Assembly: GCA_943333275.1 (NCBI GenBank)
Contig: CALQSQ010000004.1
Span: forward strand, 4,909-68,908
Length of the DNA stretch: 64,000 bases
Source: Akkermansia muciniphila
GTDB lineage: Bacteria > Verrucomicrobiota > Verrucomicrobiia > Verrucomicrobiales > V1-33
Direction of reading: 5' to 3'
Under the pieces are notes generated by a model. That model made no database searches. It worked only from the letters and a program-made list of their open reading frames with translations, and was not told where the DNA came from. A program made the position numbers and the translations under genes. This document shows, in pieces, positions 1 to 64,000 of this stretch (positions are counted from its first letter, which is position 1; each line of letters begins with the position of its first letter).

Positions 1-452
1 GCGCCCGTGGAAGTTTCGGCATGCACGATGCCAAAGACTTTCGTGCCCGGCTGGGCCTTGAAGGCGGCGGTGACCTGCTCCGCAGAAATCGTTTCCCCCC
101 ACGGGGCTTCGATCGCATGCACTCTGGCTCCGGCACGTTCCATGACATCTTTCATCCGCCCGCCAAACACGCCATTCACACAGACGATCACCTCATCCCC
201 CGGTTCCACCAGATTCACCACCGTGGCCTCCATGCCCGCGCTGCCCGTGCCTGAAATGGCCAGGGTCATTTCATTCTTGGTCTTGAAAATCTGCTGCAGG
301 AATCCGCGAAGTTCATCCATCATCTGCAGATACTCCGGGTCGAGGTGACCCAGGGTGGGCATGGCCAGGGCGGAAAGAATACGGGCGGGAACATCGCTCG
401 GTCCGGGACCGAGCAACACCCGTTGGGAAGGGTAGCGTAGAGGCGAAGTCAT
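1..452 (-). CDS. Class V (AGXT/serine-glyoxylate type) PLP aminotransferase, N-terminal ~150 aa; the 3' end runs off the window
   Basis: Reverse translation from the ATG at 452-450 reads [48 protein letters not shown]...[25 protein letters not shown], a typical class V aminotransferase N-terminus. It is absent from the ORF track because it has no stop in the window. The + ORFs 7..348 and 21..254 are antisense shadows. Confidence 0.75.
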
Positions 453-578
453 CCCTGCGTCTAATGCACTCCCGCGAGAACTCCAGCAGAAATCCTTTCA
501 GACTCGCTGGGTTTCATTCCATCACCCCGACGTCTGGAAACTTGCCGTGAGGCCAATTATCCGGATGTTACTCCAACT

Positions 579-2441
579 ATGAACGCTGCTGCCGAACAAT
601 TCGAGAAAATCAAAACGGTCATCTTCCCCACCGCCCAGGAGGCCTGCGCGGCCCTGGCGCAGGAGGTGAAATCCTTGATTCTGGAAAAACAATCCGCAGG
701 GAAAAAGGCCGTGCTCGGTCTGGCCACGGGTTCGACTCCGGTGCCATTTTACCGGGAATTGATCCGGCTGCACCAGGACGAGGGGCTGAGCTTCGCCAAC
801 GTCATGACGTTCAATCTCGATGAATACTTCGGCCTCGGGCACGACCACCCGGAGAGCTACTGGCATTTCATGCACACGCAGTTGTTCAACCACCTCAACA
901 TCCCGGCCGATCAAATCCACGTGCCGGATGGAACGGTGGCCATGGAGGAGGTCTTTGCGAGTTGCGAGCTTTATGAACGGGCGATCGAAGCCGCCGGGGG
1001 CATCGATTTGCAGATCCTCGGGATTGGACGCACAGGCCACATCGGCTTCAACGAGCCCGGCTCCGCCAAGACATCGCGCACGCGTCTCATCGCCCTTGAC
1101 GACCTGACGCGCCGGGATGCGGCGAGCGACTTTCAGGGCGAGGAAAATGTCCCGCGTTTCGCCATCACCATGGGGGTCGGAACCATTCTTCGTGCGCGCC
1201 GACTGGTTCTGATGGCCTGGGGCGAAAACAAGGCGGCCATTGTCCAGCAGGCAGTGGAGGGGCCGGAAACAGAGAGTATCTCGGCAAGTTTCCTGCAAAG
1301 CCATCCGCATGCCGAATTCCTGCTCAACGCCTCCGGCGCGGCACAACTCACCCGCATCCGCCTTCCCTGGCTCGTCGGTCCCGTGGAGTGGACCGCGTCT
1401 GAAAAACGCCGGGCCGTCTGCTGGCTGGCCGCCAAGGAAAAAAAACCGGTCCTCAAGCTGCTCAGCGGCGATTACAACGAAAACGGCATGGGGGAACTCG
1501 TGACTGGCCAGGAGGGAACCTACGATCTAAACATCAAAATTTTCAACCAGCAGCAGCACACCATCACCGGATGGCCCGGCGGCAAGGCCCGGGCGGATGA
1601 CACCAATCGGCCCGTCAAGGCTCACCCCGAAAAGAAACGCGTCCTGGTCTTTGCTCCTGAACCGCAGGACGATGTCATGAGCATGGGAGGCACGCTGGAG
1701 AGGCTCGTGGCGCAGGGCCATGATGTCGAGGTCATCTGCCAGACCAGTGGCGATCTCCGCGTCACCGATGCGGAAGCCACCCGCTTTGCCCAGGTCCTCG
1801 TGGAAACAGCGCGCGAGCAATCAGGCTGGAAGGCACAGGAGGCTTACGCCCTGCAATTGCTTGAGGAAATCAACACCAAGGGGTCGTTCGGTCTGCCCAG
1901 TGCGGAGTTGCGGAAGTTGAAGGGTCGCATCCGCCGTGGCGAAGCCAAAGACGCCGCGGGCAGCCTGGGAGTGAGGAAGACGACGTTTTTGGACCTTCCC
2001 TTTTACTCCACGGGACGGTATCGGAATTTCGCACTGAGCGATGCGGATGTGCAGCTTATGCGCGGGGTGCTGGACCGGGTGCAGCCGCATTTGATATTTG
2101 CCACGGGCAATCTGGCGGATCCCAGCAGTGTGCAGGGTGTGGCCTTTCGCGCGCTGCGACTGGCGTTGGAAACCTGCGCGGCGGCGGAATGGTATGAGAA
2201 ATGCCGCATCTGGGTGTATCGCGGACACCAGAAGGAATGTGAGTTGCATGAAATCGACATGGCGGTGCCCATGAGCCCGGATCAGTTGCACAACAAACTC
2301 AATGCCATGCGGAAGTTCCACACCCAGAATGTCCCCGAACTCCTCACCGGCGAACAGAACCGCCATACCGCTGCTCTCTATGACAAACTGGGCATGGCGG
2401 AATACGAGGCCATCGAAGCCTTTCGAAAATTTGCGCTTTGA
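579..2441 (+). CDS. nagB: Long-form glucosamine-6-phosphate deaminase: NagB domain fused to a C-terminal LmbE/PIG-L-like domain
   Basis: The N-terminus has NagB hallmarks (LGLATGSTPVPFYRELI, FNLDEYFGL, GIGRTGHIGFNEPGS). The C-terminal half (KKRVLVFAPEPQDDVMSMGGTLERLVAQGHDVEVICQTSGD) has the LmbE/PIG-L fold pattern. Confidence 0.85.
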   Translation: MNAAAEQFEKIKTVIFPTAQEACAALAQEVKSLILEKQSAGKKAVLGLATGSTPVPFYRELIRLHQDEGLSFANVMTFNLDEYFGLGHDHPESYWHFMHTQLFNHLNIPADQIHVPDGTVAMEEVFASCELYERAIEAAGGIDLQILGIGRTGHIGFNEPGSAKTSRTRLIALDDLTRRDAASDFQGEENVPRFAITMGVGTILRARRLVLMAWGENKAAIVQQAVEGPETESISASFLQSHPHAEFLLNASGAAQLTRIRLPWLVGPVEWTASEKRRAVCWLAAKEKKPVLKLLSGDYNENGMGELVTGQEGTYDLNIKIFNQQQHTITGWPGGKARADDTNRPVKAHPEKKRVLVFAPEPQDDVMSMGGTLERLVAQGHDVEVICQTSGDLRVTDAEATRFAQVLVETAREQSGWKAQEAYALQLLEEINTKGSFGLPSAELRKLKGRIRRGEAKDAAGSLGVRKTTFLDLPFYSTGRYRNFALSDADVQLMRGVLDRVQPHLIFATGNLADPSSVQGVAFRALRLALETCAAAEWYEKCRIWVYRGHQKECELHEIDMAVPMSPDQLHNKLNAMRKFHTQNVPELLTGEQNRHTAALYDKLGMAEYEAIEAFRKFAL

Positions 2442-2450
2442 GGATCCGGC

Positions 2451-3311
2451 ATGATGATGCAGGCCATGCACGATAGCATTTATCTCAATGGCCGGCTGAC
2501 TTCGCTGGCTTCCGCACGCCTCTCCCCCATGGATCACGGTTTCACCGTGGGCGATGGCGTTTTTGAATCGCTCATCACCTACCGTGGCACAGCTTTCGCC
2601 CTCCGCCGTCACTACCAACGCCTCTGCCATTCCGCCTCGCTCATGGGACTGCCGGTTCCTGATTACGAAACTCTGCGCCATGCCGTGCACGCAGTCATAA
2701 CGGCCAACGGTTGCACGCATGCCCGCCTCCGCATCACCTTAACCCGGGGCGAAGCTCCGCTGGGATCCGAACTGGGACAGGAACATGCACCGACCTTCGT
2801 GGTCGCCTCAGCCAATTTGCCCAAACGTCCCGAACTGGCCAGAGTCCATCTCGTAAAATGGACCCGCAATGAGCACGGAGCCTTGAACCAAATCAAGAGC
2901 ACCTCCTACGGCGAAAATGTCATCGCTCTCGCCGCCGCCCAAGCCCAGGGCGCGCAGGAAGCGGTGTTCTGCAACACGCAGGGTCACCTGTGTGAAGGTT
3001 CCGGGAGCAATCTTTTCCTTGTTCAGAATGGAGTTCTGCATACTCCCCCGCTTGCAGAAGGTTGTCTGGCGGGAATCACGCGTGCCATTGTCATGGAAAT
3101 AGCCACAGCTGCAGGCTTCCCGCTGCAGGAAAATCCCCTGCCCCGTGAAGCCCTGTGGACGGCAGAGGAAGCCTTCCTCACCTCCACCTTCAGGGAGGTC
3201 CAATCGATCACTCAGGCCGACGAGCACAGGATTCCTGCAGGCCCGGTCACCGCGCGCTTGCAGGCATTGTTTCGCCTAAGGGCTCAGTCGGCAAATCTTG
3301 AGGAAGCCTGA
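2451..3311 (+). CDS. Class IV aminotransferase family protein (aminodeoxychorismate lyase / branched-chain or D-amino-acid aminotransferase-like)
   Basis: Sequence such as DHGFTVGDGVFESLITYRGTAFALRRHYQRL and GITRAIVMEIA is typical of fold-type IV PLP enzymes. It starts 9 nt after the nagB stop. Confidence 0.7.
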   Translation: MMMQAMHDSIYLNGRLTSLASARLSPMDHGFTVGDGVFESLITYRGTAFALRRHYQRLCHSASLMGLPVPDYETLRHAVHAVITANGCTHARLRITLTRGEAPLGSELGQEHAPTFVVASANLPKRPELARVHLVKWTRNEHGALNQIKSTSYGENVIALAAAQAQGAQEAVFCNTQGHLCEGSGSNLFLVQNGVLHTPPLAEGCLAGITRAIVMEIATAAGFPLQENPLPREALWTAEEAFLTSTFREVQSITQADEHRIPAGPVTARLQALFRLRAQSANLEEA

Positions 3312-3314
3312 TCC

Positions 3315-3962
3315 ATGGACCGACTTCCCTTCATCGTCTGGTTCGAACACTCCAGCGTCGCCGCAGCCGCCATTTCCGGCGTGCTCGCAGCGCGTGGGCG
3401 TCGCATCGATCTTTTTGGCGTGGCAGTCCTCGCCCTTGTAACCGCTTTCGGTGGAGGCACCGTGCGGGATCTTTGCCTCGGAGATACGCCCGTCTTTTGG
3501 ATCCGAAATTCCGACCACGTCATCACCGCCCTCGTCTTCGCTTTCCTGACATTTTTCACCGCCCGGTCACGGCAACTCCCCCTGCCTCCCTGGCTGCTGG
3601 AACTTGCCGATGCCATCGGGCTTTCTCTCTTCGCGATCATCGGAGCGGAAAAGGCGCTGGTGCAGTTTCAATCCACCCCGCTCGCCGCGGTCGCTTTGGG
3701 AACCGTCACCAGTGTCTCTGGAGGAATTTTGCGGGATGTGATTCTGAATGAAATCCCCCTCGTCTTCCGCCGTGAAATTAAACTCTACGCCGTGGCCGCC
3801 ATGGTCGGAGCCACGCTTTTCGTAATCCTGGAAAAATATGTCCCGTCCGTTTCCCATCCCTGGCCATTCCTCATCAGCGCCGGAACGATTCTGGCGCTGC
3901 GGCTCGCCGCCATCCGCTGGTCACTGGCCCTGCCGGAATTCGTGGATCGCCGACGGCAATGA
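3315..3962 (+). CDS. TRIC/UPF0126 family cation-channel membrane protein (YadS/YicG-like)
   Basis: Two internal repeats each carry the glycine motif (FGGGTVRDL and SGGILRDV) within a ~7-TM hydrophobic profile. Confidence 0.7.
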   Translation: MDRLPFIVWFEHSSVAAAAISGVLAARGRRIDLFGVAVLALVTAFGGGTVRDLCLGDTPVFWIRNSDHVITALVFAFLTFFTARSRQLPLPPWLLELADAIGLSLFAIIGAEKALVQFQSTPLAAVALGTVTSVSGGILRDVILNEIPLVFRREIKLYAVAAMVGATLFVILEKYVPSVSHPWPFLISAGTILALRLAAIRWSLALPEFVDRRRQ

Positions 3963-3977
3963 ACAAAGCCTCGCCGC

Positions 3978-4910
3978 TTATTTTCCCGACGGACCGATGA
4001 ACCTGGTGGCGACGACAACGTTGTCGAAGAACACGACGTTTACCGGGTTCTTCGTCCATAAGTCCGTGATGTAACTTTCCACGGTCAGCGCATTGGCCAT
4101 AAGCTTCTCCTGCTTCCGCCAGTTAATGCCCTTCCAGCGGCCCATTAGCGTCCCATCAATCCAATACGCCTGTTCACCATCCCGTTTGCCGGGCGTGTTG
4201 TGAACCAACATAAATTCGACACAAATCCACTTCGATTTGGTGATCAATGGACTGTCCTTTACTGCGAAGGATTTGCCCCAGGAATGGCCCTGGAATTTAC
4301 CGTCGAGAGAGGTTTCCATTTCGTTCCAATAACTGTAAAAATTCCACCGACCTGGCGCGGTATTTCGCCCCCAGTCTCCCCAGGGCTCAATGGCGGTGGA
4401 AAATCGTTCATCACCGACGGGCTTTAAACCGGCCCCACCGAATCCGTTCCACTTTTCGGCACCCTGCAGGCTCTTGTTGGCCCGTAAGGTTACGAAATGA
4501 TGCACGTAATCGCAATCCGGTGCGAACTCGGTGTAGAAGCGGATAAAAAGCGTCCCGGCAGAGGAAAACCATTTGGTGACACCCCCGCCCGTGTCTTTGC
4601 CAAGGTGAGCTTCAGCACGAAGGCAATGGTTTCCCAACTCAGGGGATTCTGGCGATGGAAAGGTGAAAACATTTTTCTTCTCCTCATCCTTCTCGTCCCA
4701 TGCCGCAAAATCCCCGGACTCAAATCCATCCGCAAAAATCACCCCCTCCTTTTTCTGCAATCCCACATCCGCCTTGAACTCCGCTGCGATGCCGGGACCG
4801 GATGGAAGCTCCTTCTGGAAGGCGAAATTTTCGACACCTTCCCCGCCAGACGCAGGCTGGAAGCAAAGCGCCCATGAGCAGAAGAGAATGGCAGGGGATT
4901 GGAACGTCAT
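3978..4910 (-). CDS. Secreted hypothetical protein, possibly a beta-jelly-roll (lectin or polysaccharide-lyase-like) fold
   Basis: Long ORF with a signal-like N-terminus from the internal Met (MTFQSPAILFCSWALCFQPASG). It is W/F/Y-rich beta-type sequence. I recognise no catalytic motif. Confidence 0.45.
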   Translation of the reverse strand: MTFQSPAILFCSWALCFQPASGGEGVENFAFQKELPSGPGIAAEFKADVGLQKKEGVIFADGFESGDFAAWDEKDEEKKNVFTFPSPESPELGNHCLRAEAHLGKDTGGGVTKWFSSAGTLFIRFYTEFAPDCDYVHHFVTLRANKSLQGAEKWNGFGGAGLKPVGDERFSTAIEPWGDWGRNTAPGRWNFYSYWNEMETSLDGKFQGHSWGKSFAVKDSPLITKSKWICVEFMLVHNTPGKRDGEQAYWIDGTLMGRWKGINWRKQEKLMANALTVESYITDLWTKNPVNVVFFDNVVVATRFIGPSGK

Positions 4911-4988
4911 GGCTTGAGTCGCAGCGTCTCGCAGATGCAACTAAATTGCAAACCGACAGCGATGTCAATCGGCACCATAATCCGAGAC

Positions 4989-6524
4989 CTATCTTGGGGT
5001 TGAAATCCTGTAAAATTCCCGCAATTGCCCGGCCACAAACGGATCGAAAAATTCAGTAGCAACATCCTCCGCCGTGACGATGCTGGCAACCTCCCAAGAT
5101 TCCGGGAGCAGGTTGGGACTGCGTTCAATGATGTAGGTTCGTCCCGGGAGACTGTCCCAGGTCAGATGAAAGCGGTCCGGACCGGCAACCGTCTCGACAA
5201 TCTGTATTTGCGGAGCAGGCGATGGGCAGATGTTTTGAATTTTGCGAACACGCCCCCCATCATTGCTGACAACCAGAACGCTACCGTCTGGCGTCACCGC
5301 CACAGACCGCGGTTGATTCTGACACAGTTGATTGGTTACCGGAATAGACAGGGGGAAGGTGCTGTTGTAAAAGTTGACATCCTTGGTCCCTTTTCCATTG
5401 ATAAAAATATGGATGAATCCCGCCGTGTCCACATAGAGCACCTGCCCACCCTTGTGGGTGCAAAGGAAATATCCGCCATTGGGTGTGAAGGAAATGCCGC
5501 GAACCTGAAATAAATACGCGGTGGTGGCCGGGGTTCCTTCGATGACTCCTCCTCCGGTCGCACCGTAAAGTCCTGCGACAATGGTTTTGGTCGAGGTTCC
5601 GGTTAGCGGATCAGTCGCTTCCGCATCAATACGGTAAACCACAGAGTGGGAATTTCCTCCTGGGGCATTCTCGGCGCGGTCACATACGTACAGCTTATGC
5701 GTGATGGGGTTTACATCGATATTGCCGGGATTGATCAGCTCAAGATTGCTGAGCGTCGGAGTCACTGGAAAAGCAGTGATCGCTTGAATCCCCCCGGTTG
5801 GGGTCCATTTTTTAACAACCCCACCCAGAGGAGGATGAGAGATGGAAACGCCGACGGGAATTGGGGCCGCGTAGTCAGGAACCTCATGAGTGTAATAAAT
5901 TAGATCTTCGTTGGCACTCACCCACAAACCGCGACCGGACGGAAGGTACCGCCGGGAAGCGTCGTCCCCCGGTTGGATTTCCCCATCCGGATCATTAACC
6001 ACCGTGGTCATCATCCCATCCAGGCCCACCCTGCGGATCCGATGGCTCCCTGCATCGTAAATGTAGACGACACCGTTGGGTAAGACAAAGAGACCGTTGC
6101 AGGCGACAAGGTTCAGCGCGATGGCGGGAGCCGGACCATCATCCACGAAACCAGGGGGCGGGGTGTAGGCAGGGGGAGGACCAGTGTAGGGGTAGGCATG
6201 CGTTCCGGCAAAAGTGTGAATGCGACCATCCGTGGTCACCTCCAGAATGGAGTGACTGGCCTTGTCGGCAATGTACACATTGCCCAGTGCATCCGCCATT
6301 GCCATGTGGGGATTGGAAAGGTCCACGTTTGTCGCCATTGAATATTCGTAGGATGGAATCCAGTCGCTGGCCTCAGGGACCGAGGAATTGGAGGCTGCCC
6401 CGTTTCCAGCAAAAGCGGTTGTGATGGGCGCAAAACAATTTGTGAGTTCCTGGTATTCGGTGAGCGCAAAGGCGTTATGCAGAAGCAGGAATGGAATCAC
6501 AGCAACCGTAGCGGAAGGTTTCAT
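4989..6524 (-). CDS. Secreted NHL-repeat beta-propeller protein with a C-terminal FYRI-ending module
   Basis: Signal peptide MKPSATVAVIPFLLLHNAFA. Repeated NHL-like blades are present (GNVYIADKASHSILEV, VVYIYDAGSHRIRRV, KLYVCDRAEN). The C-terminus is ...TWDSLPGRTYIIERSPNLLPESW...REFYRISTPR. Confidence 0.65.
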   Translation of the reverse strand: MKPSATVAVIPFLLLHNAFALTEYQELTNCFAPITTAFAGNGAASNSSVPEASDWIPSYEYSMATNVDLSNPHMAMADALGNVYIADKASHSILEVTTDGRIHTFAGTHAYPYTGPPPAYTPPPGFVDDGPAPAIALNLVACNGLFVLPNGVVYIYDAGSHRIRRVGLDGMMTTVVNDPDGEIQPGDDASRRYLPSGRGLWVSANEDLIYYTHEVPDYAAPIPVGVSISHPPLGGVVKKWTPTGGIQAITAFPVTPTLSNLELINPGNIDVNPITHKLYVCDRAENAPGGNSHSVVYRIDAEATDPLTGTSTKTIVAGLYGATGGGVIEGTPATTAYLFQVRGISFTPNGGYFLCTHKGGQVLYVDTAGFIHIFINGKGTKDVNFYNSTFPLSIPVTNQLCQNQPRSVAVTPDGSVLVVSNDGGRVRKIQNICPSPAPQIQIVETVAGPDRFHLTWDSLPGRTYIIERSPNLLPESWEVASIVTAEDVATEFFDPFVAGQLREFYRISTPR

Positions 6525-6726
6525 GGGGAGGGAGAGTTTACCGATTTAACCCTAAGGCTTCCTGCAAACCAGGTCCACCATTCAATCTATAATGACAGGA
6601 ATTTCACCTCCCCCGAAACCAAAATTGCTGGGAAGAATGTGCCGGAAAAATGACGGCTTAATCGAGGGCATCTGAACGGTAGATGGTTGACTCCGACCCT
6701 GAGGCTATCAATCCGGCCTCAATGCT

Positions 6727-8529
6727 TCATTCCGTCGTCTGATAGGTGAGCCACTCTCGCCAACTTCCATAACTCGTGATTTCCCTGGCTGTCTCGCTGA
6801 TCAGGCCTTCACAAACGAAACCACACACGTGCGATCCATCCGCGAGCTGCACACGGCCCAGGACCAGCGGCGCGGCGATGCCTTCGAGGAAGGATCCCAT
6901 GGTGGATTTGGGGATTTCCCAGACTTCGAGTTCGATGGCGGCTCCGCCTTCTCTGACGCGGACCATGCCAGGCCGGTCAGGAATGCGTCCGTTTGCGGGT
7001 AGCAGGTAGAGTCGATAGCAAGGCGCACTCTGGATTCGTTGCACAAAGCGGGCCTTGCGGTCGCTCAACTGCCAGTGCAACGCGAGTCCCTCCATGTGAG
7101 CCCCGCAGACGGCAATCTTCATCATGGGGACTGTGGATGGTGGCGATTCAGGCAGTGGCACGTCACTGCTCATTGCGGAGGATTTTCCAAGCGGAAGATT
7201 GGCCTCAGCGTGAAAGCGGGCCGCGCAATCGAGCACAAGTGCATCGCCATGAGGGGGCGCATAGAAAGTCACGCCCCAGGGCAGGCCATTGCACTGAAAT
7301 CCGGCGGGAACGGCACAGCCGCAGAGATCAAGCAGGTTCATGAAATTCGTATAACGACCAAGGTTGCTGTTGAGTTTGATCGGTTCGGCCTCCACTTCTG
7401 CCCTGGTATAAATAGTCCCGGCGGTTGGCATCAGCAGAGAATTGATGTTTTGCCACGTGGCTTCACTGGCGCGCCTGAGTTCCGCGAGTCGATATTGCGC
7501 CCGGAAAGCATCCACCGCCGTCCCCTTGAGACCGCCTTCAATGATTGTGCGAGTCACTGGCAAAAGGGCTTCTGGCTGTTCTGCGAGAAGTTTACTGACA
7601 ACTGCGGTGCGTTCCGCCACCCACGGCCCTTCGTAGAGCAAACGCGCTGCATCAAGAAAGGCGCTGATGTCCACTTCGATGATTTCCCAACCCATTCCGG
7701 CGATGGTTTGTCTGGCATGATCAAACAATCGTTTGGCATCATCGTTGCCAAAGAAATCCAGTTGATCGGACCTCGGAACACCAATCTTAGGCGGCCAGGA
7801 AAACTCCGCACTCAATCCTGCACTGCGTGCATAGGCATCCGCTTCATCAAACGCAGCCGCCACTTTCAAAACACTCGACGCATCCGCCGCCGTCAGCGCA
7901 AAAATGGAGACGCAATCGAGCGTCCGGCACGCAGGCACAACCCCGGTGCAACTCAACAAACCTCGCGTCGCCTTAAGCCCGATGAGATTGTTAAACGAAG
8001 CGGGAACGCGCCCCGATCCAGCAGTGTCCGTTCCTAATGAAAAACTGCACAGGCCTTTCGCCACCGCCACCGCTGATCCCGCGCTGCTGCCACCAGGAAT
8101 GTAATCTGGATTGAAAGCGTTTCCTGGCACCCCATACGGCGAACGCACGCCGACAAGTCCTGTGGCGAACTGATCAAGGTTGGTCTTGCCCATGGGAATG
8201 GCTCCGGCATCAATCAGCAGTTTAACCACGAAAGCATGCTGGGCTGGCTCATAACTCCATGCCGGGCAGGCGGCCGTGGTGGGAAATCCAGCGCAATCAA
8301 TGTTGTCCTTGATGGCAAAAGGAATGCCGTAGAGCGGCTTGGAATCAGGCGATTCTCCTTCGAGTGCTCGAAGCGATTCTCTCAACTGCTCTTCCGTGGG
8401 CCGACTGATCCAGATCGCCGGATCATCCGACGCGGCGCGCCTCCATGCATCGAGAACAATTTCCCTGGGGCTGCAGGATCCCTCCCGATAGGCCTTGAGC
8501 AGCGCGGAAATGGAAAGATCTGGAATCAT
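6727..8529 (-). CDS. Allophanate hydrolase (amidase-signature domain plus C-terminal allophanate hydrolase domain)
   Basis: 600 aa. The amidase signature [12 protein letters not shown] with the upstream KDNID motif is present. The start overlaps the carboxylase stop by 4 nt. Confidence 0.85.
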
Positions 8530-11500
8530 AGTTGCACGGAGATGAGAGTTTGGCCCGGAGTCACTGCCTGACCTTCCTTCACATGCAGCGCCGCCACGGT
8601 GCCCGAGGTCGTGCTCGGAACGTGGATCTCCATCTTCATGGCCTCAACGATGAGCAGCGTTTGTCCTTCCTCCACACGATCACCGACGGCGACCTGCAGT
8701 TTCCAAAGACTTCCAGTCACCGGACTGACAACCGCTTCATGGCCGTCCGGCAGCGTGATCTCTGTATCCGCCGTCATCGCACTGGAAGTCGATTCCGTGA
8801 CGTCCAGCCCCGCGATCCTCCACCGTTCACGCTCAGCCGCGAAGGCATCGCGCTGAAAGGAACGAAACGCAGCGATGCTTGGTGATTCGCTTTCAAGAAA
8901 TTCGAGATAGTCACTGAGTCTGAAACTGCTCTGTTCGATGCGCGGCGTGAAACGTCCCGCAGGGAAATCGCGCCTCAGCTCCATCAACTCGTCCGCACTG
9001 ACAAGATAGAACCGCACTTGATCAAAGAACCTCAGCAGCCACGGCTTGCCATCTTCGAAGACATCCGTGACCCGATCACGATTCCACATTTGAATGGTGC
9101 GTCCCACAAATTGGTAACCGCCCGGTCCCTCCATACCATAGATGCACATGTAGGCACCTCCGATGCCCACGGCATTCTCCGGCGTCCAGGTGCGGGCGGG
9201 ATTGTATTTGGTCGTGACCAGGCGATGCCGTGGATCAAGCGGTGTCGCGACCGGCGCGCCAAGGTAAACATCACCCAACCCAAGCACCAGATAGCTCGCA
9301 TCGAAAACAATGCGCTGCACATCGGCGATACTCTCCAGCCCATTGATGCGACGGATGAACTCAATATTGCTGGGGCACCAAGGAGCATCGGGCCGAACCG
9401 ATTGCATGTATTTGTCTATGGCCAGTTGCGTCTGAGGATCGTCCCATGAGAGCGGAAGATGCAAGATGCGGGATGGCACTTTCAAATGCTCCACATCATC
9501 CAGCGAGGAGATTAACTCTTCCACCAAACGTTCAACCTGCTCTAGTCGCAGCTGCTCGCCATCGATATGAATCTGCAACGAACGAATCCCCGGCGTGAGA
9601 TCCACGATGCCGGGATGATTCATCGACTGAAGTTTTAAATAGACGGCATGCACCCAGAAGCGCAGGGCGATATCGAGCACCAGAGGCCCAAACTCCACTA
9701 GCAGGTTGCGATCCCCCGCCGGACGATACACAACTTCGGGGCGTGATGCGCAAGCCGCGATGCGATGCCGCACTGCCTGCAAAGCAGCCAGTCCACCCGT
9801 TGTTAATTCCGGAGGTGTTCCACCCGCCATGGAATCTTCTACAAACGCATCGAGCGCCTCTGCTTGCTCCAGCGAAATTGCCACGAACTGGATGCGATCT
9901 CCTGGTTTCAGTTGCCCCACTTTCCACAAGTCAGCATGGACGACAACAGCCGGGCACACAAAGCCGCCCAGGCTCGGGCCATCCGGTCCCAGGATGATTG
10001 GCATGTCGCCGGTGAAATCAATGGAGCCGATCGCATAAGCGTTGTCATGAATGTTCGAGGGATGCAATCCTGCCTCACCACCGTCCGCACGCGCCCAGGT
10101 GGGTTTTGGTCCGATCAAACGCACACCGGTGCGCGCCGAGTTGTAATGAACCTCCCATTCCGTTGCAAAAAACATTTCGATGTCTTCAGGAGTGAAAAAA
10201 TCAGGCGCACCGTGTGGACCGTAGAGGACGCGAATCGTGTCCACTTTGTTTCCGGCAGAGAAGGGATGGAGCTTGGCCAAAGAGAAAGAACCGATGGCCG
10301 CAGTTGCAGGGTTGATGTGAATAACATCGCCGACGCGCAACGCCCGCCCAGCGTGGCCGCCGAAATTCCCCAGCGTAAACGTCGAGCAGCTTCCCAGATA
10401 AAGCGGCACATCCAATCCACCCTGAACTGCCAGATAAGCGCGGCACCCATGTCCGGTGGTGCGCCCAAGCTTAAGCGTCTGTCCGGCAAGCACGGAGATC
10501 GGCTTCCAGAAGGCAACGGAAGCACCATCCAACTCCGCACTCATTTCTGCGCCAGTCAGACAAATGGTAGTGTCCGCATTAAATCGGAGCGTCGGCCCCG
10601 CCAGAGTCATTTCAAGACCTGCGACCCCTTCCTCGTTTCCGATCAGTCGATTTGCGATGCGCAGGGCCAGCGGATCCATCGCCCCAGAGGGAGGCACGCC
10701 GATTTCCCAATAGCCAAGCCGCCCCGGCGTATCCTGCACTGTCGTTTGTACTCCTGGAGCGAGCACATCGATGGTTGAAGGTCGATACTGAAATGAAGTG
10801 GCCAGGGCGCGCGTGGTGATGCGTCCTTCGGTGAAAAGTGGATCGCGAATCACCTGCCGCAGGTAGGCCAGGTTCGTCTCGATGCCACTGACGTTCGAAT
10901 GGTCCAGCGCATGCTGCATCTTGGAAATGGCGTCGGCGCGGTCTGCACCGTGCACTATAATCTTCACCAGCAGCGGATCGTAATACGGCGTGACTTCCGT
11001 TCCTGTGCTGATCCATCCATCACAGCGGGCTTCCCTGCAAAGTTGCACATCCGTGAGGCGCCCGCAGCTCGGTTGGAAGTCCTTGTTAGGATCCTCCGCA
11101 TAAACACGGACTTGGATGGCGCTTCCTTTTGGCGTAAAAGCAAAGCTTTCCAACCCAACATCCTCGCCTGCGGCGGTCCGAACCATCCATTCGACGAGGT
11201 CCAGTCCGGTAACGCATTCCGTGACGGTGTGTTCTACCTGCAGCCGGGTGTTCACCTCCAGGAAATAAAACTCGTTGGTGTCGGCATCATACACAAACTC
11301 CACGGTGCCGGCCGAACGGTAGTTTACGGATTTCCCCAACCGCACGGCGCAATCCCAAAGTGCATAGCGTGTCTCATCGGATAAGTTCGGCGCTGGTGTC
11401 TCCTCGATGATTTTCTGATTGCGACGCTGCGTCGAACAGTCGCGTTCCCCCAGGGAAACGAGCGAGCCTTTTCCATCGCCGAAAATTTGCACCTCAACGT

Positions 11501-12119
11501 GCCGTGCATTGACGACCAGCTTCTCAACAAACACCCCGCCATCCCCGAAACTTGATTTCCCCTGACGCACCACGGATTCAAACGCGGCCCGCAGTGATGC
11601 AACGTCATCACACCGCCGCATTCCGATTCCGCCGCCGCCCGCCGTGCTCTTGAGCATGACGGGAAAACCAATGCGCGACGCCTCACTCACCGCCTCGTCC
11701 GCATCGCGCAGCAGGGCCGAGCCTGGAACCAATGGAACCTTGCAGGCCAGGGCTCGTTCACGCGCGGTGTGCTTCAATCCAAAGGCGCGCATTTGATCAG
11801 GCGTTGGCCCCATGAAAGCCATGCCGGCCTGTTCGCAGGCTTCGGCGAAACCCGCATTTTCACTGAGCAATCCATATCCGGGATGAACCGCCTGCGCACC
11901 GCATTGAGATGCAATTTCCAACAATCGCTTCTGGTTGATGTAGCTCTCGGCCACCGGCGCGGGGCCCAGCAGATAGGACTCATCGGCCATGGAGACATGG
12001 GGCGCGTCGCGATCCGCTTCGGAATATACAGCAACGGAGCCAACGCCCATTTTTTTGAGAGTTCGGATGATGCGGCAGGCGATTTCGCCGCGATTGGCCA
12101 CGAGGACTTTGGTAAACAT
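8526..12119 (-). CDS. Urea carboxylase / guanidine carboxylase (biotin carboxylase + carboxyltransferase AHS1/AHS2-like domains + biotinyl domain)
   Basis: 1197 aa. The N-terminus [20 protein letters not shown] is a biotin carboxylase start, and the C-terminal biotinylation motif EAMKME is present. The length and order are typical of bacterial urea-carboxylase-type enzymes. Confidence 0.9.
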
Positions 12120-12122
12120 AGG

Positions 12123-12755
12123 TCAGTCCCAGATGAGCACGCGCACCGGGGTTGGGTTGTAGGCATTGCAGGGATTGTTTAACTGCGGGCAGTTGGAAAT
12201 GAGGCACATCACATCCATTTCGGCGCGCATTTCGACATACCGTCCCGGGCCGCTGACGCCATCGGCAAAGCTGAGCTGGCCATCCAGTGTCACGGGCACA
12301 TTCATGAAAAAATTGATATTGCAGGTGATGTCGCGCTTGCCCATGCCGTGGCTCCAGCATTGCACGCCGCGGATAAAACTGTCGCGGCAGGCATGCATCG
12401 GCTCTTTTTCGACTGCGTAACGCATAACGTTGCTTTCGCGTGAGCAAGCGCCGCCAAGCGTGTCGTGCCGGCCGCAGGTGTCGGCCACGATAGTGAGCAG
12501 CGGATTACCCCGTGTGGACATGAGCTTCGTTCCCGTCGTCAAATAAAGCGCAGCCTGATGACGGATGGTATCGCTCGCGCTGTAGCGTTCGAGCGGATCA
12601 TGGGCGTTATAAAACAGAGTGTCGGCGGCCTGGTTTCCCTCCAGATCCTCGATGCGCAGGGTCTGCCCTTTTTTAACAAGATGCAGCCAGTGATCGCCCG
12701 CAGGCACGATCTCGTCGTGAACTGCTTCAGAAGGATTGAGGTGGGATGCGATCAT
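12123..12755 (-). CDS. DUF1989 protein (urea-carboxylase-associated protein 2 / carboxyguanidine deiminase subunit-like)
   Basis: It is a paralogue of the upstream gene and sits immediately 5' of the carboxylase (3-nt gap). I moved the start to the internal Met (MIASHLNP), which gives an ATGA overlap with the upstream stop. Confidence 0.75.
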
Positions 12756-13468
12756 CGGGCGAGGAGGTAAAATTCTTCGGTGCTGCAATGCGCCCTGGCG
12801 TTCTCGGGCCGCACGATGAAGCTTGGGTCATCGACAGCGGGAGGATCACTCCTGAGGACCTCGAGCCGCACCCGACGCGGGTGATACTGTGGATCGGGAT
12901 CCAGCGGATGCTGGCAGGTGTTCAGCACCACAAGCGTGTCCATTTCGAATCGCAGATCGACTGAGTCCCCCGGCTTTGAGTTTCCACTGACAAAATCCAG
13001 CCGCCCTTCCTCGTCCGCCACAATCTTGCTGAACCAATTAAGGTTCGGAACCAGATCACGCTCGCCCAGTCCCCATTTCGAAAGCTCGATGAGGAAGCAG
13101 TCCCGGGCATTGCGATGAAAATCATTGCGGGCGGTTTGAAAATTTTTCTCCCCATATTTTTTAAGGACCAGGGAGGCATCGCTAGCCCCACACACGGAGT
13201 CGTGCCAGCCAACGTCATCCCGGGTGATCGAGGCGAACAATCTCCCCATGTCCGAATGAAGGCAATAGGGGGCGCGCAGGTAGAAAATGTGCTGGCCCTT
13301 GAGCGTATCGGGCATGTTGTAGCGTTCATGACGCTCGGTGGCGTTATAGAGCAGCATGCCGACATTGGCGCCGCCCTCGAGATCGGTAAGTCGCAGGGTC
13401 TTATGCCTGCCAATGACGCGCGACCACATGCCTGCGCCGCTGAGTTCGATGTTATAAAAGGGAGTCAT
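12752..13468 (-). CDS. DUF1989 protein (urea-carboxylase-associated protein 1 / carboxyguanidine deiminase subunit-like)
   Basis: 238 aa. Its pattern is related to the downstream paralogue ([20 protein letters not shown] versus [20 protein letters not shown]). It overlaps the regulator stop by 4 nt. Confidence 0.75.
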
Positions 13469-13929
13469 GGTTCATCCGCCTGGGTTTGAATGGGTGGCAT
13501 GAGGGTGCGCGTCAGGTTAAGCCGTCCAGCGAGCACCCCCTTGCAGGTGAGGAGTTTGTTGGCAATTTGGCGCAACCGCTTTGCCGGACCCTGAACAAGA
13601 ATCACTTCCATGGTGTTACTGTTTTCCAGCAGGACATGCAGGGAACTGATCACCTCCCGAATGCTCTCATGCTGGATGTCGGCAATTTCCTGCTTCAACC
13701 CGGGCCGCTTGTGATCGTAGAAAAGCGTGATTGTGCCGGCCATCATGCGGTTGCCTCGAAGGCTGTAATAGTCGGCAATGTGCTGGGTGAGGACTTCCGC
13801 CACCGCCTGCGATCGATTGTGGAATCCTCGCTCGATCATCAACTCCTGAAACTGACGAAACACGCCCTCGGGCAACGAGAGCGTAACCCGGTGGGCAGTG
13901 GTGGAGTCAGCGGAAGGAAGGTCGGCCAT
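13465..13929 (-). CDS. NikR-like ribbon-helix-helix (CopG family) transcriptional regulator with a C-terminal ACT-like domain
   Basis: It aligns by eye along the whole of E. coli NikR ([10 protein letters not shown].., [14 protein letters not shown] versus RGYNNRSEAIRDIL; [30 protein letters not shown] versus [30 protein letters not shown]). The ATG at 13929 is preferred over the GTG at 13953. Confidence 0.7.
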
Positions 13930-13967
13930 TTTGTGATAAGGAATCTTGAGCACGATTCAGACCATTC

Positions 13968-13996
13968 GTATGAAGAAAAATCAAATTGGTATGAAG
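13968..13996. promoter_or_regulatory. Direct repeat GTATGAAG-N13-GTATGAAG (21-bp period) in the AT-rich gap upstream of the RHH regulator; candidate operator
   Basis: Exact 8-mers lie at 13968-13975 and 13989-13996. GTATGA is the half-site of the E. coli NikR operator (GTATGA-N16-TCATAC). This is the only sizeable intergenic gap inside the 15-gene cluster. Confidence 0.35.
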
Positions 13997-14006
13997 TATT
14001 TAGGGT

Positions 14007-14822
14007 TTAAATCACATTCTGCAATCGTCCCATCATCCAACGGTTCACCTCGCGAAGGTCAGCCACCCGCTTCCGTGTAAATAGCTCCTCCTGCAGGTAT
14101 CCATCCGGGCCGAACTCCGGGGTGAACGTGGGCAGAGGATTCCCATGCAAAACTTGTCTTTCCGCAATTCGCCGCCACCAGCGTTCATGGGCTACGAGGG
14201 CGGCGGCATATTCCGGCACACGGGGATCGGGAACCTGCGGTCCCTGCTCGTAGCCCACGCGTGCATGCACATGAAGGGCACGATTCGCGATTAAATCCAA
14301 CAATTCCCCCTCCTCATCCATCACCAGCCTTTCGGTCACCGCGCACCAGTGGCTGAAATCACAGGTTAATCTCAGCTCAGGAATTCCCTTCAACAAATCG
14401 CGCGTCACCCAGGGATGGAACGTAGGCCGGCTCCGGTGCGTCTCGAACGCAATCGGGATGCCAAATTCCCTCTCGAGTGCGAGCGCTTGCGCATAAAAAC
14501 TAAGGGCTTCGGCCATCGGCCAGGCGTCGCTCCCGGCAAGGGCATTGATCAAAATCGGTTTGAACGGAAGGGACTTTTCAATTTGATCACGCAAATCCTC
14601 AAAATGAACCTTAGTGGAGAGGTGCGCGCGGGGCACGTATCCGCCCCCGGTCGCGATTTCTGCAATCCATGGCACGGATCGCTGACGCAAACTTTCCACG
14701 TTGGCATCATCCACCGGCACCGGTCCCTCGATTCCACAGGCCTCCCATTCGGCAGCAAGCGCCAATGCGCCGGTGATATTCACCTCGTTTCCCCAGCAGG
14801 ACACAAAACATCGCGGTTTCAT
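14007..14822 (-). CDS. Xylose-isomerase-like TIM-barrel protein (sugar phosphate isomerase/epimerase family)
   Basis: 271 aa with family-typical strand ends (AFETH, HVHARVG, CDFSHW). It overlaps the upstream gene by 4 nt. Confidence 0.6.
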   Translation of the reverse strand: MKPRCFVSCWGNEVNITGALALAAEWEACGIEGPVPVDDANVESLRQRSVPWIAEIATGGGYVPRAHLSTKVHFEDLRDQIEKSLPFKPILINALAGSDAWPMAEALSFYAQALALEREFGIPIAFETHRSRPTFHPWVTRDLLKGIPELRLTCDFSHWCAVTERLVMDEEGELLDLIANRALHVHARVGYEQGPQVPDPRVPEYAAALVAHERWWRRIAERQVLHGNPLPTFTPEFGPDGYLQEELFTRKRVADLREVNRWMMGRLQNVI

Positions 14823-15679
14823 GGCAAATCGAAGTTCACCTCCCTTCTGGCCTCCGGATGGCCCCTAACGTATTCGGCAATCTCCTGCCCACGTGCGAAC
14901 CAAACGTAACCTCGTTCCCTCGCCTTTGTCAGCAACTCCTCCAGCAACCGCACCCGTGAGGGGCGCCCGCTCAGCCAGGGATGCAGCGTAAGCACGAAAC
15001 AGCAGCCAAAATCACGCATGGCCTCGAATTCGCGCCACCAGAGATCGAACACGTTGCTGCAATTCTGCGGAATGGAACCCCAGGCTGGCTCGGCATTGAA
15101 GGCGAACTGCTCCCAGTCCTCCAGCATCCATTGGCCGGGAATTTCGATGAGACCATTTGAGTGCGTGTAGGGCACGTCATCGCCCATCATGCTGGCATTA
15201 TAAAGATAGCTGAACTCCTTCAACAATCCGGGTGTTCCAGGATTGATCTCAAACCATGGAGCGCGAAACCCAACGGGGCGCCTGCCCGTGATACGCTCAA
15301 GGATGCCGGTACTTTTTTCCAAAACCGCGCGTTCCTCCTGTGGAGATAAATGGGCCAGCTTTTCGTGCATGTGCCCATGTGCGCCGACCTCATGCCCGCG
15401 GGTGACGATGGCTTCCATCATCCGTGGATGACGTTCGGCGATGTAACTCGGCACGAAAAACGTGGCCGGGAGTTGCAAATGATCGAGCAAGCCCAGTAAT
15501 CGCGGCACGCCAACGTTTGGTCCATATTCGCACTGCGACATCGTGGTGAGGCGGGAAGCGAGCGTTGGGTCCTCGGAGAGCGCGGTGGTTTCGCCATCGA
15601 CATCAAAGCACAGCATGAAGGCACACTTGGCACCGTCGGGCCAGATAAAGCGTGGAGGAGGGGAGTAGAGTTCAGTCAT
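14819..15679 (-). CDS. Polysaccharide deacetylase (CE4/NodB) family hydrolase, PuuE-allantoinase-like size
   Basis: NodB-type motifs are present: FDVDGET, PATFFVPSYIAERHP, GHEVGAHGHMHE. I moved the start to the internal Met (MTELYSPPP), which gives an 8-nt overlap with the SDR stop. The longer ORF (to 15820) would overlap the SDR by about 150 nt. Confidence 0.7.
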   Translation of the reverse strand: MTELYSPPPRFIWPDGAKCAFMLCFDVDGETTALSEDPTLASRLTTMSQCEYGPNVGVPRLLGLLDHLQLPATFFVPSYIAERHPRMMEAIVTRGHEVGAHGHMHEKLAHLSPQEERAVLEKSTGILERITGRRPVGFRAPWFEINPGTPGLLKEFSYLYNASMMGDDVPYTHSNGLIEIPGQWMLEDWEQFAFNAEPAWGSIPQNCSNVFDLWWREFEAMRDFGCCFVLTLHPWLSGRPSRVRLLEELLTKARERGYVWFARGQEIAEYVRGHPEARREVNFDLP

Positions 15680-16442
15680 GCCAGTGCCCTCCGACAATGT
15701 TGTTCGGTGAAGTGAGCGGATACTCGTTCCAGCCGGCGGTGATTCCTCCGTCCACTGGGATGTTGGCTCCGGTGATGTAGCTCGCGTCATCGCTGGCAAG
15801 GAAGTGAAACGCCGCAGCAATCTCGTCGGGCCACGCGAGGCGGCCCAACGGTGTCGCCTTGCTCACGAATGAAATCTCTGGGTTGTTGGGAATATCGGTG
15901 ACAGCAGGCGTGAGCACGGTGCCGGGGCAGACGCAATTCACGGTGATGCCTTTCGCGGCCAGTTCGATGGCACCGAGTTTGGTGAGGTGAATGACGGCCG
16001 CTTTGGAAGTGGAGTAAGCGGTGCCACTGGGCGAGCCGATCATGCCTACAAAGGAGCCCGTGTTGATGATGCGACCGCCGCTTTCGAGCAGTTGCCCGCC
16101 GTGCTTGATACCGAAGGCGACGCTGTGAACATTCACTTCAAAGGTGCGCTGCAGAAGCTGCGGTGTGAGTTCATTGAAGCTGACACCGAGCGGTTGGATG
16201 CCCGCGTTGTTGATGAGGATGTCCACGCGACCAAACTCTGACTTCGCTTGCTCCAACATGCCGCGCACTTCGTCCTCGGCGGAAACATCGGCTTGATGGA
16301 ACACAGCGCCTTCGATCTTGGCAATGTTGCGATCCACCAGCAACACGCACGCTCCAGCCTTGACGAAGCGCTCGACAACGGCGAGGCCGATGCCAGAGGC
16401 TCCTCCAGTTACGACGGCGACTTTGTTGGTCAGGTCAAACAT
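15672..16442 (-). CDS. Short-chain dehydrogenase/reductase (SDR) family oxidoreductase
   Basis: Cofactor motif TGGASGIGLA, NNAG, and catalytic YSTSK (YxxxK). Confidence 0.85.
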   Translation of the reverse strand: MFDLTNKVAVVTGGASGIGLAVVERFVKAGACVLLVDRNIAKIEGAVFHQADVSAEDEVRGMLEQAKSEFGRVDILINNAGIQPLGVSFNELTPQLLQRTFEVNVHSVAFGIKHGGQLLESGGRIINTGSFVGMIGSPSGTAYSTSKAAVIHLTKLGAIELAAKGITVNCVCPGTVLTPAVTDIPNNPEISFVSKATPLGRLAWPDEIAAAFHFLASDDASYITGANIPVDGGITAGWNEYPLTSPNNIVGGHWHD

Positions 16443-16837
16443 GGTGGTGGTCCGTTGTGCGTGAATTTTGGAAGCTCCGGATCAAGCACGAGCCAGGGAA
16501 GATGATCGGCCATCCAGTTGTAGTCGTCAGGCTGCAGTGATGCCGCGTCATCCATGGTGCCTAGAGTCAGCTCCAAGAGATCAGGATAGGCGCTGTCGTA
16601 GAAGCTAATGGGTGAGCCGCAGGCAGCACAAAACGCGCGTTCGCGCCCTTCGTAGTGATGCACGCGCAGTTCGCCGGTGATGATGCGGATGTCCTCTTTG
16701 GCAAAGAAGACCCAGCCCTGGAACGGCGCGCCACTGGCACGGCGACAGTCTTCGCAGTGGCAGAGGGACGTGTTTAGTGGTGCGCCGTGCGCTTCGTAGC
16801 GCACAGCTCCACAGAGGCAGTGGCCAGTCCACATCAT
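16430..16837 (-). CDS. GFA / CENP-V family zinc protein (glutathione-dependent formaldehyde-activating enzyme family)
   Basis: MMWTGHCLCGAVRYEA...CHCEDCRRASGAPF...FCAACGSPI shows the GFA cysteine pattern. The start at the internal ATG forms an ATGA overlap with the Rieske gene stop. Confidence 0.7.
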   Translation of the reverse strand: MMWTGHCLCGAVRYEAHGAPLNTSLCHCEDCRRASGAPFQGWVFFAKEDIRIITGELRVHHYEGRERAFCAACGSPISFYDSAYPDLLELTLGTMDDAASLQPDDYNWMADHLPWLVLDPELPKFTHNGPPPCLT

Positions 16838-18096
16838 GGCCTTTGAGAGGGCGCGGGTGGAATGTCGGTCGCGGGCATAACGCCGCGGATCCGGGCCGCA
16901 AGGTATCGTTGGATCAGCCAAACGGACATCTCCAAGTAACTCAAGCGGCCACGCTGATAACCGCTGGCATAGAACCCGCGCTGCACGGCGGTGCACATTT
17001 CCATGTCTTCCATGTGAAACTTGCGCAGAATCTCAATCTGCTCGGCACACATCGCTGGCCAGTTCAGGTGCTCGGTGGTGGATGCAGGCACGAGCGTGGT
17101 GGTCAGAAGCTTCACGCGATCCGCAGCGGCGGGGATCATGCGGTAGAAGATGAGGCGATCCGGGTTCGCCGAGATCAGCATGAGCGGATGCACGAGGAAG
17201 ATGTGCCACTCGTTTCTCAACTCCGCTGGCAGATCAATGGGCGGCATCCCATGCACGGACTCACCGCGGGCTTCCGCAGCCAGCATGTCATCGAGCATCG
17301 CGGGCTTCACGGGCAGATGCGCTCGGATGTAGGCGGGGCGTTCTTGTTCGTTCCAAGTGAGCTTGGCTGGCATCATCGGCTGCAGCGTCGTCGAGTGCGC
17401 GCCGATGTGGTGATACGACTCCATGAAGTTCTCCGCGAGCACCTTCCAGTTGAAAGGACAGTCCCACTCCATTTGGATGACCATCTTCATCTCACTGATG
17501 TTCCAGGGCGCGAGTGCCTCGGCCAAACCACTGAGTCGCTCATGCAGCGGCGGTGCGGCACCATCGAGATTGACGAAGACAAAGCCATTCCACACCTCGC
17601 AAGCGAAGGACGTCAGGCCCCACTCCGCACGATCAAAGCATTCCGTCTTCTCCATCTCCGGCGCCCCTTTGAGCCGACCGTCCAAATCAAACGTCCACGC
17701 GTGATACGGGCACATGAAAACGCGCGAATGGCCACAGTCCGGCGGCCCGTGGCCGGCATAGCCAAAACCCTCGGGCATGATGTCCATCGCCCGATGCGGA
17801 CACACTCGCGAGAGCACGCGGATGTTCTCTTTGCCTCGCACCACGATGAGCGGATCGCCGAAGACGTCGATGTTCAAGTAGTCGCCGACGTTCGGGATCT
17901 GCGACACATGCGCGAGGGGCAGCCAGTCGTTGCGGAAAACGTGATCGACTTCCCAATCAAAGAACGCCTCGCTCGTGTAGGCTTGTGCTGGCAAGGTCGT
18001 GGCCTGCGCGAGCGGGAGTTGCGCGATGCGTTGGATCTCGGCTTGGATCTGTTCGACGCTCCACTGCGGAAGCGCGTTTCTGGATGACGTGCTCAT
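16834..18096 (-). CDS. Rieske [2Fe-2S] non-haem-iron oxygenase, alpha subunit only (GbcA/Stc2/NdmA-like monooxygenase class)
   Basis: Rieske motif CPHRAMD...CPYHAWTF. Mononuclear-iron motif NFMESYHHIGAHS. There is no beta subunit or reductase gene nearby. Confidence 0.85.
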   Translation of the reverse strand: MSTSSRNALPQWSVEQIQAEIQRIAQLPLAQATTLPAQAYTSEAFFDWEVDHVFRNDWLPLAHVSQIPNVGDYLNIDVFGDPLIVVRGKENIRVLSRVCPHRAMDIMPEGFGYAGHGPPDCGHSRVFMCPYHAWTFDLDGRLKGAPEMEKTECFDRAEWGLTSFACEVWNGFVFVNLDGAAPPLHERLSGLAEALAPWNISEMKMVIQMEWDCPFNWKVLAENFMESYHHIGAHSTTLQPMMPAKLTWNEQERPAYIRAHLPVKPAMLDDMLAAEARGESVHGMPPIDLPAELRNEWHIFLVHPLMLISANPDRLIFYRMIPAAADRVKLLTTTLVPASTTEHLNWPAMCAEQIEILRKFHMEDMEMCTAVQRGFYASGYQRGRLSYLEMSVWLIQRYLAARIRGVMPATDIPPAPSQRP

Positions 18097-18099
18097 GGT

Positions 18100-19461
18100 T
18101 CAAAACAACCGTGCATACTGATCGATCTCCCACTGGCTGACGCGCTGGTGGTATTGGAGCCACTCCTCGCTCTTGTAGGCAACGAACTCGTTGCGGAGTT
18201 CGGTGCCGAGCGTGGCCTCCACAAATGGATCCTCAGCAAATGCGCGGACGGCTTCGTCCAGGGTGCGGGGGAGTTCGCTGATGCCGCGCGCCTTGAATTC
18301 CTCCGCGCTGAGGGCGTAAAGATTATCCTCGTTGGAATTCCCGGGATCCAATTTTTCACGGATGCCCTCAAGCCCCGCGGCCAGCACCAGGGTAGCGGCG
18401 AGGTAGGGATTGCAGGCGGCATCGGCATTGCGGGACTCCATGCGTCCACCCGCCATCGGCACGCGCACGGAGTTTGTGCGGTTGTTGCGTCCGTAACTGT
18501 TGAACACCGGCGCCCACGTATAGTTTGCCATGAGTCCCCGGCGCACCAGCCGCTTGTAACTGTTCACCGTGGGAGCGAAGGCAGCGCACAAGGCGCGGCC
18601 GTGTTTCAGGACTCCTCCCATGAAATGATAGGCCATCTCACTGATACCCAATCCGCGCGGATCGTCTGCATGCGCACGGGCAAACCTGTTTTTCCCCGTC
18701 TCCAGATCATACAGCGACATGTTGAAATGCGCGCCACTGCCAGTCTTGTCGGCGAAGGGCTTGGGCATAAACGTCGCCAGCAATCCCTCCTCTGCGGCGT
18801 AGTGCTTGGCCATGTAGCGGAAGAAAATGTAGCGGTCGCACATGGTGAGGGCGTCGGCGTATTTGAAATCGAACTCGAACTGGGATGATGCGTCCTCATG
18901 GTCGAAGGAATACAGATCCCATCCAAGGTCATTGATGCAGCTGGCGACCTTGTCGACCCATGTGAACCGATCCAGGAAGCGCTTTACGTCATAGCATGAC
19001 TTCACAAGCGTCTCATCGGGATTGGGGAACTCAAGCTTCCCGTCGGTGGTCAGTTTCAGGACAAACAGCTCGCATTCGATTCCAAGGTTCATGCCGAGGC
19101 CCATGTCGGCAGCCTGCTTCAATACCTTTTTCAGGGCGCAGCGGGTGTTCACTTCGTAGGGCTCACCCTTGAATGTATTGTCTGCCGGCATCCAGGCGAT
19201 TTCCTTTTGCCAGGGAAGTTGGATGATGTTGTCAACGTCAGGAAGCGAGGCGATCTCATCATCGTTGGGACTCTGGCCCAGGCCGTCCAGCGCATATCCG
19301 GTGTAAAGTTCGGAGCCTCTGGCGAAATCCAGGAAATGATCAATCGGCACAAATTTACCCTTTGGCACACCATGGATGTCAACATAGGCGCCAATGCAAT
19401 ATTTCACGCCCTTGGCCTTGAGGGAGTCGCGGATGGAGGTCAGTTCGGAATCGGTCTTCAT
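18100..19461 (-). CDS. Glutamine synthetase family protein (GlnT / gamma-glutamyl-amine ligase-like)
   Basis: 453 aa. The GS catalytic-domain pattern is present ([19 protein letters not shown]...R.E.R). Confidence 0.8.
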
Positions 19462-19484
19462 TGATTATCTGTGGGGATGGTGGT

Positions 19485-20273
19485 TTAATACAAGACGTTG
19501 GAGTCGGACCAGTGATGCGGATCGAGGGGCGGGATTTCGCAACGGGCGCGGTTGATGATCTCGGCCAGCGCCTCGCCCATTTTGACAAACATTTTCGCGC
19601 CGCGATCAGCCGAGCCCAGCGATGGCTTGCCGGTGATTCCGTTCAGGCTTGTTTGGGAGACGGGGTAACTGAATACGAGACCTTCCGTCCGGTCGGGATC
19701 ATCCTCCACCCAATCCATGCGCACGGTGTCCGGCGCCAAGTGCAGCATGAGATCAGTCTCCGCACAATTTGCATGCAGGTCTGCGGCGTCATTGATGAAA
19801 TAATTCCAAATCTCAGTAGTGAGCTGGTAGGTGTGTCTGAGGCCGATTTGAATTCCCCCCAGAAATTCCGTCCGAATGCGATCCACTGCCACCCGAAGGG
19901 ATGCGTCGTTTCCGAAATGGGCGTTGACGATGAGCAGTCGCCTCCACCCTGTGCGCATGCTCCACAGGGCGATCTCCCGGATCATGGCGATGAGGGTTTC
20001 GTGATTGATCGAAAATGTCCCCGGCCACTTGGAAGTGTGCCCGACGGAAACCCCGTAGGAAAGTGGGGGCAGCATGGGCACCATGGTTCTCGCGGAGGCG
20101 TAGGAGCAGACAGCGGAGGCGATGGCGGTATCCGTGTTGATTGGTAGGTGGGGGCCGTGCTGCTCGGTCGCACCGATGGGGAGGATCAGCATGTCCTGAC
20201 CTCCAGCCTGGAGTTCCGCGATGGCTCTCCAGGAAAGGTTCTCCAGCAAAACGGGGGATTCATTCGACATCAT
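19485..20273 (-). CDS. Creatininase-family amidohydrolase (creatinine amidohydrolase / formamide hydrolase family)
   Basis: Motif LPIGATEQHGPHLPINTD plus the downstream VNAHFGN. I moved the start to an internal Met (MMSNESP), which overlaps the ATPase stop by 11-14 nt. Confidence 0.75.
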   Translation of the reverse strand: MMSNESPVLLENLSWRAIAELQAGGQDMLILPIGATEQHGPHLPINTDTAIASAVCSYASARTMVPMLPPLSYGVSVGHTSKWPGTFSINHETLIAMIREIALWSMRTGWRRLLIVNAHFGNDASLRVAVDRIRTEFLGGIQIGLRHTYQLTTEIWNYFINDAADLHANCAETDLMLHLAPDTVRMDWVEDDPDRTEGLVFSYPVSQTSLNGITGKPSLGSADRGAKMFVKMGEALAEIINRARCEIPPLDPHHWSDSNVLY

Positions 20274-21150
20274 CGCCTGCCTTGGTGAGTTTGACGACGG
20301 GCAACTTGTCCTCTTCAACATCGATGGGTGGATGGATGAGTTCCTCAAGGCGGAGCTTGAGTGCGAGATATTCAGGAGAAACAAACTGTGCGGTGGAGCG
20401 CGGGCGGGGAATGGGATTCTCAATCACCTCCACGATCCGTCCCGGATTGGTTCCCATAACCATGATGCGATCCGAAAGATACGCGGCCTCCTCAAGGTCA
20501 TGCGTGATGAAGAGAACCGTGATGTCCACTTTCTTCCAAATTTGTAGCAGGTAGCTTTGCATCTGGGCGCGGGTCTGGGCATCGAGTGCGCCAAAGGGTT
20601 CGTCCATGATGAGGATGCGCGGCTCATTGGCGAGAGCCCGCGCAATGGCGACGCGTTGCTTCATTCCGCCCGACAATTCATGGGGATAGGACTCCTCAAA
20701 TTTCGAAAGTCCCACCATGTCGAGCCATTGCCGGGCTTCCGATTCGGCGGTGAATTTGTCCTTGCCGCGCATTTCAATGCCAAACATGACGTTGCGTTTC
20801 ACCGTCAGCCAGGGAAACAGCGTATAGCCCTGGAAGACCATTCCGCGATCCGGGCCGGGTTCACCAATCTCCCTCCCATCAAGCAGCGCCACGCCTCCGC
20901 TGCATTCGTCCAGACCGGCGATGATGCGGATGAAGGTGGATTTACCGCATCCGGAGGGACCGATGACGGTGATGAATTCGCGGCGGCGGATGTCGATCGA
21001 AACGCCGTCGAAAACAGTGCGCGTGCTGCCGTTGACGCCATAGGTCTTCTTCAGGCCGCGCACGCTCAGAATCACGGGACGCTGCCGGATGCGTTCAAAC
21101 CGGGCTGCGACCTCCGGGGAAAGATTGCGATAATCGAGGGCCGCACTCAT
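20260..21150 (-). CDS. ABC transporter ATP-binding protein (NitT/TauT nitrate/sulfonate/bicarbonate family)
   Basis: Walker A GPSGCGKST, signature LSGGMKQR, Walker B ILIMDEPF. Confidence 0.9.
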   Translation of the reverse strand: MSAALDYRNLSPEVAARFERIRQRPVILSVRGLKKTYGVNGSTRTVFDGVSIDIRRREFITVIGPSGCGKSTFIRIIAGLDECSGGVALLDGREIGEPGPDRGMVFQGYTLFPWLTVKRNVMFGIEMRGKDKFTAESEARQWLDMVGLSKFEESYPHELSGGMKQRVAIARALANEPRILIMDEPFGALDAQTRAQMQSYLLQIWKKVDITVLFITHDLEEAAYLSDRIMVMGTNPGRIVEVIENPIPRPRSTAQFVSPEYLALKLRLEELIHPPIDVEEDKLPVVKLTKAGDDVE

Positions 21151-22181
21151 GCTTCGACGGCCTTAGCAGGCTTGGGTCTTGAGTTGAAAATGCGGCCAAG
21201 CAATGACCCCTTACCTGACGCGGCAGCGGAGCGCCGTTTCCACGGGAAGATCACCCTCCCAATCCAAGCCAGCAGCAGGTCTGTGGTGAAACCGATGATG
21301 CCGATCATGAAGATGGCGGCATAGACGTTGTCGAAATTCCGGTAACGCGCCTGCTGATTGATGAAATACGTGATCCCCGACATCGTGCCGACGACTTCGG
21401 CAACGATCAGATAGGTCCACGCCCAACCCAGCAGAATGCGCATGTCGGTATAGATGTCGCTTACCGAAGCCGGGATTACCACACGCCTCAGCAGTTTCCA
21501 CCCCCGTGCCCCCAGGGTCTGGGCAGCCTCAATGAGCCCGGGATCGACCTTGCGCACGGTATTGCTGATGACCAGAACCTGCTGGAAGAAAGTGCCGATG
21601 AAAATGATCGCAATCTTCGGGCCATCATCGATTCCCAAAATGGCCACACACAGGGCTCCGAAGGCCGGGGCGGGCAGGTAGCGGAAAAACTCAATGAATG
21701 GTTCCTGCAGGCGGGAGAAGAAGCGGTAGGTGCCGCAGAGAATGCCCAATGGCACACCGAAAATTGAGGAAATGACAAACCCCCAGAAGATGGTTCGGAG
21801 GCTGTGCGCCAGACTCTCGTGCAGCCACGGCTCATTGGGCAGGCGCGGCTCGGTGGTAAAGGCTGTGTAAAACGCCCGGGCCACCCTGTGTGGCGGTGGA
21901 AGGTAAAGGGGATTGATCCGATATCCTTCCGGCAGCGTGCCGCCCGCTGCCTGCACCTTTTCCAGTTCGGCATCGAAGTCCGCCCGCGGCACATCCATGT
22001 CCTCGACAAAATAGTCCACATCTCCAGGTGCAGTGACATGGACGAGTGGATGCCAGAGCCACGGCACGTAACTGATGGCGCACCAAAGCGCGAGCGGCAG
22101 GAGAAACGAACACAGCGCCAGCACAAATCTTCGCCGTGGGGGCAGGTCGTGCTTCAACCCCAGCCAGTCGCGCTTCGGCAT
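21147..22181 (-). CDS. ABC transporter permease (NitT/TauT family)
   Basis: Polytopic membrane protein carrying the EAA-loop-like IEAAQTLGARGWKLLRRVVIPAS. It overlaps the ATPase gene by 4 nt. Confidence 0.85.
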   Translation of the reverse strand: MPKRDWLGLKHDLPPRRRFVLALCSFLLPLALWCAISYVPWLWHPLVHVTAPGDVDYFVEDMDVPRADFDAELEKVQAAGGTLPEGYRINPLYLPPPHRVARAFYTAFTTEPRLPNEPWLHESLAHSLRTIFWGFVISSIFGVPLGILCGTYRFFSRLQEPFIEFFRYLPAPAFGALCVAILGIDDGPKIAIIFIGTFFQQVLVISNTVRKVDPGLIEAAQTLGARGWKLLRRVVIPASVSDIYTDMRILLGWAWTYLIVAEVVGTMSGITYFINQQARYRNFDNVYAAIFMIGIIGFTTDLLLAWIGRVIFPWKRRSAAASGKGSLLGRIFNSRPKPAKAVEA

Positions 22182-22200
22182 ATGGGTGGTGGGTGAAAAC

Positions 22201-23172
22201 TTATTTCAGGGCCTCAACCACACTTGGGGTCAGGTAACTTTCGGGTTTCTGGGAGTCCTTGTAAACCTTGTTGTCCAGATTGAATTTGTTTCCAACCGCC
22301 ATGGAACCATAAATGGAGTCCAGACCCTCGCCTTTCTTGTAGGCTGCCTTGGCTTCCTTCAGCGTGAGGAAATGAGTTCCGGGGACATTGCTGGCGTAGT
22401 CTGCAACTTCCGCCCCAACCTTGGCCGCCATGATCTTTACCGCGTCGTCCTTGGTTTTTTCATCCAGTAGGTAATCCACACACTTGTAAAAGACAGCTGT
22501 GAACTTGGACCATGACTCCTTGTTTTTGGCATAGCTGGTGGGATTGACCGCCAGCACATCGTAGATCAGGCCCTTGGCCTCCGCGCTGGAGAAAAGTTTT
22601 TTGGAACCGGCAACCTGCTTCAGGGCCTGGCCCGAGGATGGATACCAGGCGCCGATGGCGGCGACTTTTCCAGAAGCGAGCGTCTGGGGGGTTTCGTTCG
22701 TCGGGGTGTTGACGAGTTCGACATCGGATTGCTTCATGCCATTGACCTCCAGGGCCTTGAGCAGCAGCAGGTGTTCCACGAGGGTGAGTTCCAGACCGAC
22801 CTTCTGGCCCTTGAGGTCCTTGATGGACTCGATTCCCGGTTTGCCAACGATCGCGTCACTTCCATCGCTGTAATCCAAAAGGGCGATGATCTTGCTCTTG
22901 GCTCCGTTGGCGCCATTCACCAGCGCATCCGTGGCCACGCAGGTCACCGCATCAATCTTTCCAGCGGAAAATGCATCCAGTGAGGGCAGGTAGTCGAACC
23001 AAACCAGTTCAACTTCGATTCCTGCCTCCTTGAACCATCCTTTCTGCTTCGCCACCTCAAGGACGGTATAGCCAGGCCAGTCTGAATAACCGACTTTCAG
23101 CGGGGCGGCATTAGCATTGAAGAGCAGGCCGGTCAGGAGGAGCACTAGGCAGGGAAGGAGTTTGGCTTTCAT
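22201..23172 (-). CDS. ABC transporter periplasmic substrate-binding protein (NMT1/TauA-like)
   Basis: Signal peptide MKAKLLPCLVLLLTGLLFNANA followed by a type-2 SBP pattern (LKVGYSDWPGY...). It is the first gene of the cluster. Confidence 0.8.
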   Translation of the reverse strand: MKAKLLPCLVLLLTGLLFNANAAPLKVGYSDWPGYTVLEVAKQKGWFKEAGIEVELVWFDYLPSLDAFSAGKIDAVTCVATDALVNGANGAKSKIIALLDYSDGSDAIVGKPGIESIKDLKGQKVGLELTLVEHLLLLKALEVNGMKQSDVELVNTPTNETPQTLASGKVAAIGAWYPSSGQALKQVAGSKKLFSSAEAKGLIYDVLAVNPTSYAKNKESWSKFTAVFYKCVDYLLDEKTKDDAVKIMAAKVGAEVADYASNVPGTHFLTLKEAKAAYKKGEGLDSIYGSMAVGNKFNLDNKVYKDSQKPESYLTPSVVEALK

Positions 23173-23225
23173 GGGAGATGTGGAATTATGGTTGCGGATT
23201 AATTAGGTGTAACCCCTCCCTCTCC

Positions 23226-23241
23226 AGCATCCCTTGTGCCA
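23226..23241 (-). promoter_or_regulatory. Candidate sigma-54 (-24/-12) promoter for the 15-gene cluster
   Basis: The minus strand reads TGGCACAAGGGATGCT against the consensus TGGCAC-N5-TTGCW. GG/GC spacing is correct and there is one mismatch. It lies about 54 nt upstream of the SBP start codon. Confidence 0.4.
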
Positions 23242-23335
23242 AGTGGATGCCGCATTCACCATCATCATAAATAAAGCAGGGCTTCGTCATACCCTTTTCA
23301 GGGCTGTTAACCCGCCACCGCTTGGGCCTCAAAAA

Positions 23336-24793
23336 TCAGATGCTCTGATAATTTACCGGTTCTTCAGTGATGACAATGTCATGCGCATGGCTCTCCTTGA
23401 GTCCACCAGCAGTAATACGCACGAAGTTGGCCTTGGAACGGAGGTCGGTGAGGTCCTTGGCACCCAAGTAGCCCATGCCGGAGCGGAGGCCGCCGACAAG
23501 TTGGAATACGACATCGCGCAGATGACCACGGAACGGGACGCGGCCTTCCACTCCTTCGGCGACGAGTTTGCCGGATGAGTTCTGGCCGTAGCGGTCGCCG
23601 GAGCCCTGGCGCATGGCCTTGAGGCTGCCCATGCCGCGGTATTCCTTGAATGTTCGCCCCTGATAGTTTACCAAATTTCCGGGACTTTCCATCGTTCCCG
23701 CCAGCAGCGACCCCAGCATGACAATGTCCGCACCCGCGGCCAGCGCCTTAACGATATCGCCGGAATAACGAATTCCCCCGTCGGCAATCGCGGCCACGCC
23801 GTGCTCGCGGCAGACGCGACTCACCTGCTGGATCGCGGTAAACTGTGGCACTCCGACTCCGGCAATGACCCGGGTGGTGCAGATGGAACCAGGCCCCACT
23901 CCAATCTTGATGGCAGAGGCCCCCGAGGAAATAAGGTCCCGCGCGCCCTGCTCGGTTACAACATTTCCAGCGATGACCGGCACATGTGGAAAGCGATTTT
24001 TCAGCACCTGCACCATTTCCATGACCCTGCTGGTATGACCGGTTGCGGCATCAATGCCCAGGGCATCGGCCCCAGCCTCAATCACTGCCGCAGCGCGCTC
24101 CAGGGCATCGCCACCCACCCCGATCGCCGCCGCCACCCGCAACTGGCCCCGTTCATCCTTGGCAGCCTCGAGAAACATTTCCCGCTTCTGAATATCCTGG
24201 CTGGTGATCATACCCACGAGTTCGTCCGCCTTGTTGACGAGCGGAAGTTTCTCGATGCGGTGTTTGTAGAGCAGGGCACGCGCAGTTTCCCAGCCAGTCT
24301 CCGGGCCACTGACGACAAGTCGCTCGCGCGGAGTCATCACATCGCTGACCTTGCTTTCGGCATTTTCCACATACCAGACATCGCGCGTCGTCACCATTCC
24401 CACCAGTTTCCCATGGGCATCAACGACAGGAAAACCTGCCACGCCCCGCTGCGCCATCGTCTCCAGCAAATCGCGCACCGGAAGTTCGGGGCTAACGGTG
24501 AATGGTTGCGCGATCACCGTATTCTCCGAGCGCTTGACCTTCGCGACCATTTCCGCCTGGCGGGCGATGGGGACATTGCGATGAATCACCCCAAGCCCCC
24601 CCTGCCGCGCCAGGGCGATGGCGAGTTCACTTTCCGTGACGGTGTCCATGGCCGAGGAGATGATGGGCACATTCAAGGCCAGGGAATCGGTAAGGCACGT
24701 GCGAACATCCGCTTCAGAAGGAATAATTTCGCTGTGCTGCGGCACAAGCAGGACATCATCGAAGGCAAGGCCGAGAGGTATAAGATCGTTCAT
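23336..24793 (-). CDS. guaB: IMP dehydrogenase
   Basis: MNDLIPLGLAFDDVLLVPQHSEI..., a CBS pair, the catalytic loop GVGPGSICTTR, and GGIRYSGD. Confidence 0.95.
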   Translation of the reverse strand: MNDLIPLGLAFDDVLLVPQHSEIIPSEADVRTCLTDSLALNVPIISSAMDTVTESELAIALARQGGLGVIHRNVPIARQAEMVAKVKRSENTVIAQPFTVSPELPVRDLLETMAQRGVAGFPVVDAHGKLVGMVTTRDVWYVENAESKVSDVMTPRERLVVSGPETGWETARALLYKHRIEKLPLVNKADELVGMITSQDIQKREMFLEAAKDERGQLRVAAAIGVGGDALERAAAVIEAGADALGIDAATGHTSRVMEMVQVLKNRFPHVPVIAGNVVTEQGARDLISSGASAIKIGVGPGSICTTRVIAGVGVPQFTAIQQVSRVCREHGVAAIADGGIRYSGDIVKALAAGADIVMLGSLLAGTMESPGNLVNYQGRTFKEYRGMGSLKAMRQGSGDRYGQNSSGKLVAEGVEGRVPFRGHLRDVVFQLVGGLRSGMGYLGAKDLTDLRSKANFVRITAGGLKESHAHDIVITEEPVNYQSI

Positions 24794-25027
24794 GGAGTGG
24801 ACGTGAAAGGAGGTTGCACCTTATACCAACGTTGCGTTACGCGGGTGGTTGGGAGTGTCAAAGGGAATTGTTTCCCACCTCGTCAACTTGGCGTTCATCA
24901 AGTCGAATTTGTTAGAAATGGATTTTTCTTACAAAATCATTTGTCTTTTCTGTAAAGAGAGAAATATTGAACCAAGCGAGGTGCCTTTTGAACGAAAATC
25001 CCCCGCGAAACGCAACCCACCACTGCC

Positions 25028-26116
25028 ATGATTGACACCGAGCAGACTCCCACTACGATAGCTTGTGAAAAAAATCACAAGCTCGCCGTCATGACTCCCC
25101 CCATCGCAACGCCCTCTTCTGAAACGTCCCTGCCTGAGGAACTGGTCTTCCCATTCGCCCTGGTCGCTGACCAGTTGGTGGGTGTGGAGGAGGCCATTTT
25201 GGCGCAGGCGAATGCCTTTGATCCTGGCGTGGCTGGTTATGTGGAATACGTCTGCGGCACGAGCGGCAAGCGCATTCGTCCCGCGCTCGCCCTGCTCGCG
25301 GGTGGTGCCTGCGGCGGCGCCAATGCCGAGGTGCTGAAGCTCGGGGTCATCCTGGAAATGATTCACCTGGCCAGTCTCGTTCACGACGACATCATGGACG
25401 GAGCCACGATCCGCCGCAAGGCTCCCACGGCTTCTGTGAAATGGGGCAATGCCCTGAGCGTGCTGCTGGGCGACTGCCTGTTTGCCCATGCCTTGGAGCT
25501 GGCTTCGACGTTTGAAGGCAATCATGTCAGCCGGAAAATCGCCCGGGCATCAAACGATGTTTGTTCGGGGGAAATTTTGCAGACGCAACGGCGATTCGAT
25601 TTCAACCTGAGCCTGCCGGAGTATTTCAAGATCATCCGGATGAAGACAGCAGCGTTGTTTGCCAGCGCCACCGAACTTTCGGCGCATCTTTGCGGAGCCT
25701 CCGAGGAGGTGCAGGCGGCGATGCAATCTTACGGTGAGGCCCTGGGCACAGCCTATCAGATCTACGATGACGTGCTGGACCTAGTGGGAGACGAATCCAA
25801 GATCGGCAAGACCCTGGGGACAGACCTCATCAAGGGCAAACTCACGCTGCCAATCCTCTACCTGCGCGACATGGCATCGGAGTCACAGAAGCAAAAGCTC
25901 AACAAGCTGATGCTGCAGCATGAGCCCATTGAGGTGAATGTGCTCGCGGGAATTGCGGATTACGAAGGCGCCATCGAACAGGCCATTGGCACCGCGCGTG
26001 ATTACCTGAACCAGGCGCGCAGCAGTCTCCTCGTTCTGCCGGAATCAGATTACCGCGTGGCTCTGGAAGGCATCACGAAGTATCTGGACCGGCTGTTGGA
26101 CAAGTGCGGGAAATAG
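25028..26116 (+). CDS. Long-chain trans-polyprenyl diphosphate synthase (IspB-like)
   Basis: First and second Asp-rich motifs are present (LVHDDIMD, QIYDDVLD). The start is uncertain; an alternative Met lies 21 codons downstream. Confidence 0.8.
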   Translation: MIDTEQTPTTIACEKNHKLAVMTPPIATPSSETSLPEELVFPFALVADQLVGVEEAILAQANAFDPGVAGYVEYVCGTSGKRIRPALALLAGGACGGANAEVLKLGVILEMIHLASLVHDDIMDGATIRRKAPTASVKWGNALSVLLGDCLFAHALELASTFEGNHVSRKIARASNDVCSGEILQTQRRFDFNLSLPEYFKIIRMKTAALFASATELSAHLCGASEEVQAAMQSYGEALGTAYQIYDDVLDLVGDESKIGKTLGTDLIKGKLTLPILYLRDMASESQKQKLNKLMLQHEPIEVNVLAGIADYEGAIEQAIGTARDYLNQARSSLLVLPESDYRVALEGITKYLDRLLDKCGK

Positions 26117-26121
26117 GGCAT

Positions 26122-27144
26122 ATGGGGCGTATGCGTCCTGTTTTGAAAGCTCTGTTATGCGTGGCTGGGCTTCTCCTTTCCAAAGGCAGGGCTACGGAGG
26201 TCTTTGTCTTTCAGCAACCCCACATGGGGTGCCTCTTCACCCTGAAGCTTGTCGCAGCAAATGAGCAGGAGGCAGAATCTGCTTCCAAGGCGGTTTCCAA
26301 GCGCATCGAGGAAATCGAGCAGGTGTGTTCGGACTACCGTCCGGACAGTGAAAGCTCCCTCCTGGGAGCCTCTGCCGAACGTCAGCACGAAATAAAGCTG
26401 AGCCCTGATCTCCTGGCGCTGCTGGTGGCCTCGGAACACTGGTGGCAATGGAGCGGGGGTGCGTTCGATGTCACACTGGGGCCGTGCACCCGCCTCTGGA
26501 GAGCTTCGCGAAAATCGCAAACCCTGCCGGACTCCCCCACCCTCACCGAGGCACTGGCGGCCACCGGATTTTCCAAACTCCACTTTTCGGCATCGGCGAA
26601 AACGGTCCGCCTGGACCGTGCGGGCATGGTGTTGGATTTCGGCGGCATCGCCAAGGGATACGCACTTGATGCCGCCACCCAGTTGCTGCAAACGAAGTTT
26701 AAACTCACGCATTTCCTCATGGATGCGGGCGGCCAGATTGCCGCCATGGGCTGCCCTCCCGGTAAGGACGCCTGGCATCTGGTAATTGAAAAACTGCCGG
26801 AAGAAAACGATGACGCGCCGGACGTCGTTCTGAAATTGAGCAATGCCCACCTCGCCACCTCGGGTGATTTAAACCAAAAAGTGACCATTGGCGGCAACCA
26901 CTACGCCCACATCCTCGATCCCAAGGCCGGACTGGGGCTCACGTATACCATCCAGGCCAGTGTCATCGCAGAGGATGGCGCCACGGCCGATGCCCTGGCC
27001 ACTGCACTTTGCATCATGGAGGAAACCGAGGCCAAAGCCAAACTCGTGCAACTCCCCAAAGTCGCCGCGCGCGTCCTGCGCCAGAACGCCGATGGCCGGC
27101 TGCATTCCTGGCAAACCGACAACTGGCGGACCTACGTCAAATAG
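26122..27144 (+). CDS. apbE: FAD:protein FMN transferase (ApbE family lipoprotein)
   Basis: Signal-like MGRMRPVLKALLCVAGLLLS. ApbE motifs are present (FDVTLGP, DFGGIAKGYALD, LATSGD). Confidence 0.8.
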   Translation: MGRMRPVLKALLCVAGLLLSKGRATEVFVFQQPHMGCLFTLKLVAANEQEAESASKAVSKRIEEIEQVCSDYRPDSESSLLGASAERQHEIKLSPDLLALLVASEHWWQWSGGAFDVTLGPCTRLWRASRKSQTLPDSPTLTEALAATGFSKLHFSASAKTVRLDRAGMVLDFGGIAKGYALDAATQLLQTKFKLTHFLMDAGGQIAAMGCPPGKDAWHLVIEKLPEENDDAPDVVLKLSNAHLATSGDLNQKVTIGGNHYAHILDPKAGLGLTYTIQASVIAEDGATADALATALCIMEETEAKAKLVQLPKVAARVLRQNADGRLHSWQTDNWRTYVK

Positions 27145-28420
27145 GCTGGCTTTGGGCTTCCGCCTCCTCCGGCTCCGATGGCATCAGCAGAGCCACAGCC
27201 GCCGCCGGGATGAAGAGAAATCCGGCATAAAGCAGCGCCGTTCGAAAATCGCCAACTTTCACAAAGATTCCGAAAAAGACGGTGCCGCCAGCGGCAACAA
27301 TACGCCCGATGTTGTAACAAAATCCCGAACCCGTCGTTCGCAGCAGCACCGGGAACAGCGGTGGCAGGCACATGGTGAACAACCCGAAGACCCCCTGGCA
27401 GATGCCAATGAGTGCAAATAGCAGCTTCGTCGAATCCCAATTCCACTGCCGGGAAAACGAGAGAAACATGATCGCAAAGTAGGCTAACAGCATGCCCGAG
27501 ATGGTCCTGCGATACCCGTATACCTTCGCCAATCCGCCCGCGACGAAATTTCCAATCAGCGAGCCCACCATGATCCACATCAAGGCAGCGACGACTGCGC
27601 CATCCTTGCCGGTTTTGTCGAGCGTCGCGATTTCCGGCAGACTGAGCACATGCTTCTGCTGCCAGAATAGGAAGGTCCAATGGGCGGTGAGGGAAACTGC
27701 GCAGATGATCATGACGCGCCACGTGATACCCCGCACCTCCGGACTGAAGAGGGCACTGATTTTCGGCACCTCCTGTCCCTTGCGCGCCTCCGTCCATTCC
27801 TCTGTTTCGGGCACAGCCTTGCGAATCCAGAGCGTGATCAGGGCGGGAAGAATCCCGATCAGGAAAATGTACTTTGGCTCCTTGCCGGCGAGCAGCCAGC
27901 CTGCGACACAGGCGAGGAGCACCCCGCAATTCACGGCGCTTTGAAGCACAGCCGCGATCCACGGACGCCAAGTCTTGGGCCAGGTTTCCGAAAGCAACGA
28001 TGCTCCCACCGCCCATTCACCACCAATCCCAAGGGCGGCCAGAAATCGGAAGATGAGCAAATGCCACCATTCCTGGGCAAAGAACGAAAGGCCGGTGAAT
28101 CCCGCATAAGTCAGGATCGTCAACGTCAGAGCCCGGCTGCGCCCCAGCACATCACCGAGTCGCCCAAAAAATGCCCCCCCCACCGCCCAGCCGACCAGAA
28201 AAGCCGCCTGGATGATGGATCCATGCGTCCCCACCGTGGGATCGCTTTCCGGCACCATCATGAGCTGCGCCACGTAAGCCGTGGCCACCAGGGTATAAAG
28301 ATGCATGTCCAATCCGTCGAACAGCCACCCAAGCCACGCGGCGAGTCCGGAACGGCGTTGCTGCGGGGAAAGGGATTGCAGGGCGCGGACGAGCGATCTG
28401 GGGGCGGGGGTGTCGTTCAT
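27137..28420 (-). CDS. MFS transporter
   Basis: 427 aa with a ~12-TM hydrophobic profile and an MFS loop motif (GRLGDVLGRSR). Confidence 0.8.
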   Translation of the reverse strand: MNDTPAPRSLVRALQSLSPQQRRSGLAAWLGWLFDGLDMHLYTLVATAYVAQLMMVPESDPTVGTHGSIIQAAFLVGWAVGGAFFGRLGDVLGRSRALTLTILTYAGFTGLSFFAQEWWHLLIFRFLAALGIGGEWAVGASLLSETWPKTWRPWIAAVLQSAVNCGVLLACVAGWLLAGKEPKYIFLIGILPALITLWIRKAVPETEEWTEARKGQEVPKISALFSPEVRGITWRVMIICAVSLTAHWTFLFWQQKHVLSLPEIATLDKTGKDGAVVAALMWIMVGSLIGNFVAGGLAKVYGYRRTISGMLLAYFAIMFLSFSRQWNWDSTKLLFALIGICQGVFGLFTMCLPPLFPVLLRTTGSGFCYNIGRIVAAGGTVFFGIFVKVGDFRTALLYAGFLFIPAAAVALLMPSEPEEAEAQSQPI

Positions 28421-28432
28421 GAATGGGCGTTG

Positions 28433-30436
28433 TCAGGGGCTGGATTTGCCATATTTTTTCAGGAAATAAGTGCGGAAAAGGTCTCTTTCCACCGCGGTGA
28501 AAACCTGACCATAAAGAAAAACCTCCGCGACGTCTCCATGAAAAATCGTGGCCTCGTTCACCGCGCCTTCGGCACCAAGCCGCAACCGATTGATCACCGT
28601 GGCCGAAGCCAAATTGGTCAAGGAGGGACTGGCCGTAACCATGCCGCCGGAGTCGATCAGATGGATCTGGGCCTGTTTGGCCGGTGTGTCGAGCGTCAGA
28701 AGGATGCCGAAAAATTGGTCGCTGGCCGGCAGATCCACTGAGGAAACCGTGCCTCCTTCCGCCAGCGATCCAATGTTTAGTTTTCCACCTTCGCTGAAGA
28801 GTTGCCAGAGCGGCGCGTTGCCCACGGGTCCGAGCATAACGCGTTTTCCCGGCCCAGTCACAAAGCGGACGATCAGCCCATAGGTCATGCGAGGCTGATT
28901 GTGCTCACTCAGGCTGTTGGGTATGGCGGCCTGGAGATTGGTATCCGTGGCCAGCAGGAGGAAGGAGGTGCCTTCGAAATGCAGCACCTGAAACGTTTTG
29001 TTGATGAGACTGATCTCCCGGAGCACCGGCAGACGCCGCAATCGATCCGCTTCGGCCGCCCCGGTATTGATATAGTGGGCGCTGTTGGCACCGCCTGCGG
29101 GAGCCTGATCCTCCCAGAGATCCACGCGATCCCCCAATCGGGCCAGCGTTTCTCCGCGCTTGGTTTTGGGCCCAGTGTCGGACCGAAGCCAGAGGACGGG
29201 ATTCACCACGGGAGGAAAGTTTGGTTGAAACGCCGGCGGAGGTGGAGCCGATTTCATATAATTGGCCGCGACCAGAGCAATCCCCAGCGTGACCACCGCG
29301 GTCGAGATTCCAATCAGAATCAGCTTCGACTGGTTGCGGGACTTTGGGCTGCCCCCCACTTTGGGGCCGGCGGGCTGGGCCGTCAGCGTTCCCGGCAAGG
29401 GGGCACGCGGCGCGACTGGAGCGGGAGTCTGCGGCAAGGGACGATCGGCGATTACCTGGAGCGGGGGTTTGGGGATGGGTTTCGTGACCATGGGCGCGCG
29501 GGGGCCCGGTGGTCGGGGGACATTCGTCTTTGCAGCGGGCATTTCCTTTCGCACGGGGACGCTCGTGGTGGTGGCCTTGGGAATATTGGGCGCGAAGGTG
29601 AGCGATTTGATGGCTCCGGATTGGATTTTCAAAAAGGTGTCCAGCGCCTCCTCGGCAGATTTAGGCCGATGTTCCGGCTGCCGGTGCATCAGCCAAGCAA
29701 TCCATTGCGAAAGCGCCGGAGGCACATCCCCGCGCAGTCGTAGAATGGGCGTGGGAACCTGGTTGATATGGGCTGCGGCAATTTCCTCCATGCTTTTGCC
29801 CTCGAAGGGATAAGTGGCCGTGAGCGCATAATAAAAAACGCAGCCCAGCGAGTAAATGTCCGAACGGACGTCGGATCGCTCGCGCAGAAACTGCTCCGGC
29901 GACGTGAAATAGACCGATCCAAATATTTCCGCATCCGCACCCTCCGACGGCAACTGCGGCCGAACGGAGAAATCGGCTAGGCCAAAATCAAGCACCTTCA
30001 CCAGAAAATCCCCGTTCGGCAGCCAGTTCACCATGATGTTCGACGGTTTGATGTCGCGGTGCTGCACTCCCAACCGATGCGCCGCCACCAACCCCTCCAG
30101 CGACTGCCTCGCCACCGACGCAAAATCCCCCAGCGTCAGGGCACCACGCCGCAACGTCTGTTCCAGCGTTTCGCCATTGAGAAACTCCATCACGACGATC
30201 GGTTCCCCGTTCAGATCATCCAGATCGTAGACCGAGACAATATTCGGGTGCTGCAGCGAGGACAGAGCCCCCGCCTCCTTGCGCAAATCCGTCCCTACCC
30301 CCTTCCCTTCGCGCTGTTCCGGGGGCAGCAGGCGCTTGATGGCCACGTAGCGTTCGAGCCGCCGATCCCATGCCTTGAAGACCGTCCCGGCCCCTCCCTC
30401 CCCCAGGCGTTCGAGAATATCGTATCGTGATGACAT
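28433..30436 (-). CDS. Ser/Thr protein kinase with one TM segment and an extracytoplasmic LamG/lectin-like C-terminal domain
   Basis: Hanks kinase motifs are present (GEGGAGTVFKA, VAIK, HRDIKPSN, DFG). These are followed by a Pro-rich linker, the TM segment LILIGISTAVVTLGIALVAANY and a ~270-aa beta-rich domain. The start is at the internal Met (MSSRYDIL); the ORF extends to 30496. Confidence 0.85.
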   Translation of the reverse strand: MSSRYDILERLGEGGAGTVFKAWDRRLERYVAIKRLLPPEQREGKGVGTDLRKEAGALSSLQHPNIVSVYDLDDLNGEPIVVMEFLNGETLEQTLRRGALTLGDFASVARQSLEGLVAAHRLGVQHRDIKPSNIMVNWLPNGDFLVKVLDFGLADFSVRPQLPSEGADAEIFGSVYFTSPEQFLRERSDVRSDIYSLGCVFYYALTATYPFEGKSMEEIAAAHINQVPTPILRLRGDVPPALSQWIAWLMHRQPEHRPKSAEEALDTFLKIQSGAIKSLTFAPNIPKATTTSVPVRKEMPAAKTNVPRPPGPRAPMVTKPIPKPPLQVIADRPLPQTPAPVAPRAPLPGTLTAQPAGPKVGGSPKSRNQSKLILIGISTAVVTLGIALVAANYMKSAPPPPAFQPNFPPVVNPVLWLRSDTGPKTKRGETLARLGDRVDLWEDQAPAGGANSAHYINTGAAEADRLRRLPVLREISLINKTFQVLHFEGTSFLLLATDTNLQAAIPNSLSEHNQPRMTYGLIVRFVTGPGKRVMLGPVGNAPLWQLFSEGGKLNIGSLAEGGTVSSVDLPASDQFFGILLTLDTPAKQAQIHLIDSGGMVTASPSLTNLASATVINRLRLGAEGAVNEATIFHGDVAEVFLYGQVFTAVERDLFRTYFLKKYGKSSP

Positions 30437-30536
30437 GTGAGAGGAGAACCGGCGAAAAGATTGCAGACCAGTCCGGAAGAGTGCGAACCCTGACAACCCC
30501 GTGTCCTAAACCCGCTTTTTCACCCGCGACAACCAC

Positions 30537-30564
30537 AAAAAAGCGGATGCCTCGCAGCATCCGT
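30537..30564 (-). terminator. Rho-independent terminator downstream of rpsN
   Basis: The minus strand reads CGGATGC-TGCGAG-GCATCCG followed by C and T6. This is a 7-bp GC-rich stem with a 6-nt loop, 28-55 nt past the rpsN stop. Confidence 0.7.
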
Positions 30565-30591
30565 CTTTCGTAAAATTGGTTTGGCGTCAGC

Positions 30592-30861
30592 TTACCAGCT
30601 GGATTTGGTCACCCCGGGAATCATCCCGGAATTGGCCAGTTCACGGAAGGAAATCCGGCTCAGGGCAAAACGGCGCATGTAGGCGCGGCGGCGACCGGAG
30701 ACCTGGCAGCGGTTGACCAGACGCGTCGGGCTGGAGTCACGGGGCAGCATGGAAAGGCCGGCGTAATCGCCAGCAGCCTTCAACTCCGCACGGAGTTTAG
30801 CGTACTTTTCAACAGTTTTGCGTTTGCGTTTATCACGTTCGAGCCAGGAGGTTTTTGCCAT
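30592..30861 (-). CDS. rpsN: 30S ribosomal protein S14 (long, Cys-less form)
   Basis: [28 protein letters not shown]...[39 protein letters not shown] is unmistakably S14. It has no CxxC zinc ribbon. Confidence 0.95.
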
Positions 30862-31107
30862 AGGAAGGCTGGCTATAATGGAAATTTCCCCCGGCGCAAG
30901 GAAAATTTCAGGGGCCGGGGGCCTATTTCTTCAAAATAATGACCAGCAGGGCGGCAATGGCAAAGACAATGATGGACCAGGAGAGGCCGCTGGATTTCAT
31001 GGCGGGAAGTGAGGATGAGAGTTTCATGCAGGGTGATCGTTGGACGCCTGCCGGGCCCAATTATTCGCGGCATTTGACGAATCCTCGCAAACAGGCTCCA
31101 TTGCGGG

Positions 31108-32187
31108 ATGGACAAATCAGCCAAAGACTTTCTCTTCGACCTCCTATCCACCCCCTCCCCCACGGGATTCGAAATGCCCGGGCAGCGCAAATGGGCCGCC
31201 TACGCCGGGCAGTTTGCCGATTCCGTGGATTGCGATGCCTACGGCTCCACCTGGGCCGAACTGGCCGGGAATGGCAAAAGCGAGGTCAAACTCATGCTCG
31301 AGGCCCATGCCGATGAGATCGGGTTCATGGTGAAACACATTTCCTCGGAGGGCTTCGTTTACATCGACCGCATCGGCGGCTCCGATTATGGAACAGCCCG
31401 GGGCCGCAAGGTGATCTTCCAAGGGGACAAGGGGGAGGTGAAGGGAATTATTGGGAACACGGCCATTCATATCCGGGATCGCTCCGGCGGGGAGAAAGCC
31501 CCGGAGGTGCACGAACTCTACGTGGATGTGGGAGCCTCAAATCCCAAGGATGTGGCGAAACTCGGCCTGCGCGTGGGCAATCCGGGTGTCTATGCGGATG
31601 GGCCCGAGGATTTTGGAGACGGCTTGATCGTGGGCCGGGCGCTGGATAATCGCATCGGTGGATTCATCATCGCCGAAGTCCTCAAGCGATTGAAAAAACA
31701 CCGCTCCAAGCTGGCCTGCTCCGTCATTGCGGTGAATGCCGTGCAGGAGGAAATCGGCGGCTATGGCGCCAAAATGGTCACGCACCGTCTCTTCCCCAGC
31801 GTCGCCCTCTGCCTGGATGTGACGCATGCCACGGACTCGCCGGGCATCGACAAAGCCAAGCACGGCGCGGTGAAACTGGGCGGCGGACCCAGCGTCACCC
31901 ACGGCACCTGCTGCCACCCCAATGTGATCCATCGCCTGCTCAAGGTGGCCGAAAAGGAATCCATCACCATCCAGCACGAATCCTCCTCACGCTATTCCGG
32001 AACGGACACCGATGACATCTTCTGCGTGCGCGAAGGCGTGCCCAGCGCCCTCATCTCCCTGCCCCTGCGCTACATGCACTCGGTCGTCGAAATGGTAGAC
32101 CTCAAGGATGTCGAAAAAGTCATCGCCCTCATGACCGCCTTCGCCCTCTCCATCAAGGCCTCGGACGCATTTGGACACCGACTCTAG
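31108..32187 (+). CDS. M42 family metallopeptidase (glutamyl aminopeptidase / FrvX-like)
   Basis: 359 aa. The M42 pattern is present (LLSTPSPTGFE, EAHADEIGFMV, DNRIG, QEEIG). Confidence 0.75.
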   Translation: MDKSAKDFLFDLLSTPSPTGFEMPGQRKWAAYAGQFADSVDCDAYGSTWAELAGNGKSEVKLMLEAHADEIGFMVKHISSEGFVYIDRIGGSDYGTARGRKVIFQGDKGEVKGIIGNTAIHIRDRSGGEKAPEVHELYVDVGASNPKDVAKLGLRVGNPGVYADGPEDFGDGLIVGRALDNRIGGFIIAEVLKRLKKHRSKLACSVIAVNAVQEEIGGYGAKMVTHRLFPSVALCLDVTHATDSPGIDKAKHGAVKLGGGPSVTHGTCCHPNVIHRLLKVAEKESITIQHESSSRYSGTDTDDIFCVREGVPSALISLPLRYMHSVVEMVDLKDVEKVIALMTAFALSIKASDAFGHRL

Positions 32188-32210
32188 CTACGGGAAGGCA
32201 GGCGTCCACC

Positions 32211-34715
32211 CTACGGCTGTTCCAGGCGATAAAATTTCCTGGGCCCGTCGATGACCTCCAGCACGTGATTCATGCCTCCCTCGACGTAGGGGGGAGATTC
32301 CACCAAGGCCCACGGACCGGGTCCCATGGTGGTGGAAAATTTCAGCAGGAGCGATGCCGGTGCGCTGGCCGGCCAGGTGACGTCCACGGCGTCTCCTCCC
32401 AGGGGCGCAATGGAAAGCGCCACCGTTCCAGTGCCGGCAAAAATGTGGATGTCATCCAGGAGGAGCGATTGATCCGCGACGGTTTCAGTGCATTCAAAGG
32501 TCAGTTGCGCGGTGGCACCTGCCGGGCTGAACACGATGGATTTCAAATTGTAGGGATTTCCCGGGCCCACTGCATCCTGGGCCTCCTCCACCACGGGACT
32601 GCCGTCGATCAACACGCGATAGGGCGCCGGCCCGGGGCTGTCACCACTGCGGGCATTTACCTGATACGTCAGCGTATAGGCTGCGCCGGGAGTCAGCCCC
32701 TCAATGACCTGGGCGAGTGAGGCGTGCTGTTGGAGAAACGCCACGCGATCCTGCGCTCCCGCCGTGCCATTGTCGCTAAAGGGACCCGCGCCATCCACGT
32801 TGAGACCATGCCCTCCGGTGGGTGTCCAACCCGCCAGGGCTCCCATGTATCCGGGATAAGCCAGCGGTCCTGATGCTTCAAAGCTGGGATTTTTAACCAC
32901 CACCTCTGCGGCAGTTTGCGGAACGATGCAGATGCCATCAAGCAACAGCGAGGCATCCCCGGAAGCAGCGGTCACGAACTCCAAAAGGCCGGAATCCGCG
33001 CCTGCCACAAAGGGCACATTGATGAAATGGAACGGCTGCCCGGCGCCGACCGGCGGCACCTGCAGGATCGTCGCCAGATTGACGCCCGCAAAGCGCACCG
33101 TCATATCAATGGTGCCCCCGCAGCAACCGCGCGCATTGTAAAATGCCTGGATGGCATAACTCTCACCGGGAACGAGATTGATGATCTGCTGCGTGAGCGC
33201 CTGCGGCCCGCCCTGGAGGAAGGCCGCATTGTCGCGGTCCGGCACCACTCCATTATCGAGGAACGGCATGAATCCATTGTTGATGCCGGAGGAAGGCGGG
33301 TTGTTGGACCAGGCGGGAATGGGGCCGTAGCCGACTCCGGGATTGGGCGGCCCGGCATCGAAACTTGGATTGCGCACGAGCGAGGTCACCCCGTTGATGG
33401 CCACCGTTCCATCCACGCCATCATGCCCTCCATTGTCCACGACCACCACCAACGTGGAACCGCGCGCCACTCCCTCCACCTGGGCCATTAGCGTCGTCTC
33501 CGGTCCTCCCTGCGGAAAGGTCAGACTGATTTCGCCATTTCCATTCGCTCCCACAAAATTGGCCACCGCCGGATTCGCCGTCCTAACGATGATCGTGCAC
33601 TCCCCATCCTGCAGCCTCCGCGCCGAGACCGTGAAGGAAACCGTTCCTTGCAGGCCCGGAGAAATTTCCAGAACCGCAGGGCTGACGCGCAGATTCGGAA
33701 TCGGTTCCACGACGACCCCCGCAACCCGGATGTCATCCAGAAGCACCGTTTGATCGCCCGCCGCCGTCTGCGCGAAACTCAGCAGGGCCGTCGTGCCGGA
33801 GGCCACGAAATTTGCCGAACCAGTGCGATAAGCCGCCGAAGTGCCCACGGGAGTGACGGAGGCATTAAAAATGGAACTTCCATTCACACTTACATCGAGC
33901 TGCGGCATGTTGCCGCTCCGAGCATTGTAGCGGAACCCCACCGCATACGTCTCCCCCGCCACCAGTCCCCTGATCGTTTGCGAAATCGCCACCGCCCCCT
34001 GCAGCACACCCACATGGTCCTGCTCGGGGATCATCCCATTGTCCGCATAGGGACCAGTGGGGTTGTTCACGCCCATGGGAATCGTGCTCGTCCATCCCGC
34101 CACGGCTGGAGCGAGCCCGGGATAAGGCGGAGTGGCGCTGGCTTCAAATCCCGGATTCATCACCACCACCTGACCCGCAGCCCGGAGGATAATACTGACG
34201 CTGTCAATCAAGGCCGTGGCATCCCCGGCCGCCAGTGTTGCAAAGGAAAGAGTCCCGGAACTGGCCGTTGGCGTAAAGGCGACATTTCGAAACTTGTAGC
34301 CCGCACCACCGGTCGAGGGAGTCACGCTCACAATGTTATCCAGCGTTGTCGCGTCCCACTTCGTCGCCAGATCGATGGAGCCGCCACAGCAGGCACGGGC
34401 ATCGTAAAAGAATTGAATCCAATACGTCTGCCCCGGCGTCAGTCCGGAGATGGTTTGACTCAGCGATCCGGAACCCTGTATAAATGCCGCCTGGGAGCGA
34501 TCCGGGATCGGCGTGCCGCCATTGTGAAACGGGCCGCTGGAATTATTCGATCCACTGCCTCCCGCCCATCCCCCGTTGGCTCCATAATGGGGGAACGCCG
34601 GGTTGTAGGAATCCTCAAAACTCGGGTTACTCACGAACCCGGCCAGCACTGGCACTGCGCAAGTCAGACAGAGATGCAGGACACCAGTTATGGAAGAGAG
34701 CGTTTTAATTTTCAT
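32211..34715 (-). CDS. Large secreted protein with four DUF642/CBM-like modules (A-B-Ig-A-B) and a C-terminal FYRL-ending module
   Basis: Signal peptide from the internal Met (MKIKTLSSITGVLHLCLTCAVPVLAG). Four NP[SG]FE-initiated ~150-aa modules are followed by the terminal ...RKFYRLEQP. Confidence 0.7.
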   Translation of the reverse strand: MKIKTLSSITGVLHLCLTCAVPVLAGFVSNPSFEDSYNPAFPHYGANGGWAGGSGSNNSSGPFHNGGTPIPDRSQAAFIQGSGSLSQTISGLTPGQTYWIQFFYDARACCGGSIDLATKWDATTLDNIVSVTPSTGGAGYKFRNVAFTPTASSGTLSFATLAAGDATALIDSVSIILRAAGQVVVMNPGFEASATPPYPGLAPAVAGWTSTIPMGVNNPTGPYADNGMIPEQDHVGVLQGAVAISQTIRGLVAGETYAVGFRYNARSGNMPQLDVSVNGSSIFNASVTPVGTSAAYRTGSANFVASGTTALLSFAQTAAGDQTVLLDDIRVAGVVVEPIPNLRVSPAVLEISPGLQGTVSFTVSARRLQDGECTIIVRTANPAVANFVGANGNGEISLTFPQGGPETTLMAQVEGVARGSTLVVVVDNGGHDGVDGTVAINGVTSLVRNPSFDAGPPNPGVGYGPIPAWSNNPPSSGINNGFMPFLDNGVVPDRDNAAFLQGGPQALTQQIINLVPGESYAIQAFYNARGCCGGTIDMTVRFAGVNLATILQVPPVGAGQPFHFINVPFVAGADSGLLEFVTAASGDASLLLDGICIVPQTAAEVVVKNPSFEASGPLAYPGYMGALAGWTPTGGHGLNVDGAGPFSDNGTAGAQDRVAFLQQHASLAQVIEGLTPGAAYTLTYQVNARSGDSPGPAPYRVLIDGSPVVEEAQDAVGPGNPYNLKSIVFSPAGATAQLTFECTETVADQSLLLDDIHIFAGTGTVALSIAPLGGDAVDVTWPASAPASLLLKFSTTMGPGPWALVESPPYVEGGMNHVLEVIDGPRKFYRLEQP
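32436..33380 (-). repeat. Intragenic repeat unit 2 (A2-B2 module pair, aa 462-776)
   Basis: A2 (LVRNPSFD...YNARGCCGGTIDM...) and B2 (KNPSFEAS...VNARSGD...LLDDIHIFAG) mirror unit 1. Confidence 0.65.
33720..34637 (-). repeat. Intragenic repeat unit 1 (A1-B1 module pair, aa 43-348)
   Basis: A1 (FVSNPSFE...YDARACCGGSIDL...) and B1 (MNPGFEAS...YNARSGN...LLDDIRVAG) are paralogous to A2 and B2 downstream. Confidence 0.65.
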
Positions 34716-34902
34716 GACTGAAAGGGATGGGAGTTGCCGCCCCCGCCGTTTTATAAGAAACAAATTTTTCCGTCAAGCTCTCCGCCTTTTGTCTGCGTGA
34801 AATTTTCCACCGTCAAAATTCAGCTTGGCAGCCAGAAGTGAACTCCGCACGCTCGCCCCGGATGATTCTCCGCTGACCACTTCCCTCCTCACCCCCTCAT
34901 CC

Positions 34903-35763
34903 ATGAAGCCATCCACACATTTTTTCCTCCTGCTGACCGGAGTCTGCTCAATTACCGGCCAGACACACGCAGTGATCCCGCTGGTACCCGGCTTCAATAT
35001 TGGTGGCCGCGCCGATGCCAATGACCAGAATGGAAGTTTCATCCAGGTGGCCTTCCATCAGGATCAGACCGGCACCCTCAATCCCCTGGGAAGCAGCATC
35101 CGGGCCGAGGACTTCGACCTCATGAACCCCGGTCGCAGTCTCGCCCTCACCACGGAGGGATCCGCCACTTGGGCCGATGCCGACCATGGCACCGTCACCT
35201 GGAGCAACATGGGCTGGGAAAGAAACACCATCGCCACCAACGCGGCCACGCTCAACAAGCTCGTCAGCGGACCCGTCTGGCATTAAATCTTCGAAGCCAC
35301 CTTCGACGGCATCCTCACTCTGGACTATGACGTGCGCGCCACCGGTGATCCCTTCGCGCTGGCTGGCCTCACCATTGGCTGGGATGGAGCAGGTGGAGGC
35401 CTCGATCTTTTCAATGCAGACGACCCCACCGCGCAGGGCACCTTCACCAGGAATGTAACTGCCGGAACCGAATACATCCTCCGCCTGGATAATGAAGGCA
35501 ACTTCAATTCCTCACCCGGCATCTTACCACCCTTTGGGAAAATGGATGCGGACTTCACTTGGAACATCGAACCCGTCCCGGAACCCTCCTCCCTCGCGCT
35601 CCTCGCCCTTGCCGGCATGGGCCTGGCGCGGCGGGCGCGCAAACCTGGCGGCCACCATTGGGGAATGGCTGTTCCGGTTTATTCCATATTGTGCTCGTTT
35701 GAAAGGAAAGGGGCCGATGGCGGGATTTGCCCTGACCAAGTTAGGGAAAGCCTATTTTGGTAG
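34903..35763 (+). pseudogene. PEP-CTERM-anchored secreted protein gene interrupted by an in-frame TAA at 35284-35286
   Basis: The signal peptide (MKPSTHFFLLLTGVCSITGQTHA) is on the 5' ORF. The PEP-CTERM motif (VPEPSSLALLALAGMGLARRARK, PEP at 35578-35586) is on the 3' ORF. Both are in the same frame and separated only by the TAA. Confidence 0.55.
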
Positions 35764-35858
35764 ACTAGCAACGTTTCATGCTATCCATTGCAAACATGCT
35801 GCAAAAATAGAATCGCTCCACATACACTCCAACGTTATTCACTCCGCAGTATTAAACT

Positions 35859-37751
35859 ATGAAAACTCAACTGCTCTCGATTGTCAGTGAAATCTCCATT
35901 CAGTCCATCTTTGAAGAATACAAGGGATGGATCATCCTCGTGGCCTCCATTCTGGTCCTTTGCCTGTTCTTCCGCCCGATTCTTCAACTGATGGGGGTCG
36001 TCATCGTCCCCGAGGACCGCATCGGACTCGTCACGAAAAAGTTCGTGCTCTTCGGCGCTGACAAGGAGATTCCGGCGGGACGGATCGTCGCCACCAAGGG
36101 GGAGGCGGGCTTCCAGGCGCAGACACTGGCACCCGGGATTTATTTCTGGAAATGGATCTGGCAGTTTGAAATCACGTTGCAACCGTTTGTGGTGATTCCG
36201 GACGGAGCCATTGGCCTGGTGATGGCCAAGGATGGCAAGGAACTCTCTCAGGGCTCAGTGCTGGCCAGCAAGGTGCAGAGCGATATGTTTCAGAATGCGG
36301 AATCGTTCCTCGTGAATGGCGGACAGAAAGGAAGGCAGGCCGCCTACCTCACGCCGGGAACGTATCGGGTAAATAGTTTTATCTTTGATGTTTCGCTGGC
36401 CAAAGTCACACAGATTAGAGAGAACATGGTGGGGATTGTGACCACGCTCGACGGCGCGCCGTTGCCTGAGGGACAAATTGCCGGCAAGATGATCGAAGGG
36501 CACAAGAATTTCCAGGATGCCGATGCCTTTCTGGCCAATGGCGGGAGTCGTGGATTGCAACCGCACGTCATTCTGGCCGGTTCCTATTTTCTGAATACAT
36601 GGTTTGTGCATGTGGAGGAAATGCCCATGACCGATGTTCCCATCGGCTATGTTGGGGTGGTGGTGAGTTATTCCGGGGAAGACGGCGAGGATCTCAGTGG
36701 GGTGGATTTCCGCCACGGCAACATTGTGCGCAAAGGCTGCAAAGGCGTCTGGGCGGAGCCGCTGGGGCCCGGCAAGTATCCGCTGAATAACTACATTTTG
36801 AATGTAGAATTCGTACCAACCACCAACCTTGTGCTGAACTGGGCCAACGCGCGCACCGAGGCTCACCAACTGGACAAACACCTTTCGACGATCACCGTTC
36901 GATCGAAAGACGGCTTCCCGTTCAATCTGGATGTCTCCCAGATCATTCACATTCCGATGACAGAAGCCAGCAAGGTTATCGCCCGCTTCGGCAACATGAA
37001 CAATCTCGTCTCCCAGGTGCTCGAACCCACAATCGGCAACTATTTCCGGAACAGTGCGCAGGACAGCGATGTCATCGCCTTCCTAAGCACGCGCAAGGAA
37101 CGCCAGCAATCAGCCAGGGAACACATCAACACCGTGCTCGAACAATACGATGTTAATGGCGTGGACACGCTCATCGGGGACATCGCACCCCCGGAATCGC
37201 TGATGAAAACGCTCACAGATCGGAAAATCGCCGAGGAGCAAAAGATCACCTACGACACCCAACGGATGGCCCAAGAAACGCGCCAGAACCTTGAAAAACA
37301 AACCGCCATCGCCGACATGCAACGCCAGATCGTGGAGGCGGACCAGGGGGTCCAGATCGCCGAGCGCGTGGCGGACTCCACGGTCAAAAAAGCGGAGGGT
37401 GATGCCGCCAGCGTGAAACTCAACGCTGCCGCCGAAGCCCAGCGCACCAAGCTCATCGCCGATGCCGAAGCCCAACGCATCACGCTCACCGGTAATGCCG
37501 AGGCGGAGAAAATCCTCGCCATCGGTAAAGCCAATGCCGAGGCCTACGAGCTTCAGGTCAAGGCCATGGGCGAGGACAACTTCACCCGCACCAAAATTGC
37601 GGAGACGCTGGGCCGCGAGAAAGTGAAACTCATCCCCGACATCCTCATCACCGGCGGTGGCGGAAGTGATAATAACGGTGCCCTCTCCGGTCTCCTGGGC
37701 CTGCGTCTGATGGAGGAACTCGGCGGCAAAAAGGGTCCTGAGAAATCTTAA
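35859..37751 (+). CDS. SPFH/band-7 domain protein, flotillin-like (YqiK class)
   Basis: An N-terminal membrane hairpin is followed by an SPFH core and a C-terminal Ala/Glu-rich coiled coil (AEAQRTKLIADAEAQRITLTGNAEAEKILAIGKANAEAYE) typical of flotillins. Confidence 0.75.
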   Translation: MKTQLLSIVSEISIQSIFEEYKGWIILVASILVLCLFFRPILQLMGVVIVPEDRIGLVTKKFVLFGADKEIPAGRIVATKGEAGFQAQTLAPGIYFWKWIWQFEITLQPFVVIPDGAIGLVMAKDGKELSQGSVLASKVQSDMFQNAESFLVNGGQKGRQAAYLTPGTYRVNSFIFDVSLAKVTQIRENMVGIVTTLDGAPLPEGQIAGKMIEGHKNFQDADAFLANGGSRGLQPHVILAGSYFLNTWFVHVEEMPMTDVPIGYVGVVVSYSGEDGEDLSGVDFRHGNIVRKGCKGVWAEPLGPGKYPLNNYILNVEFVPTTNLVLNWANARTEAHQLDKHLSTITVRSKDGFPFNLDVSQIIHIPMTEASKVIARFGNMNNLVSQVLEPTIGNYFRNSAQDSDVIAFLSTRKERQQSAREHINTVLEQYDVNGVDTLIGDIAPPESLMKTLTDRKIAEEQKITYDTQRMAQETRQNLEKQTAIADMQRQIVEADQGVQIAERVADSTVKKAEGDAASVKLNAAAEAQRTKLIADAEAQRITLTGNAEAEKILAIGKANAEAYELQVKAMGEDNFTRTKIAETLGREKVKLIPDILITGGGGSDNNGALSGLLGLRLMEELGGKKGPEKS

Positions 37752-38009
37752 GCTCGCAAGGTCCTGTTCCTTACTCACCCCCCGCGCGCCCAGTCGAACG
37801 CTGGCCGAGTGGCGGGCGGTTTCAAATTACAAATGGATCAAGGCTGACCTTGTGAGCGGAATTCCGGCATTGGAAGAATCGGTGAGAACCAACCGTGCGA
37901 TTGCCAATAGGAGCGATCCGCCGTGTCTGGGCATCATGGATAAGCGGAAGGGATTCACGCGCTTGTTGGGTCCAAATTTTCCAGAATTTTTTGTGAATAA
38001 TCCAATCAA

Positions 38010-38879
38010 CTACCCGCCATTTGCCCCGCCTGTGGAAGTAAACTCCAGCGAAAGGTCCAGGGATTTGGCGGAGTGGGTGATGGCGCCGCAGGAGATGTAG
38101 TCCACGCCGGTGGCGGCGATGCTGGCGAGGCGCTCGAGGGTGACGCCGCCGCTGGCTTCGAGTTTCACGCGTCCGGCGACGAGGGCAACGCAGCGTTGCA
38201 TTTCCTCGTTGGTCATGTTGTCGAGCATAATGACATCAACGCCGCGCAGGGTGAGGAAATTTTCGACTTGGGAAAGGCGGTCGGCTTCGAGTTCGACGCG
38301 CATGCCGGGATGCTGGCGGCGCACGGCATCGATGGCCTGCTGCAATTCCGGCAGCCGGGCTTCGGCGAGGAGGTGATTATCCTTCACCATGACCATGTCG
38401 TAAAGTCCATGGCGGTGGTTCGTGCCGCCGCCAGACACGACGGCGGCCTTTTCCAGAGTGCGCCAGCCGGGTGTGGTCTTGCGGGTATCGAGCAGCTGGC
38501 AACGGGTCGTGCCCATGGCCTGGACATAGCAGTGGGTGAGAGTGGCAATACCGCTGAGGCGCTGGAGGAAATTGAGCGCGGTGCGTTCGCCGCTGAGCAG
38601 GGAGCGGGACGGTCCGGAGATTTCCATGACGGCATCGCCGGGGAGGAGGGCATCGCCATCGTTTCTCAGAGGCTGGACGCGGAGGTCGTGATCCAAGTTT
38701 CGGAAAACCGCCGTTGCCACAGTCATGCCGGCGAGGATGCCGGGCTCCTTTGAAATGATGCGCGCGCGGCTTTGGGCATCAGCCGGAATAAAAAACTCTG
38801 CCGTGACGTCCCCGGATCCGATGTCCTCCTCCAGCGCCATGCGGATGAGGGTCTGTGTGGTTGCGTCCAGAGTATTCAT
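38010..38879 (-). CDS. nadC: Nicotinate-nucleotide pyrophosphorylase (quinolinate phosphoribosyltransferase)
   Basis: MNTLDATTQTLIRMALEEDIGSGDVTAEFFIP... and RKTTPGWR, DMVMVKDNH, IMLDNM. The start is at the internal Met; the ORF extends to 38993. Confidence 0.9.
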   Translation of the reverse strand: MNTLDATTQTLIRMALEEDIGSGDVTAEFFIPADAQSRARIISKEPGILAGMTVATAVFRNLDHDLRVQPLRNDGDALLPGDAVMEISGPSRSLLSGERTALNFLQRLSGIATLTHCYVQAMGTTRCQLLDTRKTTPGWRTLEKAAVVSGGGTNHRHGLYDMVMVKDNHLLAEARLPELQQAIDAVRRQHPGMRVELEADRLSQVENFLTLRGVDVIMLDNMTNEEMQRCVALVAGRVKLEASGGVTLERLASIAATGVDYISCGAITHSAKSLDLSLEFTSTGGANGG

Positions 38880-39012
38880 GAATGAGAAAATGGCCGGAGC
38901 AGGTAGTGCGTGCAATGGGAAATGCAAGTGGCGGACCATTTCAACTTCACGAAATCGGCTTGGCAGCCAGAGCGCGCAGTGGTATCGGCGCATCTAACAA
39001 TTCCGACCTCCC

Positions 39013-40629
39013 TTGTCTTCCCATCGTTCCACTCCATCGCTACTCGCCTCACTCACGTCACCGCTGCAGCGTGCCTGGAAGGAAACCCGGGAAAGGTCCG
39101 ACTGGGAAAAATTTCACCCCGGTGAAGTTGGCCCGGGAGCACTCTTTCCGCAGGTGGCGGATGCGGAGAGCTTTCCAGCAAAGGATCGCGAGCGCATTGT
39201 CGCAGAAGCCATGGAGGCGTTGCAGGGAAAATTTCGCGGCTTCGGCGATCAGATCTGGCGGGTGCACACGCCGCCGGTCTGGCATCGGGATTATTTAACC
39301 GGAGGTGAACTGGCCACGACAGCGACCTCGCCACAGCTGCGCAATCCCAAGGCGCAGGGCCGGCTGCAAATGCGCGCGGTCCGGGCCTTGAATCGTTGGT
39401 CGCATCTCGTGACGCTGGCGCAGGCCTATCATTTTTCACGGGAGGAACATTTTCGCGAGGTGCTTTGCAATTGGCTGTCCGACTGGAATCTGAAAAACCC
39501 GCTCGGGCGAGGATGGAATTGGATGGAGGCCGGGGAGGCCGCGGCGCGCCTGTGCAACCTGTCCTGGATCGATGCGCTCGTGCGATTGCCCGGCACCCTT
39601 GTTGATCAACTGCTTCCCAAGCATGTCTGGTGGTTGGCGAGGTATGGTCCCCAGGAGTCATCGGCGCTGCCATGGATGAGCGGACTGATCTGTGCGCTCG
39701 CTCGCTGGCCGCAGGCGGCGGCATGGAGCGAATCATGGCCGGCTATTTCCCACAAATGGCAGACGGCGGTGCTGCGGGAAATCCGCGACGATGGTCGCTT
39801 TGGTGCGGCCTCGTGGGATCTCCAGCGAAAGGTGGTTGAATTTCTCATCTCCGCGCGCTCCGCCCTGCTGGCACGGGAGGTCCAGATTCCCGAACTCGTG
39901 GAAAAGCGTGTGCGACTCGCCGCCAATTTTATCATCAGCTGTGGTGATTCCCACGAGCCCTGGCCCTTTGGCGAAAGCGGCGAGGGAGACATGTTCCCTG
40001 GTTTCTCCATCGCAGACTGGCTGGCTGGCGAAGAATCCGTGACCTCAAAATGGCACGGTGCTCCACCGCCCCCCACCCCCAGCGTGGCTCCGCAGGATTT
40101 CCACATCGGGGGCGACGAAGCGTGGCGATGGCTTCTGCACCAACGACCGAGCAGCGGTTCTCACGGACACGAGGATGCCCAGCACCTCTCGCTTTGGATT
40201 GATCACCTCGCCGTCCTGATCGATCCCGGCTCGGGATTTCCCAACGCCGGACATCACAATGGCCCGACCCCCCTGTCGGCAGGCAAGACGGGTGCCCCCG
40301 CCCTGCTGCCCTTGAAGCGCGCCCTTCATCCCCGGCGCAGCATCACTGCGCTACCCGGCGGATGGCGCATCACGGATACCGGCGATGCGGCGTTTTCCGT
40401 GCGCTGGTTGCTCGCTCCGGGCTGGGAAATCGAACCGCACGATGACTCGTGCATCCTGTTCCGCGAGGGACACACGCTGGAGTTTTCCGTTCGGGGTGGA
40501 CACTTGGAAATCACCTCGGGACAGTGTTCGCCGAGTTTCGGTCAGCAGGTCGAAGCACCAGTGCTGATCGTCCACATGACGGAAGGTGGATCGTTGACCA
40601 CCGACATCGTCTCGCGGCCATTGCTCTGA
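39013..40629 (+). CDS. Heparinase II/III-like family protein (polysaccharide lyase-like); no obvious signal peptide
   Basis: The N-terminal alpha/alpha-toroid-like region (NRWSHLVTLAQAYHFSREEHF...WNWMEAGEAAARLCNLSW) and the C-terminal GSHGHEDAQHLSLW motif resemble the heparinase II/III GHxHxD signature. Confidence 0.55.
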   Translation: MSSHRSTPSLLASLTSPLQRAWKETRERSDWEKFHPGEVGPGALFPQVADAESFPAKDRERIVAEAMEALQGKFRGFGDQIWRVHTPPVWHRDYLTGGELATTATSPQLRNPKAQGRLQMRAVRALNRWSHLVTLAQAYHFSREEHFREVLCNWLSDWNLKNPLGRGWNWMEAGEAAARLCNLSWIDALVRLPGTLVDQLLPKHVWWLARYGPQESSALPWMSGLICALARWPQAAAWSESWPAISHKWQTAVLREIRDDGRFGAASWDLQRKVVEFLISARSALLAREVQIPELVEKRVRLAANFIISCGDSHEPWPFGESGEGDMFPGFSIADWLAGEESVTSKWHGAPPPPTPSVAPQDFHIGGDEAWRWLLHQRPSSGSHGHEDAQHLSLWIDHLAVLIDPGSGFPNAGHHNGPTPLSAGKTGAPALLPLKRALHPRRSITALPGGWRITDTGDAAFSVRWLLAPGWEIEPHDDSCILFREGHTLEFSVRGGHLEITSGQCSPSFGQQVEAPVLIVHMTEGGSLTTDIVSRPLL

Positions 40630-40660
40630 AAACTTTCAAGTACCAGCCCGGCGCGCCTCC

Positions 40661-41116
40661 TCAATGAGGATAGCGCGGGATGGATGAGGTCGAACCGTAA
40701 CGAGGAATCCATGAATACCCCCGCGATGCGGCCGCCGGGTAGGGCTGGGTGTAGACGCCGCAATTGTTCCCACGACCGCCTCCCCATCCGTATCCGCCGC
40801 GGTAGGGATAGCCCCCTTGATTGTAACCGTAATATCCGTCGTTCTGTCCCCAGCTGCCTCCATCGTAGTAGGCTCCGCCGGCATACGCGGGAGTTCCATG
40901 ATAACAGCCGGTGCTACCGACATGAACCCGCGGAGCAGCGGCCTGATAGACGCGCACTCTGGCAGGGGCTGCGGCGACGCGGCGCACGGGAGCGGCTCCA
41001 TTTAGATACATGGGCTTGCCGTTGGCATATCCGATGATGCGACGCTCTTCACCAGCGGGGGCGCTTTGGAGCAGGGCGGTGGTGACGGCGATGACGAATC
41101 CAAATTTTGCGAACAT
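40661..41116 (-). CDS. Small secreted Gly/Tyr-rich low-complexity protein
   Basis: Signal peptide MFAKFGFVIAVTTALLQSAPA. The C-terminal half reads GGAYYDGGSWGQNDGYYGYNQGGYPYRGGYGWGGGRGNN. Confidence 0.55.
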   Translation of the reverse strand: MFAKFGFVIAVTTALLQSAPAGEERRIIGYANGKPMYLNGAAPVRRVAAAPARVRVYQAAAPRVHVGSTGCYHGTPAYAGGAYYDGGSWGQNDGYYGYNQGGYPYRGGYGWGGGRGNNCGVYTQPYPAAASRGYSWIPRYGSTSSIPRYPH

Positions 41117-41491
41117 ATGAACACTGGGGTTGGGGTTGGAATTGGTCGGCTAATTTCTGAATTACACTGAATGCGACGCACCGTCTAGAAATTTCCGCAA
41201 ATTTTGCGAAATTGCTAAATCAAGAAAATCGGTCTCCCAGTTCAACAATTACCCCTTAACTACTTAAAGGTAAATATTTTAGGCTAAATTATTCCTCGAT
41301 CCTATGCGGCGCCTGGACAATTATTACGGAAATCCTTCCTCTTCTTTTAGGGAATTTTTGCACTTTTGATACTATTTCCTGAAAATTTTCTCAATTTTTA
41401 GATTTTATCAAAATTAATGAGGTATTCACTATTCTTTAAGTTTGAGACACGATTTGGCCACTCTCGAAGATTCACTCCAAACATCATTACC
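41117..41491. promoter_or_regulatory. AT-rich divergent intergenic control region between the Gly/Tyr-rich protein gene and the pel-like operon
   Basis: It is visibly far more AT-rich than the flanking DNA. It contains the inverted repeat CGCAAA-T-TTTGCG (41196-41208) and the perfect palindrome GAAAATTTTC (41381-41390). Confidence 0.6.
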
Positions 41492-41704
41492 ATGGCAACG
41501 CACCCGCCGCCTAATAAGGGAAAGCCCTATGCCGTGCCTCCGCGATTCCTGATCGCGACGGTGGTCATTTGTCTGACCCTGGCGGGGATGCTGGTGCCAC
41601 GCAAGGCCGAATTGGTGCAACGGCTGATGGAGGATGGAAACCACCACCGAGCCCGAGCCGTGGCCCTCAGCGACGACCCCCTCCTATTCGGGAGGTGGAA
41701 GTGA
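41492..41704 (+). CDS. Small single-pass membrane protein, first gene of the pel-like operon (PelB N-terminal-anchor-like)
   Basis: MATHPPPNKGKPYAVPPRFLIATVVICLTLAGMLVPRKAELVQRLMEDGNHHRA... is a TM helix followed by a helical start. The stop TGA (41702-41704) overlaps the GTG at 41701 of the next gene. Confidence 0.5.
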   Translation: MATHPPPNKGKPYAVPPRFLIATVVICLTLAGMLVPRKAELVQRLMEDGNHHRARAVALSDDPLLFGRWK

Positions 41705-43629
41705 AACTGGCACCGCCGACGCCGCTGGTTCGACTCCGCTCGGTGCTTACGCCTTCTGAGGGTATGCCCCGGGGCGTGGCCAACATTGTCTATGAAGTGG
41801 CCGATGCCGAAGCCTGTCGTCGCCTGGTGCACGAGCTGGGAGAGACCATTTCACGTTCGCAGTTGGAAAAAGTTTTTCTCGCTATGGGACAAAGCGCTTT
41901 GGCCGAAGGGAAAGCAGCGTTGGCGGCAGAGATCTTTCTGGAGGCCCGGTCCCGTGGCCTTCGTTCGGAGGCGCTGATCGTGCGTCTGGTGCAGGCCTGT
42001 CGCTGGTCCGGGCAGCCGCAGGCGGCGCTGGATGCGTTGACGGAATACCTGCAGGAAGCCCCCCTGCCGGTCGCCCTCACAGATGCCCCCCTCGGCCTTT
42101 ACCGGGAACTCAACCAGCCGGACCTCGCGTTGGATTTATTGATCAAACAATGGCAGGAACAGGCCGCCAGGGGAAAAGTAGAGGAGGCAACGGTGACGCT
42201 TACCACCGAAGTGGCGGCGCAGGCAGGGCAGATCCGAAAGGTCCTTCCGATGATCCGCGATTTCCTTGCCACACTTCCCGCAGCGCAGGCGGACCTGAGC
42301 GAACTGGCATCCGGCAGAGTCACGCTGGATCCTTTCTGGACGAAATTTGTGAAACTTACCGCCCAGCAGTGTGAATGGGGAGGACAGCCCCTGGAGGCCT
42401 TCCGGTTTTATGAAAAGCTCGCCGTGACCGGGGACCGGCAGGCGCTGGATCGTATGCTGGAGTTGAATCATGGGCTGAATCGCGATGGTGAATTGCTGGA
42501 GGTGCTGAAGGCGATCGTTCCGATCCCGGAAAAACCTGAACTGACGCTCACGCTCGCTCGCCTGCTCGCGGATGCGGGTGAAGCGGAACTCGCCGACCAC
42601 CATTTCGCGGCCTGGCTGTCAACGCATCCTGAAGACATCAATGCCCTGCTGGAAAGAGCGGCCCTCGCGGAGGAAAATTCGCAGCAGGATGAAGCCCTAG
42701 CTATGTATCAGCAGGCACTGGCCATGGATGGGGGAAATTTACAAATCAAAAAGGCCATCGCCAGTCTGCACATCGCCCGGCATGAATTCGAGGAGGCGTT
42801 TGCTTTTTACCATCAACTTCCGGAAGAGGATCATGATGCGACCACACTGGAAAATTACGCCCTGGTGGCGGAATCGCTCGCACACTACGAGGCCTTGAAC
42901 CACGCCTTGGTCGAGCGGCAGCACCGCTTGAAGAAACCCGCCTCGCGTGACTACCTGGAATTGGGCCGAAGTTTCGCCGTCATCGGCAAAAACGCCGGGG
43001 TCATCGCGACCTATGAGGACGGCCTTAGGAAAATCCCCCACAGCCGCATTCTGCGCATCGAACTCGCCAACGCGCTGCGGATGGAGGATCGGAACGATGA
43101 AGCGCTGGCCCTGCTGGCGCTTCCCGAACTCAGGGAGGACATGCATGCCATGCAGTTGTATATCGAAGTGGCGTGCCTGAAGGAGGATTACCTCGCCGCG
43201 TTGAATTTCCTGGGCCGGGGATTCGAACATAAGTTCGCGTTTGGTCCGGAAGTGCGCCTGGACCTGGGACACATTTATTTTAACAACGGCTACCTCACCG
43301 AGGCCGATGCCCTCTACTCATCGGTCCCGGATGAGCCCGCCTTGTGGCCACTGCTGGCGAACGCGCGATTCAAGGCGGGAGATTTCGCTTCGGCGGAATC
43401 CTATCAGAAGAAATATCTCGCCTCGCTGCCAATTCCCGATTCCTCCGGATGGATGCTCCTAGGGGATATTTATCAGGCACAGGGGCGCACCCAGGAGGCT
43501 CAAAAAGCCTATGCCAAAGCCCTCAGCCTCATGGAGGAAAAACTCACAACCTCACCCACCACGAAACCAGCCGAGACAGCCCCCACGGAAGTTTCGCAGT
43601 CCGTTTCCACCAAAGCCCCGCCCCCTTGA
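41701..43629 (+). CDS. TPR-repeat protein (PelB TPR-region-like)
   Basis: It is all-helical with TPR-like repeats throughout (e.g. ALAMYQQALAMDGGNLQIKKAIASLHIARHEFEEAFAFY; AQGRTQEAQKAYAKALSL). The start is placed at the GTG at 41701, which is preceded by GGGAGG (41690-41695). The ORF-track start at 41569 gives an implausible Pro/Arg/Gly-rich leader. Confidence 0.65.
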   Translation: MKLAPPTPLVRLRSVLTPSEGMPRGVANIVYEVADAEACRRLVHELGETISRSQLEKVFLAMGQSALAEGKAALAAEIFLEARSRGLRSEALIVRLVQACRWSGQPQAALDALTEYLQEAPLPVALTDAPLGLYRELNQPDLALDLLIKQWQEQAARGKVEEATVTLTTEVAAQAGQIRKVLPMIRDFLATLPAAQADLSELASGRVTLDPFWTKFVKLTAQQCEWGGQPLEAFRFYEKLAVTGDRQALDRMLELNHGLNRDGELLEVLKAIVPIPEKPELTLTLARLLADAGEAELADHHFAAWLSTHPEDINALLERAALAEENSQQDEALAMYQQALAMDGGNLQIKKAIASLHIARHEFEEAFAFYHQLPEEDHDATTLENYALVAESLAHYEALNHALVERQHRLKKPASRDYLELGRSFAVIGKNAGVIATYEDGLRKIPHSRILRIELANALRMEDRNDEALALLALPELREDMHAMQLYIEVACLKEDYLAALNFLGRGFEHKFAFGPEVRLDLGHIYFNNGYLTEADALYSSVPDEPALWPLLANARFKAGDFASAESYQKKYLASLPIPDSSGWMLLGDIYQAQGRTQEAQKAYAKALSLMEEKLTTSPTTKPAETAPTEVSQSVSTKAPPP

Positions 43630-43677
43630 TCATCATTTTCCCAAAGACCGACCGTCACCCCAAATCGTCACCACCCC

Positions 43678-45972
43678 ATGCGTTTGACACTTCCCCTCCC
43701 ACTGGCCCTCGGTCTGCTGCAACTCTCGCCCTGCACCCATGCCCAGGATCCCGCGCCCCCCCCTCCCGAGCCCCAGCCCAAAGTTGAAATTCGTCCTGCC
43801 GAACCTGCCGGTGAAAAACCCAAGCTGCAGATCAGGTCGGCAAATTTTAAAAACCCCAAAGGGAATGCCGTTCCTTCCCTGGGACCCAACGAGCAGAAAA
43901 TCATCGCCACGATGAAGGATATGAGCGTGGAGCAGGTGCGTGAGCTTGCGGAACTCTACAGCCGCGTCGGCAATCCCGTGATGACTGGCATTCTGATCAA
44001 CGAACTCACGCGCCGCGACCCCAAGGATCCCACCATCGAAGCCCTCAGCGACGATCCCGGCGATGGCAGCGCGGAGGATGATTCCGAGGCCACCAAGGCC
44101 CAGGAGTTAATCATGTCCGGCAAAAATGCCGAGGGTGCCGGGCTACTTCAAAAATTGAAGGTGGAGAAATACAAAGGCAGATCATTCCCCTACCTTCAGG
44201 ACCTGGCCTACGCCCTGTTGGAAAGCGGTCAGGAGGATGCGGCCAAGGCGGCTTTCAATGAACTCATCCGCAGCACCTCCGCCAAACCGGAGGAAAAGGC
44301 GGATGCCAGCCGCTCGCTCGCCAGCCTCGCCCTGGAGGCGCTCCAACGAAAGGGACAGGCGGCACTGACCGCTCGTGACGCCCGCCGTGCCCTGCAGGTG
44401 GCGGACCAGTTGCTGGCCAGAAATCCCCAGGACCCGGATGCCGTGGAACTGAAGGCCAGCGCGCTTTCCATGATGGGAAGAGGCCGGGAGGCCATCGCCT
44501 GGCTGCAGGATCTTAAATTGAAATCGACAAAGGCACCTTTCCCTCATCAGAAGGCCCTCGCAGAAGCCTACATGGACGCCCAATTTCTCGATTCCGCAGA
44601 GGAGGCGTTTCAGGAAATTGTCGATCTTCCGCAGTCCACCAGCGAAGACCGTGCGGAAGCCCGGAGCCGTCTTAAAGCCCTCCGCGTGGATCGATTGATC
44701 GCACGCGGCGAATCCGCCCTGAACAAAAACAGAATGGCCGAGGCCGAGGCCATCGCCCGGGAACTGGAGGCGGACATTCCCGTCTCTCCGGATGCAAAAG
44801 CATTCCGGGCCGCGATCCTCAACAAGCAGGGCCGTTTCATCGAAGCCGGAGCCCTTCTCGAAGCACTGCGGCAGGCCCAGAATCGTGAGTTCGATGCCAA
44901 CGCCGAGCTTGCCAATGCCTACATGAACACCGGCCGCTGGCAGGAGGCCGCGGAACAGTTCGCAATTGTCGAAAACAATCCCAAGAACGACGACCTCAGC
45001 AGATTCGATGCCGCGAGGTTGCGGCGGGAAATGCTCGCGCGCTACCGCCCCACGATCGGTTCCCATTATGATGCCGAATCAGGCGCCGAGGGAACCGTCT
45101 GGCGGGCTGCCGGCGAGGTTTCATCGGGCATCATTGGCGATGGCAACATGCTGATCGTCCGCACGGAGTGGGATCAGGTTCACCTGGCCGGAGCTCGCGC
45201 CATCGCACGCCAGAATGCGGAGCGTTTCCAGGCGGAACTGGCCTACCGCCGCGTCGTCAGCAGTGGATTTTTTGGCGAAGCGAGCATCGGTGGCAGCGAC
45301 AATGATGTAATTTACGGCGGAAAGGTTGGGAAACTTGAGGGAGATGGGCTGGCTTGGGAACTGAGCTACAAAGCAAACGACCGCGCCACGGATTCCCTGG
45401 CTCTGGAGGCTCTCAATGGGCGGCAAAATACGCTGCAACTTTATCTGGGAACCCACTTCAGCCGCAGGTTCTATCTGGACGCCCGCGCGTTTTTCCGCCA
45501 GGTGCATGTGCAAAATCATGACCTCGGCCAGGGCTGGGGTTTGGACATGAACATCGGCTGCACGCTGGTGGAGGAAACCATGCGGCGGCCGGAATTGCAG
45601 ATCGCCTATTTTAATGAGATCAGCTATTTCAACACCCGCCAGTTGCCGGCTGATTTCGTGCAGCGCAACACGAGGCGTGGATTTGCCGGCGACCTAAGCG
45701 ATCAACTCATCGACCGCGGCATCAACCGGCATGGCATCCAGCTCACCCTCTCCAAGCAACTGAACCATCGCGTCAGCGCCTACATCTACGGCGGCGTGAG
45801 TTATGAATTTGAAATCGGACAGGCGGAGGGGCGCGCCGGAGCAGGCATCGAAGCCTACCTCGCACCCAACACCACCCTGAACATTGGAGTGGACTACACC
45901 ACCAGTGGCAACACCGGCAACCAGGGGAGCGACGTCCTCTCCGGAACTATTGGGGTAAAGATGTCCTTCTGA
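43678..45972 (+). CDS. Outer-membrane TPR + beta-barrel porin (PelB C-terminal / BcsC-like exopolysaccharide export protein)
   Basis: Signal peptide MRLTLPLPLALGLLQLSPCTHA. About 400 aa of TPR-like helices are followed by about 300 aa of alternating beta-strand pattern ending ...GTIGVKMSF (an OMP C-terminal Phe). Confidence 0.65.
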   Translation: MRLTLPLPLALGLLQLSPCTHAQDPAPPPPEPQPKVEIRPAEPAGEKPKLQIRSANFKNPKGNAVPSLGPNEQKIIATMKDMSVEQVRELAELYSRVGNPVMTGILINELTRRDPKDPTIEALSDDPGDGSAEDDSEATKAQELIMSGKNAEGAGLLQKLKVEKYKGRSFPYLQDLAYALLESGQEDAAKAAFNELIRSTSAKPEEKADASRSLASLALEALQRKGQAALTARDARRALQVADQLLARNPQDPDAVELKASALSMMGRGREAIAWLQDLKLKSTKAPFPHQKALAEAYMDAQFLDSAEEAFQEIVDLPQSTSEDRAEARSRLKALRVDRLIARGESALNKNRMAEAEAIARELEADIPVSPDAKAFRAAILNKQGRFIEAGALLEALRQAQNREFDANAELANAYMNTGRWQEAAEQFAIVENNPKNDDLSRFDAARLRREMLARYRPTIGSHYDAESGAEGTVWRAAGEVSSGIIGDGNMLIVRTEWDQVHLAGARAIARQNAERFQAELAYRRVVSSGFFGEASIGGSDNDVIYGGKVGKLEGDGLAWELSYKANDRATDSLALEALNGRQNTLQLYLGTHFSRRFYLDARAFFRQVHVQNHDLGQGWGLDMNIGCTLVEETMRRPELQIAYFNEISYFNTRQLPADFVQRNTRRGFAGDLSDQLIDRGINRHGIQLTLSKQLNHRVSAYIYGGVSYEFEIGQAEGRAGAGIEAYLAPNTTLNIGVDYTTSGNTGNQGSDVLSGTIGVKMSF

Positions 45973-46071
45973 GATTGGAGTCATTCAATTCTTGACCTCG
46001 GAAACAAATTTAATGCACGATGGACCATGAAATGCTGCCGTTACGCCGACGGTCCTGCACCCCAAGATTGA

Positions 46072-47442
46072 TTGCTTATGCTAGAAAACACGACCAAAAG
46101 TCAGGGATTCTCCCTGCGAACCACCCACCGTGCCTGGGCGGATTTCCTGATCCTGAGCATCGTCCTGGCGGTCATCAACCTAACTACAGCGGGCATGGCC
46201 GACTGGGGGTGGATGAAATTGAACCCCTCCCCATGGCTGCTGATCCCACTTTTCCTCGGCGCGCGCTACGGCTTTGGCTGGGGCGTCAGTTCGGGATTCA
46301 TGGTGGCGGTTTTGATTTATGCCGGCCGCGCCTTTTATACAATCGCGCACGATGATCCGCTCCACCCGATGCCCCTCGGGCAAATTTTCTCGGACAATCT
46401 GTATTTTTTCCTGATCCTGCCTGGCATTGGTTTCCTGACAGGAGAAACCCAGGGCCTGCTCTCGGGACGACTCAATGCCGCCGAGGCGAGGGTCGCGGAA
46501 CTCGATGATAAACGCGATCAACTGGAGGCGGATCTGGACCTGGCCGAAGAATCGCGTTTTCAACTCCAGGAGAAACTGGCCCTCTACGGTGCCGAACACT
46601 CCAGCCTAGACCGTCAGTTGCGGGCCATGTTTGAGCCAAGCGCCGGGGCCATTTTCCCGAACCTGCTGCGTCTGCTGCGGGACATTTCTTCGGTCACAGA
46701 CGCCGCCATTTACGGAGTGAACGGGGAGCAGTTGAAACGCATTGCCCTGCTGGGCTCCGACAGCGTGCTTCCGGAGAGTCTCACGCTCCAGGAAAGTGAA
46801 ATCATCCGCCTCTCCATCGAACGCAAGGCCCTGACAACGATCCGTGAAGTCTGGCAGGAGGCCCCGGAATTCACTTCACCCCACATCGCCGCACTGCCAT
46901 GGCTTGGCGGAGGCGGCAAGGTGGCGGCGGTGCTGCTCATTCACCGCATGCACTTTCTTGGCACCAACTGGCGCAATTTCCATCGCATCCAAATGGTCTG
47001 CCGCTGGGTGGCCCGCTACGTTGACCTCCGGGTCCAGGCCAATTCAGCCTCCACGACCGGCGCCGGCAATTCCAGCGCACTGATCACGTCTCCCCGTGCG
47101 CTGCAAGCCACGCTGAATCAGGCTCAGAACGTGCATCGCGAATGGAAACTCCCCTCCACCCTGGCCACTTTCGAATTCACGGAACCCGTCACGGAGCAAA
47201 TCGCCGCGCTCCTGCCGCCCGCGGTCGGAAGCGTCATGCGTCCCACGGATGTAGGCAGTCTCGAAGGCCCCCCCACGCAGCCCGTGTTTAAAGTCCTCAT
47301 GCCCATGGAGGGGGTGGATGACGCGGAGAACCTGCTCAATGCCGCCCTGCAGGCCATCGCCAGGGTGCCGCAACTTGCCGGCAACGTCGTGGGAAACCTT
47401 GGCATGACGGACGAAGGCGATGCCACCGAAGCAAATCTCTGA
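46072..47442 (+). CDS. pelD: PelD-like inner-membrane c-di-GMP receptor (4 TM + coiled coil + GAF-like + degenerate GGDEF-like domain)
   Basis: 456 aa (PelD is about 455 aa). It has N-terminal TM helices, a coiled coil (AEARVAELDDKRDQLEADLDLAEESRFQLQ), a GAF-like region and an RxxD motif (RPTD). It sits immediately 5' of the pelE/F/G homologues. Confidence 0.6.
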   Translation: MLMLENTTKSQGFSLRTTHRAWADFLILSIVLAVINLTTAGMADWGWMKLNPSPWLLIPLFLGARYGFGWGVSSGFMVAVLIYAGRAFYTIAHDDPLHPMPLGQIFSDNLYFFLILPGIGFLTGETQGLLSGRLNAAEARVAELDDKRDQLEADLDLAEESRFQLQEKLALYGAEHSSLDRQLRAMFEPSAGAIFPNLLRLLRDISSVTDAAIYGVNGEQLKRIALLGSDSVLPESLTLQESEIIRLSIERKALTTIREVWQEAPEFTSPHIAALPWLGGGGKVAAVLLIHRMHFLGTNWRNFHRIQMVCRWVARYVDLRVQANSASTTGAGNSSALITSPRALQATLNQAQNVHREWKLPSTLATFEFTEPVTEQIAALLPPAVGSVMRPTDVGSLEGPPTQPVFKVLMPMEGVDDAENLLNAALQAIARVPQLAGNVVGNLGMTDEGDATEANL

Positions 47443-47454
47443 ACTGCCTTCACC

Positions 47455-48141
47455 ATGATTGCCCGCCGCCCCCTCCTGCTTCTCATCCTCCTCACCTCCC
47501 TGTTTCTCATCGAAACCTGGGCTTGGAATCAATTCCGGCAGGTGGATCCCGGCTCGGGTGGAAACCGGAATCTAGCCATCATCGTGCACGTGACGATCAG
47601 CGTGGCTTGCGCCATCGCCGCAAGCCTGTGGCTGAGAAAAGTTCGCGCCTCCACACGACTGACGCTGAGCGTCTGGTTCTTCATCCTGGCCATCATCCTG
47701 CCGGTGGCCGGCGTCCCGGTCGTGGCCATGCTCGCATGGATTCTGGCCTCCCCCGCCGGAGATGGATTGCGCCCGGAAGACCGCTACACCTTTGGCAATC
47801 CCCCCGCCCTCGCCGCCCGCCGCGAGTCACGCAAGCCGCAGGCGGAACTTCGCACGCTTGCCGAGGCCATGCGCTCCTTCTCCGCTCTGGAGCTTGAGAA
47901 TATGATCCATGGTCTGCGGCATCTGCAGCCACCGAGACTGGCCCTGCACTTTCTGCGCCGATTCCAGATCGATCGGAAATCCAATCTCCAATTCGCCGCA
48001 CAGGGCGCCATTTCCTCACACCTGGAAACCTTGGAAGCCCAGCTCAAGGCCGTTTCCAGCCGATTGGAAAAAGATCCTCATAACCGCGGGGACCACCTCG
48101 CCGCCGCCGAAATCCTCCTCGACCTCGCGGCATGGACCTAG
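47455..48141 (+). CDS. PelE-like membrane protein, apparently truncated by an in-frame TAG (the frame stays open to 48480)
   Basis: Two N-terminal TM segments are followed by a helical TPR-like region. The call is based on position between pelD and pelF. See the finding on the TAG at 48139-48141. Confidence 0.5.
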   Translation: MIARRPLLLLILLTSLFLIETWAWNQFRQVDPGSGGNRNLAIIVHVTISVACAIAASLWLRKVRASTRLTLSVWFFILAIILPVAGVPVVAMLAWILASPAGDGLRPEDRYTFGNPPALAARRESRKPQAELRTLAEAMRSFSALELENMIHGLRHLQPPRLALHFLRRFQIDRKSNLQFAAQGAISSHLETLEAQLKAVSSRLEKDPHNRGDHLAAAEILLDLAAWT

Positions 48142-48483
48142 GAGGGCGATGCCACTGCCCTCGTTTTCCGCACTGATGCCCTCATCCATCTTTCAAAAGT
48201 CCCCGCTGATAACCCCGGGGCCGCCCGGCTTACTGTCCTCGCTCAGCTCGGATTGAGAAATGTCGCAGACTCCTGCGCAAGCCTCGGACGCCTGCAGTCA
48301 CTCTCTGGTGAAGCAGAATCGTTTCTCAAAATGCAGGCCGCTTTTCTGGCTGGCGAATACGCGCTGCTGCCGCAGCTTGCGGCTGACGTGTCCCATGCCC
48401 CGGAAGATTACTACGAAAGCATCGGCTTTTGGTCCGGCAAACTCTCCCCACCCAGCGCCCTGCGCGCCAAATCCGCCTGATTT

Positions 48484-50091
48484 GTGAAACAACCCTTCGC
48501 CTCCAAACCCGACGTCTGCCTCCTGCTGGAAGGCACCTATCCCTATGTCGCGGGCGGCGTCTCCACATGGGTGCATCAAATCATCAATGCCCTGCCCGAG
48601 TTCCGATTCTCCCTTTTCTTCATCGGATCCGAGAAAGCTTCCAACCTCAAATTTAAATACACGCTCCCCTCCAACATCATCCACGTTGAGGAAATCTACC
48701 TTCACGAAACCTCAGGCTCCGAAGGCAAATTCGCCACCGCTCCACCGGAGCAATGCCAGCAACTGCTGGCATTGCTCCGCAGCTTTCTCTTTGATCCCCC
48801 CATTGGACCCGCCGAGACCGTCGCCTTCCTCAGCATTTCCAAACTCGTGCTCTCCCTTTCGAAGGTGACCACCTTCAATGCCGTGTGGAACTTCCCCGGC
48901 GTCTGGGACCTCGTCTGCGACATCTACGAGAAGCATGCACCCGAGGAATCGTTCCTCGATTTTTTCTGGGCGGTCCGCTCCCTGTGCGAACCCGCCTGGA
49001 AGGTTATCGCCTCCACCGAGAGCGTGCCCCCCGCTAGGATGTATCACAGCCTTTGCACGGGCTATGCCGGCTTTGCCGCGGGCATCGCCGCCAGCAATTA
49101 CGAATCCTCGTTCCTGCTCAGCGAACACGGCATCTACGTGCGAGAGCGCGTCGCCGAGCTCCAGAAGGCACGCTGGATCAATGATCCCCCCATCATCCGC
49201 CCCGATCTTTACCGCCATCCCACCACGCTTCGCCGGCTCTGGATTGAATTCTTCAAACTGCTGGGGCGCTTCGCCTACCAGACTGCCAACTACATCACAT
49301 CCCTTTTCGAAAACAATGCCATCACCCAGGTCCAGTTTGGAGCGGACCGCCGACGCATCGAAATCATTCCCAACGGAATCCACGTGCCGGATTTCTACCA
49401 GCTCCGTGGCAAGCGCCGCGCCGCGCGGCAGATGAATCCCGTCAGAAAAAATGTGGGCTTTCTCGGACGCGTGGTTCAGATCAAGGATGTCAAAACCCTT
49501 CTGAAATGCGCCCGGCTCGTGGTCAATGCCCTGCCCGACACCCAGTTCCTCATCGCCGGCCCGCTGGACGAGGAGCCTGATTATGCCGCCGAGTGCATGA
49601 CGCTCACGGAGCACTTGGGACTCACCGATCACGTCAGCTTTCTCGGTCCGCAAAAAATGGAAAGCCTCATGATCCAGCTCGATGTCATGCTCCTCACCAG
49701 CATCAGCGAAGGCCTGCCCTTCGTGATTCTGGAGAGCTATGCCGCGGGCGTCCCCCTCGTCAGCACGGACGTCGGAGCCTGCCGCGAATTGATCGAGGGC
49801 CGCTCGGATGAACGACCCGCCTACGGCCCAGGCGGCTTTGTAACTCCCGTCGGCAATGCGGAACTCCTCGCCGATGCCCTTGTCCGCATCCTCACTGATC
49901 CCCAACTCGGAGATCAGATGGGCGAGGCGGGCCGGCTGCGGGTGGAGGCTCACTACGCCCACCACGCCGTGGTGAAACGCTACCGACAGCTCTACCATCT
50001 CACCCCGCAGGATTTCACCAGAACCGGCCTCATCGCCCTTCACAAACAGTCGACCGCAGACAAGCCCAAACAGGAACGGATCGCCAAGTGA
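48484..50091 (+). CDS. pelF: PelF glycosyltransferase (GT4 with N-terminal DUF3492)
   Basis: DVCLLLEGTYPYVAGGVSTWVHQIINALPEF is the DUF3492/PelF signature. The GT4 E-x7-E motif (SEGLPFVILE) is present. Confidence 0.85.
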   Translation: MKQPFASKPDVCLLLEGTYPYVAGGVSTWVHQIINALPEFRFSLFFIGSEKASNLKFKYTLPSNIIHVEEIYLHETSGSEGKFATAPPEQCQQLLALLRSFLFDPPIGPAETVAFLSISKLVLSLSKVTTFNAVWNFPGVWDLVCDIYEKHAPEESFLDFFWAVRSLCEPAWKVIASTESVPPARMYHSLCTGYAGFAAGIAASNYESSFLLSEHGIYVRERVAELQKARWINDPPIIRPDLYRHPTTLRRLWIEFFKLLGRFAYQTANYITSLFENNAITQVQFGADRRRIEIIPNGIHVPDFYQLRGKRRAARQMNPVRKNVGFLGRVVQIKDVKTLLKCARLVVNALPDTQFLIAGPLDEEPDYAAECMTLTEHLGLTDHVSFLGPQKMESLMIQLDVMLLTSISEGLPFVILESYAAGVPLVSTDVGACRELIEGRSDERPAYGPGGFVTPVGNAELLADALVRILTDPQLGDQMGEAGRLRVEAHYAHHAVVKRYRQLYHLTPQDFTRTGLIALHKQSTADKPKQERIAK

Positions 50092-50151
50092 TCTGCTGAA
50101 AGTTCCCCGCCCACTTAACGCAATCCCCCACTTCCCAACTCACCAACCCCC

Positions 50152-51528
50152 ATGGCAGGCATCGGATTCGAACTCAGGAAAATCAGTCGCAGTGGATCGC
50201 TCGAAAGCATCGTGCGCAGCTACGCCTATTCCGGCATCATCAGCAGCGGACCATGGATCATTTCCATTCTGTCGCTGGTCTTTCTCACGCGCATCCTGCA
50301 CACCTTCATGCCCAAGCAGGCCCTGCAGTTGTTCTCCGCCTCCGTCACCCATTGCTATGCCCTTTCTTTGATTCTGGTGGGCCCGCAGCAGTTGGTGCTC
50401 ACTCGGCATGCAGCGGACAAGTTTTTCGACAAGAATCGCGACAGCATTTTCCCATCGTGTTTCGGGGCCATGACGCTCACGGCCGTGCTGTCAGTGGTGG
50501 CCGGTGGAGCCTTTTTCATGACCCTGCATGAAACAACCCTTCTTTACCGGGTCTCCGCCGTGGCCCTGATGGTGGCGGTCTCGTGCATTTTCATCATCTC
50601 CAATTACCTCACCGCTCTGCGCGACTACAAGAGCGTCGTCTCCAGCTTTGCGGTCGGTTATGCCACGAGTTGTGTGCTGGCCTTTTTAAGCGCGAAATAT
50701 TTTGGCGAGGACGTGATCATTCTCGGATTTGCCGCCGGTCACGGTTTCCTGCTGGCCCTGCTGCTGCGTTGTTTGCATCGCGAGTTTGGCACCGGCGGGC
50801 ACTCCAGGACGTCCGGACCCTGGGATTTTGCAGGCTATTTCTTTAGGTTTCCCGCGCTGATGCTCTGCGGCCTTTTTTACAATCTCGGAATCTGGGCGGA
50901 CAAACTCATGTTCTGGTGGTTCGCGGAGAGTCGCGAGCAGATCACCGGCCACCTCTACGCCGCACCCGTTTACGACACCGCCATTTACCTCAGTCTCCTG
51001 AGCATCGTGCCAGGCATGGCGGTTTTCTTTCTCAAACTGGAAACGGAATTTGCCGATCACTACCAGGCCTTCTTCGATTCCATCCAGGATGGGGGTTCCC
51101 TCAAGCAGATCCGCCAGGCGAAACTCACCGTCATCAACACCCTGCGCCGCGGCCTTGCCCAACTCTTCAAGGTGCAATTGTTCACCACCACCTTTCTCGT
51201 GGCCTTCGCCCGACCCATCGCCGAGACCTTCGGCATTGGTGCCACCCAGGCCGGGATTTTCCAAGTCACACTCTTCGGTGCCTTTCTCCTAGTATGCTTC
51301 CTGAGCATGCTCACCGCCCTGTATTATTTTGATGATCAAAAGGGTGCCCTGCTGGCCAGCGCCGTCTTTGCGACCACCAATGCCGGACTCGGATATCTCA
51401 CCATCCGCATTGATGAAGCCTGGTATGGCTATGGATTCGTCGTCGCAGCGGGACTCGGCGTCATGATCGTGGCCAACCGTTTGAATTCGCGCGTGGCCAG
51501 ACTGGAGGAAATGGCCTTCCAGCGCTAG
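50152..51528 (+). CDS. pelG: PelG polysaccharide-export membrane protein
   Basis: The N-terminus MAGIGFELRKISRSGSLESIVRSYAYSGIISSGPWIISIL is the characteristic PelG start. It is 458 aa with about 12 TM segments. Confidence 0.85.
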   Translation: MAGIGFELRKISRSGSLESIVRSYAYSGIISSGPWIISILSLVFLTRILHTFMPKQALQLFSASVTHCYALSLILVGPQQLVLTRHAADKFFDKNRDSIFPSCFGAMTLTAVLSVVAGGAFFMTLHETTLLYRVSAVALMVAVSCIFIISNYLTALRDYKSVVSSFAVGYATSCVLAFLSAKYFGEDVIILGFAAGHGFLLALLLRCLHREFGTGGHSRTSGPWDFAGYFFRFPALMLCGLFYNLGIWADKLMFWWFAESREQITGHLYAAPVYDTAIYLSLLSIVPGMAVFFLKLETEFADHYQAFFDSIQDGGSLKQIRQAKLTVINTLRRGLAQLFKVQLFTTTFLVAFARPIAETFGIGATQAGIFQVTLFGAFLLVCFLSMLTALYYFDDQKGALLASAVFATTNAGLGYLTIRIDEAWYGYGFVVAAGLGVMIVANRLNSRVARLEEMAFQR

Positions 51529-51570
51529 CGAAAAAATCGATCATCAATCTGCAGCGACGACCGCCGCAAG

Positions 51571-53460
51571 CTAAACCTTTGGAAGTTCAATGAATCCTTC
51601 CAGGTGCCGGATCCGGGTGGGGTGGCGCATTTTCCGCAGGGCCTTGGCTTCAATCTGCCGGATGCGCTCACGGGTGACTTGGAATTGTTTACCCACTTCC
51701 TCCAGCGTGCGGCTGTGACCGTCGATTAGACCAAACCGCTGCTCCAGAACCTGACGCTCGCGTTCACTGAGCGTATCCAGCACGCCCTTGATCTTATCCT
51801 TCAAAATATTGAATCCGGTCATTTCCATCGGATTCTCCGCAGACTTGTCTTCGATGAAATCTCCAAAACTCGTTTCATCACCTTCGCCCACTGGCGATTG
51901 CAGGCTGATCGGCTGCTGGGCCATTTTCAGGACGGCCTGCACGCGCTCGACGGGAAGATGAATTTCATCGGCGATCTCCTCGGGGCTGGGTTCACGGCCA
52001 TATTCCTGAACCAACTGCTTCTGCACTCGCATCAGCTTGTTGATAGTCTCGATCATGTGCACAGGAATCCGGATCGTCCGGGCCTGGTCAGCGATGCTGC
52101 GGGTGATGGCCTGGCGAATCCACCACGTGGCATAAGTGGAAAACTTGTAACCCCGCTGGTATTCGAACTTCTCCACGGCCTTCATCAGACCGAGGTTGCC
52201 CTCCTGGATGAGATCGAGGAAATTTAGACCGCGGTTGGTGTATTTTTTGGCAATGGAGATGACGAGACGGAGGTTTGCCTCCACCATTTCCTTTTTCGCA
52301 TTGGAAGCGCTCCGCAGCACCTTGGTGATCTTTTCATAGGCGGCGGCAAATTCCTCCTCGGAATGCCACAGGTCCCTCTGCAACTGCAGGCGCTCTTCGG
52401 CGGCAGCGCGATCCGTCCGTTCCTTCAGGCCCAGCCAGCGCTGTTGGAAAGCTTCGACTTCGCTTTGAAAATCCTCGAACGTTTGATGCTTGAAATAAAA
52501 TTTCCCGATGGTCTTCACCACCGCAGCCTGGGACTTGGTGAATTCCTGGCGCAGGGCCTCCTCCTTGGCAGTATGCCTGGAATCGATCAACCGATTGTAA
52601 AGTTCCTGAGTCGCGGCCACCTGTTCATCAAGCGTGCGCGTCAGTTTGGAGGCGGTCTTGAGGTAGCGTTCGCGGCTTTCCAGATGTTTGTCCTGCACCA
52701 CCCGGTCACACCGCTCCTGTCCAGCCACCAACCGCTCCACCAAATTAAGACAAAGCCCGGCCGTGAATCCGAAACGCAGAATCACTTCCTGCACCGTGCT
52801 TTCCGCGATTTCAATCCGCTTGGAAATGTCCACCTCTTGCTCGCGCGTCAGCAGCGGCACCTGGCCCATCTGCTTGAGATACATGCGAACGGGGTCGTCG
52901 AAACTTTCCATTTTGGAGTCACTCGATGGCCGGTCCATGGCGATCTTGGCGACGCGTGCTGGGACGTTCACCACGGGCCGGACCTTCGCGAGGCGGTCGA
53001 CCTCGGAGGCGTCCGTAATTTCGAATTCCATGCCCCGCAGGCGCAGGATGATCTCCTCCATGGTGTCGGGGGAAATATAGCCATCCGGCAGCGCGTCGTT
53101 CAAATCATCGAAGGTGATGTGGCCCTGTTCCTTGGCGAGGCGGACCAGATCCCGCAGTTTGCTCTGCACTTCGGGTGAATCGATGGAATAAATCTCGCCC
53201 TTGAAAGGTGCATTCACACCCTTGGGGCGGGCATTGTTCTCTAAGGGAGCCGGAAGCTTGCGAGGGCGGCCGCGGCCGCGTTTGACTGGCGGTGCATCAA
53301 GGGTCGTCGCGCCACCATCAACAGGGAGAGAGGGAGAAATCATGGGGGGATGAGGGGAGGTTGTGGGCTTCCTAAGCTTCATTCCTTTACGGCTTGAAGC
53401 AACCACTTTCTGCGCAGCGGAGGGAGGATGGGGAGGGTGCTTGCGCGGTTTCTGGGCCAT
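51571..53460 (-). CDS. rpoD: Primary RNA polymerase sigma factor (sigma-70) with a basic N-terminal extension
   Basis: Regions 2-4 are unmistakable ([34 protein letters not shown]; [30 protein letters not shown]). Confidence 0.95.
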
Positions 53461-53514
53461 GGTTTGGAGGCGGAAATCTGACTCGGTTTCCTGACGCGGA
53501 TCTTTAGCTTCCGG

Positions 53515-55407
53515 TCAGCTTTCGCAGTTCAATGTGGGCAGCTTTCGCTGCAGGTCAACCTCTTCGCGTTTCAGACGGGTAAGTTCCATCATGGCTTCGG
53601 TGACCGCGGCAGTCGTCAGGTTGGGAGCCCGCAGGCTTTGGGCGATGAGTGACTGGCGGCGGCGGTTGTTGTCATACTGCAGTCGAAAGAACGCCCCCTG
53701 GGCCGCCTGCACATCATCATTCTTCACGGGAGGATCCTTGAGCAGCCGCGTCACCATGGAAGTTTGCTCTGCAGGCAGGGTGGCCAGGAGATTGCTGAGC
53801 GATGCCTGATCGCCGGGCGTGAAATTTCCCGCCAGCAGAATCTCCAAAATCTGCCCGCCGGGATATCCCTGCCAGGGCCGATCCCCGCTTGAGGCCTGCT
53901 CATGCAGAAACAACAGCGTCTCCTCGTCAGTCATCGCCAGCCTCAACAGATGCCTCAACGCCCAGTTCTCGAGCACGAGTGGAGGTGAGTCCGTCGACGT
54001 TGAAATCTCCGCGGGGGCCTCCGCCGACTGCTTCCCGGCATAGCGCTCGGCGGTTTCGCGCTTGGTGGCCTGATCACGCTGGACCTTCTTTTGTTCGCGG
54101 GCCACGAGCAGTCGCAGGTCACTGCCGGGAATGTTCAGCCGTGTGGCGCAGCGATTGATCGCGGTATCCTGGGCGATCTTGTCGGTGAGCAGCATGAGAT
54201 TTTCCGCCAGCGCGCCGGAGAGTCGGGATTTCTCCAGGTCCTTGCCGGGCAGCAGGGCCTCGGGGGAAAGGTCGATTTGAAACTCAAAGAAATCCTTGGC
54301 TTCCGCCAGTCGCGCGCGGAATGCATCCGCTCCCTGCGTGCGAATCAGCGAATCCGGATCCTCGCCCGCGGGCAGACTGGCCACGCGGATAAACATCCCC
54401 TCCGGAGCCATGAGTTGGAAACAACGCTTCGCCGCCTTGTAGCCAGCCTGATCCGCATCGAAGCAAAGGACGACCTGCGATGCCGCCCGCTTGAGCATGC
54501 GGGCGTGGTGCTCGGTAAAGGCAGTCCCAAGGGGTGCGACCAAATTTTCCACCCCATGCTCCACTGCGGTGATGAGATCAATCTGTCCCTCGCAGATCAC
54601 TGCGCAGTCCGCCTTGGTGATGGCCCGGCGGGTCTGATCCCAGCCATAGAAGACCTGGCTCTTGCTGAAAATGGGCGTTTCCGGGGAGTTGATGTATTTT
54701 CCGCCCTTGGCTTCCGGATCCAAAAGCCGACCGCTGAAGGCAATCACATCACCCTGGTCATTGCGCACTGGAAACATCACCCTATGCCTGAATCGAACGT
54801 AGCCGCCCTGCTCCGGCTGGCCCTCCACGCGCGGAATAAACAGACCGGCTTCAATCAGCGCAGCATCATCGTAACCCTTGCTGCGCGACCATTCCCGCCA
54901 AAGCCCCATGTGATCCGGCGCATAACCCAGCAACCACCGCTTGGCCACATCACTCGTCAGGCCTCGTTTTTTCAAATAATCACGCGCCGCCTGCGCTCCC
55001 TCCCCGCCCTGTTTCAAGAGCAATTGATGCATCCACTTCGCGGCGTCATTGTGAATCTTGATGAGTTTGGTGCGTTGCCGGTAGGCGGATTCCTCACCGG
55101 GGTTCATCGCCTCCTCGACCAGCGTAATATTGGCCCTCCGCGCCAGATGCCGCACCGCATCCACAAAGGGCATGCCCAGATGGTCCCTCACAAAGGAAAT
55201 GGCATCGCCACCCTTGCCGCAACCGAAGCAATAGAAGCTTTGGTTCGACTGATAAACGTTGAACGAAGGCGTTCTCTCTGGATGGAAGGGACACAGGCCC
55301 AAGTGATTGCTCCCTGCTTTTTTCAGCTGAACATACTGGCCAATAAGATCCACGATATCCGTCGCGACGAGGACTTGGCGCAGGGAATCTTCAGCAATGG
55401 TGGACAC
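53515..55407 (-). CDS. dnaG: DNA primase
   Basis: CHC2 zinc ribbon CPFHPERTPSFNVYQSNQSFYCFGCGKGGD and TOPRIM VICEGQIDLI. The start is placed at the in-frame GTG at 55407 (VSTIAEDSL...). The ORF-track start at 55581 would overlap the upstream gene by about 110 nt. Confidence 0.9.
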   Translation of the reverse strand: MSTIAEDSLRQVLVATDIVDLIGQYVQLKKAGSNHLGLCPFHPERTPSFNVYQSNQSFYCFGCGKGGDAISFVRDHLGMPFVDAVRHLARRANITLVEEAMNPGEESAYRQRTKLIKIHNDAAKWMHQLLLKQGGEGAQAARDYLKKRGLTSDVAKRWLLGYAPDHMGLWREWSRSKGYDDAALIEAGLFIPRVEGQPEQGGYVRFRHRVMFPVRNDQGDVIAFSGRLLDPEAKGGKYINSPETPIFSKSQVFYGWDQTRRAITKADCAVICEGQIDLITAVEHGVENLVAPLGTAFTEHHARMLKRAASQVVLCFDADQAGYKAAKRCFQLMAPEGMFIRVASLPAGEDPDSLIRTQGADAFRARLAEAKDFFEFQIDLSPEALLPGKDLEKSRLSGALAENLMLLTDKIAQDTAINRCATRLNIPGSDLRLLVAREQKKVQRDQATKRETAERYAGKQSAEAPAEISTSTDSPPLVLENWALRHLLRLAMTDEETLLFLHEQASSGDRPWQGYPGGQILEILLAGNFTPGDQASLSNLLATLPAEQTSMVTRLLKDPPVKNDDVQAAQGAFFRLQYDNNRRRQSLIAQSLRAPNLTTAAVTEAMMELTRLKREEVDLQRKLPTLNCES

Positions 55408-55468
55408 AGTTTGGGAGATGGTAACGCCCAGACATGCCCTCACTCGGTGCTCCCCGCAACCATTCAGT

Positions 55469-56464
55469 CTAGCTCGATTGCTCAAAGGCCAGTCCGAGAT
55501 CCAATTGATCCCTTCCCTCCAACGTCCAGGCCGTCCAACCCCGTTCCCGAAGGTCTCTCGCAAACTCGGCCGCAAAACCATGCGTCGTATAAGTCACTCG
55601 CGGCCGCACCATTTCCACCAGTTTCACTAAATCCGGATAGTCCGCGTGATCGCTGAGCGGAAAGACCTCCTCCGTCCGACTCCGATACCTGGCCCGTGGG
55701 TCCATCCCCCACCCGCTGATCATCGCCGCGACGAACTGAGACCCCAGAGGACTCGATGCATTGGGTGGGATCACCAGCACATGCCCCTGCGTTTCCCTTT
55801 CTTTCAAAATCCCGTATTCTGGAAATACCACCCCCTGGCTTTCGTAAACCGCACAAATCCTCCCCACCGTTTCATGAACCAAAATCTTGAAACCCCCACC
55901 CTGCAACAATTGCAAAATCTCCTGCGCCTTCCCCAGCGAATATCCCTGCAAAATCGGCACCTGTCCGTTTTCCAAAGCTGCCCGGCACCAACGCACGACC
56001 TGTTCCTGAATGGCGGAGTAGCTTGGAAAAACATACCTCGGCAATCCAAAGGTCGTCTCCATGATCAGTAGATCGGCCGGCTTCACCCGTGGGGCCTCGC
56101 AGGTGGGTGACGATCGAAGTTTGAAATCCCCGGTATAAAGCAGCGTGGCCCCATCCAATAACCGCGTCACATGCACCATGGCAGACCCCAGAATGTGCCC
56201 GGCAGGCTGCAGTTCAATTCGATACCCATCGACCTCATAAGCCTCCCCGAATTCCAATACCACATGCTCCCCCTTCTGCCCGTAGCGCGCCCGCAGCAGC
56301 GCCGACGTCGCCACGGAACAAATCGCCCTCCCATGCGACGCCACATGATCCGAATGCGCATGGGAGATGACTGCCAGCGGCTTCCCTCGTGTGGGATCCA
56401 GCCACAGATCGATCTCGGGCAGGTGCAGCTTGGAAATGGGAATGAGCGATGGGTCGGGGTTCAC
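55469..56464 (-). CDS. MBL-fold beta-CASP exonuclease (ligase-associated DNA-damage-response exonuclease-like)
   Basis: HAHSDH metal motif, PAGHILGSA, GDFK, ETTFGLP and YSLGKAQE fit the family pattern. Confidence 0.6.
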   Translation of the reverse strand: MNPDPSLIPISKLHLPEIDLWLDPTRGKPLAVISHAHSDHVASHGRAICSVATSALLRARYGQKGEHVVLEFGEAYEVDGYRIELQPAGHILGSAMVHVTRLLDGATLLYTGDFKLRSSPTCEAPRVKPADLLIMETTFGLPRYVFPSYSAIQEQVVRWCRAALENGQVPILQGYSLGKAQEILQLLQGGGFKILVHETVGRICAVYESQGVVFPEYGILKERETQGHVLVIPPNASSPLGSQFVAAMISGWGMDPRARYRSRTEEVFPLSDHADYPDLVKLVEMVRPRVTYTTHGFAAEFARDLRERGWTAWTLEGRDQLDLGLAFEQSS

Positions 56465-56671
56465 GTCATCACTCTAGCAAATGAAAATCTTCCCGCCATC
56501 AGTTGTAATGCCCAATCGGGAAGCGGTGAAACGCGCAAGCCAGCCACTTGCGATGGATCGCCAGAATCATGCCGCACCCCGAGCCTCATCCCTAATCCTT
56601 CGGGAACAATTGTTGACCGCTATCCGCTATTTCGATTAAACTTTGGCTTCGCGCCCCTTCCCGCACAATTT

Positions 56672-59098
56672 ATGATTTCAAGAATCCTCCTCCCCTTTAC
56701 CACCCTTGCTTGTCTAGGCTGGATCCTATCTCCTAGCACAGCGCTGGCCGCAGCGCCCGCCGCACCCGCTGCCTTCAAAGCCACCGCCATCGCCTATAAT
56801 TACGTCGGCCTGTCCTGGGTGGATAGCTCCACGGATGAAGTGGGATTTGAAATAGAATACAAAGTCGGCGCAGGCGCCTATACCATCTACAGCAATGCGG
56901 TCCCTCCCAATTCCACAACCCGACCCGCCGTCGGAACGCTCGCCAATACCTCCTACACCTTCCGGATTCGTGCCTACAATCTAAGCGGGGCTACCCGGGT
57001 CTATTCGGCCTATAAAGTGTCCAATGCCGTCACGACTCCCGCAGCCACAGCGAAGTTTGGCGCGCCTTCGAATTTTACTGCAACAACGACGACCACGACT
57101 TTTGAGCTGGCTTGGACAGACAACGCGACAGTCGAGGACGGATATGAGGTTCGCCTCAGAACTTCCCTGACCGATCCTTTCGTATCTCTGGGCTGGATTA
57201 ACGCCACCTCCGTTGGACTTACAGGTGGCGATCCCGGCACACCCTATTACTTCGAGATCGCAGCTCGCAAGGTAGTGCTGAGCGCGGGAGGGGTGTTGAA
57301 TGACGTATTCTTTTCCACTCCCTCGAACCCTACGGTCACAGCGGTTACCAAGGATGTCATCACCAGTGCTGCCACCACCTCCGGAACGCCTGGAACTCCG
57401 TTCAGTCATACCTTCACGAACACTGCAGGGTCTCCTGTCACCTCCCGCAGCCTTACCAGCGTTCCGGCAAGTTTAAGTTTCACCAGCAGCGCAGGTTCGC
57501 TCACCGGAACCTATCCACCACCGGGAGATTACACCCTGGCCTACACGGTCAACTTCGCCAATGGCTGGTCCCAAACGCAAAACTTCTCCATTAAAACTGC
57601 ATCCATCACCAGCAGTCTGCCGCAACTTTTCGGCACTCCCGGAGCCGCCTTCAATCACACTTTCACCAACACCGGAGGTTATGCGGTTGCGTCCCGCATC
57701 CTCACCGGAAAGCCCTCCAGTTTGGAATTAAATGGTGAAACCGGCGAGCTCAGTGGAGTCTGCCCGCCAGCCGGGAGTTATCCCATGGTCTTCACGTTAA
57801 CCTACGACAACGGTTGGCAAATCACCCAAAGCTTTACGCTGCGAATCTATCCGGCCATTGGTGCGCCGCTCGTTGGGTCGACAATTCCGGACTGGACAGC
57901 GCTCGTTGGTGCGTCGCGGGATACGCCGCTCGCCGGAACCTTCACAGATCCAAGCGCCGAATCCGGGGTCCGCATCGCAACCACCAAGGGCGACATTGAT
58001 GTGATCCTCTACAACGGGGCCACCCCCGCCACGGTCACAAATTTCATGAATTATGTGAACCGGGGGGATTACACCAACGTTGTCTTCCACAGGGCCCCGC
58101 AAAATTTCGTCCTGCAGGGCGGGGCGTTTCGCAGCACTGGCACTGGAAACAACTTCACCGCCGTCCCCAAGGACAGCCCCGTCATCAACGAACCCGGCAT
58201 CCCCAATACCCGGGGCACCCTCAGCATGGCCAAACTGGGCGGCAACCCTGACAGTGCCACCAACCAATTTTTCATCAGCATGCAGGACAACCGGAGCATT
58301 CTGGACGCCCAGAACGGAGGTTTCACCGTGTTCGGTCGCGTCGCCGGCAACGGCATGACCGTGGTCGATGCCATTAACGCCCTTCCAGAACGGACCTACA
58401 CTGTCTCCATCATCGAATCCACGCAAACGTCTTTCGACAGCTTTCCCGTGGATGCACCCGCCGCACCTGACATCATGGACCCGGCTACATTTATAAAAAT
58501 GACCACCGTCGCACCCATCCCCACCCTCAATCATTCCATCACCGCCAACACCAATCCATCCGTCGCCACAGCAGCAATTCTCAACGGTCAGCTCCACCTC
58601 ACCGGCCTCTCGGGAGGCCAGACGAGCATCACGATCACGGCCACCAATCTGGACAATCTGAGTGCGTCGCAGACGTTCAATGTTCAACTCTCCGACACAT
58701 ATGCCTCCTGGGCGGCACGCACCGACTTTCCCGGCGGCCAGTCTGCTTCCAGCCAGAATCCGGACGGCGATCCGCTCAACAATTTCCTGGAATACACCTT
58801 CCTCGCCAATCCCACCATCGCCGACTCCGCTCCCGCATTTGGCAGGACCTCCGTTCCGGAAATGACTCTGACCTTTCCGGTGAGAAAATTTGCCCCCGCC
58901 CTCACCTACACCGTGCAGGCCGCGTCGAATCTCACAGGGCCTTGGTCCGACGTGTGGTCGACCTCTCAAGGATTCGCCCACACCCAGGTCGTCACTGCCA
59001 CCGACCTCCCGGACCGGACTTTCGTCACCATCAGGGACCTTCAGCCGATCACTGCTTCAGGACACCGGTTCATGCAGGTTCGGGTCACGGAATTGTGA
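56672..59098 (+). CDS. Secreted multidomain protein: 2x FN3, 2x Ig-like, cyclophilin-type peptidyl-prolyl isomerase domain, C-terminal sandwich module
   Basis: Signal peptide MISRILLPFTTLACLGWILSPSTALA. The FN3 pattern is present (VGLSWVDSSTDEVGFEIEYK). The cyclophilin core spans roughly 57970-58400 (TTKGDIDVILYNGATPATVTNFMNYV...VFHRAPQNFVLQGG...GTLSMAKLGGNPDSATNQFFI...FTVFGRV). The ORF-track start at 56171 overlaps the MBL gene and is rejected. Confidence 0.8.
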   Translation: MISRILLPFTTLACLGWILSPSTALAAAPAAPAAFKATAIAYNYVGLSWVDSSTDEVGFEIEYKVGAGAYTIYSNAVPPNSTTRPAVGTLANTSYTFRIRAYNLSGATRVYSAYKVSNAVTTPAATAKFGAPSNFTATTTTTTFELAWTDNATVEDGYEVRLRTSLTDPFVSLGWINATSVGLTGGDPGTPYYFEIAARKVVLSAGGVLNDVFFSTPSNPTVTAVTKDVITSAATTSGTPGTPFSHTFTNTAGSPVTSRSLTSVPASLSFTSSAGSLTGTYPPPGDYTLAYTVNFANGWSQTQNFSIKTASITSSLPQLFGTPGAAFNHTFTNTGGYAVASRILTGKPSSLELNGETGELSGVCPPAGSYPMVFTLTYDNGWQITQSFTLRIYPAIGAPLVGSTIPDWTALVGASRDTPLAGTFTDPSAESGVRIATTKGDIDVILYNGATPATVTNFMNYVNRGDYTNVVFHRAPQNFVLQGGAFRSTGTGNNFTAVPKDSPVINEPGIPNTRGTLSMAKLGGNPDSATNQFFISMQDNRSILDAQNGGFTVFGRVAGNGMTVVDAINALPERTYTVSIIESTQTSFDSFPVDAPAAPDIMDPATFIKMTTVAPIPTLNHSITANTNPSVATAAILNGQLHLTGLSGGQTSITITATNLDNLSASQTFNVQLSDTYASWAARTDFPGGQSASSQNPDGDPLNNFLEYTFLANPTIADSAPAFGRTSVPEMTLTFPVRKFAPALTYTVQAASNLTGPWSDVWSTSQGFAHTQVVTATDLPDRTFVTIRDLQPITASGHRFMQVRVTEL

Positions 59099-59145
59099 AA
59101 TGTTTGCATCTTTTTTGACTCCGCGGAGTTTATGGAAACAACGCC

Positions 59146-61812
59146 ATGAACACTCCGCTTTTCGTCCACAAAATCGCCGCCGCCGCATTGGTGCTCGGAG
59201 CCTGGATGCCCTGCGCCAGCGGCGCTGAGTCGCCCCCGACGACTGAACAGCTCAATTTCTTCGAAAAGAAAATCCGTCCCGTCCTTGTGGAGAAATGCTC
59301 CAAGTGCCACGGCTCTGAAGGCTCGCCCAAGGCCGGCCTGCGACTGGACAGCCGCGATGCCATGCGGCGTGGCGGTGAAAGCGGTCCCGCAATGATCCCA
59401 GGCGATGCGGAGGGCAGCCTGCTCATGGAGGCCATCCGTTACGGCGATCCAGACACCGCCATGCCACCCAAAAAATCCGGAGGAAAACTACCCGATGCCG
59501 TGATCGCCGATTTCGAATCCTGGATCAAAATGGGTGCGCCCGATCCGCGTGACAAACCCTCCGATGGATCACCAGAGGTAGCCTCCCAAAAATCGTGGAG
59601 CGATTATGGCGAAGCCACCAAGTGGTGGTCCTGGCAGCTTCCCCAGCCTCAAGCCGTTCCGGACGTCAAGGATCCCGCCTGGACTTGGAAACCGCTTGAT
59701 GCCTTTGTCTCGGCGAACTTTGAAAAGCAGGAGTTGAAACCCGTGGCCGATGCCGATGCCGCGACCTGGATCCGCCGAGCTTATTTCGATATCATCGGCC
59801 TGCCTCCCCGGCCTCAGGAGGTGATCGATTTCGTCAAAGCCTGGCAGACCGATGCCGCCAAGGCCCGCAGCGAAATCGTGGACAAGCTGCTGGACTCCCC
59901 GCAATACGGCGAGCGCTGGGGCCGCCACTGGCTGGATGTGGCGCGTTTCGCGGAATCCACCGGCAAGGATGTGAACACCGCCTTCCCCCATGCCTGGCGG
60001 TATCGCGATTATGTCATCGCCGCCTTCAACGCCGACAAACCATTCAACACCTTTGTTATCGAACAAATCGCCGGAGACCTGCTGCCCGCCAAAGACTCCG
60101 CTCAGAAAGCCTCTCAAACCATTGCGACCGGTTTCCTCGCCATCGGTTCCAAATCGCTCAACGAACAGAACCCGCGCCAGTTCGCCCTGGATCTGGCGGA
60201 CGAGCAGATTGATACCCTCTCCCAGGCCTTTCTGGCCACCACCATTGCCTGTGCGCGCTGCCATGATCATAAGTTTGATCCCATTCCCCAGCGTGAATAT
60301 TACGCGCTCGCCGGCATTTTTCTCAGCACCGACACTCGCTATGGCACCGCCAATTCCATCCAGTCGCGACACGGCAGCGAACTCATCGAACTGCCCGCCG
60401 ATGCCGGACTCCCCATCGTCGCCAAGGCCATTTCACCGGCAGAGCGTCAGACGCAAATGTCCGAGTTGGAAAAACTCAAGAAGGAACGCGATTCCTTCAT
60501 CGCCGATCGTCTGAAGAAACGCAACGAAGGCAGTGTCACCCCCCAGGATCAACAACGCAGACTTTTCGTCATCTCCCGCATCGGCCAATTGGAAACGGCC
60601 CTGGCCGGCATCACCGAATCCGGCGCGGCCAAGAGTCTGAGCATGGGCGTGCAGGACCAGCCCGCCGACCGCAAGCTGGGCGATGATGTGGGTGATTTCA
60701 TCAAACGCCGGATTCAGGAACGGTTCGGGCGCCCCGCCCAGTTTTCGCAAATCTCCAACAGTCCGCTCTATATCCGTGGCGACGCCGACAAACCCGGCGA
60801 ACGCGTCCCCCGTGGATTCGTCAGTGTGCTGAGCAAGGGAGATGTGCCGGTCATCAGGGACAAGACCAGCGGGCGATTGGAACTCGCGCAATGGATCACC
60901 TCACCCGGCAATCCTCTGACCGCCCGCGTCATCGTCAACCGCGCCTGGCATTGGGTCTTCGGCAAGGGCTTGGTGACCAGCGTGGATAATTTCGGAACCA
61001 CGGGCAACGAGCCTTCGAATCTGGCGCTGCTGGACTATCTGGCGCTGCATTTTCAAAAGGATCTCAACTGGAGTGTTAAATCGCTCGTCCGTGAATTGGT
61101 CCTGAGCCACACCTACGGTCTGAGTTCGAGATACGATCCCGCCAACTTTCACAACGATCCTGAAAATGCCGCGTGCTGGCGCATGAACCCCCGGAGAATG
61201 GATGCAGAGTGCATTCGCGATGCCATGCTCGCCGTCAGCAGCACGCTCGATCTGCGTCCTCCCGTGGGATCGTCCGTGGCCTTCGCAGGGGATGGCCCCA
61301 TCGGTGGACCCCGCCGCAGGTCCATTGGGGAAAAGGGATTCACGGAACCGGAGGGGAATTTCCGATCGATCTATCTTCCCACCGTCCGGGATTTGCTGCC
61401 CACGGTGCTGGATCTGTTCGATGCACCGGATGGCACGCTGGTGACAGGTCGCCGTGAAAGCACCAACACTCCCACCCAGGCACTATTCCTGATGAACAGC
61501 GAATTCGTCGCGGAGCAGTCGGAGTTGTTTGCCAAGAAATTGCTCAAAGCCATTCCCCCCAGCAGCAAAAATGCCGGATGGGGTGACCAGCTTCCCGAGC
61601 GCGTCCGCTGGGCCTACGCCCTGTGTTTTAGCCGCTGGCCGACGCCCGACGAAATGACGGCCGCGCAGGCGTTTTTCAATCGCTTCCCATCCAAATGGGA
61701 CGGTGCCTCCGACCAAAGCCAGGGCATCAAGGATCCCGCGGCTATCCAGGCCGCCTACACCAGCTTCTGTCGCGCCCTCTTCGGAAGCGCTGAATTTCGT
61801 CAACTCAACTAA
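59146..61812 (+). CDS. PSCyt1 + DUF1549 + DUF1553 protein (planctomycete-type cytochrome c domain protein)
   Basis: Signal peptide, a haem-binding CSKCH in FFEKKIRPVLVEKCSKCHG, and the CARCHDHKFDPIPQREYY motif typical of DUF1549/1553 proteins. Confidence 0.8.
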   Translation: MNTPLFVHKIAAAALVLGAWMPCASGAESPPTTEQLNFFEKKIRPVLVEKCSKCHGSEGSPKAGLRLDSRDAMRRGGESGPAMIPGDAEGSLLMEAIRYGDPDTAMPPKKSGGKLPDAVIADFESWIKMGAPDPRDKPSDGSPEVASQKSWSDYGEATKWWSWQLPQPQAVPDVKDPAWTWKPLDAFVSANFEKQELKPVADADAATWIRRAYFDIIGLPPRPQEVIDFVKAWQTDAAKARSEIVDKLLDSPQYGERWGRHWLDVARFAESTGKDVNTAFPHAWRYRDYVIAAFNADKPFNTFVIEQIAGDLLPAKDSAQKASQTIATGFLAIGSKSLNEQNPRQFALDLADEQIDTLSQAFLATTIACARCHDHKFDPIPQREYYALAGIFLSTDTRYGTANSIQSRHGSELIELPADAGLPIVAKAISPAERQTQMSELEKLKKERDSFIADRLKKRNEGSVTPQDQQRRLFVISRIGQLETALAGITESGAAKSLSMGVQDQPADRKLGDDVGDFIKRRIQERFGRPAQFSQISNSPLYIRGDADKPGERVPRGFVSVLSKGDVPVIRDKTSGRLELAQWITSPGNPLTARVIVNRAWHWVFGKGLVTSVDNFGTTGNEPSNLALLDYLALHFQKDLNWSVKSLVRELVLSHTYGLSSRYDPANFHNDPENAACWRMNPRRMDAECIRDAMLAVSSTLDLRPPVGSSVAFAGDGPIGGPRRRSIGEKGFTEPEGNFRSIYLPTVRDLLPTVLDLFDAPDGTLVTGRRESTNTPTQALFLMNSEFVAEQSELFAKKLLKAIPPSSKNAGWGDQLPERVRWAYALCFSRWPTPDEMTAAQAFFNRFPSKWDGASDQSQGIKDPAAIQAAYTSFCRALFGSAEFRQLN

Positions 61813-61824
61813 CCACCTCTCACC

Positions 61825-63195
61825 ATGAATACCTGTGGCCACATCACCTCGCTGCTGACCCGGCGGGCACTGCTGAAGAATCTCTCCTGCGGCTTCGGCT
61901 GGCTGGCATTTTCCGACCTGGTGGCCCGCGCCGCCACCGGACCGCTGGCTCCCAAACCCACGCACTTCCCCGCCAAGGCCAAACGCGTCATCTTCCTCTG
62001 CATGCGCGGCGGTCCATCGCATGTGGATACGTTCGACTACAAACCAATGCTCACCGCCGACAATGGCAAGGTGGGAAAACGCCCGGGAACCAAGCTGCTG
62101 GGTTCACCCTGGGAATTTAAACAACACGGCAAAAGCGGACTCTGGCTCAGCGAACTCTTCCCGAAACTGGCGGCCCATGCGGACGAACTTTGCCTCCTCC
62201 GCTCCATGCAGACGAACCTCCCTGCGCATCCGCAGGCGGTGATCAACATGCACACTGGCAGTTCACAATTCGTGCGGCCGTCCCTCGGTGCCTGGTCTCT
62301 CTATGGTCTGGGCACCACCAATGAAAACCTTCCGGGATTCGTCACCATCACCCCGTCCAATGGATTCGGCGGAGCTCAAAACTACGGCAGTTCCTTTCTT
62401 CCCGCCATCTACCAGGGCACCCGCATCGGCTCCGACAACCGCCCCATCGAAGGTGCCCAGTTGAGCAATCTTGAGCCAACCATGAATGCTCAGGCGCAGC
62501 GCACGGAGTTGGATTTCATTCAAAATCTCAACCAGCAGAAACTCCACAAGGATGGCGTGAATCCTGAGGTGGAGGGCGTGATCCAGAGTTACGAACTGGC
62601 CTTTAAAATGCAGAGCCAGATGCCGCTCGTCATCGATACCGACAAGGAATCCGATGCCACCAAAAAACTCTACGGCATCGATACCGCCGCCACCGCCGAC
62701 TTCGGCCGCAAATGTCTCATGGCCCGTCGCATGGTCGAGGCCGGCGTGCGCTTCGTGGAAATCGGCCACGGAAATTGGGATCACCATTTCAACCTCGACA
62801 ACGCCATGCGCACCAACTGCGGCGCCATCGACCAGCCCATCGCAGGCCTGCTCACCGATCTCAATCAACGCGGCCTACTCAAGGACACGCTGGTCATCTG
62901 GGGCGGAGAGTTTGGCCGCACCCCCCACGCCCAGGCGGGCAACGGCCGCGACCACAACAACAAGGGCTTCACCATGTGGATGGCGGGCGGCGGAGTCAAA
63001 GGCGGCTTCAGTTATGGCTCGACCGACGACTACGGCTACGAGGCCGTGGAAAAACCCATGCCCATCCACGACTGGCACGCCACTGTTCTGGCGCTGCTGG
63101 GTCTGGATCACGAAAAACTGTCCTTCCCCTACGCCGGACGCGATTTCCGCCTCACGGACACCAAGGGCACAGTGGCGAAGGAGATCATTTCCTGA
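61825..63195 (+). CDS. DUF1501 protein (sulfatase/alkaline-phosphatase superfamily-like) with a Tat-type signal
   Basis: TRRALLKNL Tat motif. Family motifs are present (FLCMRGGPSHVDTFDYKP, WDHH, GGEFGRTP, GRDHN). It is the usual partner of the upstream PSCyt/DUF1553 gene. Confidence 0.8.
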   Translation: MNTCGHITSLLTRRALLKNLSCGFGWLAFSDLVARAATGPLAPKPTHFPAKAKRVIFLCMRGGPSHVDTFDYKPMLTADNGKVGKRPGTKLLGSPWEFKQHGKSGLWLSELFPKLAAHADELCLLRSMQTNLPAHPQAVINMHTGSSQFVRPSLGAWSLYGLGTTNENLPGFVTITPSNGFGGAQNYGSSFLPAIYQGTRIGSDNRPIEGAQLSNLEPTMNAQAQRTELDFIQNLNQQKLHKDGVNPEVEGVIQSYELAFKMQSQMPLVIDTDKESDATKKLYGIDTAATADFGRKCLMARRMVEAGVRFVEIGHGNWDHHFNLDNAMRTNCGAIDQPIAGLLTDLNQRGLLKDTLVIWGGEFGRTPHAQAGNGRDHNNKGFTMWMAGGGVKGGFSYGSTDDYGYEAVEKPMPIHDWHATVLALLGLDHEKLSFPYAGRDFRLTDTKGTVAKEIIS

Positions 63196-63217
63196 TCGGC
63201 TAGGTTTGCCGTCAGGC

Positions 63218-64000
63218 CTACTTCAATTCAACTCTTCGCAGTTCCTTGGTATCGCGCAGGTATAGCTTCCCGTCGGCGTAGGCCGGATTGCACCAGGTCT
63301 TGCCACACACCTGGATGCGGCTGATTTCCTTGTAATCCTTGGAATCAGCAGCAAAGAGCACCAACTCACCGCCATCCGTCAGGGTTGCAATATTTTCACC
63401 CATGATTAGAAAGGCGGCTTCAGCTTGTTCCGCGGAGGTGTTCACGACTCCGGTCTGGTTCCACGTGGGCTCGCCGGTTTTGGGATCGACGCAGATCAGA
63501 TCCTTGTTCGACCCAAGGCCGTAGAGATGCTCTCCCACCACGACCGGACTGGAGAAGTTCATGAGAATTTTCTTGTTCACCCATGCTTCCTTCGCCACCC
63601 AGGCTTCACCTTCTTTGGAAACTCTGGTCCCAACCAACCCCAACTGATGGGACGCAACCACCACCAGATCGCCAATCACAACAGGAGTGGTCACGTGCCG
63701 CCCCATCCGCGTGGTCATCGGCTGCCGCCATAGCAGGGCGCCCGTTGCCGGTTCCAGGCTGATCAATCCCTCGCAGGTGAAGGCTACGTACTGCGTTGCT
63801 CCTCCCATTTCGGTGATGATGGGCGAAGCATAGGCCGTTTGATCGTTCTGTGATTTCCAGACGACTTTTCCATCCAGCTTGTTAAATGCCACAATGCTCG
63901 CCCCCTTGGCGCTGCCGACCTGAACGATGATCGTATCCTTGTAAATCATCGGCGTCGCCGTGGCTCCATGGCGGCTGGCTCCCGCTGCATCGCCTTTCTC
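63218..64000 (-). CDS. PQQ-like beta-propeller repeat protein (BamB-like); the 5' end probably lies beyond the window
   Basis: Repeated blades are present (GKVVWKSQ, GALLWRQP, GEPTWNQT, ...DGKLYLRD). The reading frame remains open upstream of the listed Met to the window edge. Confidence 0.6.
   Translation of the reverse strand, partial: EKGDAAGASRHGATATPMIYKDTIIVQVGSAKGASIVAFNKLDGKVVWKSQNDQTAYASPIITEMGGATQYVAFTCEGLISLEPATGALLWRQPMTTRMGRHVTTPVVIGDLVVVASHQLGLVGTRVSKEGEAWVAKEAWVNKKILMNFSSPVVVGEHLYGLGSNKDLICVDPKTGEPTWNQTGVVNTSAEQAEAAFLIMGENIATLTDGGELVLFAADSKDYKEISRIQVCGKTWCNPAYADGKLYLRDTKELRRVELK

Follow-up and report, generated by a model that had tools for sequence, protein, structure and literature searches.

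A Verrucomicrobial gene cluster with a probable role in freeing guanidine from substituted guanidines ahead of a guanidine carboxylase pathway

What compound do an importer and seven enzymes handle when they are packed, almost without intergenic space, against a biotin-dependent carboxylase module? We address this question for a Verrucomicrobial MAG, in a 64,000-nucleotide stretch (the window) whose minus strand carries 15 co-directional genes at positions 6727-23172, flanked by housekeeping genes unrelated to them. A first-pass annotation had described these 15 consecutive genes, and we confirmed that all of the ORFs exist and that its junction values match exactly: from the gene for the substrate-binding protein (SBP) to that for allophanate hydrolase they are +19, -4, -14, +23, +3, -4, -13, -8, -4, +53, -4, -4, +3 and -4 nt (gaps positive, overlaps negative), using the start codons of the source-contig gene calls, with the ranges of 11-14 and 53-77 nt given earlier arising from alternative starts. 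The longest SBP ORF starts at 23172, 69 nt inside the outer limit of 23241 given before, and the family assignments of all cluster genes were reproduced with Pfam and NCBIfam.

The carboxylase module and the importer

The last five genes of the cluster encode a regulator and four enzymes:

13465..13953, minus strand: NikR-like ribbon-helix-helix regulator (Pfam NikR_C; NCBIfam NikR NF003381, 114 bits)
12752..13468, minus strand: DUF1989 protein of the UAAP1 type, predicted carboxyguanidine deiminase subunit (TIGR03425, 303 bits, cutoff 206)
12123..12755, minus strand: DUF1989 protein of the UAAP2 type, predicted second carboxyguanidine deiminase subunit (TIGR03424, 337 bits, cutoff 285)
8526..12119, minus strand: biotin-dependent carboxylase with a guanidine-carboxylase signature (urea_carbox TIGR02712, 1842 bits)
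6727..8529, minus strand: allophanate hydrolase (Pfam Amidase and AH_C; NF006043, 808 bits, and TIGR02713, 751 bits, both above cutoff)

The carboxylase, both UAAP proteins and the allophanate hydrolase all exceed their curated NCBIfam cutoffs; the regulator and UAAP1-type genes have 4 nt in common, and the start of the UAAP2-type gene shares an ATGA overlap with the UAAP1-type gene before it. Two aspartates are a published signature of guanidine carboxylases (PMC11410670), and the window's enzyme has both: Asp701 within GSIDFTGD, where the K. lactis counterpart has Asn1330 within GAINFTGD, and Asp950, which aligns to K. lactis Asp1584. Both positions could be read in 21 related carboxylases, of which 17 have Asp at each, while a urea-type Asn occurs in four related carboxylases and Cys in one. 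With the DUF1989 pair and the allophanate hydrolase alongside, the two signature aspartates identify the end module, at the level of sequence, as a guanidine pathway and not a plain urea pathway. The last five genes are accordingly read as a regulator and an ATP- and biotin-dependent guanidine carboxylase pathway predicted to convert guanidine to NH3 and CO2, so that the urea/guanidine carboxylase module proposed at first pass stands in its guanidine form (D701, D950) and falls away in its plain urea form.

The first three genes encode the predicted importer:

22201..23172, minus strand: periplasmic SBP of a NitT/TauT-type ABC importer (Pfam NMT1, NMT1_2)
21147..22181, minus strand: ABC importer permease (Pfam BPD_transp_1), 19 nt from the SBP gene
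20260..21150, minus strand: ABC importer ATPase (Pfam ABC_tran), overlapping the permease gene by 4 nt

Among NCBIfam models the SBP scores best with TIGR03427, for urea-carboxylase-associated SBPs (134 bits; cutoff 334), and across 301 aa it shares 54% identity with its counterpart in a Paraburkholderia sprentiae operon that encodes an MgdH-like oxygenase, a TIM-barrel protein and guanidine carboxylase. These genes are predicted to form an ABC importer orthologous to that of MgdH-type methylguanidine/guanidine operons.

Conservation and control of the cluster

The arrangement does not reflect chance, since the core genes are co-directional in 80 other, related Verrucomicrobial species. The isolate Roseibacillus persicicus KCTC 12988 is one bearer of the cluster. 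Despite the shuffling of gene order, with at least 25 orders among the 39 loci that have full flanks, 29 of these loci hold guanidine- or urea-handling genes within 10 kb, which bears out co-conservation of the seven upstream genes with a module for guanidine or urea. The carboxylase module accounts for 21 of the 39, and six carry a GdmH orthologue (521 bits to the guanidinase Sll1077, PDB 7esr/7oi1) with the Ni transporter NiCoT, urease genes also being present in three of the six. This exchange of one guanidine-degrading route for another between loci argues for guanidine as the common product.

Two sites bear on control of the cluster:

13968..13994, minus strand: operator-like direct repeat TCATAC-N15-TCATAC, in the cluster's only sizeable intergenic gap
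23185..23213, minus strand: weakly indicated promoter-like site before the first gene (sigma-70-like match)

Aligned with P. horikoshii NikR (2bj1), the regulator has H, H, L and T at the nickel-ligand positions instead of H, H, H and C, and so lacks two of the four canonical ligands; the ligand Cys occurs in none of its 26 cluster orthologues. The TCATAC repeat before the regulator gene is the only one in the 64-kb window and recurs upstream of the NikR-like gene in related loci L010-L014, its place being taken in more distant loci by the palindrome GTAATAC-N14/15-GTATTAC. In five related loci the SBP gene, too, has such an operator-like repeat before it, and this pairing of importer and regulator suggests common control of the cluster; in the window the repeat is confined to the gap before the regulator, where an internal promoter is likely. 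Shared regulation is thus indicated by the relatives, whereas the window carries the repeat at the regulator only. The promoter-like site is one of two sigma-70-like matches between 6000 and 24000 (shuffled sequence gives a mean of 7.3) and is preceded by a terminator-like hairpin at 23278-23295, after an IMPDH gene. A search for a riboswitch found none.

The 53-nt gap, the regulator gene and the repeat, which together suggest an internal promoter before the carboxylase module, could also mean that two unrelated pathways adjoin, the seven upstream genes serving some amine or heterocycle and the carboxylase module standing independently with its own regulator. The 10 of 39 full-flank loci without a guanidine or urea module within 10 kb fit such a division. 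We consider it very improbable, however, as the association survives both the reordering of the genes and the swap of the carboxylase module for GdmH and NiCoT, with urease genes in some loci. In addition, some loci place the creatininase-GS pair between the TIM-barrel gene and the regulator, relatives have operator-like repeats at the cluster head as well as at the regulator gene, and TIM homologues lie inside the guanidine carboxylase operon of a betaproteobacterium.

The Rieske oxygenase and the TIM-barrel protein

Three of the seven enzymes suggest how guanidine might be released:

16834..18096, minus strand: Rieske non-haem-iron monooxygenase alpha subunit, CntA/GbcA-like (Pfam Rieske and Ring_hydroxyl_A)
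16430..16837, minus strand: GFA-family (glutathione-dependent formaldehyde-activating) zinc protein (Pfam GFA, 92 bits)
14007..14822, minus strand: divergent xylose-isomerase-like TIM barrel of 271 aa, candidate hemiaminal (N-hydroxyalkyl-guanidine) lyase

The Rieske protein has carnitine monooxygenase CntA as its top PDB match (132 bits) and GbcA as its top NCBIfam match, both of which cleave C-N bonds beside a cationic nitrogen. Its Rieske ligands (CPH, CPYH) and candidate iron ligands (HH, H, ED) are invariant; the window lacks a gene for a reductase or ferredoxin partner, and none for a beta subunit lies nearby. In a neighbour-joining tree it clusters with FGE/TIM-adjacent paralogues and not with the GS-flanked clade. 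The GFA start and the Rieske stop share an ATGA overlap, and although GFA was detected in only 11 of the 80 related loci, these include minimal Rieske-FGE-TIM-GFA clusters; the overlap and the minimal clusters together point to a role for GFA in formaldehyde handling. Of the 80 loci, 65 carry an FGE-sulfatase-like gene, in most cases placed between the Rieske and TIM genes; the window shows a clean deletion of it, so this version of the cluster may be incomplete.

We regard the TIM barrel as the key lead to the upstream chemistry. The protein itself has no match in Pfam or NCBIfam, although its homologues carry PF01261, and its AF2 model is a (beta/alpha)8 barrel (pLDDT 86.5) for which Foldseek returns ketose 3-epimerases, the C-glycoside deglycosidase DgpBC and rhamnose isomerase at a TM of about 0.65; its fold relatives are thus isomerases, epimerases and beta-eliminating lyases. 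Residues E127, D155, H184/H186 and E236 are invariant, and the gene lies within 3.2 kb of a Rieske gene in 64 of 68 copies. Six TIM homologues from outside Verrucomicrobia (in P. sprentiae, K. pneumoniae, Kozakia and three MAGs) have a 2OG oxygenase gene as direct neighbour, with a 4-nt overlap in four of these cases. In the five pairs compared, the TIM homologues are 45-56% identical to each other and the adjacent oxygenases are 53-58% identical to characterised MgdH, marking the latter as MgdH orthologues. MgdH is a methylguanidine hydroxylase and MgdL its lyase, both encoded in the V. boliviensis mgd/gca operon (PMC12508155), and the P. sprentiae operon has the same content except that the TIM protein, which has no sequence similarity to MgdL, replaces it. 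Outside Verrucomicrobia the TIM barrel therefore appears as a non-homologous occupant of the MgdL slot, and its adjacency to MgdH orthologues lends specific support to methylguanidine, one of the substrates suggested at first pass. The protein might instead act on the carbon product, as some MgdH-like/TIM pairs adjoin eat-eutBC, or a class II aldolase with a glyoxylate reductase.

The remaining enzymes and the proposed pathway

Four further enzymes complete the seven:

19485..20273, minus strand: metallo-amidohydrolase of the Creatininase/formamide-hydrolase family (Pfam Creatininase, 205 bits)
18100..19461, minus strand: GmaS-like gamma-glutamyl-amine ligase of the type III GS family (Gln-synt_C; TIGR03105, 617 bits, cutoff 470)
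15672..16442, minus strand: classical SDR (Pfam adh_short_C2; TGxxxGxG, NNAG and YxxxK motifs in the translation)
14819..15679, minus strand: CE4-family amidohydrolase of the polysaccharide-deacetylase fold (Pfam Polysacc_deac_1)

The creatininase-family protein reaches neither equivalog cutoff (creatininase model, 122 with a cutoff of 235; MftE model, 141 with a cutoff of 172), and its top PDB match, creatinine amidohydrolase, reaches only 82 bits. The CE4 enzyme, whose closest PDB entry is 3rxz from M. smegmatis (252 bits), scores only 86 bits as PuuE allantoinase against a cutoff of 424; its gene occurs in 53 of the 80 related loci and that of the SDR in 51. The creatininase-family and GmaS-like genes are among the best-conserved members, the second directly following the first in 53 of 56 related loci. 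The ligase is closest in the PDB to the glutamate-methylamine ligases 9qur (368 bits) and 7cql (326 bits) and keeps the GmaS catalytic residues Asp177, Glu179, Glu186, Arg312 and Trp300, but in its amine pocket Gln175 has become Ser and Asn188 Asp, changes that the 73 full-length cluster copies share without exception and that make the pocket more acidic than that of GmaS. None of the seven enzymes reaches a curated equivalog cutoff that would place it in a characterised, unrelated pathway.

The ligase raises the question of whether the substrate is gamma-glutamylated. An amine-bearing, agmatine-like guanidine could be glutamylated by the ligase and its gamma-glutamyl derivative attacked by the Rieske enzyme, freeing guanidine, after which the SDR would oxidise the aldehyde and the creatininase-family or CE4 hydrolase would strip the glutamyl group. 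For aniline and 1-naphthylamine, a GS-like ligase is known to be coupled with a Rieske oxygenase, and aniline dioxygenase acts on gamma-glutamylanilide; the intact catalytic residues, the invariant pocket, the creatininase-ligase adjacency and the reduced loci that contain only ABC-creat-GS-Rieske-GS are all consistent with this route. We nevertheless judge it rather unlikely, as it leaves GFA and the link between TIM and MgdH orthologues unexplained, the window's Rieske protein belongs to the TIM-adjacent and not the GS-flanked clade, and an importer orthologous to the window's serves a plain MgdH/TIM/guanidine-carboxylase operon that has no ligase.

The kinship of the ligase to glutamate-methylamine ligases, together with the adjoining GS, Rieske and GFA genes, accords with yet another scheme, in which methylguanidine, perhaps itself derived from creatinine, is hydrolysed to methylamine and urea; the ligase would make gamma-glutamylmethylamide, the Rieske enzyme would demethylate it to glutamine and formaldehyde, GFA would take the formaldehyde and the carboxylase would use urea. 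An old report, as cited in PMC12623156, describes conversion of creatinine through methylguanidine to methylamine and urea, and the four related carboxylases with urea-type Asn would suit this route. It is improbable, however, given the guanidine signature of the window's carboxylase and the loss of the methylamine-pocket residues Gln175 and Asn188; no ureohydrolase-type methylguanidinase is encoded in the window, the TIM protein would have no role, and replacement of the carboxylase by a guanidinase in six loci would be pointless if the product were urea.

We instead favour, at somewhat better than even probability, an extended guanidine-assimilation operon in which the Rieske and TIM proteins, with GFA, free guanidine from an alkylguanidine ahead of the carboxylase pathway. 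The importer would bring in an N-alkylguanidine, with methylguanidine or a close relative as the likeliest case; the CntA/GbcA-type monooxygenase would hydroxylate the carbon bound to the guanidino nitrogen; and the resulting hemiaminal, which would be unusually stable, would be cleaved to guanidine and an aldehyde by the metal-dependent TIM protein, standing in for MgdL. GFA would deal with formaldehyde, and free guanidine would pass to the carboxylase pathway for mineralisation. The NikR-like repressor, predicted to lack canonical nickel binding, is the probable regulator of the operon, acting at TCATAC-type repeats, and would replace the guanidine riboswitches used elsewhere. A simple methylguanidine route leaves the creatininase-family and GmaS-like genes unaccounted for, and we propose that these two enzymes, the SDR and the CE4 enzyme perform conserved accessory steps: they may generate the alkylguanidine from a larger compound (for instance a cyclic guanidine of the creatinine type or an N-acyl guanidine), work on a gamma-glutamylated form of the substrate, or oxidise the hemiaminal to formylguanidine and then deformylate it.

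The first-pass reading of the cluster is thus supported from sequence and gene neighbourhood. We found no description of this cluster in the literature searched, in keeping with the suggestion of an undescribed nitrogen-scavenging pathway; that suggestion must be narrowed for the analogous MgdH/MgdL step, published in 2025, which gives the concept of an expanded guanidine operon a partial precedent. Our findings suggest that a substituted guanidine, for example methylguanidine, is the probable source from which the cluster liberates guanidine, through mostly undescribed steps.

Layout of the cluster and its guanidine-type carboxylase end

Fifteen minus-strand open reading frames follow one another at 6727-23172 and encode, in the direction of transcription, an ABC importer (substrate-binding protein, permease and ATPase), a creatininase-family protein, a GmaS-like ligase, a Rieske oxygenase, a GFA-family protein, an SDR, a CE4 protein, a TIM-barrel protein, a NikR-like regulator, two DUF1989 proteins (UAAP1 and UAAP2), a carboxylase and an allophanate hydrolase. 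Measured from the start codons of the existing gene calls on the source contig, a metagenome-assembled genome (MAG), the distances between successive genes are +19, -4, -14, +23, +3, -4, -13, -8, -4, +53, -4, -4, +3 and -4 nt, identical to the junction figures of the first-pass annotation. Its family names for the 15 genes also agree throughout with Pfam and NCBIfam, which sharpened several of them; the extent that it gave, 6727-23241, holds at the inner end and runs 69 nt past the longest ORF of the substrate-binding protein at the outer end. The genes on one flank (IMPDH, polyprenyl synthase, ApbE and an MFS transporter) and on the other (an NHL-repeat protein and a hypothetical protein) are unrelated, so the boundaries of the cluster are clear. 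The 53 nt before the regulator gene are its sole sizeable gap, and in a simple promoter/terminator scan of the cluster, shuffled sequence had more promoter-like sites than the real one, and no internal terminator was convincing.

Elsewhere in the window, a stretch at 41569-51528 (plus strand) encodes two large TPR proteins, two ORFs without a family hit, a DUF3492 and GT4 glycosyltransferase, and a PelG protein; we take the glycosyltransferase to be PelF-like and the stretch to resemble a Pel-type exopolysaccharide locus. At 51571-55581 (minus strand), dnaG, the gene for DNA primase, is followed directly by one for a 629-aa RpoD-like primary sigma factor, the classical dnaG-rpoD arrangement. 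A 620-aa protein encoded at 579-2441 (plus strand) fuses glucosamine-6-phosphate isomerase/6-phosphogluconolactonase and PIG-L (GlcNAc-PI de-N-acetylase) domains, and an 850-aa protein encoded at 32211-34763 (minus strand), with weak repeated matches to DUF642, HpiC1-like and CBM_4_9, is probably a secreted carbohydrate-binding protein.

The carboxylase scores 1842 bits against TIGR02712 (urea_carbox; cutoff 1304) and has, by Pfam, the complete architecture of a urea/guanidine carboxylase (BC, CT_A_B, CT_C_D and BCCP). Guanidine carboxylases carry a signature of Asp at K. lactis position 1584 and Asp at position 1330, the latter being Asn in urea carboxylases (Palatinszky et al., 2024, PMC11410670). 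In an alignment to K. lactis urea amidolyase (3va7/5i8i), D701 of the window protein (GSIDFTGD) stands opposite N1330 (GAINFTGD), and D950 opposite D1584. UAAP1 (303 bits, TIGR03425) and UAAP2 (337 bits, TIGR03424) both exceed their cutoffs, and their adjacent, overlapping genes encode paired DUF1989 proteins as in CgdA/CgdB; the allophanate hydrolase carries the Pfam domains Amidase and AH_C, and its NF006043 score is 808 bits. Aspartate at both signature positions, together with the DUF1989 pair, argues that the end module is the guanidine carboxylase pathway, as judged from residues and families. The first-pass annotation had called it a urea/guanidine carboxylase module; by its signature residues it is of the guanidine rather than the urea type. 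Among the related loci described below, the 21 carboxylases readable at both positions are mostly Asp/Asp (17), with three Asn/Asp and one Cys/Asp; two more, readable at the first position only, have one Asp and one Asn. At the position of D701, loci L027, L031, L033 and L042 have Asn and locus L019 has Cys; their gene order is TIM barrel, carboxylase, allophanate hydrolase, UAAP1, UAAP2, the DUF1989 pair being kept.

With the guanidine carboxylase pathway of Pseudomonas syringae, Raoultella and Klebsiella the cluster shares four enzyme families that score above curated cutoffs, the signature Asp pair and a NitT/TauT-type ABC importer in the same operon. It differs in having seven additional enzymes between the importer and the pathway genes and a NikR-like protein regulator in place of a riboswitch. 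Riboswitch control is typical of this pathway, though not defining, and Rfam searches for guanidine riboswitches -I, -II, -III and -IV found none at the gathering threshold in the whole window or at E <= 5 in 6000-24000.

Two guanidine-degrading routes beside the same upstream genes

We looked for relatives with an alignment of Rieske homologues, scanned against a single genome from each species, and followed this with tblastn of the 15 window proteins. The resulting 80 loci, three of them from isolates (L074, Roseibacillus persicicus KCTC 12988; L030, Opitutaceae bacterium MBA3-11; L068, Spartobacteria bacterium LR76), are nearly all from Verrucomicrobiota (Verrucomicrobiales, Opitutaceae, Akkermansiaceae, Chthoniobacterales and Pedosphaera). 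The first-pass annotation had made co-conservation of the seven upstream genes with the carboxylase module in related genomes a condition of its reading, and these loci support it, with some guanidine or urea module present in 29 of the 39 that have full 10-kb flanks. The core genes are co-directional and occur in at least 25 gene orders among those 39 loci; the ligase gene comes after the creatininase-family gene in 53 of 56 cases, and the TIM-barrel gene lies within 3.2 kb of a Rieske gene in 64 of 68.

The carboxylase module is found in 21 of the 39 full-flank loci. In six, its place is taken by an orthologue of the Ni-dependent guanidinase GdmH (521 bits to Sll1077, PDB 7esr/7oi1) and a NiCoT nickel transporter. 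Of the comparative evidence, this swapping of two known guanidine-degrading routes beside a common set of upstream genes argues most strongly that the upstream genes deliver guanidine. We consider it probable that the cluster functions as one unit, through which a substituted guanidine enters guanidine mineralisation. Seen against the GdmH guanidinase plus urease route of Synechocystis (Sll1077) and Nitrospira inopinata, six related loci couple these upstream genes to GdmH, whereas the window lacks it and uses the Ni-free, ATP-dependent route; in the GdmH-bearing relatives the same end is served as by the carboxylase module of the window. With its upstream genes joined to the Ni-free carboxylase route in some loci and to the Ni-dependent guanidinase route in others, the cluster amounts to a tidy natural experiment in pathway modularity. 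The GdmH loci (L050, L056, L063, L066, L070 and L078) have no carboxylase module, and the same upstream genes adjoin; their GdmH orthologues carry a His-rich N-terminal extension, urease genes are present in L056, L070 and L078, and some have Urt urea-transporter genes.

Gene content varies in other respects. Of the 80 loci, 65 have an FGE-sulfatase-like gene (about 650-780 bp), which in most cases lies between the Rieske and TIM-barrel genes; the closest relatives are among them. Comparison with loci L010, L012, L013 and L014 shows that it is cleanly deleted in the window at 15672-15679, where the SDR gene ends and the CE4 gene begins. True formylglycine-generating enzymes have a Cys pair that is absent from the FGE-like proteins that we inspected. 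Loci L028, L041, L051, L057, L062 and L068 have two Rieske paralogues, often two ligase paralogues, and a second, distant substrate-binding protein/permease pair, duplications which suggest that fuller versions of the cluster handle two substrates or two oxidation steps. Reduced loci consist of the ABC importer, creatininase-family, ligase, Rieske and ligase genes alone and recall the glutamylate-then-oxygenate logic of aniline dioxygenase. A variant on a metagenome contig (L091, 2201-4936) includes an SMR (Gdx-like) exporter, an FMN reductase, a zinc alcohol dehydrogenase and a split AhpD-like gene; an AhpD-like gene also lies between the ligase and Rieske genes in nine other loci.

A candidate hydroxylase and lyase, and the accessory enzymes

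The Rieske protein has both Pfam domains (Rieske and Ring_hydroxyl_A), an invariant CxH...CxxH motif (C99, H101, C129 and H132) and invariant candidate iron ligands (H229/H230, H234 and E363/D364) assigned from motif only. Its closest matches are the carnitine monooxygenase CntA in the PDB (132 bits) and GbcA in NCBIfam; since the latter score is 125 bits against an equivalog cutoff of 670, we reject its identification as a true GbcA. CntA and GbcA hydroxylate carbons bonded to cationic nitrogen. The window protein resembles the Rieske monooxygenases CntA, GbcA and Stc2 in its alpha-only architecture and its intact Rieske and candidate mononuclear-iron ligands, and the chemistry to be expected is hydroxylation of a carbon beside a cationic nitrogen, followed by C-N cleavage; the substrate would, however, be a guanidinium rather than a quaternary ammonium compound, and the window has no adjacent reductase such as GbcB or CntB. 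A Pfam search for an FNR- or ferredoxin-type reductase partner found none in the cluster or in 20 further window ORFs. Distant homologues of the Rieske (31-35% identity) and CE4 (about 40%) proteins are borne on plasmids, with no related neighbourhood around them.

The TIM-barrel protein (271 aa; 14007-14822, minus strand) has no family hit itself; its homologues reach Pfam PF01261 (xylose-isomerase-like). Its AF2 model (pLDDT 86.5) is a (beta/alpha)8 barrel of eight strand-helix units that Foldseek matches, with probability 1.0, TM 0.6-0.67 and 12-15% identity, to ketose 3-epimerases, the C-glycoside deglycosidase DgpBC and rhamnose isomerase. E127, D155, H184/H186 and E236 are invariant at strand ends, and the model is that of a (beta/alpha)8 protein with a predicted Glu-Asp-His-Glu metal site of the PF01261 kind. 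Outside Verrucomicrobiota, homologues of this protein (45-56% identical, five compared) adjoin genes for 2OG/Fe(II) oxygenases, with a 4-nt overlap in four of six. One such pair lies on plasmid pl2 of Paraburkholderia sprentiae, in the order substrate-binding protein / MarR / TIM barrel, oxygenase, UAAP1, UAAP2, uca, atzF, permease, ATPase; others are in Klebsiella pneumoniae, Kozakia baliensis and three MAGs. In loci L098 (7253-12973) and L099 (7925-13722), an MgdH-like oxygenase and a TIM-barrel homologue are directly followed by an APC permease and the ethanolamine ammonia-lyase genes EutB and EutC, and a kinase-GAF-sigma54 activator adjoins; no guanidine-degrading genes were seen within the flanks of these two loci.

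Over the full length, five of the TIM-adjacent oxygenases (Kozakia left out) share 53-58% identity with MgdH, the characterised methylguanidine hydroxylase of Vreelandella boliviensis, whose product N-(hydroxymethyl)guanidine is an unusually stable hemiaminal from which a dedicated lyase, MgdL, frees guanidine and formaldehyde (Sinn et al., 2025, PMC12508155). The V. boliviensis operon, which we located via the published MgdL sequence, equals that of P. sprentiae in content, save that the TIM-barrel gene stands in the place of MgdL; the P. sprentiae substrate-binding protein is 54% identical to that of the window. MgdL is a beta-barrel protein unrelated to the TIM barrel, and tblastn searches of the window and the 80 loci with MgdL returned chance matches only (E >= 0.6), which makes the TIM-barrel protein an analogue rather than a homologue. 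Nor was an MgdH-type oxygenase found, DIOX_N and 2OG-FeII_Oxy being matched by none of the 15 cluster proteins and none of 20 other window ORFs scanned. From the position of the TIM-barrel gene beside MgdH orthologues, where MgdL would be, we infer that its family is a non-homologous replacement of MgdL and that, in Verrucomicrobiota, the Rieske oxygenase replaces MgdH. Consistent with such a double replacement are the chemistry of CntA and GbcA, the overlap of the GFA-family gene with the Rieske stop codon, and the grouping of the window Rieske protein with the paralogues adjacent to FGE-like and TIM-barrel genes in a neighbour-joining tree drawn without support values.

The TIM-barrel protein might instead act on the carbon product, since some pairs of MgdH-like oxygenase and TIM-barrel genes adjoin eat-eutBC and others adjoin genes for a class II aldolase and glyoxylate reductase. 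That the Rieske and TIM-barrel proteins are an alkylguanidine hydroxylase and its lyase is the core of our best explanation, and we lean modestly towards it. Like the MgdH/MgdL operon, the window would hold a guanidine carboxylase operon enlarged by an oxygenase and a second protein that free guanidine from a substituted guanidine; in keeping with this functional analogy, the Rieske and TIM-barrel genes sit between the importer and the carboxylase module. It differs in using a Rieske oxygenase and a presumed TIM-barrel lyase, and in having four further enzymes and the GFA-family protein.

The accessory enzymes can be characterized to varying depth. The ligase scores 617 bits against TIGR03105, its best solved relatives are the glutamate-methylamine ligases 9qur (368 bits) and 7cql (326 bits), and in alignments to these two it keeps the GmaS residues Asp177, Glu179, Glu186 and Arg312 and the Trp that replaces the Glu flap (residue roles from PMC7948447). 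By these residues it is classed as an amine ligase rather than a glutamine synthetase. Its proposed methylamine pocket is altered (Gln175 to Ser and Asn188 to Asp), invariantly in all 73 full-length cluster copies, and its substrate is probably not plain methylamine; the pocket region aligns poorly with E. coli PuuA. A GmaS-family ligase beside a Rieske oxygenase and an amidohydrolase recalls amine catabolism that depends on gamma-glutamylation (GmaS; the aniline dioxygenase AtdA1/TdnQ; Puu), although the window lacks a GATase-type gamma-glutamyl hydrolase. Genes of the N-methylglutamate pathway were not seen among the annotated genes of the window.

The creatininase-family protein scores 205 bits against its Pfam family and 122 bits against TIGR04448, below the equivalog cutoff of 235 and also below that of MftE, so that a true creatininase (EC 3.5.2.10) is rejected; a PuuE-type allantoinase is likewise rejected for the CE4 protein, which reaches 86 bits against a TIGR03212 cutoff of about 425. 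Both proteins are, on profile scores, nameable to family level only. We take msmeg_1425 of M. smegmatis to be the mycofactocin peptidase MftE. A nitrogen-limitation transcriptome of that species lists the gene, as a 'creatininase subfamily protein', under urea metabolism only. The SDR and CE4 genes flank the Rieske gene in many gene orders. We speculate that their products oxidise the hemiaminal to formylguanidine and then deformylate it or, equally speculatively, that they process a creatinine-type ring from creatinine through creatol and creatone to methylguanidine. Any specific precursor, creatinine included, is an unlikely guess at best.

A predicted nickel-blind regulator and the wider meaning of the cluster

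The regulator joins RHH and NikR_C domains (NikR_C 88 bits; NF003381 114 bits, cutoff 105). Aligned to P. horikoshii NikR (2bj1), it has H, H, L and T at the nickel-ligand positions instead of H, H, H and C, and its 26 cluster orthologues have HHHY, RHLT, HHLT, RHQR and other combinations, none with Cys. Because two of the four high-affinity ligands are absent (His to Leu and Cys to Thr), canonical nickel sensing is rejected. One operator-like element, the only one of its kind in the window, lies beside the regulator gene:

13968-13994, minus strand: operator-like repeat TCATAC-N15-TCATAC, in the 53-nt gap before the regulator gene

The same repeat occurs in the close relatives L010-L014; in more distant loci the palindrome GTAATAC-N14/15-GTATTAC lies 4-66 nt ahead of the regulator gene. 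Repeats upstream of the regulator gene were found in L010-L014, L020, L024, L030, L041, L051, L055 and L085. In L039, L060, L064, L065 and L067, the cluster head has a repeat of this kind, 100-265 nt before the substrate-binding protein gene. Like NikR, the system combines RHH and NikR_C domains with operator-like repeats of NikR-like geometry, the half-sites about two helical turns apart; the E. coli NikR operator served as the reference for this geometry. Repeats before both the regulator and the importer in relatives suggest that one regulator, sensing something other than nickel, would govern both parts of the cluster. The element of the window occupies the internal position only, which makes an internal promoter before the regulator gene likely.

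The terminal steps of the pathway belong to a known system, and a guanidine carboxylase operon with a guanidine-releasing oxygenase/lyase pair was published in 2025. We found no description of the present gene combination in the literature that we searched, where the Rieske/TIM-barrel version, the TIM-barrel family as an MgdL replacement (Proteobacteria included), the conserved set of ligase, hydrolase, SDR and CE4 genes, and the nickel-blind NikR-like regulator all appear to be undescribed. We tentatively propose, as a possibility that we rate somewhat below even, that Verrucomicrobiota hold a phylum-wide, undescribed pathway that frees guanidine from natural substituted guanidines (methylguanidine, creatinine-derived and other alkyl- or acyl-guanidines) by enzyme types new to guanidine metabolism. 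If this is true, the predicted new functions would comprise a Rieske alkylguanidine monooxygenase; a xylose-isomerase-like TIM-barrel hemiaminal lyase, an independent replacement of MgdL that Klebsiella and Paraburkholderia have as well; an altered GmaS-type ligase for the glutamylation of a guanidino compound; and, in place of guanidine riboswitches, a nickel-blind regulator of NikR fold re-purposed for a non-metal ligand.

Free guanidine is a widespread bacterial nitrogen source that has been recognised only recently, and its natural origin is an open question; to our knowledge, very few guanidine-releasing enzymes have been described. Conserved across some 80 Verrucomicrobial species whose habitats include soil and freshwater, among others, the cluster offers a concrete, testable candidate for a route from substituted guanidines to guanidine.

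Follow-up and report, generated by a model that had tools for sequence, protein, structure and literature searches.

Guanidine carboxylase pathways and the module in the window

The guanidine carboxylase pathway of Pseudomonas syringae pv. tomato DC3000, as related in later papers, consists of guanidine carboxylase, CgdAB and allophanate hydrolase (Schneider et al. 2020, via PMC11410670, PMC12508155). The operons of Raoultella terrigena, Klebsiella michiganensis and Vreelandella boliviensis share the order importer, DUF1989 pair, carboxylase and hydrolase, with a guanidine-I riboswitch at the start and a guanidine-II riboswitch before the carboxylase gene (Sinn et al. 2021 and 2025; PMC12186494, PMC12508155). 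The carboxylase part of the Kluyveromyces lactis urea amidolyase (5i8i, 3va7) has the domain architecture of the carboxylase analysed here, but in yeast it is fused to allophanate hydrolase.

Here we analyze a window, meaning the whole 64,000-nt stretch of DNA under study, from a Verrucomicrobiaceae genome. Four tightly coupled genes lie on its minus strand at 6727-13468:

12752..13468, minus strand: UAAP1-type DUF1989 protein, probable carboxyguanidine deiminase subunit (238 aa; PF09347; TIGR03425, 302.7 bits, cut-off 206)
12123..12755, minus strand: UAAP2-type DUF1989 protein, probable carboxyguanidine deiminase subunit (PF09347; TIGR03424, 337.5 bits, cut-off 285)
8526..12119, minus strand: probable guanidine carboxylase (Gca) (1197 aa; TIGR02712, 1842 bits, cut-off 1304)
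6727..8529, minus strand: allophanate hydrolase (600 aa; TIGR02713, 750.7 bits, cut-off 511; PF01425; PF21986, AH_C)

We consider it highly probable that these genes encode a guanidine carboxylase pathway, placed at the end of an importer-led operon and probably controlled by protein instead of by guanidine riboswitches. The module is another member of a pathway that is already known.

The coupling is close throughout. At 13465-13468 the stop codon of a NikR-like gene and the start of UAAP1 overlap, and the UAAP1 stop, TGA (12754-12752), overlaps the ATG at 12755 that is the likely start of UAAP2 (210 aa; the open frame extends to a TTG at 12788, giving 221 aa). Three nucleotides separate the UAAP2 stop from the carboxylase ATG at 12119, and the hydrolase ATG begins inside the end of the carboxylase gene (overlap 8526-8529). 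Each DUF1989 protein also scores on the model of its partner (189 and 133 bits), and the UAAP1 and UAAP2 genes are therefore paralogues; they are the only DUF1989 genes in their genome (12123-13468), one per type and both over cut-off. The carboxylase is full-length, with the BC-CT-BCCP layout (Pfam BC, CT_A_B, CT_C_D and biotinyl domains) and a TIGR02712 match that spans model positions 1-1201. The allophanate hydrolase carries the amidase signature GGSSAGS.

In the proposed pathway, the biotin enzyme would use ATP and bicarbonate to convert guanidine to carboxyguanidine. The DUF1989 proteins, predicted to form a CgdAB-type heteromer, would release ammonia from carboxyguanidine to give allophanate, which the hydrolase would split into two more ammonia and CO2.

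By its published description, the P. syringae system resembles this locus in having a TIGR02712 carboxylase in which Asp occupies K. lactis positions 1330 and 1584, a DUF1989 pair, a TIGR02713 hydrolase and an ABC importer nearby. Measured against that description, the window locus differs in having no guanidine riboswitch, in a substrate-binding protein (SBP) only distantly related to the TIGR03427 type, in forming the last part of a 15-gene operon, where it follows a NikR-like gene, and in its phylum, Verrucomicrobiota.

Substrate signature of the carboxylase

Routine annotation calls this enzyme a urea carboxylase. The NCBIfam labels read urea carboxylase and urea amidolyase associated proteins, K. 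lactis urea carboxylase is the nearest protein of solved structure (1193 bits, aligned end to end over residues 2-1191), and guanidine carboxylases retain urea activity (PMC12186494). All three would suit a true urea carboxylase which, with allophanate hydrolase, disposes of urea from upstream hydrolases, the DUF1989 proteins being accessory. We nonetheless regard this reading as very improbable, and the substrate-site residues argue against it:

10017..10019, minus strand: codon of Asp701, which aligns with K. lactis Asn1330, the position that discriminates guanidine from urea enzymes (phmmer alignment to 5i8i/3va7, codon checked)
9270..9272, minus strand: codon of Asp950, which aligns with K. 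lactis Asp1584, a conserved substrate-site Asp (alignment, codon checked)
9207..9209, minus strand: codon of Lys971, the counterpart of K. lactis Lys1605 (counted from the alignment, codon checked)
8634..8636, minus strand: codon of Lys1162 in the biotin-attachment motif EAMKM (codon checked)

The window enzyme shares with K. lactis both Asp1584, here in a GLGDV motif (HMM position 956), and the catalytic lysine, Lys1605, which is the proposed general base in carboxyl transfer (PMC5770610). It departs from the yeast enzyme at Asn1330, where INFTGD in 5i8i becomes IDFTGD (HMM position 701). Asp for Asn at 1330, with Asp1584 kept, is the criterion that Palatinszky et al. 2024 use to tell guanidine from urea carboxylases (PMC11410670), traced in that paper to Schneider et al. 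2020; the signature-residue rule is also given in a review (PMC12186494). Comparing 12 Asn-type enzymes with 18 DUF1989-adjacent carboxylases of proteobacteria whose genomes contain guanidine riboswitches yielded 20 class-discriminating positions in the CT domain, and at 19 of these the window carboxylase carries the guanidine-class residue.

Asp occupies position 701 in the window enzyme and in 79 of the 80 related loci, which makes 80 of the 81 sequences aligned. The exception, L070, has Asn at this position, yet its DUF1989 genes are present and it is placed in the Asp clade. The single-residue rule is thus not absolute and exceptions occur. With an Asn-type enzyme placed among the guanidine-type ones, marker residue 701 calls for caution and should be combined with clade and context.

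Clade and context point the same way for the window enzyme. In trees from quick IQ-TREE searches with midpoint rooting only, it falls inside a clade of Asp-type, DUF1989-adjacent, riboswitch-linked enzymes (SH-aLRT 95-99). Nine bacterial Asn-type enzymes of gene order AH-UC form a separate clade with fungal-length urea amidolyase representatives (support 97). A DUF1989 gene adjoins the carboxylase gene in all 77 of the 80 related loci whose upstream flank is present, whereas the nine Asn-type loci have no DUF1989 gene within the ~5-7 kb fetched on either side, and no riboswitch. Seven of these nine genomes carry a DUF1989 pair elsewhere; in Marinobacter sp. ATCH36, the pair adjoins an Asp-type paralogue (L055) rather than the Asn-type enzyme (L130). 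As the initial annotation points out, yeast-type urea amidolyase needs no DUF1989 partners. The window shows neither mark of a urea-specific urea carboxylase or urea amidolyase: it has Asp701 instead of Asn, and the order DUF1989, DUF1989, UC, AH instead of an AH-UC pair or fusion that lacks DUF1989 partners.

Sequence evidence therefore favors guanidine as the probable preferred substrate. The initial annotation had described a coupled DUF1989 pair, a 1197-aa carboxylase and an allophanate hydrolase, and all four genes were found on the minus strand where it had placed them. Its choice of guanidine over urea is supported by four tests independent of one another: Asp701 and Asp950, the 19/20 positions, the clade and the riboswitches of related loci. 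The comparison it proposed, of the CT domain with a urea-preferring enzyme, also leans to guanidine (Asp701 at K. lactis Asn1330, Asp950 kept), and its use of the DUF1989 pair as a guanidine-type marker held in our sample (77 flanks with DUF1989, 79/80 Asp; nine Asn-type loci without). Because characterised guanidine carboxylases still accept urea, the module can presumably process urea as well.

The pathway also reaches into Verrucomicrobiota more widely. An even sample of 151 genomes from this phylum contained 16 carboxylases; all 16 are of the Asp type, and their loci have DUF1989 genes and the importer seen in the window.

Riboswitches and the NikR-like regulator

Guanidine riboswitch control is frequent, but not defining, for guanidine carboxylases. 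Rfam models at gathering score detected no guanidine riboswitch in the whole window, and a relaxed search (E<=10) of 6000-26000 returned nothing relevant. Neither guanidine-I nor guanidine-II matched in the module's own genome. No guanidine riboswitch was found at 19 other Verrucomicrobiota loci, nor guanidine-I in the 151 sampled Verrucomicrobiota genomes. The initial annotation had recognised none, and the covariance models agree. No guanidine-sensing element was found at the locus that would tie guanidine directly to its expression, and this counts against the guanidine reading.

Homologous loci that share the importer and the NikR-like regulator do have guanidine-I and/or guanidine-II at equivalent positions, which also counts against the urea carboxylase reading. 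L021 and L017 have guanidine-I ahead of the DUF1989 genes and guanidine-II immediately ahead of the carboxylase gene; the NikR-type gammaproteobacterial loci L026, L031, L057 and L074 have guanidine-II immediately ahead of the carboxylase gene; and L036 is a further homologous locus with a guanidine riboswitch. In the window, the DUF1989-carboxylase gap is only 3 nt and holds no riboswitch, unlike the R. terrigena, K. michiganensis and V. boliviensis operons, and the NikR-like gene occupies the proteobacterial riboswitch position. A Verrucomicrobiota pathway with no known guanidine riboswitch points to a protein regulator, and three features are candidates for such control:

13465..13953, minus strand: NikR-family RHH regulator (NF003381, 114 bits; PF08753), its gene translationally coupled to UAAP1; its start may be the ATG at 13929
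13968..13996, no strand assigned: candidate operator, a direct repeat of TTCATAC (coding strand) with 21-bp spacing, upstream of the NikR-like gene
23226..23241, minus strand: sigma-54-like element, TGGCAC-N5-ATGCT, ahead of the SBP gene, a consensus match only

The NikR-like regulator and the sigma-54-like promoter would control the operon in place of guanidine riboswitches. The initial annotation's proposal of protein-based regulation is plausible on these features, namely an RHH regulator of the NikR family, a conserved repeat and the TGGCAC-N5-ATGCT element; the regulator's part in control is our inference.

The RHH and C-terminal domains of the regulator align with those of NikR (P. horikoshii 2bj1, E. 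coli 1q5v, H. pylori 2ca9; 99.6 bits to 2bj1), and its gene, like those of NikR repressors, has GTATGA/TCATAC-type half-sites upstream. It differs from these repressors in its direct rather than inverted repeat and in the His-to-Leu and Cys-to-Thr changes at nickel ligands (HVH to HVL and NCLE to NTME in the alignment to 2bj1). A nickel-responsive NikR has four high-affinity ligands (three His, one Cys), and two of the four are replaced in this protein. The ligand Cys is missing in 20/20 carboxylase-linked NikR-like homologues examined. The regulator is the only NikR_C protein in its genome, and a NikR-like gene is present at 12 of the 16 sampled Verrucomicrobiota carboxylase loci.

The window and four relatives (L013, L014, L016 and L023) share the TTCATAC repeat amid intergenic sequence that has otherwise diverged. 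NikR-type loci contain 8 TCATAC/GTATGA pairs in 610 kb, against none in 530 kb of other loci; 5 of the 8 are this single repeat in the window and these four relatives. Tentatively, a NikR-family protein without its nickel site may have become a transcription factor responsive to guanidine or a guanidine derivative, replacing the guanidine-I riboswitch throughout Verrucomicrobiota and in some Gammaproteobacteria; we hold this to be possible, though somewhat doubtful. If true, the Verrucomicrobiaceae operon would be a funnel that turns methylated or cyclic guanidino compounds into guanidine for the module.

The importer-led operon and its feed compound

The module is the end of a 15-gene same-strand operon headed by an ABC importer:

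20260..23172, minus strand: ABC importer, cluster head (SBP 22201-23172, permease 21147-22181, ATPase 20260-21150)

Importer homologues lie beside the carboxylase module in the riboswitch-controlled L017 and L021 and in 16 sampled Verrucomicrobiota loci, where the SBP is 43-57%, the permease 45-67% and the ATPase 54-65% identical.

Two of the upstream products are hydrolases, of the creatininase family and a CE4/PuuE-like family, and these families include ureide- or creatinine-pathway enzymes ending in urea. Their presence favors the urea carboxylase reading. Against it, the genome already encodes a urease (ureC, 942 bits) and does not need another route for urea. With a guanidine carboxylase in the module, the routine annotation is corrected: the expected end product of the upstream part of the cluster is guanidine, not urea, and this guides identification of the imported compound.

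Another reading is that the enzyme directly carboxylates methylguanidine or some other substituted guanidine or related amidine, making the module a specialised variant and not a pathway for free guanidine. The importer is unusual, with an SBP scoring 134 bits against the 334-bit TIGR03427 cut-off, and the other cluster enzymes (a Rieske oxygenase, GFA, an SDR, the CE4 hydrolase and a TIM-barrel protein) suggest a more complex feed compound. In addition, the V. boliviensis guanidine-II riboswitch does not discriminate methylguanidine (PMC12508155). However, the discriminating CT positions are the same as in the riboswitch-linked enzymes, and the extra enzymes are confined to close Verrucomicrobiaceae relatives, whereas the module and importer are widespread without them. 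The Rieske and GFA pair also fits a putative demethylation to free guanidine before carboxylation. We consider direct carboxylation of a substituted guanidine very unlikely, and prefer free guanidine as the substrate. The V. boliviensis operon likewise has embedded extra genes, which there convert methylated guanidine to guanidine (PMC12508155); its MgdH and MgdL are unrelated to the extra enzymes of the window (Rieske/GFA and others).

Gene run and substrate-class residues

All of the sequence criteria that we tested assign the module of two DUF1989 genes, a 1197-aa carboxylase and an allophanate hydrolase to the known guanidine carboxylase pathway. The module closes an unbroken gene run on the minus strand of the window, which begins with an ABC importer.

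Genes of the run, in order of transcription
22201-23172, minus strand: ABC substrate-binding protein
21147-22181, minus strand: ABC permease
20260-21150, minus strand: ABC ATPase
19485-20423, minus strand: creatininase-family protein
18100-19461, minus strand: type III glutamine-synthetase-like ligase
16834-18096, minus strand: Rieske oxygenase
16430-16996, minus strand: GFA-family protein
15672-16442, minus strand: SDR
14819-15820, minus strand: CE4/PuuE-like hydrolase
14007-14822, minus strand: 271-aa protein, xylose-isomerase-like TIM barrel group in the ESM atlas (score 0.97), no match in Pfam or NCBIfam
13465-13953, minus strand: NikR-like protein
12752-13468, minus strand: DUF1989/UAAP1
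12123-12755, minus strand: DUF1989/UAAP2
8526-12119, minus strand: carboxylase, 1197 aa (TIGR02712)
6727-8529, minus strand: allophanate hydrolase

The initial annotation had described two DUF1989 genes translationally coupled directly upstream of the carboxylase and followed by allophanate hydrolase, and the gene calls and junctions read from the sequence agree with it in all details: among the last five genes, from the NikR-like gene onward, neighbours overlap by 4 nt or, in one case, lie 3 nt apart. For the second DUF1989 gene, the more likely start is the ATG at 12755, which would form an ATGA overlap with the first.

Guanidine carboxylases have been defined by an aspartate at the position of Kluyveromyces lactis residue 1584 together with an aspartate, rather than an asparagine, at 1330 (Palatinszky et al., after Schneider et al. 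2020; PMC11410670), and the identical Asp/Asn rule is given in a review (PMC12186494). We aligned the window carboxylase to the K. lactis urea amidolyase (5i8i) with phmmer. INFTGD of the yeast enzyme corresponds to IDFTGD in the window enzyme, which places Asp701 at K. lactis Asn1330, and GLGDV is conserved, with Asp950 at Asp1584; both codons were verified. Lys971 aligns with Lys1605, the proposed general base, and the EAMKM biotinyl-lysine motif is present. The proposal that this 'urea carboxylase' prefers guanidine thus stands up to an alignment of its carboxyltransferase (CT) domain with a urea-preferring enzyme, in that both residues of the guanidine carboxylase definition, Asp701 and Asp950, are found.

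Residue classes among related carboxylases

A genome contig scan yielded 80 related loci with carboxylases 55-82% identical to that of the window, the nearest being Verrucomicrobiaceae/Prosthecobacter MAGs, which assigns the window to this family. Asp occupies position 701 in 79 of these enzymes, and a DUF1989 gene adjoins the carboxylase in 77 loci, which are all of those with the upstream flank present. For the Asn type, we searched 401 Pseudomonadota genomes with the pattern G-x-[IV]-N-F-T-G-D and then fetched the regions. This gave 42 matches, 32 of which read G-H-[IV]-N-F-T-G-D, come from small genomes and were left out by this motif alone, since they probably represent a different protein; one more (L127) is not a carboxylase. 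The remaining nine matches are complete carboxylases that share 53-55% identity with that of the window and carry Asn701, Asp950 and Lys971.

The Asn-type loci all have the gene order hydrolase-carboxylase and lack a DUF1989 gene within the roughly 5-7 kb fetched per side, and no riboswitch was detected in any of the eight that were tested. Of the nine genomes, seven nevertheless have a DUF1989 pair at another site. That of Marinobacter sp. ATCH36 adjoins an Asp-type paralogue (locus L055), with the Asn-type hydrolase-carboxylase locus (L130) 318 kb away on the same 1.68-Mb contig. The two classes therefore coexist and keep different partners, and L055 and L130 offer a natural pair in which to compare both specificities.

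The same division appears on a larger scale. Among 1.84 billion cluster representatives searched, nearly all with at least 50% CT-domain identity have Asp at 701, and more distant ones, including those of fungal length (1830-1930 aa), have Asn or Ser. CT-domain trees, which were quick searches with midpoint rooting only, place the window carboxylase within a clade of Asp-type, DUF1989-adjacent enzymes (SH-aLRT 95-99), and the nine bacterial Asn-type enzymes cluster with fungal-length urea amidolyase representatives (support 97). A further comparison set 12 Asn-type enzymes against 18 DUF1989-adjacent proteobacterial ones whose genomes have guanidine riboswitches, so that riboswitch-linked homologues stood in for biochemically characterised guanidine-preferring enzymes as the reference set. 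Twenty CT-domain positions set the two groups apart, and at 19 the window carboxylase carries the residue of the guanidine class. The 13 Verrucomicrobiota sequences all agree at 15 of the 20; these 15 include 693, 701, 711, 957 and 959, which lie around both catalytic loops.

Taken together, these observations make a true urea carboxylase, as the name implies, an unlikely reading of the module, even though enzymes of the guanidine carboxylase type accept urea too. It is possible that the true substrate is a substituted guanidine.

A few relatives depart from the pattern. Position 701 is Val, His, Met or Ser in five representatives in or next to the Asp-type clade (P0021, P0058, P0067, P0072 and P0100), one of them with Glu at 950, and these possibly represent further substrate classes. 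The carboxylase of L070 (Gammaproteobacteria MAG JAADJE010000073.1, 10001-13591) has Asn at 701 but falls within the Asp-type clade, is accompanied by a DUF1989 pair and a classic importer, and comes from a genome with a guanidine-I riboswitch, so the single-residue rule is not absolute. L086, on a contig labelled Acidobacteria bacterium SZAS-6, encodes a carboxylase 82% identical to that of the window and adjoining DUF1989 proteins with 57% and 67% identity; mis-binning of the contig or recombination at the locus could account for this.

Search for guanidine riboswitches in relatives and in the phylum

Rfam searches tie this type of cluster to guanidine through RNA sensors in its proteobacterial versions. 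In L021 (Sinimarinibacterium) and L017 (a gammaproteobacterial MAG), both with the window-type importer, guanidine-I lies upstream of the DUF1989 genes and guanidine-II immediately upstream of the carboxylase. Guanidine-II takes the latter position also in four gammaproteobacterial loci (L026, L031, L057 and L074) with the order importer, NikR-like, DUF1989, DUF1989, carboxylase, hydrolase. For Marinobacter, Alcanivorax and relatives, genome-level guanidine-I matches lie within the contig stretches that the carboxylase loci occupy.

The initial annotation had recognised no guanidine riboswitch in the window, and the Rfam models likewise find none: there were zero matches over the whole window at gathering score, and at E<=10 over 6000-26000 nothing relevant, with one chance miRNA match inside the carboxylase gene. 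The source genome matched neither the guanidine-I nor the guanidine-II model, 19 further Verrucomicrobiota carboxylase loci yielded no guanidine riboswitch, and guanidine-I was found in none of 151 Verrucomicrobiota genomes, sampled evenly and covering 79 genera. The carboxylase occurs in 17 genomes of this sample, including the source genome. Each of the other 16 enzymes is Asp-type and is accompanied by DUF1989 genes and the window-type importer, and 12 of these loci have a NikR-like gene, nine directly before the DUF1989 genes and three divergent from the importer.

Candidate regulator and accessory genes

The NikR-like protein aligns with Pyrococcus horikoshii NikR across both domains, but has HVL instead of HVH and NTME instead of NCLE, replacements that take away two of the four nickel ligands. 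The ligand cysteine is present in none of 20 carboxylase-linked NikR-like homologues. With these ligands missing, nickel sensing appears unlikely, and the genome, which has a urease dependent on nickel, encodes no other NikR_C protein. None of the 12 best matches of a literature search combining NikR with guanidine or urea carboxylase mentions NikR.

Upstream of the NikR-like gene, at 13968-13996, TTCATAC is directly repeated at 21-bp spacing. Four close relatives of the window share this repeat, while the surrounding bases diverge. Pairs of TCATAC/GTATGA number eight in 610 kb of NikR-type loci versus none in 530 kb of other loci; five of these pairs are the 13968-13996 repeat, counted once in the window and once in each of those four relatives. 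A sigma-54-like TGGCAC-N5-ATGCT element precedes the first gene, for the substrate-binding protein. These findings make protein-based regulation of the operon plausible, with the NikR-like protein as a candidate regulator. About 45 nt farther upstream than the sigma-54-like element there is a single GTATGA half-site (23285-23295, minus strand).

The source genome has a urease, one carboxylase only, and no DUF1989 genes other than these two. Importer, regulator and module are widespread among the related loci, and the Rieske, GFA, SDR, CE4 and TIM-barrel genes occur for the most part in L013 and L023, the closest Verrucomicrobiaceae relatives, and partly in L018 and L022; the basic function of the module is therefore independent of the extra genes. 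The L021 operon divergent from its module contains creatininase-like, GS-like and NikR-like genes and the 271-aa protein. Homologues of this protein (42-49%) stand beside the importer gene in gammaproteobacterial L026, L031, L049 and L057 and in L021. The creatininase-family and type III GS-like genes (18100-20423, minus strand, in the window) recur together between importer and carboxylase module, with the pair also in L020, L024, L027, L032, L049, L133, L134, L136, L137, L139 and L021, in the last of which the module is riboswitch-controlled. In L019, a Chthoniobacterales MAG locus, 3713-4011 matches the Rfam 5' ureB sRNA model, which places urease genes a few kb from a NikR-type carboxylase module there.

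Follow-up and report, generated by a model that had tools for sequence, protein, structure and literature searches.

The window, meaning the whole 64,000-nt stretch of DNA analyzed here, carries a 15-gene cluster on the minus strand. The upstream part of the cluster (positions 14007 to 23172, minus strand) consists of ten genes that precede a regulator gene, and these encode an SBP, a permease, an ATPase, a creatininase-family protein, a type III GS-like protein, a Rieske oxygenase, a small ORF, an SDR, a CE4 deacetylase-like protein, and an unknown protein of 271 aa. The NikR-like regulator gene itself lies at positions 13465 to 13929 (minus strand), with an ORF translation of 154 aa. It is followed on the same strand by a CgdA-like DUF1989 gene (12752 to 13468), a CgdB-like DUF1989 gene with which the CgdA-like gene is paired (12123 to 12788), a gene for a biotin carboxylase with the guanidine signature (8526 to 12119), and, after the carboxylase, an allophanate hydrolase gene (6727 to 8529). 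In family terms, the genes downstream of the regulator are two DUF1989 genes (UAAP1 and UAAP2), a "urea carboxylase," and an allophanate hydrolase, and the cluster gives matches to TIGR03425 (302.7 bits), TIGR03424 (337.5 bits), and TIGR02713 (750.7 bits). The CgdA-like gene is translationally coupled to the regulator gene: the four bases ATGA at 13465 to 13468 hold both the stop codon TGA of the regulator and the start codon ATG of the 12752 to 13468 gene, as had been observed when this DNA was read from sequence alone. Subsets of the ten upstream genes recur with the regulator in distant loci, and the pair of GS-like and creatininase-family genes is common in the gammaproteobacterial ones.

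Guanidine carboxylases have been defined by Asp residues at positions 1330 and 1584 of the Kluyveromyces lactis enzyme (Palatinszky et al., PMC11410670). With the numbering of the K. lactis urea amidolyase taken from structures 5i8i and 3va7, Asp701 of the carboxylase in the window aligns with Asn1330, and the Asp of its GLGDV motif aligns with Asp1584. The Asp is found in 68 of 68 carboxylases encoded beside relatives of the regulator. CgdA, CgdB, the allophanate hydrolase, and the ABC importer (SBP, permease, and ATPase) are all present. Judged by these residues and genes, the pathway in the window is one that serves guanidine, not urea. Its genome also encodes a true urease, so that a second route for urea is not needed.

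The regulator and its lost nickel site

The regulator belongs to the NikR family by homology, with both domains present and a full-length match to NikR proteins of solved structure. It has an N-terminal ribbon-helix-helix domain and a C-terminal NikR_C (ACT-like) domain, the latter with a Pfam score of 88.7 bits, and it scores 114.5 bits against the NCBIfam equivalog NF003381 "NikR," above the cutoff of 105. In HMMER alignments, residues 13 to 138 match residues 2 to 127 of the Escherichia coli protein (1q5v; E value, 7e-11) and residues 14 to 142 match the Pyrococcus horikoshii protein (2bj1; E value, 1e-27), which bears out the end-to-end alignment proposed in the sequence-only reading. The two-domain architecture is shared over its full length with the canonical NikR proteins of E. 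coli (1q5v and 2hzv), P. horikoshii (2bj1), and Helicobacter pylori (2ca9). The regulator also has in common with E. coli NikR the DNA-reading strand Arg-x-Thr-x-Ser and the half-site GTATGA/TCATAC (PMC7055735).

The similarity ends at the metal site. In E. coli NikR, nickel is bound by His87, His89, and Cys95 together with His76 of the neighboring chain (PMC7055735). The HMMER alignment places His87, His98, Leu100, and Thr106 of the regulator at the positions of E. coli His76, His87, His89, and Cys95, respectively. The square-planar His/His/His/Cys site that characterizes a functional NikR is thus His, His, Leu, and Thr here, and the claim that two nickel ligands are kept while His89 is replaced by Leu and Cys95 by Thr was correct. 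Canonical NikR proteins differ from the regulator further at the K+ site, where the pair Glu30/Asp34 of E. coli corresponds to Gln41/Glu45, and in the C-terminal tail, which in the regulator and its relatives is conserved and includes Pro145-Pro146. The regulator also has a histidine at position 73.

These substitutions are not a peculiarity of one protein. A multiple alignment with NikR orthologs, which had been proposed along with the original observation, confirmed them and showed the Cys to be lost throughout a clade. The Cys is absent from 120 of the 120 nearest representatives of 90% clusters and is replaced by Thr, Ser, Val, or Ile. When 1.84 billion representatives were searched exhaustively with HMMER, 1,122 matched, and the nearest approximately 35 of these all lack the Cys; canonical His-His-His-Cys proteins appear from approximately 38% identity, mixed with more Cys-less ones. 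On trees made with FastTree and IQ-TREE from an alignment that included the ligand columns, Cys-less and canonical proteins are separated by 2 label changes, compared with approximately 25 to 47 when labels were shuffled, and the main split has SH-like support of 87 to 90. In 73 canonical representatives, no variation occurs in the columns of His62, His76, His87, His89, and Cys95 (100% invariance). These five metal-site columns have an entropy of 1.9 to 3.1 bits in 80 Cys-less representatives and are among the most variable of the clade. The residue corresponding to His98 is already Asn, Ser, Gln, or Cys in relatives at 72 to 75% identity, and the deepest Cys-less branches show ligand patterns such as HLHT, HHHY, YNNT, RNLS, and RRLV, among others. 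A gammaproteobacterial subgroup often keeps three His residues and has extra His residues. On these trees and alignments, the regulator is a member of one large clade apart from canonical NikR, and this clade has no conserved metal site. The residues conserved specifically in the clade are Ser16, Leu27, Glu92, Ser96, Gln113, Leu119, Pro145, and Pro146, and they do not appear to form an obvious pocket at the old nickel site.

A model of four copies of the regulator gave an ipSAE of 0.83 versus 0.00 for the best control, although solved NikR tetramers exist and the model may therefore show likeness only. For comparison, 20 of 30 proteins solved as one-chain pairs attain this mark, as does 1 of 23 proteins solved as single chains. 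The model runs agree in at least 84% of contacts, with a partner pLDDT of at least 79. The model retains the geometry of the former nickel site, with residues 83 and 86 of one chain facing residues 98 and 100 of another. A third modeled interface is made up of residues 62, 90 to 92, 94 to 95, 97, 111, 113 to 115, and 143 to 152, and it holds four of the eight clade-specific residues. As a lead from the model, this interface may be a new pocket or clasp.

The equivalog NF003381 accepts this protein without a nickel site, and public records call members of the clade "nickel-responsive transcriptional regulator NikR." This naming is probably a systematic misannotation.

Candidate operators and promoters, and linkage to guanidine clusters

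A candidate operator, TCATAC-N15-TCATAC, is located at positions 13968 to 13994 (minus strand; half-sites 13989 to 13994 and 13968 to 13973), within the 77-nt gap upstream of the regulator gene. It is a direct repeat of 21 bp from start to start. The window contains 1 match to this pattern, versus 0 in 100 shuffled sequences, and the 5.79-Mb genome holds no other exact pair, the expected number being 0.53. The operator ends 3 nt upstream of the -24 element of a sigma-54-type -24/-12 sequence, TGGTCT-N5-GTGCT (13949 to 13964, minus strand). We took as sigma-54 type an element with GG-N10-GC in the context TGGCAC-N5-TTGCW, together with an rpoN gene in the genome, which is present (413 bits). 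The 13949 to 13964 element is a weak match to the consensus (7 of 11 positions) with GG and GC correctly spaced, and relatives match better at the equivalent place. The 77-nt gap contains neither a sigma-70-like site nor a terminator. The element is a probable internal promoter, predicted from its sequence, for the nikR-like gene, cgdA, cgdB, and the carboxylase and allophanate hydrolase genes.

A second candidate operator lies at positions 23265 to 23292 (minus strand), with the half-sites GTATGA (23287 to 23292) and TTATGA (23265 to 23270) 22 bp apart. Relative to the -24 TGG of the promoter that opens the cluster, they are at -51 and -29. That promoter, TGGCAC-N5-ATGCT (23226 to 23241, minus strand; 10 of 11 positions by eye), is a predicted sigma-54-type promoter upstream of the SBP gene, which is the first of the 15 genes. 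GTATGA is likewise found at -52 and -30 in six related loci (L016 to L018 and L021 to L023). Neither the candidate operators nor the sigma-54-type promoters had been recognized in the sequence-only reading, which had also missed the guanidine-specific Asp of the carboxylase while describing the locus itself correctly.

When one mismatch was allowed, four pairs in the genome adjoined a sigma-54-like element, two in the cluster and two inside ORFs, and the two in the cluster are the only intergenic ones. The operator-like matches at C68:17842 and C95:22182 fall within long ORFs and were dismissed as chance occurrences. In a survey of half-sites in 86 loci, the window included, 217 of 222 half-site pairs fell in the 5% of the sequence just upstream of the starts of nikR-like, SBP, or cgdA genes. 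Relatives share the layout seen in the window: measured from the -24 TGG, their half-sites occur at -9/-10 and -30/-31, frequently with another at -52 to -54. An extra GTATGA-22-GTATGA pair in a close relative (L003:2298), in a gap of approximately 870 nt upstream of a creatininase-family gene, suggests a third control point in some clusters.

The half-sites vary together with the regulator. Proteins with Thr16 (Arg-x-Thr) go with TCATAC/GTATGA in 26 loci and proteins with Ser16 (Arg-x-Ser) with TAATAC/TATTAC in 50 loci, against a single discordant locus and a single mixed one; the Thr16 association recurs in an independent metagenomic subclade. As read from the sequence, GTATGA-type half-sites approximately two helical turns apart are present as in canonical NikR recognition. 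The operator of E. coli NikR is the inverted repeat GTATGA-N16-TCATAC (PMC7055735), whereas the half-sites in the window are direct repeats, and no inverted GTATGA-N12-20-TCATAC repeat was found in the window.

At least 591 relatives were obtained in a search of one genome per species, and among the best 80 loci the regulator gene is in a guanidine-carboxylase cluster in all 80 and directly upstream of cgdA or cgdB in 76, although these loci are kin and the counts thus overstate independence. They come from Verrucomicrobiales, Opitutales, Chthoniobacterales, Kiritimatiellia, and several gammaproteobacterial families. The markers found near clade members are genes for the SBP importer, CgdAB, the carboxylase, or the allophanate hydrolase, and in the 80 loci the regulator accompanies the core cgdAB-carboxylase module regardless of which accessory genes occur. 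The linkage of a NikR-type regulator to such a pathway had been called unusual; it is in fact conserved in every locus examined. Among the exceptions to the direct upstream position, the regulator gene is divergent in L042 and convergent with the carboxylase gene in L047, while in L059 and L069 cgdAB are approximately 8 kb away on the other strand and the regulator gene ends an importer-creatininase-GS-like operon. The regulator of L047 (10001 to 15963) is a His-His-His-Met member of the clade, convergent with the carboxylase and allophanate hydrolase genes and with an SRP RNA just upstream; no match to cgdAB was found in this 20-kb locus. In many gammaproteobacterial clusters (L036, L048, L051, L057, L063, L065, L068, L070, and L078), a tRNA gene on the opposite strand lies a few hundred bases to approximately 3 kb upstream of the SBP gene, where it may be an insertion landmark.

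In 151 genomes drawn evenly from the phylum, CgdA was found in 17, and a Cys-less regulator is in the cluster in 13 of these (10 adjacent and 3 divergent at a distance of approximately 6 kb). The 4 CgdA-positive genomes without the regulator belong to one genus (L094 to L097; G002, G010, G013, and G136). Their guanidine clusters contain three consecutive DUF1989 genes, with neither a NikR-like gene nor a riboswitch at the Rfam gathering score. The 14 NikR matches checked in CgdA-less genomes of the phylum are all canonical (HVHxxxxxC). A metagenome scan seeded with the HLHT group returned three loci, all from a separate deep subclade with His-Arg-His-Thr (HRHT). Cluster linkage was seen in two of the three, the third contig being too short. 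The HRHT regulator gene is divergent from the SBP importer genes, and in L104 it is divergent from a full SBP-permease-ATPase-cgdA-cgdB-carboxylase array.

The occurrence of guanidine riboswitches differs between the phylum and Gammaproteobacteria. No Rfam family matched in the window, and guanidine-I was found neither in the genome of the window nor in any of the 151 phylum genomes; likewise, none of 16 verrucomicrobial or kiritimatiellial loci had a guanidine riboswitch. Of the 24 gammaproteobacterial loci, 15 have guanidine-II between cgdB and the carboxylase gene, and two (L059 and L069) have guanidine-I before cgdA as well. The presence of these riboswitches ties the clusters directly to guanidine. 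The notion that the regulator is a simple replacement for a riboswitch was rejected as the whole story, since the two coexist in Gammaproteobacteria.

A candidate regulator of guanidine use

Taken together, our results make it very likely that the regulator is dedicated to this cluster and is not a nickel sensor. The best overall explanation, which we consider reasonably probable, is that of a NikR-family tetramer without a nickel site that regulates the guanidine-carboxylase cluster. A tetrameric ribbon-helix-helix regulator would place two DNA-binding heads on half-sites 21 to 22 bp apart. Its sites would lie directly upstream of two sigma-54-type promoters, that of the importer genes and its own, the latter covering the regulator cotranslated with cgdAB, the carboxylase, and the allophanate hydrolase. 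The regulator would repress by crowding the sigma-54 holoenzyme or by blocking its contact with an activator, and it would be autoregulated. A small molecule specific to the cluster, most likely guanidinium, would alter DNA binding, and nitrogen limitation (via sigma-54) and the presence of the substrate could thereby be combined.

We lean toward a repressor over an activator, because one half-site abuts the -24 element. The H. pylori NikR, which both activates and represses, binds ahead of core promoters, as the candidate operators in the window are placed. It requires nickel and works at promoters of the sigma-80 type, and the promoters in the window are of the sigma-54 type. The operator of the SBP promoter, at roughly -50 to -77, presumably resembles the activating placement of H. 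pylori NikR.

As for the effector, guanidine or a close guanidino compound has, in our estimation, a little under an even chance, and guanidinium is the most economical guess. The proposal in the sequence-only reading that the protein senses a different ligand, such as a pathway metabolite, fits all the findings, with the ligand itself a candidate only. Known guanidine control in Raoultella, Klebsiella, and Pseudomonas syringae by guanidine-I and guanidine-II addresses the same targets as the regulator: one control point is formed by the importer with cgdAB and the second by the carboxylase module (PMC12186494). In contrast to these leader RNAs, the regulator is a protein that would act at promoters, and its ligand is putative. 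By position, it appears to occupy the place of guanidine-I before the importer and cgdAB genes, and it could work beside guanidine-II.

The coexistence with riboswitches raises the possibility that the regulator brings in a second signal rather than guanidine. That signal might be carboxyguanidine, allophanate, urea, a guanidino precursor, or a nitrogen-status metabolite. The C-terminal domain is ACT-like, and this fold often binds small metabolites. Guanidine is already sensed by riboswitches in Gammaproteobacteria, and in L059 and L069 the regulator sits in the importer-creatininase-GS-like operon while cgdAB have their own guanidine-I. However, the link of the gene is with the core cgdAB-carboxylase module and does not depend on the accessory genes, and the sigma-54 promoters already cover nitrogen status. 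Coexistence is also no argument against guanidine, since enterobacterial clusters use two sensors, guanidine-I and guanidine-II, for guanidine itself (PMC12186494). We therefore regard another small molecule as unlikely, if still worth keeping in mind. It is more doubtful again that the regulator has no ligand and is a plain autoregulator or an architectural factor at sigma-54 promoters, with induction only via an enhancer-binding activator. The old site has decayed and no conserved pocket was identified, cotranslation with the enzymes would give simple negative feedback, and the sites lie where bending of the IHF type is usual at sigma-54 promoters. Nevertheless, the whole C-terminal domain and the tail with Pro145-Pro146, which shares one modeled interface with Glu92 and Gln113, are strongly conserved in the clade, and such conservation is hard to explain for a mere tetramerization scaffold. 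The strict linkage to one pathway also suggests substrate-specific control.

The account that we find least probable, and would give only a small chance, is that the protein is still a sensor of nickel or another metal through other ligands. Once there was nickel for urease or guanidinase, it would then shut down the carboxylase route, which needs no nickel but is costly in ATP; this is the nickel-sparing switch considered in the sequence-only reading. The genome does encode the alpha subunit of a true urease (C35:15414 to 17123; 942 bits) and a NicO-family nickel/cobalt transporter (C20:12316 to 13554), and the window gene is its only NikR-family gene, with no canonical NikR beside it, so that context alone would allow a nickel role. 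The regulator has His87, His98, and His73, its relatives in Gammaproteobacteria retain His-His-His along with extra His residues, and the alternative guanidinase is nickel dependent (PMC12186494). Against this, the Cys95 equivalent is missing in every member of the clade, the four ligand columns and that of His62 are among its most variable, and His98 is lost even in close relatives. A genome-wide search for operator pairs found none at the urease or NicO loci, and the canonical HHHC NikRs of the phylum are elsewhere, in CgdA-less genomes. The gene is linked not to nickel uptake or nickel-enzyme genes, as for canonical NikR, but to cgdAB and the carboxylase of guanidine catabolism, with sigma-54-type promoters. 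A remnant of a nickel-sparing switch is hence unsupported by the unconstrained metal columns and by the lack of an operator at urease and NicO, and such a switch is possible only as the evolutionary origin of the regulator.

To return to the putative guanidine-responsive regulator, a 2025 review names riboswitches as the only guanidine receptors known so far and notes that transcription factors binding guanidine are still to be found (PMC12186494), and our literature search found no description of a NikR-like regulator of guanidine clusters without a nickel site. Our boldest reading, which we put forward tentatively, is that the clade is the first family of guanidine-sensing transcription factors, in which the Ni2+ site was exchanged for a guanidinium-responsive switch. 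As parts of the same tentative reading, the switch may sit in the interface of Glu92, Gln113-Gly-Pro, and Pro145-Pro146, and in Verrucomicrobiota the regulator would do the job of the guanidine-I riboswitch. The clade represents a case of a metal sensor put to new use once its metal site had decayed completely. It has a defined operator and culturable hosts, among them Prosthecobacter fusiformis, Haloferula sp. BvORR071, Verrucomicrobiae bacterium DG1235, and Sinimarinibacterium sp. CAU 1509, and is a concrete candidate for the first protein switch for guanidine use. For the genomics of the nitrogen cycle, the regulator gene marks guanidine-use clusters in phyla in which no guanidine riboswitch has been found.

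Follow-up and report, generated by a model that had tools for sequence, protein, structure and literature searches.

The locus described here raises the question of what a lone Rieske oxygenase does in an operon that ends with genes for a urea/guanidine carboxylase and an allophanate hydrolase, and which of its neighbors are its genuine partners. The operon occupies positions 6727-23172 on the minus strand of the 64-kb Akkermansia muciniphila window (the whole stretch of DNA that was analyzed) and comprises 15 co-directional, mostly overlapping genes. Their order is ABC importer, creatininase-like protein, GmaS-type ligase, Rieske oxygenase, GFA protein, SDR, PuuE-like hydrolase, TIM-barrel protein, NikR-like regulator, CgdAB-type pair, carboxylase, and allophanate hydrolase. 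The original prediction had singled out the Rieske, GFA, and SDR genes as a functional trio; the adjacent ligase and creatininase-like genes, which apparently belong to the same pathway, lay outside that reading, and the TIM-barrel and PvdO-like partners discussed below were not considered. The oxygenase itself presents the following features:

16834..18096, minus strand: Rieske non-heme-iron oxygenase, alpha-only, 420 aa (Pfam PF00355, 3e-17; PF00848, Ring_hydroxyl_A, 1.2e-27)
17701..17802, minus strand: Rieske [2Fe-2S] motif C99-P-H101 ... C129-P-Y-H132, read from the sequence
17395..17421, minus strand: mononuclear-iron motif E226-S-Y-H229-H230-I-G-A-H234, read from the sequence
17005-17007, minus strand: D364 (in FHMEDME), the presumed third iron ligand

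The CPH...CPYH and ESYHHIGAH motifs are thus present just where they had been predicted. The Rieske CxH...CxxH motif is invariant in an alignment of 61 homologues, as are E226, H229/H230, H234, and D364 among 61 family members, and the catalytic domain carries both a 2-His-1-carboxylate iron site and a bridging carboxylate. The spacer of the Rieske motif is unusually long (27 residues here versus 34 in relatives) and harbors an invariant cysteine, Cys121. In alignments with its 73-79%-identical relatives the window protein is atypically short, with approximately 25 N-terminal residues missing and a family-specific loop that is 7 residues shorter. A sequence search against the PDB recovers CntA as the top match (1.7e-37), and an AF2 model of the protein (pLDDT 86.7) likewise finds CntA as the best hit in a fold search (TM 0.82-0.85), followed by Stc2. 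Pfam searches of the operon and of the larger ORFs in the rest of the window detected no beta subunit, ferredoxin, or reductase, and none of these recurs as an extra gene family in 80 related loci. The enzyme is therefore, as originally proposed, an alpha-only monooxygenase most closely related to CntA and Stc2, which are of the N-demethylating and C-N-cleaving type, and the supposition that its reductase is supplied in trans fits the absence of such a gene from all loci examined. Source annotations of the family, such as "phenylpropionate dioxygenase-like" and "aromatic ring-hydroxylating dioxygenase subunit alpha," would instead make it the alpha subunit of an aromatic-ring dioxygenase. Weaker matches to BphA and HcaE agree with those names, but none of the loci holds a beta subunit, aromatic-catabolic genes, or dedicated electron-transfer genes, and ring dioxygenases (TM 0.63-0.75) resemble the model less well than CntA does, leaving this reading a close to negligible probability.

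The second element of the question concerns the partners. Immediately downstream of the oxygenase lie the other two members of the supposed trio:

16430..16837, minus strand: GFA/CENP-V-family zinc-cysteine protein, 135 aa (PF04828, 1.3e-26; 93 bits, cutoff 24.3)
15672..16442, minus strand: SDR, 256 aa (PF13561, PF00106)

Read directly, the Rieske stop TGA (16836-16834) overlaps the GFA start ATG (16837-16835) by 4 nt to form an ATGA, and the GFA stop (16432-16430) falls 13 nt within the SDR gene, which begins with the ATG at 16442; both of the overlaps previously described are accordingly real. However, genes across this operon as a rule overlap or abut at their start and stop codons, with further 4-nt overlaps at 8526-8529, 13465-13468, 14819-14822, and 21147-21150, so the ATGA is no special mark of the Rieske-GFA pair. 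The GFA protein displays the pattern CxC...CHCEDC...CxxC, in which all seven cysteines (C7, C9, C26, C28, C31, C70, and C73) are invariant across 15 orthologues. In a PDB sequence search at E<=0.01 its sole match is 8AJQ (7e-18), an uncharacterized CENP-V/GFA protein. The characterized Paracoccus Gfa has solved structures and was presumably among the chains searched, so the family name, which had been taken as a pointer to formaldehyde activation, does not establish that activity; even the catalytic role of Paracoccus Gfa has been questioned.

The comparison across genomes covered 80 species-level genomes with a Rieske orthologue at 46-77% identity. The GFA gene is found in only 15 of these 80 loci, in three different positions, and directly follows the Rieske gene in 5, whereas the TIM-barrel protein is present in 66 and a PvdO-like protein in 68. 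Hence, the conserved partners of the Rieske enzyme are the TIM-barrel and PvdO-like proteins, the supposed trio is not what is conserved, and the predicted Rieske-GFA signature does not survive the comparison. The window itself has lost the PvdO-like gene. An SDR gene occurs in 43 of the 80 loci; in 36 of the 80 it comes directly after the Rieske gene, more often than any other gene does, and in six loci (L090, L093-L096, and L150) it comes after an MgdL-like gene as well. The GFA protein is an accessory member of the module that may capture formaldehyde or process a hemiaminal.

The remaining genes place the oxygenase in a broader metabolic setting:

23226..23241, minus strand: sigma-54-type promoter-like element (TGGCAC-N5-ATGCT), with the operon's first gene 54 nt downstream
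20260..23172, minus strand: NitT/TauT-type ABC importer (neighborhood Pfam NMT1, BPD_transp_1, and ABC_tran), with substrate-binding protein 22201-23172, permease 21147-22181, and ATPase 20260-21150
19485..20297, minus strand: creatininase-family amidohydrolase, ~270 aa, start uncertain (ORF to 20423; PF02633, 1e-60)
18100..19461, minus strand: GmaS-type glutamate-alkylamine ligase, 453 aa (TIGR03105, 617 bits)
14819..15682, minus strand: polysaccharide-deacetylase/PuuE-allantoinase-family hydrolase, ~287 aa, inferred start MTELYS... (PF01522)
14007..14822, minus strand: xylose-isomerase-like TIM-barrel protein, 271 aa (AF2 model and fold search)
13465..13953, minus strand: NikR-family regulator, 162 aa (PF08753, NF003381)
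12123..13468, minus strand: two DUF1989 proteins, UAAP1 12752-13468 (TIGR03425, 303 bits) and UAAP2 12123-12788 (TIGR03424, 337 bits), both above cutoff
8526..12119, minus strand: biotin-dependent urea/guanidine carboxylase, 1197 aa (TIGR02712, 1842 bits, above cutoff)
6727..8529, minus strand: allophanate hydrolase, 600 aa, last gene of the operon (PF01425, PF21986; TIGR02713, 751 bits, above cutoff)

By family membership the UAAP1/UAAP2 pair is predicted to be of the carboxyguanidine-deiminase (CgdAB) type. For the ABC substrate-binding protein the nearest family is TIGR03427, "putative urea" binding proteins associated with the carboxylase, matched at 134 bits, which is below its cutoff. 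The NikR-like regulator lacks the canonical nickel ligands when aligned to Escherichia coli NikR (it has L at the position of H89 and T at that of C95), and Cys95 is missing in 36 of 36 orthologues. The sigma-54-type pattern matches the window just once; with 0.19 matches expected by chance and at least one match in 19 of 100 shuffles, the element is only suggestive of an operon promoter. An Rfam scan of the whole window gave no match at or above the gathering score for any family, guanidine riboswitches included. Carboxylase-pathway genes occur within 10 kb of the Rieske orthologue in at least 34 of the 80 genomes. Five loci (L030, L033, L037, L039, and L043) have no carboxylase and encode instead an arginase-family protein rich in His together with a putative nickel transporter; two of them (L033 and L043) also have urease. 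In Zavarzinia (L079), two arginase-family genes come after the Rieske gene.

The evidence that we regard as decisive for the function of the Rieske enzyme is comparative and comes from its exchange with a characterized system. In Vreelandella boliviensis, the 2-oxoglutarate/Fe(II) dioxygenase MgdH acts as a methylguanidine hydroxylase, and MgdL is a lyase specific for N-(hydroxymethyl)guanidine; the published MgdL alignment contains sequences from Acidocella and Zavarzinia (Sinn et al. 2025, PMC12508155). A tblastn search with MgdL detects no homologue in the window. In Acidocella aromatica (L077), however, an MgdL homologue lies immediately downstream of the Rieske orthologue (tblastn 1.4e-13; BLASTP 31% identity, 8e-18) and keeps the catalytic Asp49 and Arg51 as VDLRIP. 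Another locus (L090) encodes, in order, a LysR regulator, a Rieske protein (46% identical to the window protein, 8e-124), an MgdL-like protein with a 4-nt overlap, an SDR, and a creatininase-like protein; the same Rieske-MgdL coupling is seen in L093 and L094, and L150 has both genes in one locus. The Rieske orthologues translationally coupled to MgdL homologues are 46-49% identical to the window protein. Adequate flanks were available for 42 MgdL-like loci; the partner is a 2-oxoglutarate (2OG) oxygenase, labeled MgdH-type from its gene context, in 24 of them, a member of the Rieske family of the window in 2, and a fatty-acid-desaturase-like gene in 2. The swap is reciprocal: TIM-barrel homologues (50-55% identical) overlap a 2OG oxygenase by 4 nt in three loci (L087, L088, and L173), the oxygenase of the first two being 53-55% identical to the one beside an MgdL-like gene in a Parvibaculum carboxylase operon (L091), and in L174 a TIM-barrel homologue directly follows the Rieske gene. 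The coupling of Rieske orthologues to MgdL homologues, together with that of the TIM barrel to MgdH-type oxygenases, makes the Rieske enzyme most likely an MgdH analogue. We therefore suggest that it is probably a non-homologous counterpart of MgdH acting on N-methylated guanidino compounds, with methylguanidine, converted to guanidine and formaldehyde, as the likeliest substrate. The predicted hydroxylation next to a guanidino nitrogen with release of guanidine and formaldehyde is thereby largely supported, by the operon and the MgdL links; its attribution to the trio as a unit is not.

These associations allow a pathway to be proposed. The NitT/TauT-type ABC system would import the substrate, and the Rieske enzyme, drawing electrons from a ferredoxin or reductase encoded elsewhere, would hydroxylate the carbon on the guanidino nitrogen to yield the hemiaminal N-(hydroxymethyl)guanidine. 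In the proteobacterial relatives the MgdL lyase would then split the hemiaminal into guanidine and formaldehyde, a step for which the candidates here are the TIM-barrel protein, perhaps with GFA, and in relatives also the PvdO-like protein. The TIM-barrel protein has no sequence match in Pfam or the PDB; its AF2 model (pLDDT 93.3) retrieves TIM barrels in a fold search (TM ~0.6). As a conserved partner of the oxygenase, it is a candidate for the hemiaminal lyase or the enzyme of the next step. Alternatively, the SDR and the PuuE-like hydrolase (PDB matches 3RXZ, 7e-74, and PuuE, 2e-23; present in 45 of 80 loci) may oxidize the hemiaminal and then deformylate the product. Finally, guanidine would be converted to ammonia and CO2 via the carboxylase, the CgdAB-type pair, and allophanate hydrolase.

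The GmaS-type ligase, whose gene ends 3 nt upstream of the Rieske start, points in a different direction. In the PDB it matches the glutamate-methylamine ligases 9QUR (4.6e-109, 368 bits) and 7CQL (3.5e-96) far better than true glutamine synthetases (only ~1e-71, ~244 bits). It retains the catalytic Asp, Glu, and Arg but has Trp in place of the Glu-flap Glu and Thr in place of the ammonium-binding Asp50', just as GmaS has Trp at the Glu-flap and a non-Asp residue at the Asp50' position (PMC7948447). The ligase might thus make gamma-glutamylmethylamide from methylamine, which the Rieske enzyme would demethylate to glutamine and formaldehyde, in parallel with the action of aniline dioxygenase on gamma-glutamylanilide. 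The proximity of the two genes, the GmaS signatures, and the known cooperation of glutamine-synthetase-like and Rieske enzymes on arylamines accord with this route. However, four Rieske-MgdL pairs (L077, L090, L093, and L094) have no such gene nearby, and many Rieske-TIM loci lack the ligase within 10 kb. Moreover, a trio of creatininase-like, GmaS-like, and NikR-like genes accompanies MgdL/2OG-oxygenase pairs in L116, L118, L119, and L158, with ligase and regulator also beside MgdL in L120, L140, and L141, indicating that these accessory genes follow the pathway and not the type of oxygenase. We consider the gamma-glutamylmethylamide route highly unlikely.

A more serious alternative is that the Rieske enzyme acts not on methylguanidine but on a larger guanidino compound. 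In one version creatinine would be hydroxylated at C5 to creatol, oxidized by the SDR, opened by the creatininase-like protein, and deacylated by the PuuE-like hydrolase to methylguanidine; in another, the methyl or carboxymethyl group of creatine or guanidinoacetate would be removed oxidatively, with MgdL or the TIM barrel acting on the matching hemiaminal. Mammalian oxidative creatinine breakdown indeed runs from creatinine through creatol and creatone to methylguanidine. The creatininase-like gene, which usually adjoins the ligase, is present in 49 of the 80 loci, and its frequency, together with that of the SDR and PuuE-like genes, favors such a substrate. So do the SDR and creatininase-like genes following Rieske-MgdL pairs in Proteobacteria (L090, L093, L094, and L150) and the Rieske paralogue pairs of some loci (L038, L041, and L063), which would suit two oxidative steps. 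Creatinine is also noted as the only reported, albeit abiotic, source of methylguanidine (Sinn et al., PMC12508155). On the other hand, the creatininase-like protein scores 122 bits against the curated NCBIfam creatininase cutoff of 235, is also under that for MftE, and matches PDB creatininase at 4e-22. Minimal modules (L052, L056, and L057) consist of permease, substrate-binding protein, Rieske, PvdO-like, and TIM-barrel genes without creatininase-like, SDR, or hydrolase genes, and the characterized MgdL is specific for N-(hydroxymethyl)guanidine. On balance, a larger substrate appears unlikely. We would give a similarly doubtful standing to the more ambitious proposal that the operon encodes a complete, previously undescribed enzymatic route that takes creatinine-type compounds by way of methylguanidine to guanidine and ammonia, with the TIM-barrel, PvdO-like, and/or GFA proteins as new non-homologous N-(hydroxymethyl)guanidine-processing enzymes. 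If true, the creatininase-like, SDR, and PuuE-like proteins would make methylguanidine biologically, and the GmaS-type ligase with the nickel-site-less NikR-like regulator would represent an unrecognized branch of guanidine metabolism.

The methylguanidine reading itself has observations to contend with. The window has neither an MgdL homologue nor a guanidine riboswitch, and its Rieske protein is shortened relative to its kin. The MgdL homologues adjoining Rieske genes, at ~31% identity to the characterized enzyme, may have another hemiaminal as their substrate. Simple demethylation of methylguanidine does not require the creatininase-like, SDR, and PuuE-like genes, frequent as they are, and the presence of a GmaS-type ligase implies that an alkylamine such as methylamine is formed, whereas demethylation would release formaldehyde and no such amine. 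Finally, some loci (e.g., L041 and L052) have the Rieske, TIM-barrel, and PvdO-like genes but neither a carboxylase nor an arginase gene within 10 kb.

Among known systems, the closest structural comparison is with the Group-V Rieske oxygenases CntA, GbcA, and Stc2. The window enzyme and CntA have in common the alpha-only architecture and a bridging Glu three residues ahead of the first iron-binding His, and CntA performs chemistry at a carbon beside a charged nitrogen, as is proposed here. Yet the two are only 24-25% identical, with sequence similarity limited to residues 32-236, and the window enzyme differs in a 27-34-residue insert between the halves of the Rieske motif. The Cys-x-x-Cys pair by the iron site (E205-C206-x-x-C209 in CntA, also present in Stc2), a feature of some but not all Group-V members, is replaced by S227 and H230. 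A match to the GbcA equivalog NF058607 scores 125 bits, where the cutoff is 670, and covers only the N-terminal half (residues 30-242), and a CntB/GbcB-type reductase gene neither adjoins the enzyme in the window nor recurs in related loci. Combined with a linkage to guanidine-pathway genes that persists across rearranged loci in several phyla, these differences render it highly improbable that this is an ordinary Group-V oxygenase of quaternary ammonium compounds (glycine betaine, carnitine, choline, or stachydrine) placed beside urea/guanidine genes by coincidence, despite its nearest sequence and fold relatives being of that group.

For the other components, the window ligase and GmaS (9QUR, 7CQL) both have the DHEDxxxQFE catalytic segment. 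Unlike the ligases of GmaS systems, it is not linked to N-methylglutamate synthase/dehydrogenase genes; its partners are instead a gene of the creatininase family and one for a NikR-like regulator, such that its amine substrate is not set by its likeness to GmaS. The GFA protein shares with its family (PF04828) the seven-cysteine pattern typical of two zinc sites, and the family name suits a pathway expected to release formaldehyde. The last comparison is with the MgdH/MgdL system. Demethylation of methylguanidine to guanidine has so far been shown only for an enzyme unrelated to the Rieske family: MgdH is a 2-oxoglutarate dioxygenase, whereas the window hydroxylase is a Rieske/mononuclear-iron enzyme using NAD(P)H-derived electrons, so any relationship between them is one of functional analogy only. 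The window further differs in having the TIM-barrel and GFA proteins in place of MgdL, in lacking a guanidine riboswitch, and in its GmaS-type ligase, creatininase-like, SDR, and PuuE-like genes, which are without counterpart in the published V. boliviensis operon. Nevertheless, both systems are embedded in an operon for guanidine carboxylase, CgdAB, and allophanate hydrolase, both include a NitT/TauT-type ABC transporter, and both appear to share one logic, in which a helper protein takes over from an oxygenase.

The Rieske oxygenase encoded in the window is a 420-aa protein (Pfam Rieske, 3e-17; Ring_hydroxyl_A, 1.2e-27), which retains the Rieske motif C99-P-H101 ... C129-P-Y-H132, as read from the window sequence, and the iron motif E226-S-Y-H-H-I-G-A-H234 plus D364, both invariant across 61 homologues. 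The gene and its immediate surroundings are laid out as follows.

16834-18096, minus strand: Rieske oxygenase
17701-17802, minus strand: span of the Rieske motif, its halves 27 residues apart (34 in most relatives)
16430-16837, minus strand: GFA protein (135 aa; PF04828, 93 bits), its ATG overlapping the Rieske TGA and its stop lying 13 nt inside the SDR gene
15672-16442, minus strand: SDR

The halves of a Rieske motif are usually separated by about 16-17 residues, and a similarly long spacer to that seen here is known from the methanesulfonate monooxygenase MsmA. In alignments, the insert of 27-34 residues is family-wide and holds an invariant Cys121-Gly-His. By sequence, the nearest characterized relative is CntA (1.7e-37, a match limited to the N-terminal half); the GbcA model scores 125 bits against a cutoff of 670. 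CntA is also the best fold match of the AlphaFold model (pLDDT 86.7; TM 0.82-0.85, 24-25% identity), with Stc2 second and the aromatic dioxygenases ranking below. Both CntA and Stc2 have a Cys-x-x-Cys pair that is missing from the family of the window protein. Taken together, relatedness to CntA and Stc2, the missing pair and the insert mark this family as one of its own, either among the alpha-only N-dealkylating Rieske oxygenases or next to them. A protein database search recovered 3563 matches at E<=1e-20, and the best 120 of their 90%-identity clusters all share 55% or more identity with the window protein; these 120 come mostly from Verrucomicrobiota, and their annotations are generic only. 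Carriers of the family are chiefly Verrucomicrobiota of soil and freshwater, with some Proteobacteria.

Pfam searches revealed no beta subunit, ferredoxin or reductase in the operon or among the window's other larger ORFs, and the recurrent unassigned ORF families of related loci likewise include no redox partner or beta subunit. The original prediction's description of the trio, with intact motifs, a TGA/ATG overlap, an overlap into the SDR gene and neither beta subunit nor reductase, is thus confirmed. Relative to 73-79%-identical proteins, the window protein has a shortened N-terminus: comparison with two such loci (L006 and L008; L numbers denote genome or metagenome loci compared with the window) indicates that about 340 nt were lost between the ligase and Rieske genes (junction 18096-18102), taking about 25 N-terminal codons. 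Seven further codons are missing from the Rieske-motif loop. Separately, L038, L041 and L063 each carry two Rieske paralogues in a single cluster (52-55% identity to the window protein), with PvdO-like (FGE-sulfatase-domain) and TIM-barrel genes after one copy and an SDR or hydrolase gene after the other.

The Rieske, GFA and SDR genes lie in the middle of an operon of 15 co-directional genes (6727-23172, minus strand). It begins with a NitT/TauT-type ABC importer, a creatininase-family protein and a glutamine-synthetase-like ligase, which precedes the Rieske gene. After the SDR come a PuuE/polysaccharide-deacetylase-family hydrolase and a protein without a Pfam match, the TIM barrel discussed below, followed by a NikR-family regulator, two DUF1989 proteins of the carboxyguanidine-deiminase type (UAAP1 and UAAP2), a urea/guanidine carboxylase (TIGR02712, 1842 bits) and an allophanate hydrolase. 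Because four further junctions of the operon show 4-nt overlaps, the ATGA overlap of the Rieske and GFA genes is not distinctive. No riboswitch, for guanidine or otherwise, was detected in the window at Rfam gathering thresholds. The remaining features of note are these.

23226-23241, minus strand: sigma-54-type -24/-12 element, TGGCACAAGGGATGCT, 54 nt ahead of the first operon gene
48484-51528 and 59146-63195, plus strand: PelF/PelG-type genes and a PSCyt/DUF1553-DUF1501 pair, two unrelated side regions

The sigma-54-type element is the sole match within the window, where 0.19 are expected by chance, and would fit nitrogen-regulated expression of the operon. Elsewhere the window consists of ordinary chromosomal DNA of a PVC-type bacterium, with guaB (recognized from its ORF translation) and rpoD, dnaG, nadC, Pel genes and PSCyt/DUF1501 proteins (recognized by Pfam). 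TPR-repeat genes (41569-45972) closely precede the PelF-/PelG-type exopolysaccharide genes, and the PSCyt/DUF1553 and DUF1501 pair is typical of Planctomycetes-Verrucomicrobia; neither is related to the Rieske finding.

The neighbourhoods of the Rieske gene were compared across 80 genome loci, one per species. Cultured carriers of the family include Roseibacillus persicicus KCTC 12988 (L046), Acidocella aromatica DSM 27026 (L077) and a Zavarzinia sp. (L079).

Genes found near the Rieske gene at 80 loci. Since many contigs are short, these are minimum counts.
PvdO-like protein (FGE-sulfatase domain): 68/80
TIM barrel: 66/80
Creatininase-like protein: 49/80
Glutamine-synthetase-like ligase, either paralogue: 47/80
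PuuE-like hydrolase: 45/80
SDR: 43/80
Carboxylase-pathway genes: 34/80
GFA: 15/80

Immediately after the Rieske gene comes an SDR gene at 36 of these loci, a PvdO-like gene at 23 and a GFA gene at 5, and the GFA gene occupies three positions in three lineages. These counts do not support the proposal that Rieske-GFA coupling is itself a signature of oxidative N-demethylation or C-N cleavage: GFA turns up only occasionally, as an accessory, and it is the TIM-barrel and PvdO-like proteins that are conserved as partners. A tblastn search found no PvdO-like gene in the window, and in the closest relatives this gene lies between the SDR and PuuE-like genes; comparison with L006 and L008 points to a clean loss of about 650 nt at that junction (15672-15690) in the window genome. 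The idea that GFA replaced the PvdO-like protein is rejected, as five close relatives (L005, L006, L008-L010) have both.

Five carboxylase-less loci (L030, L033, L037, L039, L043) instead encode an arginase-family protein and a putative nickel transporter, both His-rich; L033 and L043 have urease in addition. The arrangement resembles the route via a nickel-dependent guanidine hydrolase, with the same Rieske module in front of it. Two arginase-family genes follow the Rieske gene in Zavarzinia, and BiuH-like isochorismatase genes are present at four loci. The carboxylase, arginase-family, urease and isochorismatase partners all belong to guanidine, urea or biuret-type nitrogen metabolism, and the carboxylase and arginase-family/urease branches appear to alternate behind one upstream module. 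Among other recurrent neighbours is a second glutamine-synthetase-like paralogue (44% identical, just under the TIGR03105 cutoff; L001, L011, L014, L015, L020, L031, L085), usually followed by a 186-aa AhpD/carboxymuconolactone-decarboxylase-like protein and found beside the main ligase or in its place. At L085, from a metagenome-assembled genome labelled Pseudoalteromonas, a small multidrug resistance gene (PF00893; 3587-3916, minus strand) adjoins the Rieske cluster; this family includes guanidinium exporters.

A connection to a characterized system comes from Vreelandella boliviensis, where the 2-oxoglutarate (2OG) dioxygenase MgdH (UniProt A0A265DXP8) hydroxylates methylguanidine to an unexpectedly stable hemiaminal, which the previously hypothetical protein MgdL splits into guanidine and formaldehyde, both genes lying inside the guanidine carboxylase operon (Sinn et al. 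2025, PMC12508155). The MgdL sequence from Supplementary Data 1 of that paper, searched against all loci, has a single strong match (tblastn 1.4e-13), which is the next gene after the Rieske orthologue in Acidocella aromatica (L077). MgdL and this homologue are 31% identical (BLASTP 8e-18) with Asp49 and Arg51 conserved, and the locus also encodes the carboxylase, allophanate hydrolase and an ABC transporter. The MgdL alignment of Sinn et al. contains Acidocella and Zavarzinia homologues (PMC12508155); the window has no match to MgdL. That MgdL and the TIM barrel might be one and the same was rejected, the sequence in the supplement being an unrelated beta-barrel protein of about 250 aa.

Searching with the Acidocella protein uncovered further MgdL-like loci. 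At L090, a LysR gene precedes a Rieske gene (product 46% identical to the window protein) that overlaps an MgdL-like gene by 4 nt, followed by SDR and creatininase-like genes. L091 (Parvibaculum sedimenti) combines an MgdL-like gene with a 2OG oxygenase, an ABC transporter, two DUF1989 genes and the carboxylase, and L092 encodes the carboxylase, allophanate hydrolase and an MgdL-like protein. Among 80 additional metagenomic MgdL-like loci, 42 had adequate flanks, and in these the MgdL-like gene is adjacent to a 2OG oxygenase gene 24 times, to a gene of the Rieske family described here twice (L150 has one a few genes away) and to a fatty-acid-desaturase-like gene twice. This desaturase-family (membrane di-iron) gene recurs at L089, L095, L117 and L129, which lack 2OG and Rieske oxygenases of these families, and also at L090, L093 and L094; its product is a candidate for a third class of hydroxylase partner.

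A reciprocal exchange is seen at three Polyangia-type loci (L087, L088, L173), where genes for TIM-barrel homologues that share 50-55% identity with the window protein overlap a 2OG oxygenase gene by 4 nt; the oxygenase of L087 and L088 is 53-55% identical to the one beside the MgdL-like protein in Parvibaculum. L174 has the TIM-barrel gene right after the Rieske gene, with the carboxylase genes next. Two unrelated oxygenases (Rieske and 2OG) hence pair with two unrelated helpers (MgdL and TIM barrel) in all four combinations. The simplest reading of this pattern is that the Rieske enzyme would fill the role of MgdH and that the TIM barrel, like MgdL, would act on the oxygenase product. The original prediction's main suggestion, that the Rieske enzyme hydroxylates the carbon next to a guanidino nitrogen, releasing guanidine and formaldehyde, gains strong contextual support.

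The creatininase-like, GmaS-like and NikR-like trio is also found beside MgdL and 2OG pairs, complete at L116, L118, L119 and L158 and as ligase and regulator only at L120, L140 and L141; the ligases of these loci, from soil and peat metagenomes, are 64-71% identical to that of the window. Hence the accessory genes are part of the pathway whatever the oxygenase, which points to a role of the ligase/amidohydrolase pair in guanidine metabolism that has so far gone unrecognized. In the NikR-family regulator (13465-13953, minus strand), H89 and C95 of E. coli NikR are replaced by L and T in the alignment; Cys95 is absent from 36/36 orthologues and His89 from 23/36. Lacking the canonical nickel ligands, it may sense a non-nickel signal. 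This regulator keeps company with guanidine-pathway genes in several phyla. The window ligase (18100-19461, minus strand) matches glutamate-methylamine ligases best in the PDB (9QUR, 4.6e-109; 7CQL, 3.5e-96), true glutamine synthetases following at about 1e-71, and has both GmaS hallmarks, namely a Trp where the flap Glu would be and a residue other than Asp at position Asp50' (Wang et al., PMC7948447). The TIM-barrel protein (14007-14822, minus strand) is modelled as a xylose-isomerase-like TIM barrel (pLDDT 93) only remotely like known members (TM about 0.6, 11-15% identity), a placement by fold search, as a PDB sequence search gave nothing meaningful. PDB searches with the substrate-binding, creatininase-like and PuuE-like proteins gave family-level matches that indicate no ligand. 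The GFA protein keeps all seven cysteines, and its sole significant match among solved structures is the uncharacterized 8AJQ, for which a literature search found no describing paper.

In the route that we infer for all these enzymes and helpers, an N-methylated guanidino compound, most likely methylguanidine, would be imported and hydroxylated on its N-methyl carbon by the Rieske enzyme with electrons supplied in trans; the hemiaminal would then fragment into guanidine and formaldehyde, and guanidine would be taken to ammonia by the carboxylase, the CgdAB-type pair and allophanate hydrolase. GFA may serve as a formaldehyde trap, which would fit the finding that V. boliviensis grown on methylguanidine induces its glutathione-dependent formaldehyde detoxification (PMC12508155), or may alternatively help to cleave the hemiaminal. 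With the SDR and PuuE-like hydrolase, an oxidative branch leading via N-formylguanidine to formate is conceivable. The main items outside this route are the GmaS-type ligase, which implies an alkylamine substrate, and the creatininase-like enzyme; the two hint at a longer pathway, perhaps from creatinine. The ligase might also make gamma-glutamylmethylamide a candidate Rieske substrate, a reading that we downgrade because Rieske-MgdL pairs occur without the ligase. The general assignment of the Rieske enzyme to the breakdown of N-methylated guanidino compounds we hold to be moderately probable.

Guanidine has only recently been recognized as a real bacterial nitrogen source, and its natural origin is largely open. 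The same is true of the origin of methylguanidine (Sinn et al. 2025, PMC12508155). The genomic evidence suggests that many Verrucomicrobiota may be able to use methylated guanidines, possibly creatinine-derived, as nitrogen sources. Our results indicate a large, uncharacterized Rieske oxygenase family, widely mis-annotated as aromatic ring-hydroxylating dioxygenase, an error that this assignment would correct, and alongside it one or more new candidate families of helper enzymes, among them the TIM barrel. The exchange of Rieske or 2OG oxygenase with MgdL or TIM barrel gives testable roles to several proteins annotated merely as hypothetical or as "sugar phosphate isomerase". A literature search linking Rieske oxygenases to methylguanidine, guanidine carboxylase or its operon, creatinine or gamma-glutamylmethylamide returned nothing relevant. 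The Rieske family appears to be a second, non-homologous solution to methylguanidine demethylation: we rate the reaction type and the pathway as known from the MgdH/MgdL system, and the novelty as lying in a different enzyme superfamily and different helper proteins.
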